The notes below the pieces were generated by a model. The model saw nothing but the letters and a program-made list of their open reading frames with translations, made no database searches and was not told where the DNA came from. From an uncultured Collinsella sp. (GTDB lineage: Bacteria > Actinomycetota > Coriobacteriia > Coriobacteriales > Coriobacteriaceae): DNA of 54,873 nucleotides. The stretch is from NCBI GenBank assembly GCA_902478875.1, contig CABSMZ010000001.1:1-54873 (forward strand). Reading direction: 5' to 3'. Both the position numbers and the translations under genes were made by a program. Below are positions 1 to 54,873 of the stretch, one piece after another. Each line of letters opens with the position of its first letter. The first letter of the stretch is position 1.

Positions 1-16
1 CGCCACGGGGCTCGCG

Positions 17-499
17 GTGGTTCTGGCGCTGCCTGCCCTGCTGCTGGGCGCGTCTGCCACGGGCGCCATGCTCAAGATTGCGCTCAAGACCTTCATTAAT
101 GTGTCACTGGTGTTGGGCGTTTCGTGGACCCTCACATGGAGCCGCATGTCGGCGGCGTTCAAGATGCTGCATCTACCCGACGAAGTTATCTTTACGTTTG
201 ATATGGCGCTCAAGCACGTCGAGGTGCTGGGTCGCACGGCGCACGATCTGTGCGAATCGGTCATGCTGCGCAGCGTTGGCCGTGCACCTGCGGGATTTTC
301 GCGTACCGATTCGATCGCGGGTATCATGGGCATGACCTTTATCAAGGCGATGGAATGCAGCCGCGCGATGGACGAGGCTATGCTTTGCCGCGGCTTTGCC
401 GGTGCGTATCCGGTGCCTGCGCGGAGTGGCTTTGGCTGGCGCGATGTCGTTTACGCGGCTGGCGTGGCGCTACTGGCAGCGTTGTGCGCCGTGCTGTAG
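17..499 (+). CDS. ECF transporter T component (CbiQ/EcfT-like), 5'-truncated by window edge
   Basis: Hydrophobic protein with an 'AMLCRGF' conserved-Arg motif typical of EcfT/CbiQ; directly upstream of an ECF-type ATPase. Confidence 0.75.
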   Translation: MVLALPALLLGASATGAMLKIALKTFINVSLVLGVSWTLTWSRMSAAFKMLHLPDEVIFTFDMALKHVEVLGRTAHDLCESVMLRSVGRAPAGFSRTDSIAGIMGMTFIKAMECSRAMDEAMLCRGFAGAYPVPARSGFGWRDVVYAAGVALLAALCAVL

Positions 500-520
500 G
501 CGCTGCTGTTCCGGCTGGGG

Positions 521-1315
521 ATGCAAATAGGGAAGGGCGACGTTTTGGCAAACGATACGAATGGCGCGATGGGCGCGAGCGGTGCTGCTAGCGCCGAGGT
601 CGCGCCGCTCATCGAGCTGTGCGACGTGGTGTTCTCCTATACGGGCCATACGGTGGTCGACGGTGTATCGCTGCAGGTGGACCGTGGTGAGCTCGTTGCC
701 CTACTCGGTCCAAACGGCTGCGGTAAGACGACGATTATGCGCCTTATTAACGGCCTTGAACTCGCGGACGCAGGGGCATACCTGTTTGACGGGCACGTGA
801 TCGATGCGGCGTTTCTAAAGGACTCTGCGGCCGCTCAGCGTTTTCATCAGCGCGTAGGCTTTGTGTTTCAAAATGCCGATGCTCAGCTGTTCTGTGCCAC
901 AGTGGGCGAGGAAGTCGCTTTTGGCCCGGCTCAAATGGGGCTGCCGACGGGTGAGCTCGACCGTCGTGTGCGCGATGCTATGGAACTGTTTCAAGTTGCC
1001 GACCTGGTCGATGCCTCGCCCTATCAGCTTTCGGGCGGACAAAAGAAGCGCGTTGCGCTGGCTGCGGTCGTATCGATGAACCCGGATATCTTGGTCCTCG
1101 ACGAGCCTACCAATGGGCTCGACGAGGATTCATGCGACATCGTGGTCAATTTCTTGCTGGCTTATGTCGCGGCGGGTAAGACGGTCTTGATGAGCACGCA
1201 TCACCAGGATTTGGTGCGACGCCTGGGTGCCCGTGCAATCTATATCGATCGATATCACCATGTGGTCGAGGCGCCTTCGCCGTCGTATGGAACCGAAAGC
1301 GGTGCTACGGACTAG
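521..1315 (+). CDS. ECF/ABC transporter ATP-binding protein (CbiO-like)
   Basis: Walker A GPNGCGKT, Q-loop FQN, signature LSGGQKKR, Walker B ILVLDEP. Confidence 0.9.
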   Translation: MQIGKGDVLANDTNGAMGASGAASAEVAPLIELCDVVFSYTGHTVVDGVSLQVDRGELVALLGPNGCGKTTIMRLINGLELADAGAYLFDGHVIDAAFLKDSAAAQRFHQRVGFVFQNADAQLFCATVGEEVAFGPAQMGLPTGELDRRVRDAMELFQVADLVDASPYQLSGGQKKRVALAAVVSMNPDILVLDEPTNGLDEDSCDIVVNFLLAYVAAGKTVLMSTHHQDLVRRLGARAIYIDRYHHVVEAPSPSYGTESGATD

Positions 1316-1395
1316 TTGCTGCGTAGAGCGTGCGTAGCCGCCCGCGCGGCTTTGCCGTGATGGTATAGTTATCCAGGTTTTTTATGGGGGTGGCT

Positions 1396-2244
1396 ATGCC
1401 AAGCTGGAACATTCATATCGCTCAGACGGAGCGTTTGCTGGAGCGCACCGGTGCGCTTGCCAAGAACGTGCGCGACCGCAATGCCTTTTTGTTTGGCTGC
1501 GTGGTTCCGGATATCTTCGTGGGCTATATGGTCCCTGGCATCGCCGATCCCATTCCGTACCGCATTACGCACTTTGCCAAGCCTGAGCCCATCCCTAAGC
1601 CTCGTGAGCATGAGTTCTGGGATACCTATGTGGCACCGTTGCTTAAAAGTTCGCCCACCGGTGCGCCGGCCGCGGCGACCTCGATTATCGAGGAACGCGA
1701 GCGGCTGAACCGCGTGCACTATCCCCAGCGCTACAAGGATGCCGAGCCGGTTGTCGGTCCCGGCGCCTGTGAGTTCTCGCTTGCGTCCGAAGATGTGGCG
1801 CAGTCGTTGCTCGATTTGACGCTGGGCGTCTGGTCGCATCTGGTGGCCGATACCGTATGGAACACGCGTGTGAATCAGTACCTGGAGGCGCACGGCGGCA
1901 AGCCGTGTGAGGAGTTCCGCATTAAAAAGCAAGGCGACTTTGACTGGTTTGGCAAGACGCTGGGCATTGTCTCCATCCCGCGCGCGACCGATCGCCTGTA
2001 TACCGCTGCGACGCGTTTTGGGCAGTATCCCATCCATAAGGAGTATGTGCTCAAGACCATCGGCGTCATGCACGAGATTGTACGCGAAAACCCCGGCGAG
2101 CCCGATCATCCGCCGTATCGCCTGTTAACCGAGGAGTTTTTCGATGCAACGTTTACCGAGGTCGTCGAGCTAACCGAGGCAGGCTTTGCGGCTCGCGTTG
2201 CTGCACCTGACGTTCCTGCAGTCCCCCTGATCGCTAGCTGCTAG
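1396..2244 (+). CDS. Putative zinc-dependent phospholipase C/P1 nuclease-fold hydrolase
   Basis: N-terminal PSWNIH, GxxxPD, ITH and GxWSHLxxD motifs resemble the Zn ligands of the Zn-dependent PLC family; ATG 1396 follows a G-rich RBS. Confidence 0.55.
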   Translation: MPSWNIHIAQTERLLERTGALAKNVRDRNAFLFGCVVPDIFVGYMVPGIADPIPYRITHFAKPEPIPKPREHEFWDTYVAPLLKSSPTGAPAAATSIIEERERLNRVHYPQRYKDAEPVVGPGACEFSLASEDVAQSLLDLTLGVWSHLVADTVWNTRVNQYLEAHGGKPCEEFRIKKQGDFDWFGKTLGIVSIPRATDRLYTAATRFGQYPIHKEYVLKTIGVMHEIVRENPGEPDHPPYRLLTEEFFDATFTEVVELTEAGFAARVAAPDVPAVPLIASC

Positions 2245-3314
2245 CCGGCCGGCTTAACGGAGAACAGTTCATCCCAATTGACCAACAGCTCCCGTCGCAG
2301 GGCATCTTCGGTGGTGCGTTCCTGATCGGTCTTTGGGATGTAGGGGAGTCCCGTCTTTTTATGAATGAGCTCGGCGATGTTGTTAAAGCTCTTTGTGTCC
2401 TTGATTTGCTCATAGGTTATCTGGATAACGTCATAGCCCATGCTTGTGAGGGCGGTGGTGCGCTCGGCATCGGAGAGGCTTGCGGCTTCGTTGTCATGGG
2501 CGGAGCGGCCTTGGCATTCCAGAATGACGCCCATGCTGTTGGTGGCACTTTCGATGAGGATATCGGCGTAGCAGCAGGTTTTGTCATACAGTGAGCGCGC
2601 GGCGTCGCTGAGTAGGATGCGCACGTTGTTTGCGATGTTGATGCCCATGCCGCCCTCGTCGCGGGGGAGCGAGACAAGTATGGATGTCTGTACTTCGAAG
2701 GGCGAGGCGGTCTGCCCTGTCATGTGCTCGGCCGCCCAGCGCAGTTTTTTGACGCCGCGCAGGCCTGCGGCTTGCTTGGCGAATGCGGCGATATCCGTTG
2801 CGGAAAGAAGCGGCGTGCGCTTCCACAGGTTAGTGTCATTGCCCTTGGTGTCGACAACGCGTTTCCAACCACAGTCGGGCGGAATGAGCATAAGCGAAAT
2901 AGCTTCATCGAGTTGTTGTTGCGTTCGCTCGCAGGGCTTAAACACTGCAAAGGAGCCGCACATCTCGTAGCAAGCCATGAGTAACTGGTTGCGTGAGACC
3001 TGCGTGGCAAGGCTGAGCAGCGTAAACTCCGGTGACGTGACATCAAACCCATGTTCAGTCTGCCTAAACGACCCCGGAGGTGGTTCTTGGGTCAGGAGGT
3101 GCGATTTAAACAGGCTTCGCGACCCGGATTGTGCCCGAGTGAATACAAGCCTGTGAAGTGGTGCGTGAAACAGGTCTTTTACAACTGCGTGACTTCCGAG
3201 GCCACAACATCTGCGATCCATATTGCCAAGGCTAATGGTGGGGTAAAGGCCTAATACCTGCGGCGGGATGCGGTAGTAGTTAAAGGCGGATTGCCCACAA
3301 AGCGTCAGGTCCAT
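2241..3314 (-). CDS. Hypothetical protein with AbiEi-like N-terminus and DUF559/Vsr-like PD-(D/E)xK nuclease-like C-terminus
   Basis: C-terminal YADILI...VILECQGRSAH...DAERTTALTSMGYDVIQIT matches the DUF559 pattern; VTSPEFT and ASPFE motifs are typical of the actinobacterial family. Confidence 0.6.
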   Translation of the reverse strand: MDLTLCGQSAFNYYRIPPQVLGLYPTISLGNMDRRCCGLGSHAVVKDLFHAPLHRLVFTRAQSGSRSLFKSHLLTQEPPPGSFRQTEHGFDVTSPEFTLLSLATQVSRNQLLMACYEMCGSFAVFKPCERTQQQLDEAISLMLIPPDCGWKRVVDTKGNDTNLWKRTPLLSATDIAAFAKQAAGLRGVKKLRWAAEHMTGQTASPFEVQTSILVSLPRDEGGMGINIANNVRILLSDAARSLYDKTCCYADILIESATNSMGVILECQGRSAHDNEAASLSDAERTTALTSMGYDVIQITYEQIKDTKSFNNIAELIHKKTGLPYIPKTDQERTTEDALRRELLVNWDELFSVKPAG

Positions 3315-3368
3315 AATGCCCTCCTGGCCGAAATCATCTCTTTGAAGCGAGTGATGCCAGCGTCAATC

Positions 3369-3492
3369 CGGAAGTATGCGGCAAAATCTGAACCCTATGA
3401 GCAGACCTGGCTTTTGAGGCTAGTTTATCAGGCATTTTGTTGCGAAAAAACAGGGTGTGCTCGGAGGTTCCAGAATTTGCCGCATACTTCCG
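3369..3492. repeat. Long inverted repeat (22-bp arms, 1 mismatch) upstream of the DUF559-like gene
   Basis: cggaagtatgcggcaaaatctg (3369-3390) vs cagaatttgccgcatacttccg (3471-3492). Confidence 0.85.
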
Positions 3493-3671
3493 AAAACCAG
3501 GTCGATTTGGTTCTTGCTAAAACGATTTATCAGCCCTGCGTGAGGTGTGGTCTTGCCACCGGGTGAACACTTCTAGCGCCTGAGCTATATTTTTTGGGCC
3601 TCGAAGGGTGGATTTCGCGCTTTTGGTAAAGAAATGAGTGCGTGTTTTGCCGTGCGCCGGCATTGGCACAG

Positions 3672-3708
3672 AAAAAGGGCCCGGAAGGCAATGCCTTCCG
3701 GGCCCTTT
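3672..3708 (-). terminator. Intrinsic terminator of pyk (possibly bidirectional)
   Basis: aaaaagggcccggaaggca-a-tgccttccgggcccttt perfect stem with an A-run (U-tail on the minus strand). Confidence 0.85.
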
Positions 3709-3736
3709 GCAATGCAAATCTGCTTGCAAGTACGAT

Positions 3737-5197
3737 TTAGCGTACCTGAGCGACGTAAGCGACGTTGGTCGAGGAGACCTTGTCCTCGAGCTGGACGCTC
3801 ATGCGGGGATCGCCGGCGGTGGCGACGGTCAGATCGCCGGCCTCGACGTAGCCGAGCTCCTTAGCGGTCTCGATCGCCTTGACGATCGTGCCGTTGACGG
3901 TGCCCTGGGTAATCTCTGCCTGGTGCGGGATAACGCCCCAGTACATGATCATCTGCTGGACGGCCCACTCGTGGCGGGAGAACGCGCAGATCGGCATGTT
4001 GGGACGGAAGTGCGAGATCAGGCGAGCGGTACGACCGGTGGTCGTCGGCACGGTGATGCACTTGGCGCCAACGGTGGTGGCCATGTTCACAGCGGACATA
4101 CCCACAACGTTGTTGACGACGCGGGTGCCGTGAGCGTCAGCCGGAACCTCGAGCGGAGCGTGAGCCGGGAGGTACTTCTCGGTCTCGAGAGCGATGCTGG
4201 CCTGCATCTTGACGGCCTCGACCGGGTACTTGCCGGCAGCGGACTCGCCGGACAGCATGACGGCGTCGGTGCCGTCGTAAATGGCGTTAGCAACGTCGGC
4301 AACCTCGGCGCGCGTCGGGCGCGGGTTCTGCTGCATGGAGTCGAGCATCTGCGTAGCGGTGATAACGGGCTTATAAGCCGCGTTGCACTTAGCGATGATC
4401 TCCTTCTGGATGTGCGGAACGAGCTCGGGCTTGATCTCGATGCCCAGGTCGCCACGGGCGACCATGATGCCGTCAGAAGCCTCGAGGATCTCGTCGAAGT
4501 TCTCGACGCCCAGGGCGCACTCGATCTTCGGGAAGATCGTCACGTGCTCGCCACCGTTCTCGCGGCAAAGCTCGCGGATGCCGCGGACGGACTCGCCGTC
4601 ACGGATGAAGGAAGCGGCGATGTAGTCGATGTTCTCGGTCAGGCCAAAGAGGATGTCCTGACGATCGCGCTCGGTGATGGCGGGCAGAGAGATGTTGACG
4701 TTGGGCATGTTGACGCCCTTGCGCTCGCCGATCAGGCCGTCGTTCTTAACGACGCAGGTCATGTCCTGGCCGTCGACGGACTCGACCTCGAGGGCAACCA
4801 GACCATCATCGATCAGGATAAGGGAGCCCTTCTCGACCTCGGAGGGCAGAGCCAGGTAGTCGAGGGAGATGTGCTCAGAGGTGCCGTGGAAATCCTCGGA
4901 CGTGGGCTGAGCGGTGACGACGATCTTATCGCCGGTCTTGACGGCAACCTTCTTGCCGTCGACCAGAAGGCCGGTGCGGACCTCGGGGCCCTTGGTGTCG
5001 AGCAGGATGCCGACGGGCAGACCGAGCTCCTTGGAAATACGACGGACGCGCTCGATGCGACCGTGGTGCTCGTCGTAGGATCCGTGCGAGAAGTTAAAAC
5101 GGGCGACGTTCATGCCCGCCTTGATCATCTCGCGGATGGTCTCGTCGCTATCGCAGGCGGGACCCATGGTGCATACAATCTTGGTGCGCTTGTACAT
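3737..5197 (-). CDS. pyk: Pyruvate kinase
   Basis: TKIVCTMGP, ARFNFSHG, LLDTKGPEVR, MVARGDLG, ATQMLDSM, RPTRAE and MLSGES motifs. Confidence 0.98.
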   Translation of the reverse strand: MYKRTKIVCTMGPACDSDETIREMIKAGMNVARFNFSHGSYDEHHGRIERVRRISKELGLPVGILLDTKGPEVRTGLLVDGKKVAVKTGDKIVVTAQPTSEDFHGTSEHISLDYLALPSEVEKGSLILIDDGLVALEVESVDGQDMTCVVKNDGLIGERKGVNMPNVNISLPAITERDRQDILFGLTENIDYIAASFIRDGESVRGIRELCRENGGEHVTIFPKIECALGVENFDEILEASDGIMVARGDLGIEIKPELVPHIQKEIIAKCNAAYKPVITATQMLDSMQQNPRPTRAEVADVANAIYDGTDAVMLSGESAAGKYPVEAVKMQASIALETEKYLPAHAPLEVPADAHGTRVVNNVVGMSAVNMATTVGAKCITVPTTTGRTARLISHFRPNMPICAFSRHEWAVQQMIMYWGVIPHQAEITQGTVNGTIVKAIETAKELGYVEAGDLTVATAGDPRMSVQLEDKVSSTNVAYVAQVR

Positions 5198-5535
5198 TCA
5201 GACCTCCATCTGACATCGTCTTGCGCTGATAGATAAACCATAAGAAATAAAACTGAGATGATTATAACGAAATGACGACCGAATACCCTCAAAAATCGAC
5301 CGTATGCCGAATTAGAAGTTCATTTTTTGCGGTAAAAACGGTATATGAAAAAACTTTATCAACCGTTCTGACCGCTGCTATCTGGGCGATATTTCAGTTT
5401 GACGATGCGCCGAAGAAAAAACGTTTTATCAATGTTAAGCATCACACGGTCTGCATCGTTGCACTCGAGCCGTGTTTCCAATTGGAATGTTTTGGCTAGA
5501 CGCGCCGCTTTGGGGTACCATAGCTCCACTATCAA

Positions 5536-5632
5536 CTGCCGCTCAGCACGGCAGCCTTGATGAGCCCTTGCCCTTCTCCTGGGAATTATGATCGGGCATC
5601 AATCTGCTGAGTGGCCCGAATCCCAGGAGGGG
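5536..5632 (+). promoter_or_regulatory. Structured 5' leader with alternative helices, including an anti-Shine-Dalgarno helix (riboswitch-like)
   Basis: Helices 5536-41/5549-54, 5538-48/5605-15, 5557-67/5594-5602 and 5573-84/5621-32; the last covers the GGAGG SD. Confidence 0.5.
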
Positions 5633-5639
5633 ACTCTAT

Positions 5640-8321
<2,682 letters not shown>

Positions 8322-8344
8322 GTCGAAAGGCCATCCCTCCCACC

Positions 8345-8435
8345 GGCCCGACCGCCTGCGGGGTTTCTTCTTCGCTGGTCCTCGCGCTTCGCGCTGCGGG
8401 ATCGCTCAGAAGAAACCCCTCTCGGCGGTCGGGCC
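8345..8435. repeat. REP-like extended palindromic element
   Basis: ggcccgaccgcc/ggcggtcgggcc and ggggtttcttct/agaagaaacccc arms enclose GCGAAGC-type mini-hairpins on the minus strand. Confidence 0.75.
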
Positions 8436-8477
8436 TTCGGACAACCTCTCGGGACCGTAAGCTGAGGGAAAGTTTGT

Positions 8478-8512
8478 GAGCCGATCGAGCGTTTGCTCGA
8501 CCGGCTCTTTTT
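8478..8512 (+). terminator. Intrinsic terminator after the P-type ATPase
   Basis: gagccgatcgagc-gttt-gctcgaccggctc followed by a T-run. Confidence 0.8.
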
Positions 8513-8591
8513 GATTTAGGGCTTTGCCCGGCCAGCTCTTTTTGATTTAAAATACCTGCTCAGTTGTGATTTATGGTGCTGGGAGGCGCTT

Positions 8592-9776
8592 GTGGGCAAG
8601 GCGAAGGCTAAGGCGAAGAAAAAGACGACGGGGGCGCGGGCTAAGCGCGATCGTCGTCGGAAGCTTGCGACCGAGGCCCCCACGTCTGCCGAGGAGCTGC
8701 TGGCAAGCGTGCCGGGACTCGACGCGCTGCAGGACGTTCCGGCGTTCGATGACCTGCCGGTCGATGCGGCTCAGCAGGCTGCATTTGACGACTTTTGCGC
8801 ACAGGCCGAGGAGCCCGAGCAGATGCAGCTCGGTGCCGTGGTGCGCCTGGACCGCGGGTTTCCGCTGGTGGCAACTGCCGATGACACGTTTCGTGCCGAG
8901 CATGCCGTAGGGTTTGCCAAGTCGCGTGGCGAGGACGAGGTCTTGCTGCCCGCCGTGGGCGACCGCGTGGCGGTTCGCCGTGCTCCCGGGCACGACATGG
9001 GCGTCATCGAGTGCGTACTGCCGCGCCGTACGAGCTTTGAGCGCTGGCGTGGCCGTGCCCGCGGTGAGCGCCAGGTGCTCTGCTCCAACGTTGACAGCGT
9101 GTTGATCGTGCAGGCGCTCGGTGCCGGCGAGGTGCTGCTCGACCGCGTGGCGCGCTCGCTGGTGTTGGCGCTCGACTGCGATGCCGAACCGGTGGTGGTA
9201 CTCACCAAAGCTGACCGCTGCGATGCCGAGGAACTCGAGCGCGATCTGGACCGCGTGCGCCGCCTGGTGGGTCCGGACGTGCGCGTGATCGTGACGTCCT
9301 CTGCCGAGGGGCGCGGCCTGGACGAGGTTCGTTCCTGCGTGCCTGCCGGGAGCTGCGCCATGATTCTGGGCGAGTCGGGTGCCGGCAAGTCGACGCTGCT
9401 CAATGCGCTGCTGGGCCACGATACGTTGGCGACTGGCGGTGTGCGCGAACGCGACGACCAGGGCCGTCACACTACCGTCGCGCGCGTGATGGTGGCACTG
9501 CCGGGCGACGCCGGCGTGATCGCCGATGCCCCGGGCCTGCGTAGCCTGCCGCTCGTGGGTCACGAGCGGGGTCTGGCGCGCGCTTTCCCCGAGATTGTCG
9601 AGGCATCGCGCGCGTGCCGGTTTGGCGATTGCACGCATGTCCATGAGCCGGGCTGCGCCGTTCGCGAGGCCGAGGACGCCGGGCAGATCGATAGCCTGCG
9701 TCTGGAAACGTTCCAAAACCTGGCGTCATCCATGCGCGTGAGTGCTCAAATGCTCGATCCCGATGTCCATCTGTAA
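8592..9776 (+). CDS. rsgA: Ribosome small subunit-dependent GTPase A
   Basis: Circularly permuted GTPase (TKAD ... GESGAGKS ... GRHTT ... DAPG) with C-terminal Zn finger CRFGDCTHVHEPGC; Lys-rich N-terminal extension. Confidence 0.92.
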   Translation: MGKAKAKAKKKTTGARAKRDRRRKLATEAPTSAEELLASVPGLDALQDVPAFDDLPVDAAQQAAFDDFCAQAEEPEQMQLGAVVRLDRGFPLVATADDTFRAEHAVGFAKSRGEDEVLLPAVGDRVAVRRAPGHDMGVIECVLPRRTSFERWRGRARGERQVLCSNVDSVLIVQALGAGEVLLDRVARSLVLALDCDAEPVVVLTKADRCDAEELERDLDRVRRLVGPDVRVIVTSSAEGRGLDEVRSCVPAGSCAMILGESGAGKSTLLNALLGHDTLATGGVRERDDQGRHTTVARVMVALPGDAGVIADAPGLRSLPLVGHERGLARAFPEIVEASRACRFGDCTHVHEPGCAVREAEDAGQIDSLRLETFQNLASSMRVSAQMLDPDVHL

Positions 9777-9793
9777 TTGATTTTTCCTATGAC

Positions 9794-9828
9794 AGCCGTC
9801 TCCCAACTGTTCGGGAGACGGCTTTTTT
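9794..9828 (+). terminator. Intrinsic terminator after rsgA
   Basis: agccgtctccc...gggagacggct followed by a T-run. Confidence 0.85.
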
Positions 9829-9866
9829 GCTGTGGAAAAGCCTCGAAACATGCAGTTTGCTGACGT

Positions 9867-9929
9867 GCTGACCAAAACCTTGCCACGAGCTTGACGGGCT
9901 GGTCAGCTTTTGGTCAGCGATTGGTTTGA
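9867..9929. promoter_or_regulatory. Putative operator upstream of the Tad operon
   Basis: Inverted pair gctgaccaaaa (9867-77)/ttttggtcagc (9908-18); direct repeats tggtcagc at 9900 and 9911 with an 11-bp period. Confidence 0.45.
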
Positions 9930-10028
9930 CATCGAAAACCAAGATTGCGATTGCGCCGCTTTGCACTCTGACCGCCCAGACAATGGTGGTACGGGCATTC
10001 GCCCGGCACTGCCATGAGAGGAGCGGCC

Positions 10029-10688
10029 GTGAACAAGAGCAAGCGCATCGCCATCAGTCTGGTCGCGGGCGTGCTCGCTGCTCTGCTCTGCATGGTTTAC
10101 GGCTCGTCGATCCGCTCGCAAGCCGAACAGGTCCAGGCTGAGACCTTGGCCAAGTACGGTGGCGATCGCGTCGAAGTTTGCGTCGCGGCGCGCGATATCG
10201 ATGTGGGCGAGACCCTCGATGAGACCAATGTCATAACCCAGGAATGGCTGACGAGCCTGCTGCCGCGTGACGCAGCGACCGAGCTGCGCCAGGTGCGCGG
10301 CGACGTGACGACTTCGCGTATTCCCAAAAACGCCGTGATCTGCAATGTCTACACCAAGGCCGAGAGCCGCAAGCTCGAGGTGCCTAAGGGCAAGGTCGCC
10401 GTTTCGGTGGCGGTCGATGCCGAGCACTCGGTCGGCGGTGCTACGGGCGTGGGCAGCTACGTGGATGTGTATGTGCAAAAAGACGGCGTGACCGATCGGC
10501 TGTGCGGCGCGTACGTGATCGATACCAGTGAGGATTCCGGTGCCACGCGCGAGGGCAAGATCGAATGGGTGACGCTGGCGGCTGACCCCGAAGACGTCAA
10601 GGAACTGCTGGGAGCCTCGGGCAAGGGAACGGTCAGCTTGACGATTCCCGCCACGGCGCGCGGCAAAAAGAGCGGAGGCGACGAGTGA
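10029..10688 (+). CDS. cpaB: Flp pilus assembly protein CpaB/RcpC (SAF domain)
   Basis: N-terminal TM, SAF-like VCVAARDIDVGETL, C-terminal VGSYVDVY; GTG start after GAGAGGAG; first gene of the tad cluster. Confidence 0.75.
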   Translation: MNKSKRIAISLVAGVLAALLCMVYGSSIRSQAEQVQAETLAKYGGDRVEVCVAARDIDVGETLDETNVITQEWLTSLLPRDAATELRQVRGDVTTSRIPKNAVICNVYTKAESRKLEVPKGKVAVSVAVDAEHSVGGATGVGSYVDVYVQKDGVTDRLCGAYVIDTSEDSGATREGKIEWVTLAADPEDVKELLGASGKGTVSLTIPATARGKKSGGDE

Positions 10689-12337
10689 TGAAGGCGATCT
10701 GGCTTGCGTGCTGCGCGTGCGGCGATTACGGGCTGTTGCAGCGGGAAGTCGAGGGCCGTGATGCGGGTGCACAGGTGCTTCGCGTGGGTGACCTGGACGG
10801 GCTGGTTTCCATGGCGCGGGCGTTTCCGTCGCGCCGCGGGGCTGCCATCATCGCGGCGTCTCTGTTTGATACCGAAGATGTGCGCAAGACTGTTGCGCGC
10901 CTGACGGCCGAAGGCCGCGTGAGTCGCGTGGTCGTGTTGATAGAAGCGCTCGATCCGTCGGATATCGAGGGGCTGTTTCGCGCGGGGGCGACCGAGGTCA
11001 TCGCTGCACACAGAATATGCGGCAACGGGCGCGCGGGCGAGGGAGCGGTTGATTCCGATCGGCGCATGACGATTGAGCCCGATGCTTTTGTTGATAGGGA
11101 ACCCGGGGCGCCTCGCGCTACAAGAGGCCCGCGTGTTGATGATTATGGAAAAGCGGAAGCCGAGCATGGTCGGCGCCCCCGGAACCCCCTTGTATACGAT
11201 GACGCTGGAGGGCCGGCGCAGCATGCTGGCGACTCCCCGGCAGTAGATATGGGATACGTGCACGGCGTGAATCTGGCGGATGAACTCGACGAAGTTGAGG
11301 GCCTTGCCGGGTGCGGCGAGTTGTCGCTGATGCAGCATGAGCAGATTGCGCAGAACGAGCCTGCTTCGCAGACCGAACAAGCAGCCATGCCGGCTTGGAC
11401 GCAGCACGTGGTTGCGGCGGGGGAGACGGGGACGCTGTCACCGACGCCCGCCCCGCCGCCTCCGATGCCGCCGGCAGACGCTACCGCTCCGCCGCATCGA
11501 GCTCCAGTCATCTGCGCTATTTCGGGTTCGGGCGGTTGCGGCAAGTCGACGATCGTTGCCGCCATGGCACACACATCGTCGCTGTTGGGCTTGCGTGCCG
11601 CCGTGCTCGACCTGGACCTGATGTTTGGAAACCTTTACGACTTGTTAGGCGTCGATGCTCCGCGCGATATGGCGGCACTTATCGAGCCATCGGCGGCGGG
11701 CGCGCTCACCGAGCCGGATATCGTAGCCACATCGATGCGCGTGGCGCCGGGCGTTACGCTCTGGGGTCCCGTCGCGGCGCCCGAGCAAGCCGAGCTCATG
11801 GCACGTCCGGTGGAGCTACTGCTTGATGTCCTGCGTCGCGAATCCGACGTGGTCTTTATCGATACCTCGGTCTTTTGGGGCGACGCCGTGGCGGCTGCGG
11901 TGGCGGCGAGCGACCGTTGCCTGGTCGTTGGCGATGCGGCGGTGTCGTCCGCGGCATCGGCGTCGCGCGTCATTGAACTGGCAAGTCGAGTAGGTGTGCC
12001 GCGCACGCGTATGAGCGCCGTGTTCAACCGGTTCGGTGCGCGCGGGGCAGACGAGGACGTCGCTATGCGCTTTGAGATTGCCTGTGCGTTGAGCTCCAAG
12101 ATTCGTATCGCCGATGGCGGGCAGGATCTCGCCGCGCTCATGGCGTTTGGGCGTGCTGACGAGGCAGTGGGGCAGACCAGCGCTTTTGCGACCAGCGTGC
12201 GCGAGGCCACGCGCGAGATGCTCGTGGAACTGGGGTGCGCCGTCGGCCCTTGGAGCGATATGGTCGCCGACCGTGCAATGCGCACCGAACGCCCGCGTAT
12301 CCGCCTTCCCTGGTCGCACGAGGGTGATCAGCGATGA
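10688..12337 (+). CDS. CpaE/TadZ-like ParA/MinD-family ATPase with receiver-like N-terminus and long Pro-rich linker
   Basis: GSGGCGKS Walker A, LDLD and FIDT motifs; position between cpaB and the CpaF ATPase. Confidence 0.75.
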   Translation: MKAIWLACCACGDYGLLQREVEGRDAGAQVLRVGDLDGLVSMARAFPSRRGAAIIAASLFDTEDVRKTVARLTAEGRVSRVVVLIEALDPSDIEGLFRAGATEVIAAHRICGNGRAGEGAVDSDRRMTIEPDAFVDREPGAPRATRGPRVDDYGKAEAEHGRRPRNPLVYDDAGGPAQHAGDSPAVDMGYVHGVNLADELDEVEGLAGCGELSLMQHEQIAQNEPASQTEQAAMPAWTQHVVAAGETGTLSPTPAPPPPMPPADATAPPHRAPVICAISGSGGCGKSTIVAAMAHTSSLLGLRAAVLDLDLMFGNLYDLLGVDAPRDMAALIEPSAAGALTEPDIVATSMRVAPGVTLWGPVAAPEQAELMARPVELLLDVLRRESDVVFIDTSVFWGDAVAAAVAASDRCLVVGDAAVSSAASASRVIELASRVGVPRTRMSAVFNRFGARGADEDVAMRFEIACALSSKIRIADGGQDLAALMAFGRADEAVGQTSAFATSVREATREMLVELGCAVGPWSDMVADRAMRTERPRIRLPWSHEGDQR

Positions 12338-13662
12338 GCCTGCAAACGAGGATTAAGGCTGCCGGCGCTGCGGCGGCGGCAGCGCCTGTAGATGCGGGGC
12401 GTCGCCGCGCCGTGAAACGACGCACCAAGCGCGCCGTGATGGACCGCATGGGTTACGACGAAGTGGCGCGTATCAGCGCCTATATCGACCCGGCACTTGC
12501 CCGCTCGGAATTGCGTCCTGCGGTGGAGGCGGCGCTCAATGTTGAGGAGCCGACCGATCTCGCGACGCCCGAGCGCGAGGCCATCATCGACGAGATTTTG
12601 GATGACGTGGTGGGCTTGGGGCCGTTGCAGCCGCTCATCGAGGACGACACCGTTACCGAGATCATGATCAACGGCTGCCGCTCGGCTTTCTTTGAACGCG
12701 GCGGCGTCTTGTACCCCATCGAGCATGCGTTTGAGGATGATGAGCAGATCCGTGTGCTTATCGACCGCATTATCTCGCCACTTGGCCGCCGTATCGACGA
12801 GCGCAGCCCCATCGTCAACGCCCGCCTTAAAACGGGCTATCGCGTCAACGCGGTGATTCCGCCTGTGGCGATTGACGGACCGATTCTCACCATCCGAAAG
12901 TTCTCGGACCGTATCTGCTCGCTGGACGAGCTCGTGGGGTTGGGATCGCTGCCGCTTTGGTATGCGCAGCTGCTGTCGTGTGCGGTGTCGCTGCGACAGG
13001 ACTTGGCGGTTGCGGGAGGCACGGGATCTGGTAAGACCACCCTGCTCAACGCGTTGTCATGTGAGATTTCCACCGGCGAGCGCATCGTGACGATCGAGGA
13101 CTCTGCCGAGCTCAAGTTTGCGCATCATCCGCACGTGGTGCGCCTAGAGGCGCGCGAGGCTTCAATTGAGGGCGAGGGCGCGGTGACGATCCGCGACCTG
13201 GTGACTAATGCCCTGCGCATGCGCCCCGACCGCATCGTGGTGGGCGAGGTGCGCGGTGCCGAGTGCTGCGACATGTTGCAGGCCATGAACACGGGCCACG
13301 ACGGGTCGCTCACCACGCTTCATGCGGGTTCAGAACAGGAGACCGTGGTGCGTCTGACGTTGCTTGCACGTTATGGCATCGATCTGCCGAGCGAGCTCAT
13401 CGAGGAGCAGATTGCCATGGCACTCGACGGTATCGTGATGTCCGAGCGCCACGCCGATGGCAGGCGCTTCGTCTCCTCGTATTCGGGGGTGCGACGCGCC
13501 GCATCGGGCGGCGTAGAGCTCGAGCGCTATGTGACGTTCGATGCCGCCGAGCGCACCTGGACGCTTGACCGCGAGCCGCCGTTTATCGCAGAAGGCCTGC
13601 GGTCGGGGACGCTCACACAAGAGGAGGTGGACGAATGGAGATCACTGTGCCCCTCGTCGTAG
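12334..13662 (+). CDS. tadA: Flp pilus assembly ATPase CpaF/TadA
   Basis: [38 protein letters not shown] and AMNTGHDGS motifs. Confidence 0.93.
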
Positions 13663-14561
13663 GGGGCTTGGCAGGGCTTTCTGTCGCGACGGCGTGCGGG
13701 GCGGAACCTCGTGTGCCGCAGGTACCGCCGGCGGAGCTGGCACGTCAGGCGCTCGAGACGGTGGCAGAGAAGCTGCCGCGTGAGCTGGTGGAAAACGATC
13801 TGCTGAAAAAGATCGCCCGTTCGTGGGCATCGCTGGCTCCGGCGCATCGCCTTGGCCTCGTGATCGAAGATGCTTCGGGACGTTTGGCGTTTCTGCTGCT
13901 ATCGAGCGGTGTCTGCTGCGTTTTACTAACGATGGTGTCGTTATCGCCCCTCGGATTTGCCTTGGGACTTGTTGCTCCGTTTGCCGTTGGTGCCGCCCGG
14001 GATGGCTTTGAGAGCCGGCGCGAGCAACACGATGCAGAAGAGGCGATGCCCGAGGCGTTTACCGCACTTTCCATGTCGCTTGCCTCGGGACATTCGCTGG
14101 CCCAGGGCATGCGCTTTGTGGGCGCTCATGCGCAAGAGCCAGTGCATACCGAGTTTTTGCGGGTGGCGGCGGCGATCGATTGCGGCATCTCGGCGACCGA
14201 CGCGCTCGATGACTTGCTCGTACGTATCGACGCCCCCGGTCTTTCGCTTGTGACCTTGGCGCTTAAGGTGTCTCAGCGCACCGGCGCTCCGCTTGCCGAC
14301 TTACTGTCCGAGGCGTCGAGCATGGTGGGGGAGCGCATTGAGCTCAAGCGCCGCCTGGATGTTAAGACGTCGCAGGCTCGCATGTCTGCGCATATGGTCG
14401 CGGCGATGCCGGCGGGCATGTGCGCGGTGTTGGCGCTGCTTTCGGCAGATTTTCGTCGCGGTCTTGCGACGCCTGCCGGCGCGGGCGCTGTGGTGCTGGG
14501 TCTTGCCCTCAACGCCGTTGCCCTGGTGGTTATCCGGCGCATTATGCGGGTGGAGCTATGA
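13635..14561 (+). CDS. tadB: TadB-like T2SSF-family inner membrane platform protein
   Basis: PEAF...SLASGHSL, TGAPLA and KTSQAR motifs; several TM segments; follows tadA. Confidence 0.8.
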   Translation: MEITVPLVVGGLAGLSVATACGAEPRVPQVPPAELARQALETVAEKLPRELVENDLLKKIARSWASLAPAHRLGLVIEDASGRLAFLLLSSGVCCVLLTMVSLSPLGFALGLVAPFAVGAARDGFESRREQHDAEEAMPEAFTALSMSLASGHSLAQGMRFVGAHAQEPVHTEFLRVAAAIDCGISATDALDDLLVRIDAPGLSLVTLALKVSQRTGAPLADLLSEASSMVGERIELKRRLDVKTSQARMSAHMVAAMPAGMCAVLALLSADFRRGLATPAGAGAVVLGLALNAVALVVIRRIMRVEL

Positions 14562-15199
14562 GCGCCTCGGTTGCAGTTGCGGCTTGCCTGTGCGCCCTGA
14601 GTGTATTTGTCGCGACGGGTTTTGATCGGGCGGATGCACGCAAGATCGCAGGGGCCTGCAAGCGCGAGGCGGTGCTGGTCGCTGCCGCGGGTCGCTCGGT
14701 GGTCGATGCTCTGACCGCGCGAGTGAAGGGCGCGGTTGGAGCGGGCGGCCCGGCGCGAGTGTCGCTCGGCGAAGTGTCCGAGATGATCGATGTTGTGCGC
14801 TTGGGTCTTTCGGCCGGTCTTTCGTTTGATGCGGCGCTTGAGATTTTCTGCGCCAACCGCCGGTCAGTGCTGGCTCTTCGCCTTGAGCGCGCCTGCATGG
14901 CGTGGCAGGTGGGCGTGGGCACGCGTGAGGACGAGTTGTTGGCCGCCGCGCGCGACCTGGACGTGCGAGCGCTCGAGACCTTTGCCATCACGGTGGGGCA
15001 GGCGCTCGCCCTGGGTGCCCCACTTGCCGAGACGCTGGCCGCTCAAAGTCGCGAGATCCGTGCGGCTCATCGCGCCGCGGTCGAGCGCGAGATCGAGCGT
15101 GCGCCCGTCAAGCTGTTGATTCCCACCGGCACGCTCATCTTGCCGGCGTTGCTTCTGTCCATATTGGGCCCGCTGCTGGGAGCAGGCGGGATGATGTAG
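14558..15199 (+). CDS. tadC: TadC-like T2SSF-family protein
   Basis: GLSAGLSFDAAL, LGAPLAETL and APVKLLIP..LILPA motifs; ATGA overlap with tadB. Confidence 0.8.
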   Translation: MSASVAVAACLCALSVFVATGFDRADARKIAGACKREAVLVAAAGRSVVDALTARVKGAVGAGGPARVSLGEVSEMIDVVRLGLSAGLSFDAALEIFCANRRSVLALRLERACMAWQVGVGTREDELLAAARDLDVRALETFAITVGQALALGAPLAETLAAQSREIRAAHRAAVEREIERAPVKLLIPTGTLILPALLLSILGPLLGAGGMM

Positions 15200-15209
15200 G
15201 GAGGAATAC

Positions 15210-15443
15210 ATGAACACGATGGTCGAAGTTGCTGACAAGGCTTGGAGCTGGGCTTTTTGCCGGGCGATTCACACTCGCCAGCATGCCAAGGAGCTGTTGC
15301 AGGAGGAGAGCGCGCAGGGTACCACCGAGTACGCCATTTTAGTGGGCGTACTTGTGGTGATCGCGATTATTGCCATCGTTGCATTTAAAGGCAAGGTTAA
15401 AGAGCTATGGGATGCGATCAGCGAGGGCATCAACAGCCTGTAG
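15210..15443 (+). CDS. Flp major pilin
   Basis: 77 aa; EESAQGTTEYAILVGVLVVIAIIAIVAF Flp motif; RBS GGAGG. Confidence 0.85.
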   Translation: MNTMVEVADKAWSWAFCRAIHTRQHAKELLQEESAQGTTEYAILVGVLVVIAIIAIVAFKGKVKELWDAISEGINSL

Positions 15444-15970
15444 AGGGCGAGCGCCCCATCGGGGTGCTGCTGGTGTTTGCTTGCCTGACCGTGGCGATAG
15501 CGGCGGTGCTTTGGGGGCTTAACGCCGCGCGGCAGCAGCGTCCTGGGACCGCCTCCGATTTGGGCTCAGATTCGGCGGTGGCGTCTCAAAAAGATGAGAT
15601 GCGAGATGCGGACGATTCGGATGTCGCTGTCACGGCGCAAACCTTTCTGCGGACGCTCGACAAGCGGTCTGGCACTGCGACGGATTCGCCTGAGGGCAAC
15701 GCGATTGCGGTCCGGCTTGCATGGTCCGAGGACCGACCGATGACCGAAGCGGCGGCGGATATGCTGCGTGCCTATCGCGAGGTACCCACGGCGCAACTTG
15801 CTCTGAGCGGCTATCTCGACATCAAGGGAAACGTGTGGGGCGCCATCGTGCGCGACGGACGCGGCTGGGTCGATATGGTGACAATTGCCGCGGATGCTGG
15901 CGATGCTTCGTGTCGTCTGCGCGCCGTGCGCCTGAGCCCGCAGGCAACGGACTCAAAGGAGGGATCGTGA
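15407..15970 (+). CDS. Hypothetical membrane-anchored Tad-cluster protein (start uncertain)
   Basis: Single N-terminal TM (IGVLLVFACLTVAIAAVLWGL); fills the gap between pilin genes in the operon. Confidence 0.6.
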   Translation: MGCDQRGHQQPVEGERPIGVLLVFACLTVAIAAVLWGLNAARQQRPGTASDLGSDSAVASQKDEMRDADDSDVAVTAQTFLRTLDKRSGTATDSPEGNAIAVRLAWSEDRPMTEAAADMLRAYREVPTAQLALSGYLDIKGNVWGAIVRDGRGWVDMVTIAADAGDASCRLRAVRLSPQATDSKEGS

Positions 15971-15971
15971 A

Positions 15972-16190
15972 ATGCATGATGTCCTGCGTGAGGAATCTGC
16001 CCAGGCGACGGTCGAATACGCCATCGTCACGGTGGCGCTGTTATCGATCGTGCTGGCGATCGCGGGACTTTGGCGTGCCGGCACCGATGGGCGCTTGGCG
16101 GCGCTGGTTGAGCGGGCGGCATCTCATGGCGTTGCCTCGACGTCGGTTATCGACGCCGCTGCGGCCGCTAAGGACATCGCGTTGTATTGA
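15972..16190 (+). CDS. Small Flp/TadE-like minor pilin
   Basis: EESAQATVEYAIVTVALLSIVLAI; RBS AAGGAGG. Confidence 0.75.
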   Translation: MHDVLREESAQATVEYAIVTVALLSIVLAIAGLWRAGTDGRLAALVERAASHGVASTSVIDAAAAAKDIALY

Positions 16191-16662
16191 TGCCGCGCGC
16201 GAGGACCGGGCGCAGTCTACGGTCGAGGCCGCTTTTTTGCTGCCGACGTTTCTGACACTCATCCTTCTCGCGCTGCAACCGGTGTGCCTGCTCTATACGC
16301 GCGCGGTCATGGAGTCTGCCGCCGCCGAGACCGCGCGGCTCATGACCACGACGACGGCGGAGGACGACGATCTTAAGGAGTTCGCCCGCCGCCGACTTGC
16401 CGCAGTGCCCAACGTTTCGATCTTTCATGCCGGCGGGCCGTTGTCGTGGGATATCGAGCTTGGCCGGGCCGGTGCGGGTGGCGTCTCGTCCGTGTCCGTT
16501 TCCGGCGAGGTCAAGCCGTTGCCTGTGATCGGTGCGTTTGCGCAGGCTATGGGTGGTACCGCCGAGGGCGGCTACGTTGAGCTCAAGGTCGATGTCTCGT
16601 ATCAATCGCGTCCCGAATGGCTGGAGGGAGATTATGATTCGTGGATTGCTGCATGGGATTAA
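16126..16662 (+). CDS. TadE-like minor pilin (start uncertain)
   Basis: EDRAQSTVEAAFLLP...AAAETAR TadE motif; nearest in-frame ATG is 16126. Confidence 0.7.
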   Translation: MALPRRRLSTPLRPLRTSRCIDAAREDRAQSTVEAAFLLPTFLTLILLALQPVCLLYTRAVMESAAAETARLMTTTTAEDDDLKEFARRRLAAVPNVSIFHAGGPLSWDIELGRAGAGGVSSVSVSGEVKPLPVIGAFAQAMGGTAEGGYVELKVDVSYQSRPEWLEGDYDSWIAAWD

Positions 16663-18787
16663 GCGTTTCTGGTCTAGACGCGTTTTGACGCACCGTCCGA
16701 GCTGCCATCGCAAGCGAGGCGGCTTTATGGGTCGAGCCGGTGTCGATCTGTTTATCGAAGACGGCGCCTATACCACGCTTTCTTCTGCCGTGGTCATCCT
16801 AGTGGTGCTCACATTGTTGTTTTCGTCGACCGCGGCGATATGGAGCATGTCGCGTGCCGGGGATACCCAGGTGGCGGCTGATAGTGGCGCGCTGGCGGGT
16901 GCCAACGTAGTGTCGTCCTATCACACGGCTGCCACGGTGGTTGATGCGAGCATCTTGAGTCTGGGGCTGGCGGGGTTTGCCACGATCGGGACGGGCCTGG
17001 TCGCCATCCTCATCCCGGGTGCCGAGCCGGTTGCCGGCAATATGGTCGACACCGGGATCGAGATCATTAAAACGCGCAACAAGTTTGCCAAAAGCGCATC
17101 GGAAGGCTTACAGAAAATCGAGACGGCCCTGCCGTATCTGATCGCCGCGCGTGCCACGCAGGCGGTGTCGGCGCAGGATACCGATAGTGTGACCTATACC
17201 GGTACGGCGCTTGCCGTGCCCAGGACATCCGAGTCTGACTTCGCTGCGCTCAAAGGGTCAGAGATCTCGACCGATACCATTAAAGACACATCAGATGATT
17301 TAGAGCGTGCGGCCGAGGAGCTGCGGAAGGCTTCTGAGGACACGGCGAAGGCTAAAGAGCGTGCTTGGCTGGCGGATTGTGGTGGGTCTGACAAGGGCTC
17401 GGTCGGCAGCTGTTCTTGCATGTGGGAGCGCGCGAAAAGCCTAACGGATCTTTCCGGTGTTCAAAATCCGCATTACTCATCGAGCGTTACGTGGGAGCCT
17501 CAAGTTGCCCTTGATCGCGCGAAGGACTACTACCATTGGCGTCTGACAAATGAGAAGCCCCAGGGCTCGAGTGTCGAGATGAAGGCAGAGTCTGCGGCGC
17601 GTAAGGCGTTTTATACCTATGCGAACGCGGAGGTCGATCGGGCATATATAACCGAGAACGGAGACAGGGTTTCCTCCTATATTCCGCTGCTGCCGCGCAA
17701 CTCTGATGAGGTTCGGGCGACGGAACTCTATACCGATGCGGTGTGGCCGACGAGCGTGAACGATGACAAGGCGTATCTGCATTACGGGACGACCTGCCCT
17801 AACTATAAGAAAGGGACGCCGAGCGGATTTGCTTCGGTTGCCGATTACGATGGACAGGATAAATGCAGCAAATGCCATTTTGGCGTTTTGTCGCTTGGTG
17901 CTGTTGCGGCGCCTTCAACCTCTATCGAAAACGGCTTCGAGTATCACTTTGACAAGTTTAAAGACGCCCTGGAGGACTACGTCGACTGTCGCAACAAGGA
18001 GCTCGAGCTCGAGCGTCAGACCGAGGACGAAGCCGACCGTGCGGGCAATGCGTTCGATACCGCCATCAAAGAACTTTCCGGTGAGCGCCCGCGTATCGCT
18101 CCGCCCGGTCGCAACGGCGTGGTTGCCTTTGCGGTTTCGGGTGCCATCTCGAGCTCCGATGAACTCAACTCTTCGTTTAACACGGCAGTCAGACTTGGCG
18201 ATCGCGGTGCCATCTCTGCCGCGGTGCTGGCGCCCGATGGGGCGACGGCGCAAAACAACGTGCTTTCGCGATTTTTCTCGACATTGAAGGAACGCTCGGG
18301 CGGCGTTGCCGGCGTGCTCGACGGCGTCATGGATGTCTGGGGACGGCTGCTTGTGGGATACGGAGACATCCAAGGTTCGGCCGACGAACTTATGGACGAG
18401 ATGATTAAAGGCCTAGGAGGGGGCAGCGGCGCGTTGGGCTCCATTGCATCGTGGCTCGGCGATACCGTTTCGGCGTCCGTGGCGGCGCTGGGTTTGGAAC
18501 CGTGCGACTTGCGCCTGCGAAAGCCGGTGCTGACCGATTCCGCCAACGTCATTAAGAGCCCGGGGTCTGACATCGCTGGCCTCTCTCAAGCGCAAGACAA
18601 ACTGCGAAGTATTCCGTTGGGCGTGACCGATCCCAAGGCGCTTTGCGAGGCGTTGGAATATCAAGTCGAACGCACCATCAGCGGTACGATGTTCACGCTT
18701 GCGGAGATTCCTCTGCCCGGCGGCGGCTCCATCCCGCTCACCGTCGATGTCGCCACGCTGGTTGGCGCTCTGGGCGGTGGGTCGTAA
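16634..18787 (+). CDS. Large TadG-like pilus-associated protein with Cys-rich central region
   Basis: EDGAYTTL plus TM, then QVAADSGALAGA (TadG N-terminal motif); ATG 16634 after GGAGGGAG. Confidence 0.65.
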   Translation: MIRGLLHGIKRFWSRRVLTHRPSCHRKRGGFMGRAGVDLFIEDGAYTTLSSAVVILVVLTLLFSSTAAIWSMSRAGDTQVAADSGALAGANVVSSYHTAATVVDASILSLGLAGFATIGTGLVAILIPGAEPVAGNMVDTGIEIIKTRNKFAKSASEGLQKIETALPYLIAARATQAVSAQDTDSVTYTGTALAVPRTSESDFAALKGSEISTDTIKDTSDDLERAAEELRKASEDTAKAKERAWLADCGGSDKGSVGSCSCMWERAKSLTDLSGVQNPHYSSSVTWEPQVALDRAKDYYHWRLTNEKPQGSSVEMKAESAARKAFYTYANAEVDRAYITENGDRVSSYIPLLPRNSDEVRATELYTDAVWPTSVNDDKAYLHYGTTCPNYKKGTPSGFASVADYDGQDKCSKCHFGVLSLGAVAAPSTSIENGFEYHFDKFKDALEDYVDCRNKELELERQTEDEADRAGNAFDTAIKELSGERPRIAPPGRNGVVAFAVSGAISSSDELNSSFNTAVRLGDRGAISAAVLAPDGATAQNNVLSRFFSTLKERSGGVAGVLDGVMDVWGRLLVGYGDIQGSADELMDEMIKGLGGGSGALGSIASWLGDTVSASVAALGLEPCDLRLRKPVLTDSANVIKSPGSDIAGLSQAQDKLRSIPLGVTDPKALCEALEYQVERTISGTMFTLAEIPLPGGGSIPLTVDVATLVGALGGGS

Positions 18788-19263
18788 TGAGTATCCGCAT
18801 GCGTCTGCGCGAGGAGCGCGCCCAAGCGACGGTGGAGATGGCAGTGGTTACGCCCGTTTTGCTGGTGCTGGCACTCATCGTGTACAACGTCATGATCTTT
18901 GCCAGCGCTGTCGCGCGCTTCGACCGCGTGGTGCCCGACATCGTGTTGGCGCACGCCGTGGCGTCGGAGGGGGAGGGCGACGAAAGCTCTGCCGATGCCT
19001 CGGCGACGGTTCAGACTCAAATTCTGAATGCCATGGAGGGCTATGACTTGCAGATCGAAGTGTCGAGCGAGCAAGGCGCGGAGGCATCGGATGGTGGCCT
19101 GCTCTCCCTATCCGGTACGTTTAGGACCTACACCTGCACCATGCACTATGAGCCTTGGCCGACTTCTCTCAGCATCGCTGGCGTTCCGCTGGGGGCGCCG
19201 ACAACGTTGTCGCACGAGCGCGCGGTGACGGTCGATCCATGGCGCCCGGGGGTGGTCATGTGA
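18787..19263 (+). CDS. TadE-like minor pilin
   Basis: EERAQATVEMAVVTPVLLVLAL; TAATG coupling to the upstream gene. Confidence 0.75.
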   Translation: MSIRMRLREERAQATVEMAVVTPVLLVLALIVYNVMIFASAVARFDRVVPDIVLAHAVASEGEGDESSADASATVQTQILNAMEGYDLQIEVSSEQGAEASDGGLLSLSGTFRTYTCTMHYEPWPTSLSIAGVPLGAPTTLSHERAVTVDPWRPGVVM

Positions 19264-19619
19264 CCGCGGTCTCGTCCTACATCGCCTACGCGCGGGCACT
19301 CAATAGGCTGGGTTGGACGCCGGCCGAGTTTGCGGTGGCGGAGTCGTTTGTCGTGCGCCTGCGCGGCATGCTGGGACGGCGTCCGGTTGCCGCCAACGGC
19401 CTGCCGCTCGTCATGGCGTTTCCACGCTGCTCTTCGGTCCACACGTGTTTTATGGCCTATCCCATCGACATCGCCTTTATCGATGCACGTGGCTATGTCC
19501 TCGTATGCTACGAAAACGTACGTCCCTGGCGTATGTGCTCCTGCCCCGGCGCCTGGGCCGTACTAGAGCGTCCTTCAATCATTGTTTCGACCCCTGCTCT
19601 CCAACGCGTGCCGGCTTAA
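19260..19619 (+). CDS. DUF192-family protein
   Basis: AESF..RLRGML, CSSVHTCFMAYPIDIAFID, V.PWR and VLE motifs; family often found in tad clusters. Confidence 0.75.
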   Translation: MTAVSSYIAYARALNRLGWTPAEFAVAESFVVRLRGMLGRRPVAANGLPLVMAFPRCSSVHTCFMAYPIDIAFIDARGYVLVCYENVRPWRMCSCPGAWAVLERPSIIVSTPALQRVPA

Positions 19620-19677
19620 GAATTGGCGACAGCGGACTTTCGTCATACGAAATTGGGTAAGATGGAGGAGAAGATGC

Positions 19678-19944
19678 ATGGATGTTGAGATCCATCCCAA
19701 CGCTAAAAAGCACCTGACGGAAAAGCAGGTGCTTAGCGCTTGGCTTGCGGTTACTGAGTGCATTCGTCGCGAGTCGAAGGACGAGCCGCCGAGATGGCTT
19801 GCGATTGGATGGCTCCCAGACGGACGAAGCGTGGAGCTTGTCGCGGTCGAGCTTGTCCGTGGGTGGCTTATCATTCATGCCTTGTCTCCAGTCCAGAAGA
19901 AATTTTGGCAGGAGATTGAACGGGCTCGGCAAAGGGGTCGATGA
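19678..19944 (+). CDS. Putative type II toxin (RelE/BrnT-like, 88 aa)
   Basis: IHPNAKKH...WLAIG..DGRSVELV...IIHAL pattern; basic C-terminus; ATGA overlap with an RHH gene. Confidence 0.55.
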   Translation: MDVEIHPNAKKHLTEKQVLSAWLAVTECIRRESKDEPPRWLAIGWLPDGRSVELVAVELVRGWLIIHALSPVQKKFWQEIERARQRGR

Positions 19945-20228
19945 TGGGCAAGACGTATACGGCCGCTAAAGGTCAGGTTGTAACGGATGAAATGATTGAC
20001 GCGTGGTGCGAGTCGTACGAGCGCGGAGAGTTTCCGGATGGCGAACATACCGTTGGTGGGATCGTGCATGGACGGCCCCCGCTCTCAGGTGAGGGGACGG
20101 CAACGTTGTCGGTCAAGATTCCTCTGGGAATGAAGGAGGCCATTCGTCGACGGGCGGCTGCCGAGGGGATGACGCCAAGTGAGTTTGCCCGTGCGGCTCT
20201 GAGCGAAAAACTTCTTGCTGCCGGCTGA
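19941..20228 (+). CDS. Putative antitoxin with C-terminal ribbon-helix-helix (CopG-like) domain
   Basis: GRPPL followed by LSVKIP..MKEAIRRRAAAEGMTPSEFARAAL. Confidence 0.65.
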   Translation: MMGKTYTAAKGQVVTDEMIDAWCESYERGEFPDGEHTVGGIVHGRPPLSGEGTATLSVKIPLGMKEAIRRRAAAEGMTPSEFARAALSEKLLAAG

Positions 20229-20291
20229 TGTCTCTGACGTGCCGATTTATAGAACCGAGGCTGTGCTCAAAAACTTTTTTAAAATTCTCGG

Positions 20292-20319
20292 TTGACCGGA
20301 ACGCGTCCTTGGTTATACT
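20292..20319 (+). promoter_or_regulatory. Sigma-70-type promoter of tRNA-Phe
   Basis: TTGACC-16 bp-TATACT with an AT-rich upstream tract. Confidence 0.7.
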
Positions 20320-20351
20320 AATCAAGCCTTGAAACAAGGCACACCTCAAAT

Positions 20352-20406
<55 letters not shown>

Positions 20407-20424
<18 letters not shown>

Positions 20425-20640
20425 CCTTGAATTGACTAGGACCTCTGCAAAGGGGTCCTTTTCTTTTATGCAGCCCCCACATGGAATCGAACCCCGTGAG
20501 GGCGCGTAAGCGTTTGCCAGCGTAGCTCGCAAGGCGCGTAAGCGCCGCAGCGGTCCGTCCGCGCAGCGCGCGGACGCGATTCCCTTCCCCGCCACCTTGA
20601 ATTGACTAGGACCTCTGCAAAGGGGTCCTTTTCTTTTATG
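20407..20640 (+). repeat. tRNA-Phe-linked element: 64-bp perfect direct repeat (tRNA 3' end + terminator) around an anti-T-arm and hairpin scaffold
   Basis: 20407-20470 is identical to 20577-20640; ggaatcgaacccc (20483-95) is the reverse complement of 20401-13. Confidence 0.9.
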
Positions 20641-20890
20641 TAGGGTTCTGCGGAAACTGCGTCCCAGAATAAGGGCTCAGAACGGGACACACTTTCCGGT
20701 GCCTGCCTCCGGCGCGCGTACACACCTCGTCGCACCATTCCGAGCCCGCCCGCCCCAGACATTCCTCCCACTTTCGCGTCACTTTACAGACCGTTCGGTC
20801 GTCTGTCCGCACGCGCGGGTATACTCAAAACGATACTTTTCCTATGCAATACGATGCAGGCTCGGCCTGCACGATCCGAAGGGGGCAGTG

Positions 20891-21952
20891 ATGGAGAGGA
20901 TACTCGGCGTTAATCTCTCTGGCTGGTTCATTCCCGAGCCTTGGGTTACCCCGTCGCTATACGCGGCGACCGGTGCATCCAACGCGGCCGAGCTGCAGGA
21001 GGCCATGGGCACCGCCGCCTATAACGAGCGCATGCGCCGTCATTACGAGACGTTTGTGAGCGAGGACGATTTTCGCCGCATGGCGCAGATTGGCCTCAAT
21101 GCCGTGCGTCTGCCGGTACCCTGGTATGCCTTTGGCTCGCAGGAGTCCGATGCGTCCTACATCTCGGTTGTCGACTACATCGACCGTGCAATTGAGTGGG
21201 CTGCCAAGTACGACATCCGCGTGCTGCTTGATCTAGCAACTGTGCCCGGTGGCCAGGGCGATTCCAACGATTCGCCCACCACGCCGGAGGCTGTCGCCGA
21301 GTGGCATTCGTCCACCAACGGTCGTCATGTCGCACTCGACGTGCTCGAGCGCTTGGCCGATCGCTACGGCGAGGCCGAGAGCCTGCTGGGCATTGAGCTG
21401 CTGGATACGCCGCAGATGAGTGTCCGCAAGAGCCTCTTCACCATGACGGATGGCATTCCGGCGCACTACCTGCGCAACTTCTATCGCGATGCCTATGAGC
21501 TCGTCCGTTCGTATATGCCCGAGGATAAGATCGTCGTCTTCTCGTCGTCGGGGCATCCCAGCGAGTGGAAGCATTTTATGCGCGGCACTAAGTACAAGAA
21601 CGTCTACATGGACCTTCACCTGTACCATTACCGCGACGAGCATGCGCTCGACATCACGAGCCCCCGCGGGCTGACGACGGCGATTTCGCGTAACAAGCGC
21701 GAGCTTAAAGAAGCGATTTCGACTGGGTTCCCCGTGCTGGTGGGCGAATGGTCGGGCGCGGCGATCTTTGCCAACTCGTCGGTTACGCCCGAAGGCCGCA
21801 ATGCCTACGAGCGCGTGTTTATCGCCAACCAGCTGGCTTCGTTTGCGCCGGCTGCCGGTTGGTTCTTCCAAACGTGGAAGACCGAGAAGCGCATTGCAGC
21901 ATGGGACGCCCGCGCGGCACTCGGCACGCTCGAGCGCGGCATGATTGAATAG
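20891..21952 (+). CDS. Glycoside hydrolase family 5-like protein (exo-1,3-beta-glucanase-like), catalytic motif degenerate
   Basis: GVNLSGWFIPEPWVTPSLY, GLNAVRLPVPW and VGEWS motifs, but ELLDTP in place of ELLNEP. Confidence 0.8.
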   Translation: MERILGVNLSGWFIPEPWVTPSLYAATGASNAAELQEAMGTAAYNERMRRHYETFVSEDDFRRMAQIGLNAVRLPVPWYAFGSQESDASYISVVDYIDRAIEWAAKYDIRVLLDLATVPGGQGDSNDSPTTPEAVAEWHSSTNGRHVALDVLERLADRYGEAESLLGIELLDTPQMSVRKSLFTMTDGIPAHYLRNFYRDAYELVRSYMPEDKIVVFSSSGHPSEWKHFMRGTKYKNVYMDLHLYHYRDEHALDITSPRGLTTAISRNKRELKEAISTGFPVLVGEWSGAAIFANSSVTPEGRNAYERVFIANQLASFAPAAGWFFQTWKTEKRIAAWDARAALGTLERGMIE

Positions 21953-21958
21953 GTTGAT

Positions 21959-22837
21959 ATGACGCAAAACAGCGCCCGCACGGGCAAACTTTATGTGGTC
22001 GGTACGCCCATCGGTAACCTGGGCGACCTGTCTCCGCGCGTCGGCGAGGCATTTGCCGCCGCCGATGCCATTTGCTGCGAGGACACGCGTGTGACGTCAA
22101 AGCTGCTGATGCACCTGGGCATTTCCAAGCCGCTTGTCCGTTGCGACGAGAATGTGATCGCCAGCCGCGCCGCCGGCCTAGTCGACCGTCTGCTGGCGGG
22201 GGAGACCCTCGCCTTTGCCTCGGACGCCGGCATGCCGAGCGTGTCCGATCCCGGCCAGGCGCTGGTCGAGGCGGCACGTGAGGCCGATGTACCCGTAGAA
22301 GTTATTCCCGGGCCCTCTGCTTGCGTCACGGCGCTCGTTTCGTCCGGCATTCCCTGCGAGCATTTTTTCTTCGAGGGCTTTTTGGGCCGAAAGCACGGCG
22401 ACCGTGTGCGCCGTTTGCAGCGCCTTGCCGTGGTGCCCGGCGCGCTCATCTTCTACGAGTCTCCACATCGCATCGTGGCGACGCTCGAGGCCGTGGCCGA
22501 GGTCTTTCCCCAGCGCGTGGTCGCTGTCTGCCGCGAACTCACCAAGCTGCATGAGGAGGTCTTGCGCGGGCCCGCCGACCAGCTTGCCGAAGAACTGCGT
22601 GCTCGTGGCGAGGTAAAGGGCGAGATTGCGCTGGTTATCGCGCCGCCGAGCGAGGATGAGGAGGCCGGTATCGTGCCGGTTGGCGCAGCGGCGGCGGATC
22701 CCGACGAGGCCCTGCGCGAGGATATCCGCGCCGCGCTCGAGGAGGGGGAGCCCGCGTCTGCGGTGGCCAAGCGCCTGTCTCAGAAGTATTCGCGCCGCAA
22801 GCGCGATGTCTATGCCATGGTGCTCGATATGCAATAG
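21959..22837 (+). CDS. rsmI: 16S rRNA C1402 2'-O-methyltransferase
   Basis: LYVVGTPIGNLGD, CEDTR, SDAGMPSVSDPG, IPGPSA, FYESPHR and RELTKLHEE motifs. Confidence 0.95.
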   Translation: MTQNSARTGKLYVVGTPIGNLGDLSPRVGEAFAAADAICCEDTRVTSKLLMHLGISKPLVRCDENVIASRAAGLVDRLLAGETLAFASDAGMPSVSDPGQALVEAAREADVPVEVIPGPSACVTALVSSGIPCEHFFFEGFLGRKHGDRVRRLQRLAVVPGALIFYESPHRIVATLEAVAEVFPQRVVAVCRELTKLHEEVLRGPADQLAEELRARGEVKGEIALVIAPPSEDEEAGIVPVGAAAADPDEALREDIRAALEEGEPASAVAKRLSQKYSRRKRDVYAMVLDMQ

Positions 22838-22906
22838 ATGGAGGATATCCAGCCCTTGCGCTAGAATCATCCTCTGTATGCAACGTTTTTCTGGAGGACA
22901 AACCCC

Positions 22907-24508
22907 ATGGATCAAAGCAAGCCTTCGTTCTTTATCACGACGCCCATCTACTACGTCAACGCCGATCCGCACCTGGGCACGGCTTATTCCACCATCATCG
23001 CCGACGTTCAGGCTCGCTATCGCCGCTCCGCCGGCTATAACGTCAAGTTCCTGACCGGCATGGACGAGCACGGCGAGAAGGTCGCCGAGGCCGCAGCCAA
23101 GCACAACATGACGCCTCAGGAGTGGACCGACAGCCAGGCTCCGCACTTCAAGGAGCTTTGGAACAAGCTCGAGATCTCCAACGACGACTTCATCCGCACC
23201 ACCGAGCCGCGCCAGCACCATGCCGTGCAGTACCTGTGGGAGCGCATGAAGGAGTCCGGCTACCTGTATAAGGGCAGCTACGATGGCTGGTACTGTGTGC
23301 CCGACGAGACCTACTTCACCGATACGCAGGTCCAGAAGGGCGACGAGGAGTACGGCAGCGTCGGCCAGCACCTGTGCCCCGACTGCCACCGTCCGCTTGA
23401 GCGCGTGCAGGAGGAGTCCTACTTCTTTAAGCTTTCTGCCTTCCAGGACAAGCTGCTCAAGCTCTATGACGAGCACCCTGACTTTGTCGAGCCTGCGTTC
23501 CGTATGAACGAGGTACGCAGCTTTGTCGAGGGCGGCCTTAACGACCTTTCCGTGAGCCGCACGAGCTTTGACTGGGGCATTCAGGTCCCGTTTGACGAGG
23601 GCCACGTGACCTACGTGTGGTTCGATGCGCTGCTCAACTACATGACGGCCGTCGGCTACGGTGTCGACACCGACGAGGCACGTGCCGAGCTGGCCTATCG
23701 CTGGCCTGCGCAGTTCCACATCGTGGGTAAGGACATCATCCGCTTCCACTGCGTCATTTGGCCCGCCATGCTCATGGCCATCGGCGAGGCCCTGCCCGAG
23801 CACGTCTTTGCCCACGGCTTCCTGACCGTGCGCAATGCCGAGACTGGCAAGGCCGAGAAGATGTCCAAGAGCCGCGGCAACGCCATCGCTCCGCAGGACG
23901 TTATCGACATGCTGGGCGTCGAGGGCTATCGCTACTACTTCATGACCGACGTCGTTCCCGGTACCGACGGCGCCATCAGCTTCGATCGCATGGAGCAGGT
24001 CTACAACGCCGACCTGGCCAACAGCTGGGGCAATCTGATTTCGCGTTCGCTCAACATGAGCGCAAAGTACTTTGACGGCTGCGCCCCGGCTAAACCGGCG
24101 TCTGCCGACGCGTTCGACAACCCGCTGGCAAAGATCGCCGATGGTCTGGTCGAGCGCTACATGGCCAAGATGGACGTGCTCGATTACGGTGGGGCCAAGG
24201 ACGAGGTCATGGAGCTCATCCATGCTGCCAACCACTACATCGAGGACTCCGAGCCCTGGGCGCTTGCCAAGGACGAGGCCAAGGCTGACGAGCTGGCGTT
24301 CGTGATCTACAACCTGCTCGAGGCCATCCGCATTGCCGCTCACCTGCTGATGCCGCTCATGCCCCAGACTTCTGCCGAGGCCCTGCGCCGTCTGTCCTGT
24401 GAGGGCGAGGCCGCGAGCGACGACCTCAAGGGCATTTGCACTTGGGGCCTGCTTGCCGGCGGTCAGCCCGTCGAGAAGGGTGAGCCGCTGTTCCCGCGTC
24501 TGGGCTAA
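22907..24508 (+). CDS. metG: Methionine--tRNA ligase (short form without C-terminal appended domain)
   Basis: ITTPIYYVN..PHLGT, TGMDEHG, YVWFDAL, GKDIIRFH and KMSKS motifs. Confidence 0.97.
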   Translation: MDQSKPSFFITTPIYYVNADPHLGTAYSTIIADVQARYRRSAGYNVKFLTGMDEHGEKVAEAAAKHNMTPQEWTDSQAPHFKELWNKLEISNDDFIRTTEPRQHHAVQYLWERMKESGYLYKGSYDGWYCVPDETYFTDTQVQKGDEEYGSVGQHLCPDCHRPLERVQEESYFFKLSAFQDKLLKLYDEHPDFVEPAFRMNEVRSFVEGGLNDLSVSRTSFDWGIQVPFDEGHVTYVWFDALLNYMTAVGYGVDTDEARAELAYRWPAQFHIVGKDIIRFHCVIWPAMLMAIGEALPEHVFAHGFLTVRNAETGKAEKMSKSRGNAIAPQDVIDMLGVEGYRYYFMTDVVPGTDGAISFDRMEQVYNADLANSWGNLISRSLNMSAKYFDGCAPAKPASADAFDNPLAKIADGLVERYMAKMDVLDYGGAKDEVMELIHAANHYIEDSEPWALAKDEAKADELAFVIYNLLEAIRIAAHLLMPLMPQTSAEALRRLSCEGEAASDDLKGICTWGLLAGGQPVEKGEPLFPRLG

Positions 24509-24615
24509 GACGCAGCGCGCCATATCGGCAATTTGCTGTTTAGATGTAAGGGCATGGCCGCAACGGTCCATGCCCTTTCGTTTCAAGACGCCGCCATCAT
24601 GCTAAGGAGGCAACT

Positions 24616-25476
24616 ATGACAACTTCGCCTTTGGCAAACCCCACGGCAACAAGGGAGCTGCTGGAGGAGTTTGGCCTTGCGACCAAGCATCGCCTGGGCC
24701 AGAACTTCCTGATCGACAACCATGTAATTGAGCGCATTTGCGAGCTTGCCGAGCTTGCAGGCGATGAGCGCGTGCTCGAGGTTGGTCCGGGCGTTGGTAC
24801 GCTCACGCTTGCGCTGTTGCAGGAGGCGGCGTGCGTCACGTCGATCGAGGCCGATCCCGAGCTCGAGCCGGTGCTCGATGCTCACGCCGCCGACTACGCC
24901 AACTTCCGCTTTATCATGGGTGACGCGCTTAAGGTGGGCCCGGAGCAGATTGAGCAGGCTGCGGGCGGTGAGCCGACGGTATTTGTCGCGAACTTGCCCT
25001 ATAACGTGGCGGCGACGATCATTTTGCAATTTTTCCAGACGATGCCGGCGCTCAAGCGCGCCGTCGTCATGGTGCAAAAGGAGGTTGCCGATCGCATTGC
25101 CGCAGTGCCGGGCAACAAGACCTATGGCGGCTATACGGCAAAGCTTGGCCTGTATGCGCAGGTAACGGGTCGCTTTGAGGTGCCGCCGCGTTGCTTTATG
25201 CCGGCGCCACACGTGGACTCGGCCGTCGTGCGTATCGACCGTGTTGACGGTGTGGTGCCCGAAGGACTCGATCGCGAATTTGTGGCCCGCGTGATTGACG
25301 CTGCATTTGCTCAGCGTCGCAAGACCATCCGCAATTCCATGAGCGCCAACGGCTTTGCCAAGGACGTGCTCGATGCCGCCTTTGAGGCTTGCGGTATCGC
25401 ACCCACCACGCGCGCCGAGACGCTCGGCGTCGCCGACTTTGTGTGCCTGGCTCGGGAGCTTTCCCATGACGCTTAA
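24616..25476 (+). CDS. rsmA: 16S rRNA adenine dimethyltransferase KsgA
   Basis: LGQNFL, VLEVGPGVG, VANLPYN, MVQKEVA and AFAQRRKT motifs. Confidence 0.96.
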   Translation: MTTSPLANPTATRELLEEFGLATKHRLGQNFLIDNHVIERICELAELAGDERVLEVGPGVGTLTLALLQEAACVTSIEADPELEPVLDAHAADYANFRFIMGDALKVGPEQIEQAAGGEPTVFVANLPYNVAATIILQFFQTMPALKRAVVMVQKEVADRIAAVPGNKTYGGYTAKLGLYAQVTGRFEVPPRCFMPAPHVDSAVVRIDRVDGVVPEGLDREFVARVIDAAFAQRRKTIRNSMSANGFAKDVLDAAFEACGIAPTTRAETLGVADFVCLARELSHDA

Positions 25477-26383
25477 TGCCGAACGCGTGACGTTTACCAA
25501 GAAAAAGAAGACGGTTGCTTGTCCCGTGCCCTTGGCACCGCTTGCCGACACACATGCGCATCTGCTTTCGTTCTGGGGCAAGGATGTGCCCGAGACACTC
25601 GTGCGTGCCAAGGCGGCAGGCATCGACCTGTTGGTGACGGTCTTCGACCCCATCGCCGACAAGCGCAGCGTGACGGACTATAGCGACTGGCTCGTGCGCG
25701 AAATTCTGCCGATGCAGGATATCCCGCAGATCAAGTATCTTGCCGGCGTGCATCCGTATGGCGCGCCGGACTATACCGACGACATTCACGCGCAGGTTGT
25801 TGCTGCGCTTGATGACCCTTTGTGCGCCGGTATTGGCGAAATCGGTCTGGACTACCACATGGACTATGACGACGATATCGCGCCGGCACCCCATAACGTG
25901 CAGATTGACTGCATGGCGCGCCAGCTCGAGCTTGCCGTGCGTCGTAACGTGCCGGTGGAGCTGCATCTGCGTCACGAGGACATGGACCAGGAGCGTACCT
26001 CGCACGTGGACGCCTACAACGTGCTTCGTGAGGTGGGCGTGCCCCAGGCCGGTTGTGTGCTGCACTGTTTTGGCGAGGACCGCGCCACGATGGAGCGCTT
26101 TGTGGAGTTGGGCTGCTATATCGCCTATGGTGGTGCGGCCACCTTTAAGCGCAACGACGACGTGCGCGAGGCATTTGCGGCAACCCCACTCGATCGAATA
26201 TTGTTCGAGACGGATTGCCCGTATATGGCTCCGGAGCCCATCCGCGGTCTTGAATGCGAGCCCGCAATGATCTCCATTACGGCAAACGCGCTGGTTAACG
26301 ACCGTGTCGATCGCACTGGTGAGGACGCCGAAACAATCGCGCATGCCGCTTGGGAAAATGCCTGCAAACTTTTTCAAAAATAG
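25466..26383 (+). CDS. TatD family hydrolase
   Basis: DTHAH, AGVHP, IGEIGLDY, LHCF and ETDCPY motifs. Confidence 0.92.
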   Translation: MTLNAERVTFTKKKKTVACPVPLAPLADTHAHLLSFWGKDVPETLVRAKAAGIDLLVTVFDPIADKRSVTDYSDWLVREILPMQDIPQIKYLAGVHPYGAPDYTDDIHAQVVAALDDPLCAGIGEIGLDYHMDYDDDIAPAPHNVQIDCMARQLELAVRRNVPVELHLRHEDMDQERTSHVDAYNVLREVGVPQAGCVLHCFGEDRATMERFVELGCYIAYGGAATFKRNDDVREAFAATPLDRILFETDCPYMAPEPIRGLECEPAMISITANALVNDRVDRTGEDAETIAHAAWENACKLFQK

Positions 26384-26426
26384 TTCTTGCGTTCGCGGTG
26401 GCGCTCCGTTATTCTAATTCCTGCAC

Positions 26427-26513
26427 GCGGGCGTGGCGGAATTGGCAGACGCGTACGGTTCAGGTCCGTATGGGGGCAACCCCATGAAGGTTCAAGTCCT
26501 TTCGCCCGCACCA
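26427..26513 (+). tRNA. tRNA-Leu(CAG)
   Basis: 87 nt with long variable arm; anticodon arm tacgg-ttCAGgt-ccgta; ends CCA. Confidence 0.96.
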
Positions 26514-26744
26514 TTGATTGAAAGAGCTCCCAGCAATGGGAGCTTTTTTGTTATGTGCCCATCGCGGGGACTTGAACCTGCGAAGGAGCGAGCGTCAAGA
26601 AAACGCGGAGCGTTTTTAGCGAGCTGGCAAGGACGCCGGCAGGCGGCCGATGCCGGTGCGGATCCGCGAAGCGGATACGCGGACGTCCTTTCGCCCGCAC
26701 CATTAAATGAAAGAGCTCCCAGCAATGGGGGCTTTTTTGTTATG
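26496..26744 (+). repeat. tRNA-Leu-linked element: 60-bp direct repeat (57/60 identical) around an anti-T-arm and conserved scaffold
   Basis: 26496-26555 vs 26685-26744; ggacttgaacct (26568-79) is the reverse complement of 26488-99; scaffold shared with the tRNA-Arg copies. Confidence 0.9.
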
Positions 26745-26801
26745 CACGATCTCCTTGGACGGGTATCCTAATGGCAACGTGTGCCTATCAGAGGAGAGAC
26801 C

Positions 26802-27740
26802 ATGCTGTTTTCCGGTATCATCGCCGCCCTTACCGGCCTTTTGATTCCCATCATCATCCTGTTGCTGCTGCTCCCCAACGCCTGTTATGTCGTTGAACAG
26901 CAGCACGCCGTAATCATCGAGCGCTTGGGTAAGTTCAATCGTATCGTCAACGCGGGCTTCCACGTGAAGGTGCCCGTGATCGACCGCAAGGCCGCCACGG
27001 TGAGCCTGCGCACCATGAAAAACGGTTTTGGCATCGACGTTAAGACCCAGGACAACGTGACCATCGGCCTTGAGGTCTCCGCTCAGTACCACGTGAGCTA
27101 CGACATGGGCGCCGGCCCGGCAGATTCGGGCATCTACAAGAGCTACTACATGCTGCAGGAGCCCGTCGACCAGATGCGTGATTTCATCACCGACGCCCTG
27201 CGCTCTTCGATTCCTGTCTACACACTCGATGAGGTCTTTGCCAAGAAGGATGACATCGCCAAGGATGTCAACGCTACCGTTTCCGAGCAGATGGCCGCCT
27301 ACGGCTTCACCCTCGTGTCGACGCTCATCACCAAAATCGCACTGCCGACCGAGGTTGAGAACTCCATGAACGACATCAACGCCGCCCAGCGCAAGCGCGC
27401 TGCGGCACAGGAGCTCGCCGAGGCAGACCGCATCAAGCGCGTCACCGAGGCGACCGCCGAGGCCGAGGCAATGGAAAAGGCGGGCGAGGGCATCGCCAAC
27501 CAGCGCAAGGCCATCGCACTGGGTATCAAAGATTCGCTCGAGATCATCCAGGAGACGGGTGTCGGCAATGACGAGGCCAACCAACTGTTCATGTTTACGC
27601 AGTGGTCCGAGATGATGACGGAGTTCGCTCGCACGGGTAAAACCTCGACGGTCGTGCTGCCGAGCGACTTTTCGCAGTCGGCCTCGATGTTCGAGCAGAT
27701 GCTGGCCGCCGGCAAAGTTCAAAACGATTCGAAGGAGTAG
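26802..27740 (+). CDS. SPFH/band 7 (stomatin/prohibitin-like) membrane protein
   Basis: N-terminal TM, IIERLGKF, KTQDNV, C-terminal AEA-rich coiled coil. Confidence 0.9.
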   Translation: MLFSGIIAALTGLLIPIIILLLLLPNACYVVEQQHAVIIERLGKFNRIVNAGFHVKVPVIDRKAATVSLRTMKNGFGIDVKTQDNVTIGLEVSAQYHVSYDMGAGPADSGIYKSYYMLQEPVDQMRDFITDALRSSIPVYTLDEVFAKKDDIAKDVNATVSEQMAAYGFTLVSTLITKIALPTEVENSMNDINAAQRKRAAAQELAEADRIKRVTEATAEAEAMEKAGEGIANQRKAIALGIKDSLEIIQETGVGNDEANQLFMFTQWSEMMTEFARTGKTSTVVLPSDFSQSASMFEQMLAAGKVQNDSKE

Positions 27741-27746
27741 ACGCGC

Positions 27747-28217
27747 GTGAAATACACCGTCGTTTGCGTCGGTAAGCTCAAGGAGCGCTTTTGGAAGGAC
27801 GCGTGCGCTGAGTACACCAAGCGCCTAGGTGCCTATGCCAAGGTGGATATCCGCGAGGTGGCCGATATCGACCCGGCTAAGGCGGGCGGCGTGGATGCCG
27901 CGCGCGACAAGGAGGGGGCGGCGATTCTTACAGCCCTGCCGCCTCGAGCACATGTAATCTTGCTGGCCATTGAGGGCAAAGAGCGCTCGAGCGAGGAACT
28001 TTCGGCGCGGCTCGATGATCTTATGCTACGTGGTAACAGCGACATCGCCTTTGTAATTGGCGGATCGGACGGCGTGAGCGATGACGTGCGCGCACGAGCC
28101 GACGAGATGCTCAGCTTTGGACGTATTACCTTGCCGCATAACTTGGCGCGCGTGGTGCTGCTGGAGCAGATCTACCGCGCCTGCAAGATTAGCCGCGGCG
28201 AGCCGTATCACAAATAG
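27747..28217 (+). CDS. rlmH: 23S rRNA pseudouridine-1915 methyltransferase
   Basis: VGKLKE, FVIGGSDG, TLPHNLARVVLLEQIYRA and GEPYHK motifs. Confidence 0.96.
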   Translation: MKYTVVCVGKLKERFWKDACAEYTKRLGAYAKVDIREVADIDPAKAGGVDAARDKEGAAILTALPPRAHVILLAIEGKERSSEELSARLDDLMLRGNSDIAFVIGGSDGVSDDVRARADEMLSFGRITLPHNLARVVLLEQIYRACKISRGEPYHK

Positions 28218-28290
28218 GTCAGCAATACGAAACAATGGCGTGGGACAATACCTTTCGTTTTGAGGAATGTGTCTGAAAGGACTATGCGAT

Positions 28291-29061
28291 ATGAAGATTG
28301 GATTTGTCGGTTTTGGCAATATGGCGAGCGCTATGGCCGATGGCTGGATCGCTGCCGGTGTAGCTGCGAGCGACATGTGCGCCTGCGCGGGTCGCTACGA
28401 CGCACTGGTTGAGCGCTGCGAGGCGCGCGGCATGGTCGCCTGCCACGATGCCGCCGAGGTTGTCGCCGCATCCGATATCGTGGTCGCTGCGGTCAAACCG
28501 TACATGATCGAGAAGGTATTCGCCCCGCTCAAGGATGCTCTTGCCAAAAAGGTCGTTCTGTCGGTTGCCTGGACCTGGGACAGTGCCAAGTGGGAGCAGG
28601 TCCTGCCGGGCGTCGCGCATATCTCGACGGTGCCCAACACGCCGGTTTCGGTGGACGAGGGCGTCATCGCCTGCGAGAAGGCTTCGACGCTTAACGACGA
28701 GCAGCGTGCTGTGGTGCTCGACCTGCTCGGTAAGCTTGGCGCTGTCGTCGAGCTCGACACAAGCCTGCTGTTTGTGGGCGGCACGGTGGGTGGTTGCGCT
28801 CCGGCGTTTGTCGCCATGGCAATCGAGGCCTTGGGCGATGCGGCGGTCAAGCACGGTATCCCGCGTGCGGATGCTTATCGCATTGTGAGCCAGATGGTGC
28901 TGGGTACGGCAAAGCTGCAGCTTGCAACTGGCCAGCATCCTGCGGCGATGAAGGATGCCGTATGCTCGCCCGGTGGTGCCACCATCAAGGGCGTCGTTGC
29001 GCTCGAGGACGCCGGCATGCGCAGCGCCCTGGTCAAGGCAATCGACGCAACCCTCCAGTAA
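28291..29061 (+). CDS. proC: Pyrroline-5-carboxylate reductase
   Basis: IGFVGFGNMA, AVKP, PNTP and VCSPGGATIKG motifs. Confidence 0.93.
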   Translation: MKIGFVGFGNMASAMADGWIAAGVAASDMCACAGRYDALVERCEARGMVACHDAAEVVAASDIVVAAVKPYMIEKVFAPLKDALAKKVVLSVAWTWDSAKWEQVLPGVAHISTVPNTPVSVDEGVIACEKASTLNDEQRAVVLDLLGKLGAVVELDTSLLFVGGTVGGCAPAFVAMAIEALGDAAVKHGIPRADAYRIVSQMVLGTAKLQLATGQHPAAMKDAVCSPGGATIKGVVALEDAGMRSALVKAIDATLQ

Positions 29062-29211
29062 AACCGACCAAAAAAGGGACAGTTTGTTTTGGTAGGTTTT
29101 TCCTGCGGTTTTGTCCTTTTAGCGAAAAGTGCCCCGCAACTGGCTCAATTCCAGTTGCGGGGCACTTGCGTTTGCCCAGATAAAACCGACCAAAATAAAC
29201 CTGTCCCTTTT
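29059..29211. repeat. REP/MITE-like element with ~30-bp imperfect terminal inverted repeats (GGGACAG...CTGTCCC) and an internal 17-bp perfect hairpin
   Basis: 29072-29100 vs 29182-29211 inverted; aagtgccccgcaactgg (29127-43)/ccagttgcggggcactt (29151-67); taaaaccgaccaaaa direct repeat at 29059 and 29181. Confidence 0.75.
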
Positions 29212-29217
29212 GGCAGG

Positions 29218-29391
29218 TTAGTCCCAGAAGCTGTCTTCTTCGTCCTCGGACTTGGGGCCGCGGTCGACATACATCTTATGGGTGCGCTTCTCCATTACAA
29301 AGGCAATAATCGCAAACAGCAGGATGCCGCCGGCGAAAAGGATGGCAAAACCGGTGCGGGTGCCAAACAAAAAGGAAAAAACTGCGTCCAT
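29218..29391 (-). CDS. Small 57-aa single-pass membrane protein (absent from the ORF track)
   Basis: Hand translation MDAVFSFLFGTRTGFAILFAGGILLFAIIAFVMEKRTHKMYVDRGPKSEDEEDSFWD*; AGAAGG RBS upstream. Confidence 0.7.
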   Translation of the reverse strand: MDAVFSFLFGTRTGFAILFAGGILLFAIIAFVMEKRTHKMYVDRGPKSEDEEDSFWD

Positions 29392-29502
29392 TGGGTGCCT
29401 TCTTGCGTAGTTGAGTTGGGTCGTAAACGCTCATAAGTATATACTTGCCCATACATGTACAAGGTTGCAACCTAAATGGAATGTATATCGCCGGAGGATC
29501 TA

Positions 29503-30786
29503 ATGCTTGATATCAAGTTTGTTCGCGAGAACCCCGATGCCATCGATGTCGCCATGGCTAACCGCCAGACGTCTTGGGATCGCGAGAAGTTCTTTGAGCT
29601 CGACGACGAGCGTCGTGCCGTCATCACCGAGGTTGAGGAACTTCAAGCCACGCGCAATGCCGAGTCCAAGAAGATCGGCGCCCTGATGAAGGAGGGCAAG
29701 AAGGACGAGGCCGAGGCCGCCAAGAAGGCCGTGCGCGCCGTCAACGAGAAGATTGACGGTCTGGCCGAGCGCCGCACCGCCCTCGAGCAGGAGCAGTACG
29801 ACTTCATGGCTCACCTGCCCAACATTCCTTGCGAGGCCACGCCGTACGGCAAGGACGAGGACGAGAACATCGAGCGCCGTCGTTGGGGCACCCCGCGCGA
29901 GTTCGACTTCGACTTTAAGCCGCACTGGGATCTGGGCACCGACCTCGACATCCTTGACTTCGAGCGCGGCAACAAGCTCTCCGGCAGCCGTTTCACCGTT
30001 CTCGGTGGCGCCGGCGCCCGCCTGGAGCGCGCCCTTATCAACTTCTTCCTCGATACGCACACCAGCCGTGGCTTTAAGGAGTGGTGGCCGCCTATCGTCG
30101 TCAAGCGTCAGACCATGTTCGGCACGGGCCAGCTGCCCAAGTTCGAAGACGACGCCTATCACGTCTCGGGCGACAACTTCCTGATTCCCACCGCCGAGGT
30201 CGTGCTCACCAACCTGCACGCCGGCGAGGTCCTCGATGCCGACACTCTGCCGCGCCGCTACACCGCCTTCACCCCCTGCTTCCGCGAGGAGGCCGGTTCC
30301 GCCGGTCGCGATACCCGTGGCATCATCCGTCAGCACGAGTTCGACAAAGTCGAGATGGTCAAGTTCGCTAAGCCGGAGGAGTCCGACGAGGAGCTCGAGA
30401 GCATGACCGCCGAGGCCGAGTACCTGCTGCAGCAGCTGGGCCTTCCGTATCGCGTGATTAGCCTGTGCACCGGCGACTTGGGCTTCTCTGCCCGTCAGAC
30501 CTACGACATCGAGGTCTGGCTGCCGAGCTACAACGCCTACAAGGAGATCAGCTCCTGCTCCAACTGCGGCGACTTCCAAGCCCGTCGCGCCAACATCAAG
30601 TATCGCGACCCCGAGAACTTCAAGGGTTCGCGCTACCTGCACACCCTTAACGGTTCCGGCCTGCCGGCTGGTCGTACCATGGCTGCCATTCTGGAGAACT
30701 ACCAGAACGCCGACGGCACCATCACGATCCCCGAGGTCCTGCGTCCCTACATGGGCGGCCTCGAGAAGATTGAGCCGGTCGCGTAA
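29503..30786 (+). CDS. serS: Serine--tRNA ligase
   Basis: MLDIK start after [32 protein letters not shown] and HTLNGSG motifs. Confidence 0.98.
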
Positions 30787-30809
30787 CTTGGCTGCATAGG
30801 CGATATGCA

Positions 30810-30837
30810 AGGGCGCTCCTTCGGGGGCGCCCTATTT
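30810..30837 (+). terminator. Intrinsic terminator after serS
   Basis: agggcgctcc-ttcg-ggggcgccct followed by attt. Confidence 0.7.
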
Positions 30838-30886
30838 CGTGCGCAGGTCCATACCATGCCGTGCGGACAGCTCAATAGAAAACACA

Positions 30887-30900
30887 CGAACAACTGTTCT
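30887..30900. promoter_or_regulatory. Candidate LexA (Cheo-type) SOS box
   Basis: cGAAC-aact-GTTCt, about 60 bp upstream of ORF 30960. Confidence 0.55.
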
Positions 30901-30959
30901 GTATACAGCAATCTACCTGCTATGCTTTTGCTAAATAAGAGCGAGAGAAAGGGGACGCG

Positions 30960-31337
30960 ATGGAGCTGTTTGATGATCGGGTGGTTTTGTTTGAGAGCGA
31001 CGAGGGCGGGGAGTACCTGCTTGTAACGTGTGAGCCGTCTGGCATGGGTGGCCTGGTGGTTCGACAGACGAGCGAGGGTCCGTTGACCCAATGGTGCTAC
31101 GAGGAGTCGCCGCATGTGGTTGAGACGTTTGTGGCGCACGAGGGGCTTGTGGCCCTGGAGCATTTCTATGGGGTCCGGACATCTAACCAGGTTGCTCGCA
31201 TGTTGAGTATCTCGTTTGCCGATTATGATTGTGCCCAGCGGGTGAGATCGCTCCTGAGGGAACTTGATGCTAAGTTTGACGTGATCGAAAAGCCAATCGA
31301 TCGTACGGGGAACGACGGTATATGCGGAGCAGCATGA
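30960..31337 (+). CDS. Hypothetical protein (125 aa)
   Basis: ATG after GAAAGGGG; acidic, globular-looking ORF with no recognised motif. Confidence 0.7.
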   Translation: MELFDDRVVLFESDEGGEYLLVTCEPSGMGGLVVRQTSEGPLTQWCYEESPHVVETFVAHEGLVALEHFYGVRTSNQVARMLSISFADYDCAQRVRSLLRELDAKFDVIEKPIDRTGNDGICGAA

Positions 31338-31414
31338 CAAAACTGCGTTCCACAAAAAAGTTTGAGATTGTGCTTGACTCCAATAAGCTAAAGTGGTTTT
31401 ATATGTCTTGCGCT

Positions 31415-31491
31415 GCGGCGTTACCTCAGCTGGATAGAGGGTCTGACTACGAATCAGAACGTCATAGGTTCGAATCCTATACGCCGCACCA
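31415..31491 (+). tRNA. tRNA-Arg(ACG), copy 1
   Basis: 77 nt; anticodon arm tctga-ctACGaa-tcaga; ends CCA. Confidence 0.96.
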
Positions 31492-31545
31492 ATAGAACTT
31501 AAAGCCTCCGGCAACGGGGGCTTTTCTTTTATGCCGGCGCCGCAT

Positions 31546-31576
31546 GGATTCGAATCTCAGCCGAGGCGTGAGCGTC
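31546..31576 (+). repeat. Truncated tRNA-linked element (anti-T-arm plus first bases of the scaffold)
   Basis: ggattcgaatct (1 mismatch to anti-T-arm) then cgaggcgtgagcgtc, matching the scaffold start at 31802. Confidence 0.75.
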
Positions 31577-31654
31577 TTAATCATCACTTCGTAAAATTTT
31601 TCTAAATTGTCGCTTGACCCATCGAGGGGTCACGTGCATAATAATCCGTGCGTT

Positions 31655-31731
31655 GCGGCGTTACCTCAGCTGGATAGAGGGTCTGACTACGAATCAGAAC
31701 GTCATAGGTTCGAATCCTATACGCCGCACCA
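31655..31731 (+). tRNA. tRNA-Arg(ACG), copy 2
   Basis: Identical to copy 1; own promoter TTGACC-17-CATAAT (31614-31642). Confidence 0.96.
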
Positions 31732-31958
31732 ACTGAGTTTTAAGCCTCCGGCAACGGGGGCTTTTCCTTTACGGGGGCATTGCGGAGATTCGAACCTCGT
31801 TCGAGGCGCGAGCGTCAAGAAAACGCGGAGCGTTTTTAGCGAGCGGGCGAGTCCGCCGACAGGCGGGCGAAGCCGGTGCGGATCCGCGCAGCGGATGCGC
31901 GGAATCCTATACGCCGCACCAATTGAATTTTAAAGCCTCCGGTAACGGAGGCTTTTCT
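31712..31958 (+). repeat. tRNA-Arg-linked element (full)
   Basis: Anti-T gattcgaacct 31787-97; scaffold 31802-31901; tRNA 3' end repeated from 31902 (period 190) with a diverged terminator copy. Confidence 0.9.
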
Positions 31959-32079
31959 TATATCGCGATGCGTCGAAGATCGCATCAAGTGGTCAAAATG
32001 AGTAAAAATCAAATTCAATAACTTTTTTTGAAAAACGCTTGACCTTTATTCAGTCCATGTGCATAATAATCAACAAGTT

Positions 32080-32156
32080 GCGGCGTTACCTCAGCTGGAT
32101 AGAGGGTCTGACTACGAATCAGAACGTCATAGGTTCGAATCCTATACGCCGCACCA
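32080..32156 (+). tRNA. tRNA-Arg(ACG), copy 3
   Basis: Identical to copy 1; own promoter TTGACC-17-CATAAT (32039-32067). Confidence 0.96.
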
Positions 32157-32386
32157 TTTGAGATTAAAGCTCCCGGCAACGGGGGCTTTTCTTTTACGTA
32201 AGCAATACATGGATTCGAACCTCGGTCGAGGCGCGGGCGTAAAGAAAACGCGGAGCGTTTTTAGCCCGCGGGCGAGCGCGCCGGCAGGCGGGCGAAGCCG
32301 GTGCGGATCCGCGAAGCGGATGCGCGGAATCCTATACGCCGCACCATTTGAGATTAAAGCTCCCGGCAACGGGGGGCTTTTCTTTT
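32137..32386 (+). repeat. tRNA-Arg-linked element (full)
   Basis: Anti-T ggattcgaacct 32211-22; scaffold; 32137-32195 repeated at 32327-32386 with one extra G. Confidence 0.9.
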
Positions 32387-32510
32387 GCGCCAGCTTGAGT
32401 GCTTTCGTCCAAAGGGACGATTTCCTGTCGACTCGTGTAAGATTCCGAGTAGGTGTCGCGGCCCATCCGCGACCACTCCTTCTTCAAGCGACCGATCAGG
32501 GTGATATTTC

Positions 32511-34952
32511 GTGGCAGAGCGTCCGACATACAAGCTCAGGTTTCTCGATCCCAAGAAGCGCTTTCCGGCGATGCCCGAGCAGCCTGCGGGACGCTCATAT
32601 GGCGTGGTCTGGAAACTCTTTGGCGAGGACCAGCATGAATCTTGTTATGTCGTCGAATTCGTTGGCAAAAGTCATGTGTCGCTTTTGGGCTACGTAAGCG
32701 TTTCGGGTGAGGTGTACAAGGTGGACCGCCCCGTCAGCGAGGCTCCGCTGCCCAACGATCCCGACATGGAACTGGTCCTTGACGAGTCGGATTCCAGTAT
32801 TGGTGAGATTATGGTAAGGGAAGTCAGCGGTGCAATGCACGCATGTGCGCAAACTGTCGGTTCTCCCGAAGGCCCCATGCGCGAGCAGTCCGACCACGAG
32901 ACATGGAATTCGACCCGCGCCCTTCCTTACGGCGAGTTCATGGCATCGATGTTCCTGCGCTACGTGATATTCGCTGACTCCGAAAATGCCATTGCGAGCA
33001 CGGCGGATGCCGGCGGACTCGACGAGGGTATGCAAAATGTTGTCGACAAGATCAAGCTCGTAAAGTTGCCCGAGCCGGTCGAGGTGTTTTTGGGCTTTAA
33101 CACGGCACCGCTACCTGACGCTATCGAGACGCTGCTTTACCGCGTTGACCATGCCGAGAATCCGAGCGGTATCGAGCGCTATGCCGCCACCCTTATGAGC
33201 GAAATTGACTTGCCCCGTCTGCGCACCATCGCTGCCAAGTCCGAAATGAGCCTGGCGCGCATCGACCGGTCAAAGCTGTTTTATCTCAATTTTGATCGTA
33301 GCCTGCTGGACCAGGACGAGATTGACATGCTGCTTGCCATCGAGTGCCGTCTTAACCGCCTTTCCGGCATCCTTGAGCGCATCGGGGCCGGATTGGCCCC
33401 CGCGGCCTCGTCGCCGAGCCTTGAGGGCTGTGCACTCTTTGATTCGTGGCATATCGCTAAGACGACCAACGATGTTCCCCGACTGCTCGATACGGCCTCG
33501 AGCGATAACCCGTGGGGCAAACCGGGTACGGTGGCTTGCCAGCCGGGCGGCGAGTGGGACGTGCGCACCCGTTTTGCGCGAATCGTTGAGGCGCTCAACG
33601 TGGTCACACGGCTCGACTATACCTATCGGGCAAACGTTGCCGAGGGGATTATGCTCGTTCGGTTTGGGCGGTCTGTCGTGGATGCTATGCCGCAACGTGA
33701 ATACGACGCCCAAGATGACGCCTGGCGCGAGCTGGACGAGGACACGCGTGCGATCTGGGCCGCGGAGCACGATGCGCGCGTGGCACTCACGCTTGCGGCA
33801 GCGTGTTTTGCCGCGGGCGCCTGCATCACGCGCTGCTATGTGCAGATTGCTGCTCCCGACAGCGAGCAGGGCGAGCGCGTTGTCGCAACGTATTACTTTG
33901 GGCGCGCGGCCTATCTGGCCGATAGCGTGTCTGTCGCCAAGGATCTTGAGAGCATGGACATGGACGATATGCCGTGCAAGTGTGTACTTGAGGCGTATGA
34001 GTCAACCGCTCCGGAGACGATTGAGCCTGCGGAGGTTCATGCTCGTCCGCGTGATGACCATCGCACGCTGCCGCCGGCGCTGCGCGATCTGCTACTTGCC
34101 GATACGGCTGACGAGTTGGAGGTCATGGAAGAGGCCGACGACCCATACGTGGCCCGTGTTGTTGAATTGCGCGAGCAGGCAAAAGTCGACCGTACAGGTG
34201 CTTTTGAAGGCTTTTCCCGTCTTGTCGAGGAGTTGGAGGCTAAGTGCGCCGTCGCCGAGCTTTTGGCGACAGGTCCGGTTCAAACGCAGTTTTGTGATAA
34301 CCAGCTGGTGCGCATGGTGCTACCGGTGTTGGAAGAAGACCGCTCGGTGCGAATCCTTCGTGCGCCCGATGCGCTGTACTTTGCCCAGCACGAGATCTGC
34401 AGCTTTTACGCCGAGCAAGAGGACTTTGAACGAGCGCTGCCCGAGGTGCGCCATCTTTACGATCTGGCGCGCTCGTCCATGCAATCGCACTTTGCGCTCA
34501 TCAACGTGCTTGCGCGTCTGGAGCGCTTTGACGAGATTATCGAGGTGGCGCGCCACGGCCTACGTATTGCCAGCGATCGTTCTGCAATCGGCTACCTGTT
34601 CTATCGCTTGGCGTTTGCCTATTGGAATTGCGATCAGCTCGACCTGGCGCTGGCTTGTTACCGTCTGGTGCCGCGTGGAGAGGAGTCGGGCAGCAGCGCG
34701 CTGGAAGAAATGCAGGGCCTTATGAACGAGATGGGTGTCAGCGAGCCTCCGACGTTCGAGGAAGCGGTCGAGGCCATCCGCAAGGCTGGACTCGAGCTGC
34801 CGCCAGTGTCTGCGGTGACCAATCAGCTTGCGGATGCCGCTGTGCAACTGGTCGACAACGGTTTCTTTTTCCTGGCACGCGGTTGCATCTTCCAAATGTG
34901 GCGCACCATGGGCAACGACGAGCTCGGCTCCCTCAACCGCTCGCTGGGGTAG
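32511..34952 (+). CDS. Large hypothetical protein with C-terminal TPR-like helical repeats
   Basis: 813-aa ORF with typical codon usage; C-terminal FERAL..., FDEIIEVARHGL and YRLAFAYW...LDLALACY look TPR-like. Confidence 0.65.
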   Translation: MAERPTYKLRFLDPKKRFPAMPEQPAGRSYGVVWKLFGEDQHESCYVVEFVGKSHVSLLGYVSVSGEVYKVDRPVSEAPLPNDPDMELVLDESDSSIGEIMVREVSGAMHACAQTVGSPEGPMREQSDHETWNSTRALPYGEFMASMFLRYVIFADSENAIASTADAGGLDEGMQNVVDKIKLVKLPEPVEVFLGFNTAPLPDAIETLLYRVDHAENPSGIERYAATLMSEIDLPRLRTIAAKSEMSLARIDRSKLFYLNFDRSLLDQDEIDMLLAIECRLNRLSGILERIGAGLAPAASSPSLEGCALFDSWHIAKTTNDVPRLLDTASSDNPWGKPGTVACQPGGEWDVRTRFARIVEALNVVTRLDYTYRANVAEGIMLVRFGRSVVDAMPQREYDAQDDAWRELDEDTRAIWAAEHDARVALTLAAACFAAGACITRCYVQIAAPDSEQGERVVATYYFGRAAYLADSVSVAKDLESMDMDDMPCKCVLEAYESTAPETIEPAEVHARPRDDHRTLPPALRDLLLADTADELEVMEEADDPYVARVVELREQAKVDRTGAFEGFSRLVEELEAKCAVAELLATGPVQTQFCDNQLVRMVLPVLEEDRSVRILRAPDALYFAQHEICSFYAEQEDFERALPEVRHLYDLARSSMQSHFALINVLARLERFDEIIEVARHGLRIASDRSAIGYLFYRLAFAYWNCDQLDLALACYRLVPRGEESGSSALEEMQGLMNEMGVSEPPTFEEAVEAIRKAGLELPPVSAVTNQLADAAVQLVDNGFFFLARGCIFQMWRTMGNDELGSLNRSLG

Positions 34953-35044
34953 GCGAAGCCTCCAAGGAGGAAAGGATGCTAGGCAATTAGAAAATTTCCT
35001 CTTGCCCATCCTTGGCTGTTTGGTTACTATAGAACGGCTGTTAC

Positions 35045-35135
35045 GGAGAGCTGACCGAGAGGCCGAAGGTGCTCGCCTGCTAAGCGAGTATGCCCCAAAA
35101 GGGCATCTGGGGTTCGAATCCCCAGCTCTCCGCCA
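35045..35135 (+). tRNA. tRNA-Ser(GCT)
   Basis: 91 nt with long variable arm; anticodon arm ctcgc-ctGCTaa-gcgag; ends CCA; promoter TTGCCC...TACTAT upstream. Confidence 0.96.
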
Positions 35136-35189
35136 GTAAGACTTTAAAGAAGGGTTCCGAAAGGGGCCCTTTTTTAGTTGAACCACGTT

Positions 35190-35207
35190 AGCTGGGGATT
35201 CGAACCC
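35190..35207 (+). repeat. 18-nt antisense copy of the tRNA-Ser T-arm (element remnant)
   Basis: agctggggattcgaaccc is the exact reverse complement of 35110-35127. Confidence 0.85.
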
Positions 35208-35266
35208 TCAAAAAAAGAGGCATCCTTTCGGACGCCTCCTTTCAGTGGGCTGATTATTCTTGCGCT

Positions 35267-36607
35267 CTACACCTCAGGAGCCTTGGCGACGGTCTCGCTC
35301 TCTGCCGCAAGTGGCCGGTTGTCGATGCGGCGGCCCAAGCGATCGAGCTTCACGAGCAGCCATTCAATGGGATTCGGTCCTGCGCCTTCCTCGTCGGCAA
35401 CCAGGTCCATGACGGCGATCTTGGTGCCGTCCTGCTTGAGCGTAACGCTGCCCACCTTGTTGCCCACATGCACCGTGCCCGAAAGATCGTCGTAGCTAAC
35501 CTTTTCGGTCACCTCGCCGGCAAGGGAAAACACGGTCGCTTGCGCCGTAGGATCGGCGAGCGTGGCGTCGATCGTCTTATCCGTCCAGTCGGTTTGACTA
35601 ATGCGCGCCATAAGCGGGTTGCCGTTGGCGGTCTTTTCCTGCGTGTTGGCGATTGCGACCGCCGCCTTGTGACCGTAGTACCAATTGGCAAGGGTTGCGG
35701 TATCGGTAAAGCGCTGGTCGGTGGTAGTGGAGTTCAAAACGACGGTGTAGATCTCGTCGCCATCGCGGTTGTAGGCACTCGTAAAGCAATAGCCTGCATC
35801 GTCGGTGGTGCCGGTCTTGCCGCCGATGTTGCCATCTTGGCCCAGCAAATAGTTATGCGTGTCCATGGAATGCGAATGGTCGGTGCCGTCGGCGCCCGTG
35901 ACTTCGATCCAGGAATCCTCGCTCGCTACGACCTCGCGGATCGTGTCGTTTTTCATGGCCTCCTGCATCATCAGCGCTACGTCGTGTGCGGTTGAGTGCA
36001 TATTGCCAGCCCACTCATCAAAGTCCAGACCATGCGGGTTTTCAAAAAGCGTACCGGTGCAGCCGAGCTTCTTAGCGCGCTCGTTCATGGCCTTCACAAA
36101 TGTGGCCTCGGCGTCTTTGGTCTTAGGGTCGATTTTCTTGCCCACATATTCGGCGAGCACGATGGCGGCGTCGTTGCCCGAGGGAATCATCAGGCCGCGC
36201 AGTGCCTGCTCCACGGTAAGCTCGTCGCCTTCGAGCAAGCCGGCGGTCGAATTACCCACAGTGGCTGCGGCGTTGCTCACCGTGACCTTCTCGTCCATCT
36301 TGCAATTCTCGACGGTTAGGATTGCGGTCATGACCTTGGTGATCGAGGCAATCTTGACCTGCTCATCGGCGCCGCGCCCATAGTAGACGGTGCCGTCTTT
36401 GCCCATGACGAGGGCATTGGTCGCATCGATATCGGGCAGGTTTTCGGCCGTGATGCCGCGCGCATCGGCGGTTTTGCCGCAAACATTGTCGGTCGTGAGC
36501 ACTTGGGCGCCGGCGACGGTGGGCGCGCCAGCGGCAAGGGCGATAGCGCAGACAAAGCCGGCGGCAAGCTGGGCTGAGCGCTTTGCAAAAGAGGTGAGGG
36601 ACTTCAC
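35267..36607 (-). CDS. D-alanyl-D-alanine carboxypeptidase (peptidase S11); start approximate
   Basis: SITK, SGNDAA, NPHGL and GKTG motifs; signal peptide-like N-terminus from GTG 36607. Confidence 0.9.
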   Translation of the reverse strand: MKSLTSFAKRSAQLAAGFVCAIALAAGAPTVAGAQVLTTDNVCGKTADARGITAENLPDIDATNALVMGKDGTVYYGRGADEQVKIASITKVMTAILTVENCKMDEKVTVSNAAATVGNSTAGLLEGDELTVEQALRGLMIPSGNDAAIVLAEYVGKKIDPKTKDAEATFVKAMNERAKKLGCTGTLFENPHGLDFDEWAGNMHSTAHDVALMMQEAMKNDTIREVVASEDSWIEVTGADGTDHSHSMDTHNYLLGQDGNIGGKTGTTDDAGYCFTSAYNRDGDEIYTVVLNSTTTDQRFTDTATLANWYYGHKAAVAIANTQEKTANGNPLMARISQTDWTDKTIDATLADPTAQATVFSLAGEVTEKVSYDDLSGTVHVGNKVGSVTLKQDGTKIAVMDLVADEEGAGPNPIEWLLVKLDRLGRRIDNRPLAAESETVAKAPEV

Positions 36608-36804
36608 GGATTTCGCTTTCGACGGGATGGTCTCTTCTGGAACTAGAGTATATCGTTTGCCGGCGTCGGCGATCATCGCGTGCGCGCTTGGCCCACATCC
36701 GCACCCGAACGGGCACAAGGGTGCTTAAGGCCGACTTAATCACCCACGCTTGTTGTGTGTGGCGTGCGTCGCCTCAGGCATAATGGAGCGCGAGAGGAGC
36801 ACGC

Positions 36805-37500
36805 ATGAACGAGCGCATTTTGGTAGTTGATGACGAGAAGGCCATCGCCGACTTGGTTGGCATCTACCTTACAAAAGAGGGCTTTGATGTCCAGATTGCC
36901 TATAGCGGGGCCGATGCTGCCAAGGCGATTTTGGAGCAGGAGTTCGATCTGGCGCTGCTTGATGTCATGCTGCCCGATATCGATGGGTTTGAGCTGCTGC
37001 GTACGATCCGTTCCAGCCATACCTATCCCGTGATCATGCTGACGGCGCGCGATGCCCAGCAAGACAAGATCGGGGGCCTTTCGCTTGGCGCGGACGATTA
37101 CGTGGTTAAGCCGTTCCGTCCGCTGGAGCTCATCGCGCGCGTGCACGCTCAGCTTCGCCGCTACACCAGCTACGGTAGCCGTGCACAGGCGGCCGAGTCG
37201 CCGACCATTCAGCTCGACGGCTTGGAGATCAACCGCGATGCTCGTTCCGTGACAGTGGACGGTTCACCGGTTCGCCTCACGCCCACCGAGTATTCAATCT
37301 TGCTGTATCTGGTCGAGCATCGCGGCAGCGTGGTGGCCGTGGAGGACCTGTTCCGCGCGGTGTGGAACGAGGACTTTATGCCCGGCTCCAACAATACGGT
37401 GATGGTGCATATTCGCCACTTGCGCGAAAAGATTGGCGACGACGCACAAAAGCCACGCTTTATCAAAAACGTCTGGGGCGTCGGCTACATCATCGAATAA
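36805..37500 (+). CDS. OmpR-family response regulator, VanR-like
   Basis: ILVVDD, LDVMLP, GADDYVVKPFRPLEL, NNTVMVHIRHLREK and IKNVWGVGY motifs. Confidence 0.9.
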   Translation: MNERILVVDDEKAIADLVGIYLTKEGFDVQIAYSGADAAKAILEQEFDLALLDVMLPDIDGFELLRTIRSSHTYPVIMLTARDAQQDKIGGLSLGADDYVVKPFRPLELIARVHAQLRRYTSYGSRAQAAESPTIQLDGLEINRDARSVTVDGSPVRLTPTEYSILLYLVEHRGSVVAVEDLFRAVWNEDFMPGSNNTVMVHIRHLREKIGDDAQKPRFIKNVWGVGYIIE

Positions 37501-37526
37501 CGCTTTTCGCTTGTGAGGATCTTGAT

Positions 37527-38765
37527 ATGACAAAAGACGATAGGCAAGCGTTCGAGGTGCTCGATCGGCTCTTTGAATACGTGAGGTCGGTCGTCGACAA
37601 CCGCGCGCTTGCAACGGTGCTGCTCTTTTTGCTGAGCCTGCTGCTGATTGGCATCGACAACATCGTCGGAATCTTGGCGGTGCTGCTTGTCGGCTTTTTG
37701 CTGATCGATCGATTTGAGATCGTGTGCCGCTGCGTGGTGATTGGCGGCGCCGCGTGGACCATGACGTTGGCGATTGGCGCCATGGCGCTCGGCGGCATCG
37801 AAGGGCCGGTGCTGTTCGATGCCGGCTTTGTATTCAACATGCTTGGCTTTGTGCTGGCGCTTGCCGCGTGCGTGCTGTTCTTGTGTGGCCGCGCCCTGTA
37901 CTACCAGGGCTACGAGCAGGGCGAGCAGCATGCCGATTGTGTGCTGGCCGCTCGTATTCAAGATCGCCTGATCGATCACCCCGACACCTGGGACAACATC
38001 GACGGCGACTTCTTGGAGGTCGAGGGCGCCCTTAACCGCGTGCGTGACCGTGAGCGCAAGGTGCAGCAAGCTCTGCGTGACGAGTCGCATCGCAAGGACG
38101 ATCTGGTCACGTACTTGGCACATGACCTACGCACCCCGCTTGCCAGTGTGGTGGGCTATCTTTCGCTGCTGCAAGAGGCTCCTGAGCTGCCGGTTGAGCA
38201 ACGTGCGCACTTTACGGGCGTGGCTCTCGACAAGGCGCACCGGCTCGATGCGCTCATCGAAGAGTTCTTCGATATCACACGCTTTGACTTCCACGATATC
38301 GTGCTCACGCGCGGCTATGTTGATCTGGGGTTGCTGCTGGCTCAGGTGGCTGACGAGTTCTATCCCATCCTCAACGAGCAGCATAAGGAAGCCCAAGTTG
38401 ATATTCGCGAGGACCTGACGGTGCTCGTGGATGGCGACAAGATGGCTCGCGTGTTCAACAACATCATGAAAAACGCCGTCGCCTATAGCTATGAGGGCTC
38501 GACTATCACGATTGAGGCCAGACGCCGGGACGACGGTGGCGTGCGCGTGCGCTTTATCAATCAGGGCGATCCCATCCCTGAGGCAAAGCTCAAGGTGATC
38601 TTTGAGAAGTTCTATCGCCTGGATGCGGCGCGTGCGACCAATCGCGGTGGTGCCGGTCTGGGCCTTGCTATTGCCAAGGAGATCATCGCGGCACACGGCG
38701 GTACCGTTGCATGTGAATCGACGCCCGAACACACGATATTCACCATCGAGCTGCCCGCCGCATAG
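37527..38765 (+). CDS. Sensor histidine kinase, VanS-like
   Basis: TM segments; YLAHDLRTPL, EEFFDITRF, NAVAYS and GGAGLGL motifs. Confidence 0.9.
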   Translation: MTKDDRQAFEVLDRLFEYVRSVVDNRALATVLLFLLSLLLIGIDNIVGILAVLLVGFLLIDRFEIVCRCVVIGGAAWTMTLAIGAMALGGIEGPVLFDAGFVFNMLGFVLALAACVLFLCGRALYYQGYEQGEQHADCVLAARIQDRLIDHPDTWDNIDGDFLEVEGALNRVRDRERKVQQALRDESHRKDDLVTYLAHDLRTPLASVVGYLSLLQEAPELPVEQRAHFTGVALDKAHRLDALIEEFFDITRFDFHDIVLTRGYVDLGLLLAQVADEFYPILNEQHKEAQVDIREDLTVLVDGDKMARVFNNIMKNAVAYSYEGSTITIEARRRDDGGVRVRFINQGDPIPEAKLKVIFEKFYRLDAARATNRGGAGLGLAIAKEIIAAHGGTVACESTPEHTIFTIELPAA

Positions 38766-38775
38766 TCAGCGTGCC

Positions 38776-38803
38776 CTTACAAACACTTGACAATGCGCTC
38801 ACG
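38776..38803 (+). promoter_or_regulatory. Candidate Pho box upstream of pstB
   Basis: cttaca, ttgaca and ctcacg hexamers at an 11-bp period. Confidence 0.45.
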
Positions 38804-38868
38804 TGCATATGAGCCGCGATTTCTACTATCGATACTGCTGAATTGATATCGATGTGGAGGTATGCGGT

Positions 38869-39744
<876 letters not shown>

Positions 39745-39808
39745 TACCATCTAGTAAAGGTACCTTTAGGGTTAAGATGCGGTCATGCCGGCCGCAAAGG
39801 GGTTCAAC

Positions 39809-40537
39809 ATGATCTATTACGTCGAGGACGATGACAACATCAGGGATTTGACGGTCTACGCGCTGCGCAAGCAGGGGATCGAGGCCGAAGGCTTTTCGTG
39901 CGACGGCGAGTTTAAGGCCGCCGTGGCGCGACGGGTACCCGATGCCGTCCTGCTCGACATCATGCTGCCCGATACCGATGGCTTGGCGATTATGCGCCGC
40001 CTGCGTGCCGATCGCCTGACGGCGACGGTGCCCATCATGATGCTTACCGCCAAGGACACCGAGCTCGACAAGGTGATGGCGCTCGATGGCGGTGCCGACG
40101 ATTACCTGACTAAACCCTTCTCGCTCATGGAGCTCGCCAGCCGCTGCCGCGCACTGCTGCGTCGCGGCGGCATGGTCAAACAGGCAAGCGATGTGCTCAG
40201 CGTGGGCGACATTGTGCTCTCGCCCAGCCATCGCGAGGTGACCGTTGCCGGCGAGCCGCTTAAGCTCACCCTGCGCGAGTTCGACCTGCTCGAGTACCTC
40301 ATGCGCAAGCCCGGCGTGGTTTTTACCCGCGAGTCGTTGCTGCAGAGCGTGTGGGGCTGGGACTTCGACGGCGGTTCGCGCACCGTTGACGTGCACGTGC
40401 AGACGCTTCGCCAAAAACTGGGCGAGCATGCCGGCGCCATCGAGACCGTGCGCGGCGTGGGCTACCGCTTGGCCGAGCCTTCTGCCGGTGATGGTGCCGA
40501 AGGTGACGACACCGCGGCCACCGCATCGGAGGAGTAA
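39809..40537 (+). CDS. PhoP/PhoB-like response regulator
   Basis: IYYVEDD, LDIMLP, GADDYLTKPF and SRTVDVH..LRQKLG motifs; next to pstB. Confidence 0.88.
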   Translation: MIYYVEDDDNIRDLTVYALRKQGIEAEGFSCDGEFKAAVARRVPDAVLLDIMLPDTDGLAIMRRLRADRLTATVPIMMLTAKDTELDKVMALDGGADDYLTKPFSLMELASRCRALLRRGGMVKQASDVLSVGDIVLSPSHREVTVAGEPLKLTLREFDLLEYLMRKPGVVFTRESLLQSVWGWDFDGGSRTVDVHVQTLRQKLGEHAGAIETVRGVGYRLAEPSAGDGAEGDDTAATASEE

Positions 40538-40540
40538 CCC

Positions 40541-41965
40541 GTGGTCTTCGCCCCCCAGGGAAAACATACGCTGTCGCACCGCGTTTTTGTGACGATCTTT
40601 GTCTGCGCCATGGCGGTTATCGTGGCGTTTACGGTGCTGGGTGCGTTCTTTGTGCAAAACACCTTGGCGGATGCCACGAGTGCCAACCTGGCGCAAGAAA
40701 CCGAGCTCATTGCTGCCGCCCTCGACGAGCAGCAGGAGCCCATCCCGTTCTTGCGTAGCCTCGATCGAGAGGACTTGCGCATCACGCTGATTAACAAGGA
40801 TGGATCGGTTGCCTACGACAACGAGGCGTCGCCTTCCACACTGCCCAACCATGGCGATCGCCCCGAGGTCATCGAGGCCTTTGAGAGTGGTTCGGGTTCC
40901 GCGGAGCGCGCAAGCTCTACGCTCGACGAGATTATGCTGTATCGCGCCGTCGCCCTTGATAACGGCCAGGTTGTCCGCTTGGCGCAGGCCCAGCCTGGCG
41001 TTGCGGCGATTTTGCTGTCGATGGTGGCGCCGATGCTGCTTATCGCAGCAGCGGGTGCGGTACTCTCGTTTTTTATGGCGCGCCGCGAGTCCCGTGCCAT
41101 CATCGCGCCTTTGCAAGAGGTGGATTTGGACCACCCACGCCGTAGCTATGAGCACGCCTATGCCGAGATGGTCCCCATGCTTGAGCGTATTGAGTCGCAG
41201 CGCCAGGAGCTCAAGCGCCAAATGGCGGTGCTGGCGGACAACGACCGTATGCGCCGCGAGTTCACGGCGAATATCACCCATGAGCTCAAGACGCCGCTTA
41301 CGGCGATTTCGGGCTATGCCGAGCTCATCGCAAACGGCATGGTCGAGGGCGAGGGCGACCTGCGCAACTTTGGCGGTCGCATCTATCGTGAGGCGGGCCG
41401 CTTGGCAGCGCTTGTCAACGATATCCTTACGCTGTCTAACTTGGACGAGGCCGAGCGTGCAGCTGAGGGCGAGGCGGTGCCCATTGGGTCCACGGAGCCT
41501 ATTGAGCTCTCGCGTGCCATCTACGCGGTCGAGCAGCGTCTTGAACAGGTCGCCCGTCAGGCGAATGTGACGATAAGTCATGAGACCAAGCCTGTGGTCA
41601 TCGAGGGCGTGTCGCGCTTGATTGACGAGCTCATCTATAATCTGGCAAGCAACGCCATCCGCTACAATCGACCCGGCGGTACGGTTACGCTGCAGTGCGG
41701 CACCAACGACGAAGGCCATCCGTTCCTTGCGGTCGCCGACACGGGAATCGGTATCGCGCCTGAAGAACAGGGCAAGGTATTTGAGCGGTTCTATCGCGTG
41801 GACAAGAGTAGGTCCAAGGCACGCGGCGGAACCGGTCTGGGGCTTGCCATTGTCAAGCATGCGGCCCTGTATCATCACGCCACGCTCGATCTGTCGAGCG
41901 AGTTGGGCGTGGGAACCACCATTACGGTGACGTTTCCCATACAGCAGGACGAGCCATTCGCATAG
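40541..41965 (+). CDS. PhoR-like sensor histidine kinase
   Basis: Two TMs; RREFTANITHELKTPL, NAIRYN and ERFYRVDKSRS..GGTGLGL motifs. Confidence 0.88.
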   Translation: MVFAPQGKHTLSHRVFVTIFVCAMAVIVAFTVLGAFFVQNTLADATSANLAQETELIAAALDEQQEPIPFLRSLDREDLRITLINKDGSVAYDNEASPSTLPNHGDRPEVIEAFESGSGSAERASSTLDEIMLYRAVALDNGQVVRLAQAQPGVAAILLSMVAPMLLIAAAGAVLSFFMARRESRAIIAPLQEVDLDHPRRSYEHAYAEMVPMLERIESQRQELKRQMAVLADNDRMRREFTANITHELKTPLTAISGYAELIANGMVEGEGDLRNFGGRIYREAGRLAALVNDILTLSNLDEAERAAEGEAVPIGSTEPIELSRAIYAVEQRLEQVARQANVTISHETKPVVIEGVSRLIDELIYNLASNAIRYNRPGGTVTLQCGTNDEGHPFLAVADTGIGIAPEEQGKVFERFYRVDKSRSKARGGTGLGLAIVKHAALYHHATLDLSSELGVGTTITVTFPIQQDEPFA

Positions 41966-41990
41966 CGATATAACATAGATATTGATGCAG

Positions 41991-42025
41991 ACGCCGCATT
42001 TGACTTTCGGGTGCGGCGTTGTTGT
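41991..42025 (+). terminator. Probable terminator after the PhoR-like kinase
   Basis: acgccgca...tgcggcgt stem followed by a T/G-rich tail. Confidence 0.55.
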
Positions 42026-42160
42026 GCAATTTTACGATTGCTTCCGACATTTTTACAGGAGAGCCTGTTTCTTATGTATAGAGTTTGGTCTCGGTAAAAA
42101 GATGCGATAACATACGAACAGTTTTGTCAATCCGAACTGGGGAAATGAAAGGCAAGCTGC

Positions 42161-42817
42161 ATGACCCTTCTCGAACTGTTCCAGCTGCTGAAGAAGCACC
42201 TTCAGCTGGTCATCACCCTTCCGGTGGTCTGCGCGATCGCCATGGGCATCGTGTCCTTCGTTGCGATGGACAACACCTATACCGCGACGACGAGCATGTA
42301 CATTCTCGCCAAGACCGACGATAGCGGTCAGATGAGCTACAACGATCTCTCGGCGAGTCAGATGCTTTCCAACGATATCGCCACGCTGCTGGATAGCGAT
42401 AGCGTTAAGAGCGGCGCAGCCAATGAACTGGGCCTCACCGATCTGGATGACTACAAGGTGTCTGTTTCCTCCGAGACCACCACGCGTGTCATTACGCTTT
42501 CGGTTACCGGCACCGATGCCAAGGAGACGGCTAAGGTCGCAAAGGCCATGGCCAGCTCGGTGAGTACGGTCGCTCAGAACGTCGGCGCTGCCCAGAGCAT
42601 CAACGTTATCGACGAGGCTAAGACCCCCGAAGCCCCCAGCGGTCCCAAGCGTATGCTGTACGTTGCTGTCGCGTTCCTCGCCGGTATCTTTATCGCAGTT
42701 GCCTATGTCGTTTTGGCAGACATGCTCAATACCCGCATCCGCGGTGCCGAAGAGGCAGAAGAGCTCCTGGGCATTCCCGTTGTTGGCCGAATTCCGGCTA
42801 TGAAAGGTGGTAAATAG
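42161..42817 (+). CDS. CpsC/Wzz-like tyrosine kinase modulator (chain-length regulator)
   Basis: Two TMs; YTATTSMYI, PSGP and E..LGIPVVGRIP motifs. Confidence 0.88.
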   Translation: MTLLELFQLLKKHLQLVITLPVVCAIAMGIVSFVAMDNTYTATTSMYILAKTDDSGQMSYNDLSASQMLSNDIATLLDSDSVKSGAANELGLTDLDDYKVSVSSETTTRVITLSVTGTDAKETAKVAKAMASSVSTVAQNVGAAQSINVIDEAKTPEAPSGPKRMLYVAVAFLAGIFIAVAYVVLADMLNTRIRGAEEAEELLGIPVVGRIPAMKGGK

Positions 42818-42819
42818 GC

Positions 42820-43557
42820 ATGGCTAAGGCAAAGAACACCGATAAGCTCGTTGTACAGAATGCCGCCAAGACCCTTCTGGCCAACATCCGCTTTGCGAGC
42901 GTGGACGACCCCATTCGCACCATTACCGTCACGTCCTCGATTCCCAACGAGGGCAAGTCTACGGTTTCCATCAACCTTGCTCAGGCTATCGCCACGAGCG
43001 GCAAGTCCGTGCTCCTGGTCGAGGCCGATATGCGCCGCAGGTCCCTTTCCGATATGCTCGGCGTTCGTTCGCGCGGCGGACTCTATGCGGTCCTTTCCGA
43101 GCAGATCTCCATTGACCAGGCAATTGTCGAGACGGGTCAGAAGAACTTCTACTTCCTCGATGCCGAGCCGCACATTCCCAATCCTGCCGACATCATCGTT
43201 TCTCACCGCTTTGCCAAGCTGGTCAAGGCGCTGTCTGCCAAGTTCCAGTACGTCATCTTCGACGCTCCTCCGGTCGGCACCTTCATCGATGCTGCCGAGA
43301 TTGCCAGCCTGACCGACGGCACGCTGTTCGTGGTGCGCGAGGACTTCACCAAGCGCGAGGAGGCACTCAACGCCATCGGCCAGCTTAAGAAGTCCGAAAA
43401 GGTCAAGCTCATCGGTACCGTCATGAATTACTGTGAGACCGAGACCAGCGAGTACTACTATTCTTACTACACCAAGGACGGTAAGAAGGTTAAGAAGGGC
43501 TCCGACGATCAGGGGACTTCCAAAAAGGGCATCTTCACCAACCGAGCAAACGTTTAG
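42820..43557 (+). CDS. CpsD/CapB-family bacterial tyrosine kinase
   Basis: TSSIPNEGKST, VEADMRR and FDAPP motifs; C-terminal tyrosine cluster EYYYSYY. Confidence 0.92.
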   Translation: MAKAKNTDKLVVQNAAKTLLANIRFASVDDPIRTITVTSSIPNEGKSTVSINLAQAIATSGKSVLLVEADMRRRSLSDMLGVRSRGGLYAVLSEQISIDQAIVETGQKNFYFLDAEPHIPNPADIIVSHRFAKLVKALSAKFQYVIFDAPPVGTFIDAAEIASLTDGTLFVVREDFTKREEALNAIGQLKKSEKVKLIGTVMNYCETETSEYYYSYYTKDGKKVKKGSDDQGTSKKGIFTNRANV

Positions 43558-43573
43558 TTGATAAGGCTGACCT

Positions 43574-44224
43574 ATGCGTGACATTCATTGCCATATCTTG
43601 CCGGGTGTAGACGACGGCGCCGCCGATCTCGATGAGAGCTTGGCGATGCTCGAGGCTGCCAAGCGGGCCGGTGTAACCAGAATCGTTTGCACTCCTCACT
43701 GTCGTGATCCCTATTTTGATTACGACAAGATGTGGGATGCCTTTGAGCTGCTGCGTGATAACGCTGACGGTTTTCCGCTCCAGATGGGCTTCGAGGTCAA
43801 CCATCGAAAGCTCGTTGAGCTTGGTATCGATGCTGCGGAGCACTTGCATTTCGATGGGACCAACGAGTTTCTGCTCGAGCTTTCGACGCATGCCGATGCG
43901 TATGCGTTTAGAGAGTACGAGAACACGATTTACGATTTGCAGTGCCGTGGCTACCAGGTGATCATCGCTCATCCTGAGCGCTATCGTGCGGTTCAAAAGG
44001 ATGTAAGCGTGGCGGAGCGCCTGGTCGATATGGGCTGCAAGCTGCAGGCTTCGGCGGACTTTATTGCCGGCGGTCGCTTTGGTCGCGAGAAAAAGCCGGC
44101 ACAGCGCCTGTTCGATCAGAACCTGTACAGCTTCATCGCGAGCGATGCCCATAACGTGGGTCATTACGACTGCCTGGCGAAGGCTCGCGCGAAGTTTAGC
44201 GTGCGCGGAGCTCATTTTCGCTAA
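43574..44224 (+). CDS. CpsB/CapC PHP-family tyrosine phosphatase
   Basis: DIHCHILPGVDDG, TPH, AHPERY and ASDAH motifs. Confidence 0.92.
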   Translation: MRDIHCHILPGVDDGAADLDESLAMLEAAKRAGVTRIVCTPHCRDPYFDYDKMWDAFELLRDNADGFPLQMGFEVNHRKLVELGIDAAEHLHFDGTNEFLLELSTHADAYAFREYENTIYDLQCRGYQVIIAHPERYRAVQKDVSVAERLVDMGCKLQASADFIAGGRFGREKKPAQRLFDQNLYSFIASDAHNVGHYDCLAKARAKFSVRGAHFR

Positions 44225-44263
44225 TATCTGTCCCTAACGTTCGCATTGAATGAAAGGGCAGCC

Positions 44264-44764
44264 ATGGATATCCAACTTAAGACGGGATGCTTTGATGACG
44301 CGGCGTTGGTGCGCCGCGTCGTTTTTATGGACGAGCAGGGCTACGAGAATGAGTTCGACGCTATCGACGAGGATCCGAACTGCATTCATGTGACGCTCTA
44401 TGTAGACGACGAGCTTGCCGGTTGCTCGCGCGTGTTTCCCGAAGAGCTTGAACGCGTGGCTGACGCAGGGGCCCCGGTGTTGCCGGCATGCGACATGGAC
44501 GAAGACGTTGCGGCGGGGGAGACCTACATTATGGGGCGCGTCGCCGTGCTGCCGGCTAGGCGTCGTCGCGGACTGGCGAGTGCGATCGTCGAGACCAGTG
44601 CTTCGTGTGCACGCGATGCCGGCGCTAAGCTTATTAAGCTGCATGCGCAGGAATACGTGCTGCCGCTCTATGCAAAGGCGGGCTACACGCAAATTGCCCC
44701 GGTAGATTACGAAGACGAGGGCCAACCCCATGTCTGGATGGCCAAGCGCGTAGATGGCAGATAG
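44264..44764 (+). CDS. GNAT family N-acetyltransferase (ElaA/YjcF-like)
   Basis: VRRVVFMDEQG, GRVAV...RRRGLA, LHAQ and H.WM motifs. Confidence 0.85.
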   Translation: MDIQLKTGCFDDAALVRRVVFMDEQGYENEFDAIDEDPNCIHVTLYVDDELAGCSRVFPEELERVADAGAPVLPACDMDEDVAAGETYIMGRVAVLPARRRRGLASAIVETSASCARDAGAKLIKLHAQEYVLPLYAKAGYTQIAPVDYEDEGQPHVWMAKRVDGR

Positions 44765-44966
44765 GGACGTTCCTTTTCTGCCGGCAGTTGGGGACGCTCC
44801 TTGGCAATTGGCGCATCGGAGCGCTTAGACATACAGTTTTTCGATTCCGTATGTATATATGCGCGCTAATGGGTTATAAAATCTAAGTCTGAACATAGCA
44901 GGTCTGCGATTCGGCTCGGGCGACCGGGCCGTTTTTGCGGACGGGGGTAGCGCGAAAGGACTGCAC

Positions 44967-46991
44967 ATGCGTCAATTTAAGACCGAGAGCAAAAAACTGC
45001 TCGACCTCATGATCAACTCCATCTACACCAATAAGGAAATCTTCCTGCGCGAGCTTATCTCTAACGCGAGCGACGCCGTCGACAAGCTCAACTTTAAGAG
45101 CCTGCAGGATCCGAGCGTCAAGATCGACCAGGGCGACCTGGCTATTCGCGTTTCCTTTGATAAAGACGCCCGCACCATTACCATCTCGGATAACGGCATT
45201 GGCATGACCGCCGAGGAGCTCGAGCGCAATCTGGGCACCATCGCCCATTCCGGCTCCGAGGAGTTTAAGACCGAGAACGCCGAGCAGCAGGGTTCGGATG
45301 TCGACATCATCGGCCAGTTTGGCGTGGGCTTCTACTCGGCTTTTATGGTCGCCAGCCATGTGAAGGTCGTCAGCCGCGCCTATGGCGAGGATGTCGCCCA
45401 TGTGTGGGAATCCGACGGTCTTGAGGGCTACACCATCGAGGACGGTGAGCGCGCCGAGCAAGGTACCGATGTCATCCTGACGCTGCGCGAGAACGAGAAG
45501 CTCGATGCCGACGGCGAGGCCGAGACCTACGATCGCTTCCTGACCGAGTGGGGTCTCAAGAGCCTGATTCAGCAGTACAGCAACTATGTGCGCTACCCGA
45601 TTCAGATGATGGTGTCCAAGAGCCGCCAGAAACCCAAGCCCGAGGACGCCGGCGACGATTACAAGCCCGAGTACGAGGACTACCAGGAGCTCGAGACCGT
45701 CAATTCCATGACACCGATCTGGAAGAAGCGCAGCTCCGATGTCGAGCAGAAGGACTACGACGAGTTCTACAAGTCCACGTTCCACGACTTTGACGATCCT
45801 GCGCGCACCATCAGCTTCCATGCCGAGGGCACGCTCGAGTACGATGCCCTGCTGTTTGTGCCGGGCCGCGCGCCGTTCGATCTGTACAGCAAGGATTACG
45901 AGAAGGGTCTGGCACTCTACAGCTCCAACGTCCTGATCATGGAGAAGTGCGACGACCTGCTGCCCGACTACTACAACTTTGTCCGCGGCGTCGTGGATTC
46001 CGCCGATGTGTCGCTCAACATCTCGCGTGAGACGCTGCAGCAGAACCGTCAGCTCAAGGCCATCGCCAAGCGTGTGGAAAAGAAGATCACCGCCGACCTT
46101 GAGGATATGCGTGACAACGACCGCGAGGCCTACGAGAAGTTCTTTGAGAACTTTGGCCGCGGTCTTAAGTACGGCATCTACTCGAGCTATGGCATGAAGG
46201 CCGATGAGCTCGCCGATCTGTTGCTGTTCTGGTCTGCCAAGGAACAGAAGATGATTACCCTGGCCGAGTATGCCAAGGGCATGCCCGAGGATCAGAAGGC
46301 CATCTACTACGCCGCCGGCGACTCGCGTGAGCGCTTGGCCAAGATGCCCGTGGTAAAGGGCGTGCTCGACCGCGGCTATGACGTGCTGCTGCTGACGCAG
46401 GACGTGGATGAGTTCACCTTCCAGGCTATGCGTGAGTACGTTGCCGCCGATATGCCCAAGATCTACGAGGACGATGCCGCCCGCGAGGCTGCCGAGAAGG
46501 CCGTGGCCGATGGTGCCGAGCCCGAGGTTGAGGATCGTCACCTGGAGCTCAAGAACGTCGCAACCGGTGATCTTGACCTGGCGACCGAGGACGAGAAAAA
46601 GGAGGCCGAGGACGCCACCAAGGAGAACGAGGACCTCTTTAACGCCATGAAGGAGGCACTCGGCGACAAGGTCGAGAAGGTTGCCGTCTCTGCGCGCCTG
46701 ACCGATGCTCCCGCGTGCATCACCACCGAGGGCCCGCTTTCGCTCGAGATGGAGAAGGTGCTCCAGAAGGGTCCCGAGGGCGCGCCCGACGGTATGCCCA
46801 AGAGCCAGCGCGTGCTCGAGCTCAACGCCAAGCACCCGGTCTTTTCCAAGCTCGTCGCCGCTCAGAAGGCGGGCGACGCCGACAAGATCAAGCAGTACTC
46901 CGGTTTGCTCTATGACCAGGCCCTGCTGGTCGAGGGCATCCTCCCCGAGGACCCCGTAGCCTTCGCGGCGGCTGTTTGCAACTTGATGTAG
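44967..46991 (+). CDS. htpG: Molecular chaperone HtpG (Hsp90)
   Basis: NKEIFLRELISNASDA, DNGIGMT, IGQFGVGFYS and LNISRETLQ motifs. Confidence 0.98.
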   Translation: MRQFKTESKKLLDLMINSIYTNKEIFLRELISNASDAVDKLNFKSLQDPSVKIDQGDLAIRVSFDKDARTITISDNGIGMTAEELERNLGTIAHSGSEEFKTENAEQQGSDVDIIGQFGVGFYSAFMVASHVKVVSRAYGEDVAHVWESDGLEGYTIEDGERAEQGTDVILTLRENEKLDADGEAETYDRFLTEWGLKSLIQQYSNYVRYPIQMMVSKSRQKPKPEDAGDDYKPEYEDYQELETVNSMTPIWKKRSSDVEQKDYDEFYKSTFHDFDDPARTISFHAEGTLEYDALLFVPGRAPFDLYSKDYEKGLALYSSNVLIMEKCDDLLPDYYNFVRGVVDSADVSLNISRETLQQNRQLKAIAKRVEKKITADLEDMRDNDREAYEKFFENFGRGLKYGIYSSYGMKADELADLLLFWSAKEQKMITLAEYAKGMPEDQKAIYYAAGDSRERLAKMPVVKGVLDRGYDVLLLTQDVDEFTFQAMREYVAADMPKIYEDDAAREAAEKAVADGAEPEVEDRHLELKNVATGDLDLATEDEKKEAEDATKENEDLFNAMKEALGDKVEKVAVSARLTDAPACITTEGPLSLEMEKVLQKGPEGAPDGMPKSQRVLELNAKHPVFSKLVAAQKAGDADKIKQYSGLLYDQALLVEGILPEDPVAFAAAVCNLM

Positions 46992-47021
46992 TTCGGGGAT
47001 ACGGCACCGTAACTAGATTAG

Positions 47022-47091
47022 AACGAGAGTGGATAATCTCCCACTTTTGGCTCGAATGCGGGCTTGAAGTGGGAGATTTTCCACTCTCGTT
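47022..47091. repeat. Long hairpin (25-bp arms, 1 mismatch) after htpG; terminator or REP-like
   Basis: aacgagagtggataatctcccactt / aagtgggagattttccactctcgtt. Confidence 0.8.
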
Positions 47092-47290
47092 TTCCTCCGT
47101 CCCCAAGGGATCAATTATTTGTCGGGGTTGTGGTTTTGTGACCTGCTGAAATTAAAGATACTGTACAACTGTACGTTAATTTGTCTTCGTAGTATATTGC
47201 TACCCGCAAAACTCAACACCATTGTGCTTTGAGACGTTAAAGCGCCTACGTACAATGGTTGTCGATAGTACGATTCGATTTAACGACAGG

Positions 47291-50071
47291 ATGGATGGTC
47301 CAAGCGTGAGTCTCGGCAGCAAACTATCCAATGCAAAGGTCTCCTTTGCGATATTTAAGCGCGACATTAAGCGACTGCTTGTGAACCCCGTTGCCTTGGT
47401 GGTTACCCTCGGCGTGTGCGTTATTCCCTCACTGTATGCCTGGTACAACATCGTGGCAAACTGGGATCCGTACGGAAACACCCAGGGCATCAAGATTGCC
47501 ATCGCCAACAACGATCAGGGCACTCAGAACGACCTGGTGGGCGATCTCAACGCGGGCGACCAGGTCGTCGATCAGCTCAAGGAGAACGATCAGCTGGGCT
47601 GGACCTTCGTCGATTCGGCGGCCGATGCCAAGGAGGGCGTCGAGAGTGGTGAGTACTATGCGGCCATCGTAATCCCCAAGAACTTCTCGGATAACCTGGT
47701 TTCGATGCTCGACGGCAACTACCATCAGCCCAAGCTTACGTACTACGTCAATGAGAAGAAGAGCGCCATTGCACCCAAGGTTACCGACACCGGTGCAAGT
47801 ACCATCGAGAAGCAGATCAACTCGGAATTTGTCTCCACGGTGGGCGAGACCGTCGCCAGTATTGCCAAGGATGCCGGAGTCGATTTAAAGGACAAGGCAA
47901 CTCAGACTCAGGATTCGTTGGCAAGTTCTGTCTCCGAGGCATCCGATACCTTGGGCGAGGTGCACGATTCGATTGGCGACATGAATGCCGCCATCGATAA
48001 GACGAGTGGCGCCATCGCCTCGGCCGATGCGGCACTTGCCGGCCTGCAGGGTCAGGCGCCGTCACTGACGCAGGCGATCTCTCAGGGTAACGACCTGCTG
48101 GGCGAAGCTCGCACCACGGCGGGCAACTCTATCGCCTCGCTCTCCAAGGCGCTCTCGGAAGGCAGCCTTGCGCTTACCAAGACGTCGGCCTCTGCGAACG
48201 CTGCCATCGGCAAGCTGACGGGCACGGTCACATCTACGACCACCCGTATCGACAACTCGCTCGAGTCTCTCCAAGCGACGATCGACCACAATAAGGCCGT
48301 TATCGGGCACTTAGAGATTCTCGCCAATGACACGTCGACAGGTTCCGAGGAAATTGACGCGCGCATTGTATCGACCATCGATTTGCTTCGAGAGCAGAAT
48401 GAAAAGCTTCAGAGCATCAAGGACGGTCTGTCTGCGCAGTCGAGCGCCATGGCGAATGACGCCGCGGCTGTCTCGGGTGCCAGCGACGCTATCAATAACG
48501 CAATTCAGACCGGTGCGACCAACCTTGGCCAGGCCCAGACGGACCTGGGTCAAAACGCGCTGCCGAAGGCCTCGAGCGCGCTTGATTCCTTTGCCGCCGT
48601 CTCGGGTGATTTGACGGGTATCGTATCTGGCCTCACGCCCACGATTGCAAGCGCGCGCGGTACGCTTTCGCAGCTTAACGCTACGCTCGGCCAGGCCAAG
48701 ACCACGCTGTCCCAGACCGATTCCTCGCTTGCCAAGGTCCAGGACAAGCTCGCAACCGCCGCCAACGACATCGCGGCGCTACAGACCTCCGAGTCCATGG
48801 GCGAGCTGGCCGACCTGATGGGCGTCGACGTCAATGACGTCGCAGACTTCATGGCATCTCCGGTTGAGCTCGCGTCCAAGTCGATCTATCCGGTTAAGAG
48901 CTTCGGCTCGGGCATTGCCCCCTTCTACACCAATCTGGCGCTTTGGGTGGGCGGCTATGTGCTCATCGCCATTTACAAGCTCGAGGTCGACCGTGAAGGT
49001 GTTGGCAGCTTTACGGCGCGCCAAGGCTACTTTGGCCGCTGGTTGCTCATGGTGATCCTGGGCGCGTTGCAGGCCATCATCGTTACGGTAGGCGATCTGG
49101 TGATTGGCGTGCAGTGCGTCAGCCCGCTGCTGTTCGTGCTGGGCGGCATCGCCATTTCGTTCACCTACGTCAATATCATCTATGCGCTGTCCACCACGTT
49201 TAAGCATATCGGCAAGGCTATCGGCGTCATTCTCGTCATCGTGCAGATCCCGGGTTCGTCGGGCATGTACCCCATCGAGATGATGCCCGGCTTCTTCCAG
49301 TGGCTGCACCCGCTGCTGCCCTTTACCTACGGCATCAATCTGCTGCGCGAGACGGTCGGCGGCATGTATTCGTTCAACTACCTGTTTAACCTGTGCATTC
49401 TGGGCGTGTTCTTGATCGTGGCGCTCTTTATCGGCCTGCAGCTGCGTCCGCTGCTGCTCAACCTTAACCTGCTCTTTGATAAACAGCTCTCCACGACCGG
49501 TATGATGATTTGCGAGTCCAACGACCTGCCGCGCCAGCGCTACTCGCTGCGCACGGCCATGCGCGTCATGCTCGATTCCGATTCGTACCGTCGCGAACTG
49601 CTCGATCATGCGGTCGCCTTTGAACATCGCTACCCGTACTACATCAAGGGCGGTTTTGCCGCCGTGGTGGGCGTTCAGGTCCTGCTCTTTGTCCTGTCGA
49701 CGGTTCTCGATATCGACAATAACGGCAAGATCATCCTGCTTGTCATTTGGATCATCTCGGTTATTGCCATCTGCGGCTGGCTTATCAATATCGAATATAT
49801 CCGAGCGAGCCTCAATACCCAGATGCGCATCTCGGCGCTTTCGGATGAGGACCTGCGTCGCGAGATGCGCGAACACACGGCCGCCATTCCTGCCGCCCGC
49901 CACATGTTTGGCCTCAACGCCAGCGAGCGTGGTGCCAAGGGCGGCGATCAGTCCACGGGCCGCTTGCCGCATATCGGCTCGCACCATAAATCTCAGGGCA
50001 GCGACAGCACAGCCACAAATGATGGAGATACCACCGCGCTTGGCAAGCACTCCAAAGGAGGTGAGGCATAA
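47291..50071 (+). CDS. YhgE/Pip-domain membrane protein (start approximate)
   Basis: PSLYAWYNI..NWDPYGNT, YYVNEKKSAIAPK, long coiled coil and C-terminal PFYT.LALWVG/GMYPIE TM domain. Confidence 0.9.
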   Translation: MDGPSVSLGSKLSNAKVSFAIFKRDIKRLLVNPVALVVTLGVCVIPSLYAWYNIVANWDPYGNTQGIKIAIANNDQGTQNDLVGDLNAGDQVVDQLKENDQLGWTFVDSAADAKEGVESGEYYAAIVIPKNFSDNLVSMLDGNYHQPKLTYYVNEKKSAIAPKVTDTGASTIEKQINSEFVSTVGETVASIAKDAGVDLKDKATQTQDSLASSVSEASDTLGEVHDSIGDMNAAIDKTSGAIASADAALAGLQGQAPSLTQAISQGNDLLGEARTTAGNSIASLSKALSEGSLALTKTSASANAAIGKLTGTVTSTTTRIDNSLESLQATIDHNKAVIGHLEILANDTSTGSEEIDARIVSTIDLLREQNEKLQSIKDGLSAQSSAMANDAAAVSGASDAINNAIQTGATNLGQAQTDLGQNALPKASSALDSFAAVSGDLTGIVSGLTPTIASARGTLSQLNATLGQAKTTLSQTDSSLAKVQDKLATAANDIAALQTSESMGELADLMGVDVNDVADFMASPVELASKSIYPVKSFGSGIAPFYTNLALWVGGYVLIAIYKLEVDREGVGSFTARQGYFGRWLLMVILGALQAIIVTVGDLVIGVQCVSPLLFVLGGIAISFTYVNIIYALSTTFKHIGKAIGVILVIVQIPGSSGMYPIEMMPGFFQWLHPLLPFTYGINLLRETVGGMYSFNYLFNLCILGVFLIVALFIGLQLRPLLLNLNLLFDKQLSTTGMMICESNDLPRQRYSLRTAMRVMLDSDSYRRELLDHAVAFEHRYPYYIKGGFAAVVGVQVLLFVLSTVLDIDNNGKIILLVIWIISVIAICGWLINIEYIRASLNTQMRISALSDEDLRREMREHTAAIPAARHMFGLNASERGAKGGDQSTGRLPHIGSHHKSQGSDSTATNDGDTTALGKHSKGGEA

Positions 50072-52261
50072 ATGAAGAACATCCTGCATCTGTTTAAGCG
50101 CGATGTCCAAAACGTGTCTCGCTCCGTGATCGGCTTGGTTGTCGTGATGGGCCTCATTATCGTACCGTGTCTGTACGCGTGGTTTAACATCGCCGGCAGC
50201 TGGGATCCGTACGGCAACACCGGCAATCTTAAGATCGCCGTGGTCAACACCGATGAGGGTTACGAGAGCGATTTGATCCCCGTCGAGGTTAACGTGGGCG
50301 AAAACGTGACCGCCACCCTACGCGGCAACGAGAGCTTCGATTGGGTTGTGCTCAACAATCGCGAAAAGGCTATCGAGGGCGTTAAGTCGGGCGCGTACTA
50401 TGCTGCCGTCGTTATCCCCAAAACGTTTAGCGCTGACATGATGACGCTTTTCTCGACCGACGTGAAGCATGCCGATATCGAGTTCTACGAGAATCAGAAG
50501 GCCAACGCCATTGCGCAGATCGTGACCGAGAAGGGTTCGAGCGCCGTCCAGAGCCAGGTTAACAAAACTTTTACCGAGACCATTACGAGCATCGGTCTTA
50601 AGACGGTGTCCAGCCTGCTCGATTACATGAGCACCGACCAGGTCAGCAACTTTATCGCCAACCTGTCCTCGACGCTCGGCGATTCGGTCCAGGACCTGCA
50701 GGACGTTCAGGCCAGCGCAACGTCGCTTGCGGGCATTTTGAGCTCCACGTCCGATTCGCTGACGTCGGCGAGCGGCATGCTCAAGCAGACGGGCACGGTC
50801 GATGAGTCAACGAAGCAGCTGATGGAGCATGTCAAGAGCGGTATTAGCGATTCCAAGGAAGCGCTGAAGGACGCCAACGACGCCATCAATGCCGCGATTG
50901 ACGGAAGCGCGGGCTCGTTTGACAACGTGTCCGCCGAGCTTGCGAAGGCATTTGATGCCGCGAATCAACATGTCGACCTTACAGTGTCCCAGCTCAACGA
51001 TGCCGCGGCGGCGCTCAACACGCGTGCCGACGATATCGACGCCACGGCCGACCAGCTCCGCAGCTTTGCCGATCAGGTGACTGACGAAAAACTCCAGGAC
51101 AGCCTCAAGTCTGTGGCAACATCGCTGAGCAGGATTGCTGTGGAGTATCGCAACAACGCCAAGGACTTGACGGCCACCGCGAAGTCTCTCTCTGACAGCA
51201 TGGCAGAGGTTAATAAGTCGCGTGCCGAGGTCGATCAGGCAATCGCGGATGCCAAGGCTGGTATCTCGGGCGCCAAGACTGACTACGACTCTACGTTTTC
51301 GGCCAAGGCAAAGGAGCTCAAGAAGACCATCTCGGGCGTTTTGGATTCGCTGAACGGTATTTCGAACGATCTGGATAGTGCTGTTGCCGGCCTGACCGAC
51401 GCATCCGGTTCGCTGGCAAAGGGCCTCTCCAAGGCTGCAAAGCTGGTCAACAAGGCTTCTGATCAGCTGGGCGAGGCGTCGGACAAGATCAGTGCGTTTA
51501 AGGACGAGCTCGACGGCGCCTTGATGTCGGATGACCTCGCTACGATCAAGACGATGATCGGCAATGATCCCGAGGGTCTGGCCGTGTCGCTTTCCGGCCC
51601 CGTCGCGCTCGATCGCAAGCCGGTCTATCCGATTCGCAACTACGGTTCGGCCATGGCACCGTTCTACACGATTCTGTCGCTCTGGGTGGGCTCGATTGTG
51701 CTGGCGGCCATGATGAAGGTCTCGGTTGACGATGAGCTTATCAACGAGCTCATCCCCGTGCGCCTGCACGAGATCTACCTGGGCCGCTACCTGTTCTTTG
51801 GCGGTCTGGCCCTGCTGCAGGCAACGCTCGTGTGTGCGGGCGACATCCTGTTCTTTGGCATCCAGTGCGACGACCCGCTGCAGTTTGTGCTGGCGGGCTG
51901 GGTCGCGAGTCTCGTGTTCTCCAATATCGTCTACACGCTTACGGTTTCGTTTGGCGATATCGGCAAGGCGCTCGCCGTCGTGCTGCTGGTCATGCAGGTC
52001 GGCGGTTCGGGCGGCACGTTCCCCATCGAGATGACCGGCCCCGTGTTCCAGGCGATCTATCCGTTCCTGCCGTTCACCCACGGCATCAACGCCATGCATG
52101 CCGCCATGGCCGGTGCGTACCACATGGAGTACTGGATTGAGCTAGGCATTCTGGCGAGCTATCTGATTCCGTCGCTGGCACTGGGCGTCGTCTTCCGCCG
52201 CCCGGTCATCAAAGCCAACGACTGGATCATCGAAAAACTGGAGTCAACCAAATTGATTTAG
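50072..52261 (+). CDS. YhgE/Pip-domain membrane protein (second paralog)
   Basis: LYAWFNI..SWDPYGNT, NYGSAMAPFYT.LSLWVG and GGTFPIE motifs; RBS AAGGAGGTG. Confidence 0.92.
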   Translation: MKNILHLFKRDVQNVSRSVIGLVVVMGLIIVPCLYAWFNIAGSWDPYGNTGNLKIAVVNTDEGYESDLIPVEVNVGENVTATLRGNESFDWVVLNNREKAIEGVKSGAYYAAVVIPKTFSADMMTLFSTDVKHADIEFYENQKANAIAQIVTEKGSSAVQSQVNKTFTETITSIGLKTVSSLLDYMSTDQVSNFIANLSSTLGDSVQDLQDVQASATSLAGILSSTSDSLTSASGMLKQTGTVDESTKQLMEHVKSGISDSKEALKDANDAINAAIDGSAGSFDNVSAELAKAFDAANQHVDLTVSQLNDAAAALNTRADDIDATADQLRSFADQVTDEKLQDSLKSVATSLSRIAVEYRNNAKDLTATAKSLSDSMAEVNKSRAEVDQAIADAKAGISGAKTDYDSTFSAKAKELKKTISGVLDSLNGISNDLDSAVAGLTDASGSLAKGLSKAAKLVNKASDQLGEASDKISAFKDELDGALMSDDLATIKTMIGNDPEGLAVSLSGPVALDRKPVYPIRNYGSAMAPFYTILSLWVGSIVLAAMMKVSVDDELINELIPVRLHEIYLGRYLFFGGLALLQATLVCAGDILFFGIQCDDPLQFVLAGWVASLVFSNIVYTLTVSFGDIGKALAVVLLVMQVGGSGGTFPIEMTGPVFQAIYPFLPFTHGINAMHAAMAGAYHMEYWIELGILASYLIPSLALGVVFRRPVIKANDWIIEKLESTKLI

Positions 52262-52353
52262 TTCAGCAACGTAAACGCCGTCGGAACATCGAGATCTTCC
52301 AACCCGATGCTTTAGCGTAGTGAATTGCACGGGCTGCTTGGTTGTTGCTACAG

Positions 52354-52394
52354 TAGCGGGGCGTGCCGGGGGTCCGGTGCGCCCTGCTTTTATT
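52354..52394 (+). terminator. Intrinsic terminator-like hairpin between the pip genes and the EamA gene
   Basis: agcggggcgtgccgg-gggt-ccggtgcgccctgct followed by tttattt. Confidence 0.7.
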
Positions 52395-52462
52395 TGACCA
52401 TGAGGCGGCACGCAGCCATGCGCGTGCGGACACCACGCCCAGATTGAGCGCGAGGATGCCCT

Positions 52463-53446
52463 ATGGCCCAGCATGCCACTGACAATATCGAAATGATGCC
52501 CGATAGCCCTGTTGCTCGCGAGGACCTGGGCGCGGGCGGCACCTCCCGCGGCGCCGGCGCTCGCTCGCCGCTGTTCTGGAAAGTCCTGCTGCTTTCGGTG
52601 GCAGTCGTCTGGGGCTACTCCTTTACGACCATGAAGGACGCGCTCGACACCATTCCGGTGTTCGAACTGCTCTACGTGCGCTTTCTGCCTGCGGCGTTGG
52701 TCATGTTTTTCATCTTCCACAAGCGCATCATCGCGCACCTCAACGCCCGCAACCTTATCGTCGGACTTGGCATGGGCGCACTTATGTGGGCCGCCTACGC
52801 CCTGCAGACAGTCGGTCTGGCGCACACCACGGCGGGCAAGAATGCTTTTTTGACGGGCACGTATTGCATCGTTGTGCCGTTCGCGAGCTATTTTCTGAGC
52901 GGCGAAAAACTCACCCGCTATAACCTGGGCGCGGCGCTGCTGTGCTTGGCGGGCATTGGCTTGGTGGCGCTCGATAGCGTCGAGTTCAATGTCGGCGATG
53001 TCATTACGCTGGCGGGTGCGGTCTTTTTCGCCATCCAGATGGCGGTGACTGCCAAGTACGGTCGCAAAATGGACATCAACGTCATCACGTTTTGGATGTT
53101 TGTGGGCAACGGCGTGCTGAGCCTGATCTCGTCGCTGCTATTCGAGACCCAAGCGCCGCTGTCCGTTTGGACGCCGAGCTTTATCAGTGTGATGGCGTTT
53201 CTCTCGGTGGGCTGCACATGTGTGGCTCTGCTCATCCAAAACGTCGGCCTGGCGCATGTCCCGGCCTCGACGGGCTCGCTGCTCCTTTCGATGGAGTCGC
53301 CTTCGGGTGTGCTGTTCTCGGTGCTGCTGATGGGGGAGGCGCTCACCTCGCGCCTGCTTGCCGGCTTCGCGCTCATCTTTCTTTCGATTATCTTGAGCGA
53401 GACGCATTTCGATTTCTTGCGCCGAAAATCACACCCGCAATTGTAA
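52463..53446 (+). CDS. DMT/EamA family transporter
   Basis: About 10 TMs; VWGYSF, LQTVGL..TTAGKNAFLT and SMESP motifs. Confidence 0.9.
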   Translation: MAQHATDNIEMMPDSPVAREDLGAGGTSRGAGARSPLFWKVLLLSVAVVWGYSFTTMKDALDTIPVFELLYVRFLPAALVMFFIFHKRIIAHLNARNLIVGLGMGALMWAAYALQTVGLAHTTAGKNAFLTGTYCIVVPFASYFLSGEKLTRYNLGAALLCLAGIGLVALDSVEFNVGDVITLAGAVFFAIQMAVTAKYGRKMDINVITFWMFVGNGVLSLISSLLFETQAPLSVWTPSFISVMAFLSVGCTCVALLIQNVGLAHVPASTGSLLLSMESPSGVLFSVLLMGEALTSRLLAGFALIFLSIILSETHFDFLRRKSHPQL

Positions 53447-53562
53447 ACAACTTGTTGCGCCGCCCTCCCAGGGCGGCATTTTTTATGTCATGCCCTTACA
53501 GTTGTACCTTGCACTTTACGCTATCAAAGTGCGTGCTGCAAAAACGTTACTGGAGGGCATCT

Positions 53563-54861
53563 ATGGCACCAGCTCTGTCCGATTTTCAACCGCAACCAGC
53601 GCCTCAGGCTACCACAACGGCGCAGACCGCTATCGGCGACGGTCTTGTCGCAGAAGCTCAGGCTTTTGCAGACGAGCTCGCTGCGTGGCGACACGATCTA
53701 CACCAGATGCCTGAGCTCGGTAACAATCTTCCGCAGACGTCTGCCTATATCCAGGCACGTCTGGACGAGATGGACATCCCCCATACCACGCTCGTCGACG
53801 GTTCCTGCGTCGTTGGCCTGATCGGTGCCGGTGCGGCCGCGGCCGCTCAGGGCAATGGCACGTGCAAGGACGAGCAGGCCGGAACGGTCGTCATGCTCCG
53901 AGGCGATATGGATGCCCTGCCCGTTGTCGAGGAATCCGGCGAGCCCTTTGCATCCACCAATGGCTGCATGCATGCTTGCGGTCACGATATGCACGCGACG
54001 GCACTGCTTGGTGCGGCGCGCCTGCTCAAGGCCCGCGAGGCCGAGCTTGTGGAGGCCAACGCCACGGTGAAGTTGCTGTTCCAGCCGGGCGAGGAGACCT
54101 TTGAAGGGGCGCGCGCTGCCATCGCCGATGGCCTGCTGCAGAACCCGCGCCCCCAGGCTGCCTTTGCCATGCACGTCAACAGCCAATCGCCGCTCGGCCT
54201 GGTGCTCTATGGGAGCCCGGCGCTTTCGGGCGTGTACGGTTTCCGCATCACGCTCCAGGGCAAGGGCGGCCATGGCTCGAGCCCCGAGATCTGCATCGAC
54301 CCCATCACGGCCGGCGTCCATGTGCACCTGGCGCTCCAGGAGCTCATCTCCCGCGAGGTGCCGGCGGCCAAGGAAGTCGCACTTACCGTTGGTAAGTTTG
54401 CCGGCGGCTTGGCGGCCAACGTCATCCCCGACACCTGCGTGCTCGAGGGAACGCTGCGCGGCTTTGATGTTGAGCTCATGGAGCACCTAAAGACCCGCAT
54501 CGCGGAGGTCGTTAACGGCGTTGCCGCAACATATCGTACGCCGGCGACCATCGAGACGCTTTCGGATGTTCCGCCGCTTGTACTCGACAGCGATATGACT
54601 CAGGCGTCGCTTGGCTACGTGGGCGCAGTGCTGCCCAAGGTGGCTTTCTTGCCGCTTTTCCATGCCATGGCGAGTGAGGACTTTGCGCTTATCTCGAGCG
54701 AGATTCCGAGTGCGTACTTTACCGTGGGCGCGGCCGTAACCGACACGGACGAACACTTTGCCCAGCACCATCCCAAGGCACGTTTTAACGATGCCGAGCT
54801 TCCTCTCGGTGCCGCGGCCTATACCGCCGTCGCTTTGGGCTATATCGCCGACCACCGGTAG
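53563..54861 (+). CDS. M20 family amidohydrolase
   Basis: LHQMPELG, RGDMDALP, MHACGHD, FQPGEE, GKGGHG, SEDF and HHPK motifs; ATG after GGAGG. Confidence 0.93.
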   Translation: MAPALSDFQPQPAPQATTTAQTAIGDGLVAEAQAFADELAAWRHDLHQMPELGNNLPQTSAYIQARLDEMDIPHTTLVDGSCVVGLIGAGAAAAAQGNGTCKDEQAGTVVMLRGDMDALPVVEESGEPFASTNGCMHACGHDMHATALLGAARLLKAREAELVEANATVKLLFQPGEETFEGARAAIADGLLQNPRPQAAFAMHVNSQSPLGLVLYGSPALSGVYGFRITLQGKGGHGSSPEICIDPITAGVHVHLALQELISREVPAAKEVALTVGKFAGGLAANVIPDTCVLEGTLRGFDVELMEHLKTRIAEVVNGVAATYRTPATIETLSDVPPLVLDSDMTQASLGYVGAVLPKVAFLPLFHAMASEDFALISSEIPSAYFTVGAAVTDTDEHFAQHHPKARFNDAELPLGAAAYTAVALGYIADHR

Positions 54862-54873
54862 CACCCAACCTTG

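Follow-up and report, generated by a model that had tools for sequence, protein, structure and literature searches.

Host-matched tail units behind tRNA and tmRNA genes of Collinsella, a probable Coriobacteriales counterpart of the Escherichia coli RtT RNA

The rtT RNA of E. coli has been reported to be released from the tyrT transcript by tRNA-processing enzymes, and the plant mitochondrial t-elements are tRNA-like structures that serve as processing signals for RNase P and RNase Z. According to one account, the E. coli tRNA-linked repeats (TLRs; RtT RNA, rttR, Rfam RF00391) were first described by Egan and Landy in 1978 and catalogued by Rudd in 1999, share 18 to 19 bp with the 3' end of the upstream tRNA, and have a role (TLR/RtT) that is described there as still unexplained (PMC8144298). 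In the same source, the rRNA-linked TLR members RrA, RrB, and RrF, which follow 5S rRNA, are said to stem from transcription that runs past the first terminator, to lie between two terminators, to end in a repeat of the 3' end of the upstream stable RNA that is thought to guide processing, and to bind Hfq and CsrA via GGA motifs (PMC8144298). Here we describe units of this general layout in an uncultured Collinsella sp., starting from a stretch of 54,873 nt (contig CABSMZ010000001.1; the window), in which the following features were recognized.

20352..20426, + strand: tRNA-Phe(gaa), host of unit 1 (ARAGORN, Rfam tRNA model); promoter-like site at 20292-20319
20427..20482, + strand: trailer of Phe with terminator 1 (stem at 20438-20459 and its T-run) and a short spacer (terminator scan, sequence)
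20483..20495, + strand: Phe antisense arm, 13 nt, GGAATCGAACCCC, repeating positions 20401-20413 of the tRNA in inverted form
20496..20576, + strand: Phe scaffold, subfamily B, shortened (blastn to the C99 and C63 copies); weak R1 match at 20485-20585; 7-bp arm:tail closing helix in the predicted fold
20577..20643, + strand: Phe direct repeat, 3' end from the T-loop, trailer, and terminator 2 (67 nt, 99% identical to 20407-20473; terminator 20608-20629)
26427..26513, + strand: tRNA-Leu(cag), host of unit 2 (ARAGORN, Rfam tRNA model)
26568..26579, + strand: Leu antisense arm, 12 nt, GGACTTGAACCT; directly upstream lies GCGGG, the pairing partner for CCCGC in the tail copy
26580..26684, + strand: Leu scaffold, subfamily A, helix 1 and three hairpins (R1, 132.5 bits; covariation)
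26685..26744, + strand: Leu direct repeat, 3' end, trailer, and terminator 2 (60 nt, 95% identical to 26496-26555)
31415..31491, + strand: tRNA-Arg(acg) copy 1 (ARAGORN)
31546..31584, + strand: Arg1 truncated unit, degenerate arm (match of just 9 nt to its own tRNA) and first scaffold bases, second 3' end absent
31655..31731, + strand: tRNA-Arg(acg) copy 2 (ARAGORN); promoter-like site at 31614-31642
31781..31797, + strand: Arg2 arm, acceptor-complement block and T-arm complement, with an internal deletion
31798..31903, + strand: Arg2 scaffold, subfamily A (R1, 127.7 bits; orthologues of other species 97% identical)
31904..31963, + strand: Arg2 direct repeat, trailer, and terminator
32080..32156, + strand: tRNA-Arg(acg) copy 3 (ARAGORN)
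32211..32222, + strand: Arg3 antisense arm, GGATTCGAACCT
32223..32328, + strand: Arg3 scaffold, subfamily A (R1, 122 bits)
32329..32388, + strand: Arg3 direct repeat, trailer, and terminator
35045..35135, + strand: tRNA-Ser(gct) (ARAGORN)
35190..35207, + strand: Ser arm-only remnant, AGCTGGGGATTCGAACCC, an 18-nt inverted copy with the scaffold lost, abutting the terminator of a convergent gene; full scaffold behind Ser(gct) in two other Collinsella species

The first-pass annotation had proposed a common architecture for the Phe, Leu, Arg2, and Arg3 loci, and we could reproduce its direct-repeat periods of 170, 189, 190, and 190 nt; the exact 3'-end copies lie at 20407/20577, 26496/26685, 31714/31904, and 32139/32329, respectively, and the repeats run from the start of the T-loop through the terminator. 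Arg1 and Ser are indeed truncated, with the arm present and the second 3' end absent, and the 37-nt scaffold identity between Leu and Arg2 (26588-26624 versus 31808-31844) is exact. The family with a constant scaffold and ends that follow the host is thus real, but it is bigger than the window: in the present 84%-complete Collinsella assembly, an inverted copy of the T-arm of the tRNA's own gene (up to 25 nt) lies 47 to 64 nt past the tRNA at 14 of 41 tRNA genes, and there is one tmRNA-type copy besides. In full units, the arm is followed by a GC-rich scaffold of ~100 nt and then by the tRNA 3' end once more in direct orientation, starting in the T-loop and usually bringing the trailer and terminator along. 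The tail copy reproduces the last 17 nt of the host exactly, CCA included, in 69 of 83 tRNA-linked first units, and that of tmRNA-linked units is decayed at nine of nine loci (6 to 8 mismatches of 17). Host trailer matches in the duplicate extend over 33 to 40 of 40 nt at Leu and over a median of 34 (range, 11 to 40) at Arg. Promoter-like sites are found only ahead of the tRNAs, whereas every tRNA and every tail copy has a terminator-like hairpin behind it.

Linkage to tRNA and tmRNA genes is close to universal. In a near-complete genome (G021), 14 of 14 R1 matches lie directly 3' of such a gene on the same strand; at 80 other Collinsella loci, a tRNA or tmRNA is upstream on the same strand for 112 of 129 matches, the remainder comprising 16 that fall too near the locus edge to judge and one without a tRNA or tmRNA within 391 nt. 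These remaining matches aside, no R1 match in this genome or at these loci was placed away from a tRNA or tmRNA, and no rRNA-linked copies of the Collinsella unit were found. The Collinsella-1 RNA motif (RF01700), a structured RNA candidate of the genus that is tabulated by Weinberg et al. in 2010 (PMC2864571), is distinct from the unit: it occurs at a single other locus, off the tRNA-linked units (G000:C181:3295-3445; G021:C1:1015680-1015872).

That the antisense arm tracks its host tRNA, as had been noted in the window, is borne out statistically: the summed match is 173, compared with 94.7 ± 7.7 under random assignment, and none of 10,000 permutations reach the observed value. Over the same interval, inverted matches span 9 to 25 nt for hosts versus at most 7 nt for non-host tRNAs. 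For 13 of 14 arms, no tRNA matches better than the host, and for 9 of the 14 the host leads outright. The extent of the arm, originally given as the T-arm, has to be amended, however, to run from the T-stem 5' strand onward and, at some loci, into the acceptor 3' strand. A complete 25-nt arm is seen at Ser-cga (contig C3), many arms carry an internal deletion, and many pair with merely 4 to 7 nt of the tail.

The first-pass annotation further held that the tRNA-end repeats at E. coli tyrT leave the antisense arm unexplained, which proved incorrect. The lysV unit has a 13-nt inverted T-arm ~51 nt past the tRNA, and in the tyrT/tyrV units 10 nt of the tRNA-Tyr tail recur in inverted form; as the RtT units bear a host-matched antisense arm, this kind of unit is already known. 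RtT and Collinsella units alike lie directly 3' of a tRNA on the same strand, carry part of the host tail in inverted form near their start, end by repeating the tRNA 3' end from the T-loop together with trailer and terminator, and occur with a period of 160 to 190 nt in tandem arrays of one to five units with GC-rich hairpins. In both, one family serves several tRNAs and its ends fit the respective host, RF00391 matching lysV (47.3 bits) as well as tyrT (133 to 137 bits). RF00391 gave no match in the Collinsella units, which are therefore a remote new version of the RtT-type layout; the Collinsella model aligns with the E. coli units in register at a weak 7 to 10.8 bits. Unlike the RtT units, those of Collinsella belong to another phylum (Actinomycetota), show no detectable sequence or profile relation to RF00391, follow tmRNA too, and have an arm that always spans the T-loop and T-stem 5'-strand complement and that joins the scaffold in a hairpin showing covariation. 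The two-terminator bracket and the terminal 3'-end repeat are shared with RrA, RrB, and RrF, but these are linked to 5S rRNA rather than to tRNA or tmRNA.

Analysis of the scaffold alignment revealed strong covariation on the tRNA-sense strand, with 30 of 39 pairs changed on both sides. Paired cells make up 95.1% of 3,815, compared with 30 to 48% in slid controls, percentages that are inflated by the fitting of the alignment (A2) to the structure of the model; none of 500 shuffles reach the pairing and covariation values. Scaffold pairs include 374 G-U/U-G versus 30 A-C/C-A cells, and the sense strand of tRNA-Arg with its unit folds with a z score of -6.5, compared with -1.3 for the unit by itself on the reverse strand. 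In stranded raw reads from a related strain (~93% identical; a standard cDNA rather than a small-RNA library), terminator 1, the arm, the scaffold, and the tail copy are covered by ~60 to 130 reads on the tRNA strand, with 70 to 90 reads upstream of the unit; sense coverage of the Leu scaffold is ~95 to 130 reads, some of them cross-mapped from the Arg units, which are transcribed as well, as loose ends in the same data show. The G-U-rich covariation and the sense transcription point to the units being RNA. As these reads gave no sharply defined 5' or 3' boundaries of an RNA and unit coverage is not above that of the flanks, a discrete, abundant processed RNA stays putative.

GNA triloops closed by C-G are very stable in DNA. 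Since many scaffold loops are of this type and G-T is tolerated in single-stranded DNA (ssDNA), the pair asymmetry alone cannot separate RNA from sense-strand ssDNA. The first-pass annotation had favored a non-autonomous mobile element. As a DNA element, it would insert beside the T-loop region of a tRNA or tmRNA gene, or within it, acquire an inverted and a direct copy of its target, and fold as ssDNA, with its enzyme elsewhere or lost; we regard this reading as unlikely. Within Collinsella, the units are orthologous per tRNA locus: a tree of 110 scaffolds clusters by host tRNA with 8 label changes (the minimum being 7), versus 56 to 64 in the ten shuffles printed of the 200 run, and no movement is seen since the radiation of the genus. 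The absence of a nearby integrase is confirmed, the neighbors at 20.4 to 36.7 kb being housekeeping genes, and no integrase, transposase, or cargo was found in the window region. A co-occurring enzyme had been suggested, but neither candidate is consistently present among five unit-bearing genomes, a reverse transcriptase (RVT_1) being found in one and an IS110 transposase in two. Moreover, every unit has kept its RNA-level terminator, the copies differing by compensatory changes.

On this timescale, the host clustering and the confinement of copies to tRNA and tmRNA genes thus speak against mobility, but the picture differs across families. The family is found through the Coriobacteriales, with similar layouts elsewhere in Actinomycetota, and across families of the order, it is the scaffolds of one genome that resemble each other, not those of one host (similarity across different hosts of 0.89 in G151, 0.83 in G073, and 0.69 in G027), the same host in different lineages not being the nearest neighbor. 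Host sets also differ, with Thr-tgt, Met-cat, Arg-cct, Arg-ccg, Ala-cgc, and Leu-gag used elsewhere in the order and not in the present genome, and the Leu(cag) scaffold is A-type in Collinsella and B-like in a sister genus. A scaffold bordered by inverted repeats of the target sequence would likewise suit an inserting element, as would Gly(ccc), where the terminator lies within the inserted block and a different flank follows the last tail copy. Gene conversion among ~100-nt scaffolds could also give the within-genome similarity. The genome-wise grouping and differing host sets call for either past spread to new tRNAs with target copying or concerted evolution. A role as RNA leaves the matched arms and tails behind different tRNAs in different families unexplained.

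Locus L054 has a 5.3-kb insert in tRNA-Gly(ccc), with the 3' half duplicated from the anticodon loop. tRNA loci do, then, take inserts, and the duplication begins in the T-loop, which is also the case for many att sites in tRNA genes. This could suggest that the units are scars of islands or prophages, in which a tyrosine-integrase crossover duplicated the 3' end and one end of the element decayed into the scaffold. We find this highly improbable: although att duplications share the direct repeat of the 3' part of the tRNA, the Collinsella units come without integrase or cargo, have an inverted arm, duplicate the host's own trailer and terminator at Phe, Leu, and Arg, and display one scaffold behind more than 10 different tRNAs, with arms matched to each and compensatory changes maintained across the genus and order.

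Structure prediction for the Ala(cgc) unit (G162; z = -10.4, MFE frequency of 0.55) gave a helix of 17 bp between arm and tail, along with four hairpins and a CACCA tail, with shorter closing helices in the predicted Phe, Gly, and Arg2 folds. Such closing helices with an NCCA overhang, the exact tail copies, the host-specific arms, and the presence of units behind tmRNA, itself with a tRNA-like end, would be compatible with a mimic of the tRNA end, a released RNA displaying the host 3' strand and NCCA to titrate, or act as a decoy for, a factor that recognizes tRNA ends, be it a nuclease of tRNA processing, the CCA-adding enzyme, or a toxin that targets tRNA. This seems to us quite improbable, given that any binding partner is purely hypothetical, that the Ala arm is a perfect complement and so lacks the wobble pairs by which a real acceptor stem is identified, that many arm:tail pairings are short, and that the tmRNA tail copies are decayed.

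With moderate confidence, we instead favor a structured tail-unit RNA derived from tRNA read-through, the Coriobacteriales counterpart of the E. coli RtT RNA. The unit lies on the tRNA strand without a promoter of its own, bracketed by the tRNA terminator and a second terminator, and the coverage suggests that its RNA would be made when transcription passes terminator 1. The 5' arm, an inverted host tail, is predicted to pair with the 3' direct tail copy in a closing helix; the remainder of the arm would fold into a small hairpin with a GNNA loop at its tip, and three more hairpins would radiate from the junction of the sense RNA, whose end would be an unpaired NCCA tail with the trailer of the tRNA behind it. 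This tRNA-like end may allow excision as a discrete RNA, by RNase P at the 5' side and trimming enzymes at the 3' side, a putative processing that resembles the t-elements insofar as tRNA-processing enzymes would be drawn to a partial tRNA mimic and so set the ends of another RNA, although organisms and sequences are unrelated. Truncated units terminate many arrays, and the arrays probably expand and contract through unequal crossing-over between the repeated tails.

All six tRNA genes of the window lie within 20.3-35.2 kb, and the succession of tRNA, terminator, antisense arm, scaffold, and tail repeat that the first-pass annotation had described for them is indeed present. In a full unit, the tRNA is followed by its trailer and intrinsic terminator, a spacer of ~12 nt, an inverted copy of the tRNA's own T-arm (the arm), a GC-rich scaffold of 80-105 nt, and a direct tail copy that begins inside the T-loop, runs to the CCA end, and continues into the same trailer and terminator. 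The direct-repeat periods of the full units are 170, 189, 190, and 190 nt, both by repeat search and by reading of the sequence, in agreement with the values reported earlier, and the tail copies in the window are exact repeats of 18-21 nt. The 37-nt identity claimed for the Leu and Arg2 scaffolds is exact, and the versions behind Arg1 and Ser(gct), previously called truncated, have an arm and lack the second tail. Promoter-like sites in this tRNA region are found only before tRNAs. Terminator-like hairpins lie behind every tRNA and every tail copy; at the Leu locus, a terminator scan returned no match, though a hairpin and T-run are visible in the sequence.

Duplication of a tRNA 3' end could also be read as the trace of an integrase-borne island at a tRNA att site. 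However, the original and the repeated tRNA 3' ends are separated by just ~120 nt of structured noncoding DNA, and the ORFs at 20.7-36.7 kb, which are either housekeeping genes or devoid of a Pfam match, include no recombinase, as the earlier remark on the absence of an integrase had it. The neighboring genes code for a GH5 enzyme, a methylase, MetRS, KsgA, TatD, an SPFH protein, ProC, SerRS, and a carboxypeptidase. Directly behind the Arg3 unit is an 813-aa ORF (32511-34952, plus strand) that retrieves no Pfam family at E <= 1e-5. Further, between the ProC-like and SerRS genes (29072-29211), two 30-nt arms lying 80 nt apart form an inverted repeat of 73% complementarity.

The assembly of the same genome (G000; 286 contigs, 84% complete) has 41 tRNA genes, 14 of which have their own T-arm inverted 47-64 nt downstream, with an offset of 54-56 nt in 10 of the 12 cases measured. 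The hosts are Phe, Leu-cag, three Arg-acg, Ser-gct, Ser-cga, Lys-ttt, Gly-ccc, Gln-ttg, Val-tac, Glu-ttc, Lys-ctt, and Leu-caa. Their scaffolds include a subfamily A (Leu-cag, Arg, and Gly) and a subfamily B (Phe, Val, Lys, and Gln). The arms follow their hosts, as first proposed: in the same window, the inverted match is 9-25 nt for hosts and at most 7 nt for nonhost tRNAs, and among 36 distinct tRNA tails the host is the best or tied best for 13 of 14 arms and strictly the best for 9. The summed arm match is 173, versus 94.7 +/- 7.7 under random assignment, a value that none of 10,000 permutations reached. The arms mirror host-specific T-loop variants (CAAGT, CGAGT, CGACC, and CGATT) and are therefore true inverted copies rather than generic TTCGA motifs, which disposes of the concern that they might match only the tRNA consensus. 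One arm boundary is sharp and falls where the first T-stem base is complemented; the opposite boundary lies at varying depth within the sequence complementary to the 3' strand of the acceptor stem, and many arms have an internal deletion. The tail copy is identical to its host over 17 of 17 nt in 69 of 83 tRNA-linked first units and in 0 of 9 tmRNA-linked ones.

One more copy in this genome, on contig C46, has arms that match tmRNA, and its counterpart in a near-complete relative (G021) lies directly behind the tmRNA gene. On C46 (~8200-9100, locus L017), the sequence upstream of this tmRNA-type unit is the 3' end of an ORF and not a tmRNA gene. The ORF (110 aa visible) has no Pfam match, and its reading as a recombinase is unsupported; its final bases look like a tmRNA 3' end, and an element may have integrated in ssrA at this site. 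Another family of short repeats, of the GGGAC...CTTTCC...GCGGAAA... type, is found in several tandem copies behind the tmRNA-type units (C46, 8300-8480) and also just behind the Phe unit of the window (20645-20720).

Blastn searches recovered the family from 23 of 24 further genomes of the genus. A covariance model (R1) built from seven subfamily A scaffolds found 12 copies in G000, 14 in G021, and 14 in a further sampled genome (G003). Across the order, it matched 36 of 151 sampled genomes and 16 of 69 genera, which is a lower bound because the model is subfamily specific. The adjacency to tRNAs that had been expected of such matches is pronounced. In G021, all 14 lie directly downstream of a tRNA or tmRNA gene on the same strand; in 80 Collinsella loci, 112 of 129 matches do so, 16 fall at locus edges, and one has no such gene within 391 nt. 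In other families of the order, 16 of 17 loci held a tRNA, all 16 with arm, scaffold, and tail copy, and the hosts include several not used in G000 (Thr-tgt, Met-cat, Arg-cct, Arg-ccg, Ala-cgc, Ala-tgc, Leu-gag, and Ser-tga). At the level of the phylum, 25 of 401 sampled genomes contain a pattern of the layout (T-arm, 55-85 nt, and inverted T-arm), part of these matches probably being convergent tRNA genes; in one genome (G539), Gln-ttg is followed by an arm, ~150 nt of a scaffold of another kind, and a tail copy of 19 nt.

The scaffolds are under structural selection on the tRNA-sense strand. In 129 matches from the 80 Collinsella loci (105 distinct rows), 95.1% of 3,815 cells are paired, a percentage inflated by fitting of the alignment to the model, which does not inflate the contrast with slid partners, which pair at 30-48%. 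Changes are seen on both sides in 30 of 39 pairs, and 0 of 500 shuffles reach any of the pairing measures. G-U/U-G cells number 374 versus 30 A-C/C-A cells; therefore, it is the tRNA-sense strand that folds. The possibility that the reverse strand is a tRNA-like gene is rejected by this asymmetry and by its fold (z = -1.3). In a small first hairpin, the T-stem complement of the arm pairs with the scaffold across a GNNA loop, and 6 of its 7 pairs covary, so the scaffold is adapted to the T-stem of each host. In single-sequence folds, the arm is predicted to pair with the tail copy, closing a multibranch structure that would leave the NCCA tail free. The cleanest such fold, that of an Ala-cgc unit in a genome from the sample (G162), has a 17-bp closing helix and four hairpins (z = -10.4). 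When tRNA-Arg and its unit are folded together, the arm instead pairs with the T-arm of the tRNA itself, and on these models the arm-tail and arm-T-arm pairings compete in the read-through transcript.

Stranded raw reads from one run of a related strain (~93% identical) show sense transcription through the unit. The Leu locus is covered continuously on the tRNA strand, at 70-90 upstream and ~70 from terminator 1 through the arm. The scaffold reaches 95-130, part of which is cross-mapping from Arg units, according to the loose ends; the tail copy and terminator 2 have 58-75, and the next gene has more. Coverage of the antisense strand is 5-10 times lower. Neither sharp starts or ends nor enrichment of the unit was seen in this raw-read run, whose library type would underrepresent a discrete small RNA. 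RNA contigs from runs X2, X9, and X13 stop at repeat boundaries and are evidence of presence, not of RNA ends.

Within Collinsella, the units are inherited vertically. A tree of 110 scaffolds, trimmed of the arm and tail parts, requires 8 host-label changes, where the minimum for eight labels is 7 and shuffled labels require 56-64 (ten values printed of 200 run). The scaffolds thus group by host tRNA, indicating that the unit at each locus is inherited with its tRNA, and the mobile insertion at tRNA T-arms that the first-pass annotation offered as one reading is not supported within the genus. Unit number varies: Gly-ccc has two units in tandem in G000, one in G021, and three at a further Collinsella locus (L048), and tRNAs of the Arg cluster have one or two each. 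Certain later Gly-ccc units differ in their 5' half; those of L048 (7530-7790) have a 131-nt period, are devoid of terminator and arm, and have only the last hairpin and tail copy in common with the first unit. At Leu-taa, Gln-ttg, and Lys-ttt, one species has a truncated unit or none where another has a full one, and several truncations adjoin unrelated inserted DNA. AT-rich inserts with the same starting end of ~28 nt were observed behind truncated units of Val-tac, Glu-ttc, and Gln-ttg at the following places:

G000, contig C63, ~200-430: AT-rich insert (loci L020 and L033, with C92)
G000, contig C92, ~6300-6660: AT-rich insert
G021, contig C1, ~1578470 onward: AT-rich insert (loci L030 and L034)

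The C92 insert is ~300 nt long, with an inverted copy of its ~28-nt end at the far side, and two long ORFs beside the insert in G021 have no Pfam match. In one Collinsella species, ~5.3 kb is inserted in tRNA-Gly(ccc) (L054, ~900-6600), with the tRNA duplicated from the anticodon loop on and the tail units remaining behind the distal tRNA copy. The arrangement resembles a classical island insertion, made at a point of the tRNA other than the unit boundary.

When families of the order are compared, the closest scaffolds are those of different hosts in one genome (identities of 0.89, 0.83, and 0.69), not those of the same host in different lineages. This pattern requires either that units spread to new tRNAs and captured each tail anew in two orientations or that gene conversion among scaffolds acted on an older independent seeding. 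Grouping by genome is also what a MITE or other nonautonomous transposon would display, along with dispersed sites, short target duplications, and insertion polymorphism. The units do not have this profile: copies are confined to positions behind tRNA or tmRNA genes, their duplications span 18-67 nt, and they group by host site within the genus and by genome only between families of the order. An IS110-type element with a bridge RNA would place a DEDD recombinase ORF next to the unit; none is adjacent, and PF01548 is present in two of five unit-bearing genomes, away from the units. More generally, the search for a co-occurring enzyme yielded no candidate, with RVT_1 in one and an IS110 transposase in two of these five genomes.

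The closest known system is the tRNA-linked repeats (RtT or TLR) of Escherichia coli. As described in the passages of one account covered here (PMC8144298), these have been known since 1978 and comprise 22 repeats at ten loci, one to five per locus, each ending in 18-19 bp that exactly repeat the 3' end of the preceding tRNA or rRNA; most are still without a function, the exceptions being three rRNA-linked members that bind Hfq and CsrA. We found that K-12 lysV has the order tRNA, trailer and terminator, a 13-nt inverted T-arm ~51 nt past the tRNA, a GC-rich scaffold, and a tail with trailer and terminator, the tail copy beginning at the T-loop. At tyrT/tyrV, 10 nt of the tRNA-Tyr tail recur in inverted form within each 178-nt unit, which ends in a tail copy. 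The host-matched antisense arm therefore belongs to the known E. coli family, contrary to the earlier view that the tyrT repeats leave it unexplained. The Collinsella units likewise lie immediately downstream of a tRNA on the same strand, repeat its 3' end (exactly over 18-21 nt in the window; tmRNA-linked units apart), and occur as one to several tandem copies whose number differs between genomes. The rtT RNA is reported to be transcribed with its tRNA operon and processed to a discrete RNA. In Collinsella, sense coverage crosses the whole unit and, in the one run, defines no ends.

Profile searches do not by themselves connect the two. The Rfam model RF00391 (gathering score, 45 bits) covers both E. 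coli loci as a positive control (133-137 bits for the tyrT units and 47.3 bits for the lysV unit). It has no match in the window at the gathering threshold, where Rfam found only tRNAs, nor at nine unit loci at E <= 0.1, where chance-level Rfam matches alone accompany the tRNAs; in the whole of G000 and G021, its sole match scores 17.5 bits at an unrelated place. Conversely, R1 matches the units best at each of the two E. coli loci, with the correct register and strand, at 7-10.8 bits and E-values of 0.017-0.11 in searches of 1.2-1.7 kb, scores too weak to claim homology. The Collinsella-1 motif (RF01700) is not the same thing, its matches above the cutoff being at other loci only; one copy, unrelated to the tRNA-linked units, is G000:C181:3295-3445 (103.9 bits). 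The titles, abstracts, and passages covered hold no description of such units outside Enterobacteria; the motif could be among those catalogued by Fremin and Bhatt 2021 (PMC8040213).

On the basis of these observations, the Collinsella units are a remote, well-supported variant of the RtT/tRNA-linked-repeat kind. They most likely give rise to a structured RNA from read-through that is shaped to end like a tRNA, which tRNA-processing enzymes would excise and which may have a function as an RNA. We also put forward, as an unlikely proposal, that RtT-like units form one ancient or repeatedly spreading tRNA/tmRNA-linked class across distant phyla (Enterobacteria, Coriobacteriales, and other Actinomycetota) and that new tRNA genes are colonized by a copy mechanism capturing the target 3' end in both orientations. 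Under such a mechanism, copying might switch templates onto the terminated pre-tRNA transcript, with the product then integrating by homology at the same locus. Targeting would then stem from the hitchhiked host sequence rather than a site-specific enzyme. The direct copy stops within the T-loop (positions 55-59), and on this proposal that would be the point at which the tRNA template ceases to be copied.

The same layout, host-matched arm, structural selection, exact tails, and presence at tmRNA in a distant phylum argue against an enterobacterial accident, and the layout looks like something that recurs at tRNA loci, either as a solution or as a parasite. For annotation, the units account for many tRNA genes that seem to be followed by an att-site duplication but lack an island. 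They further provide a second, independent family in which to ask what the folded RNA is for and where the tRNA-matched ends come from. As Collinsella aerofaciens is cultivable and has the same scaffold motif in its genome records, both questions are open to experiment.
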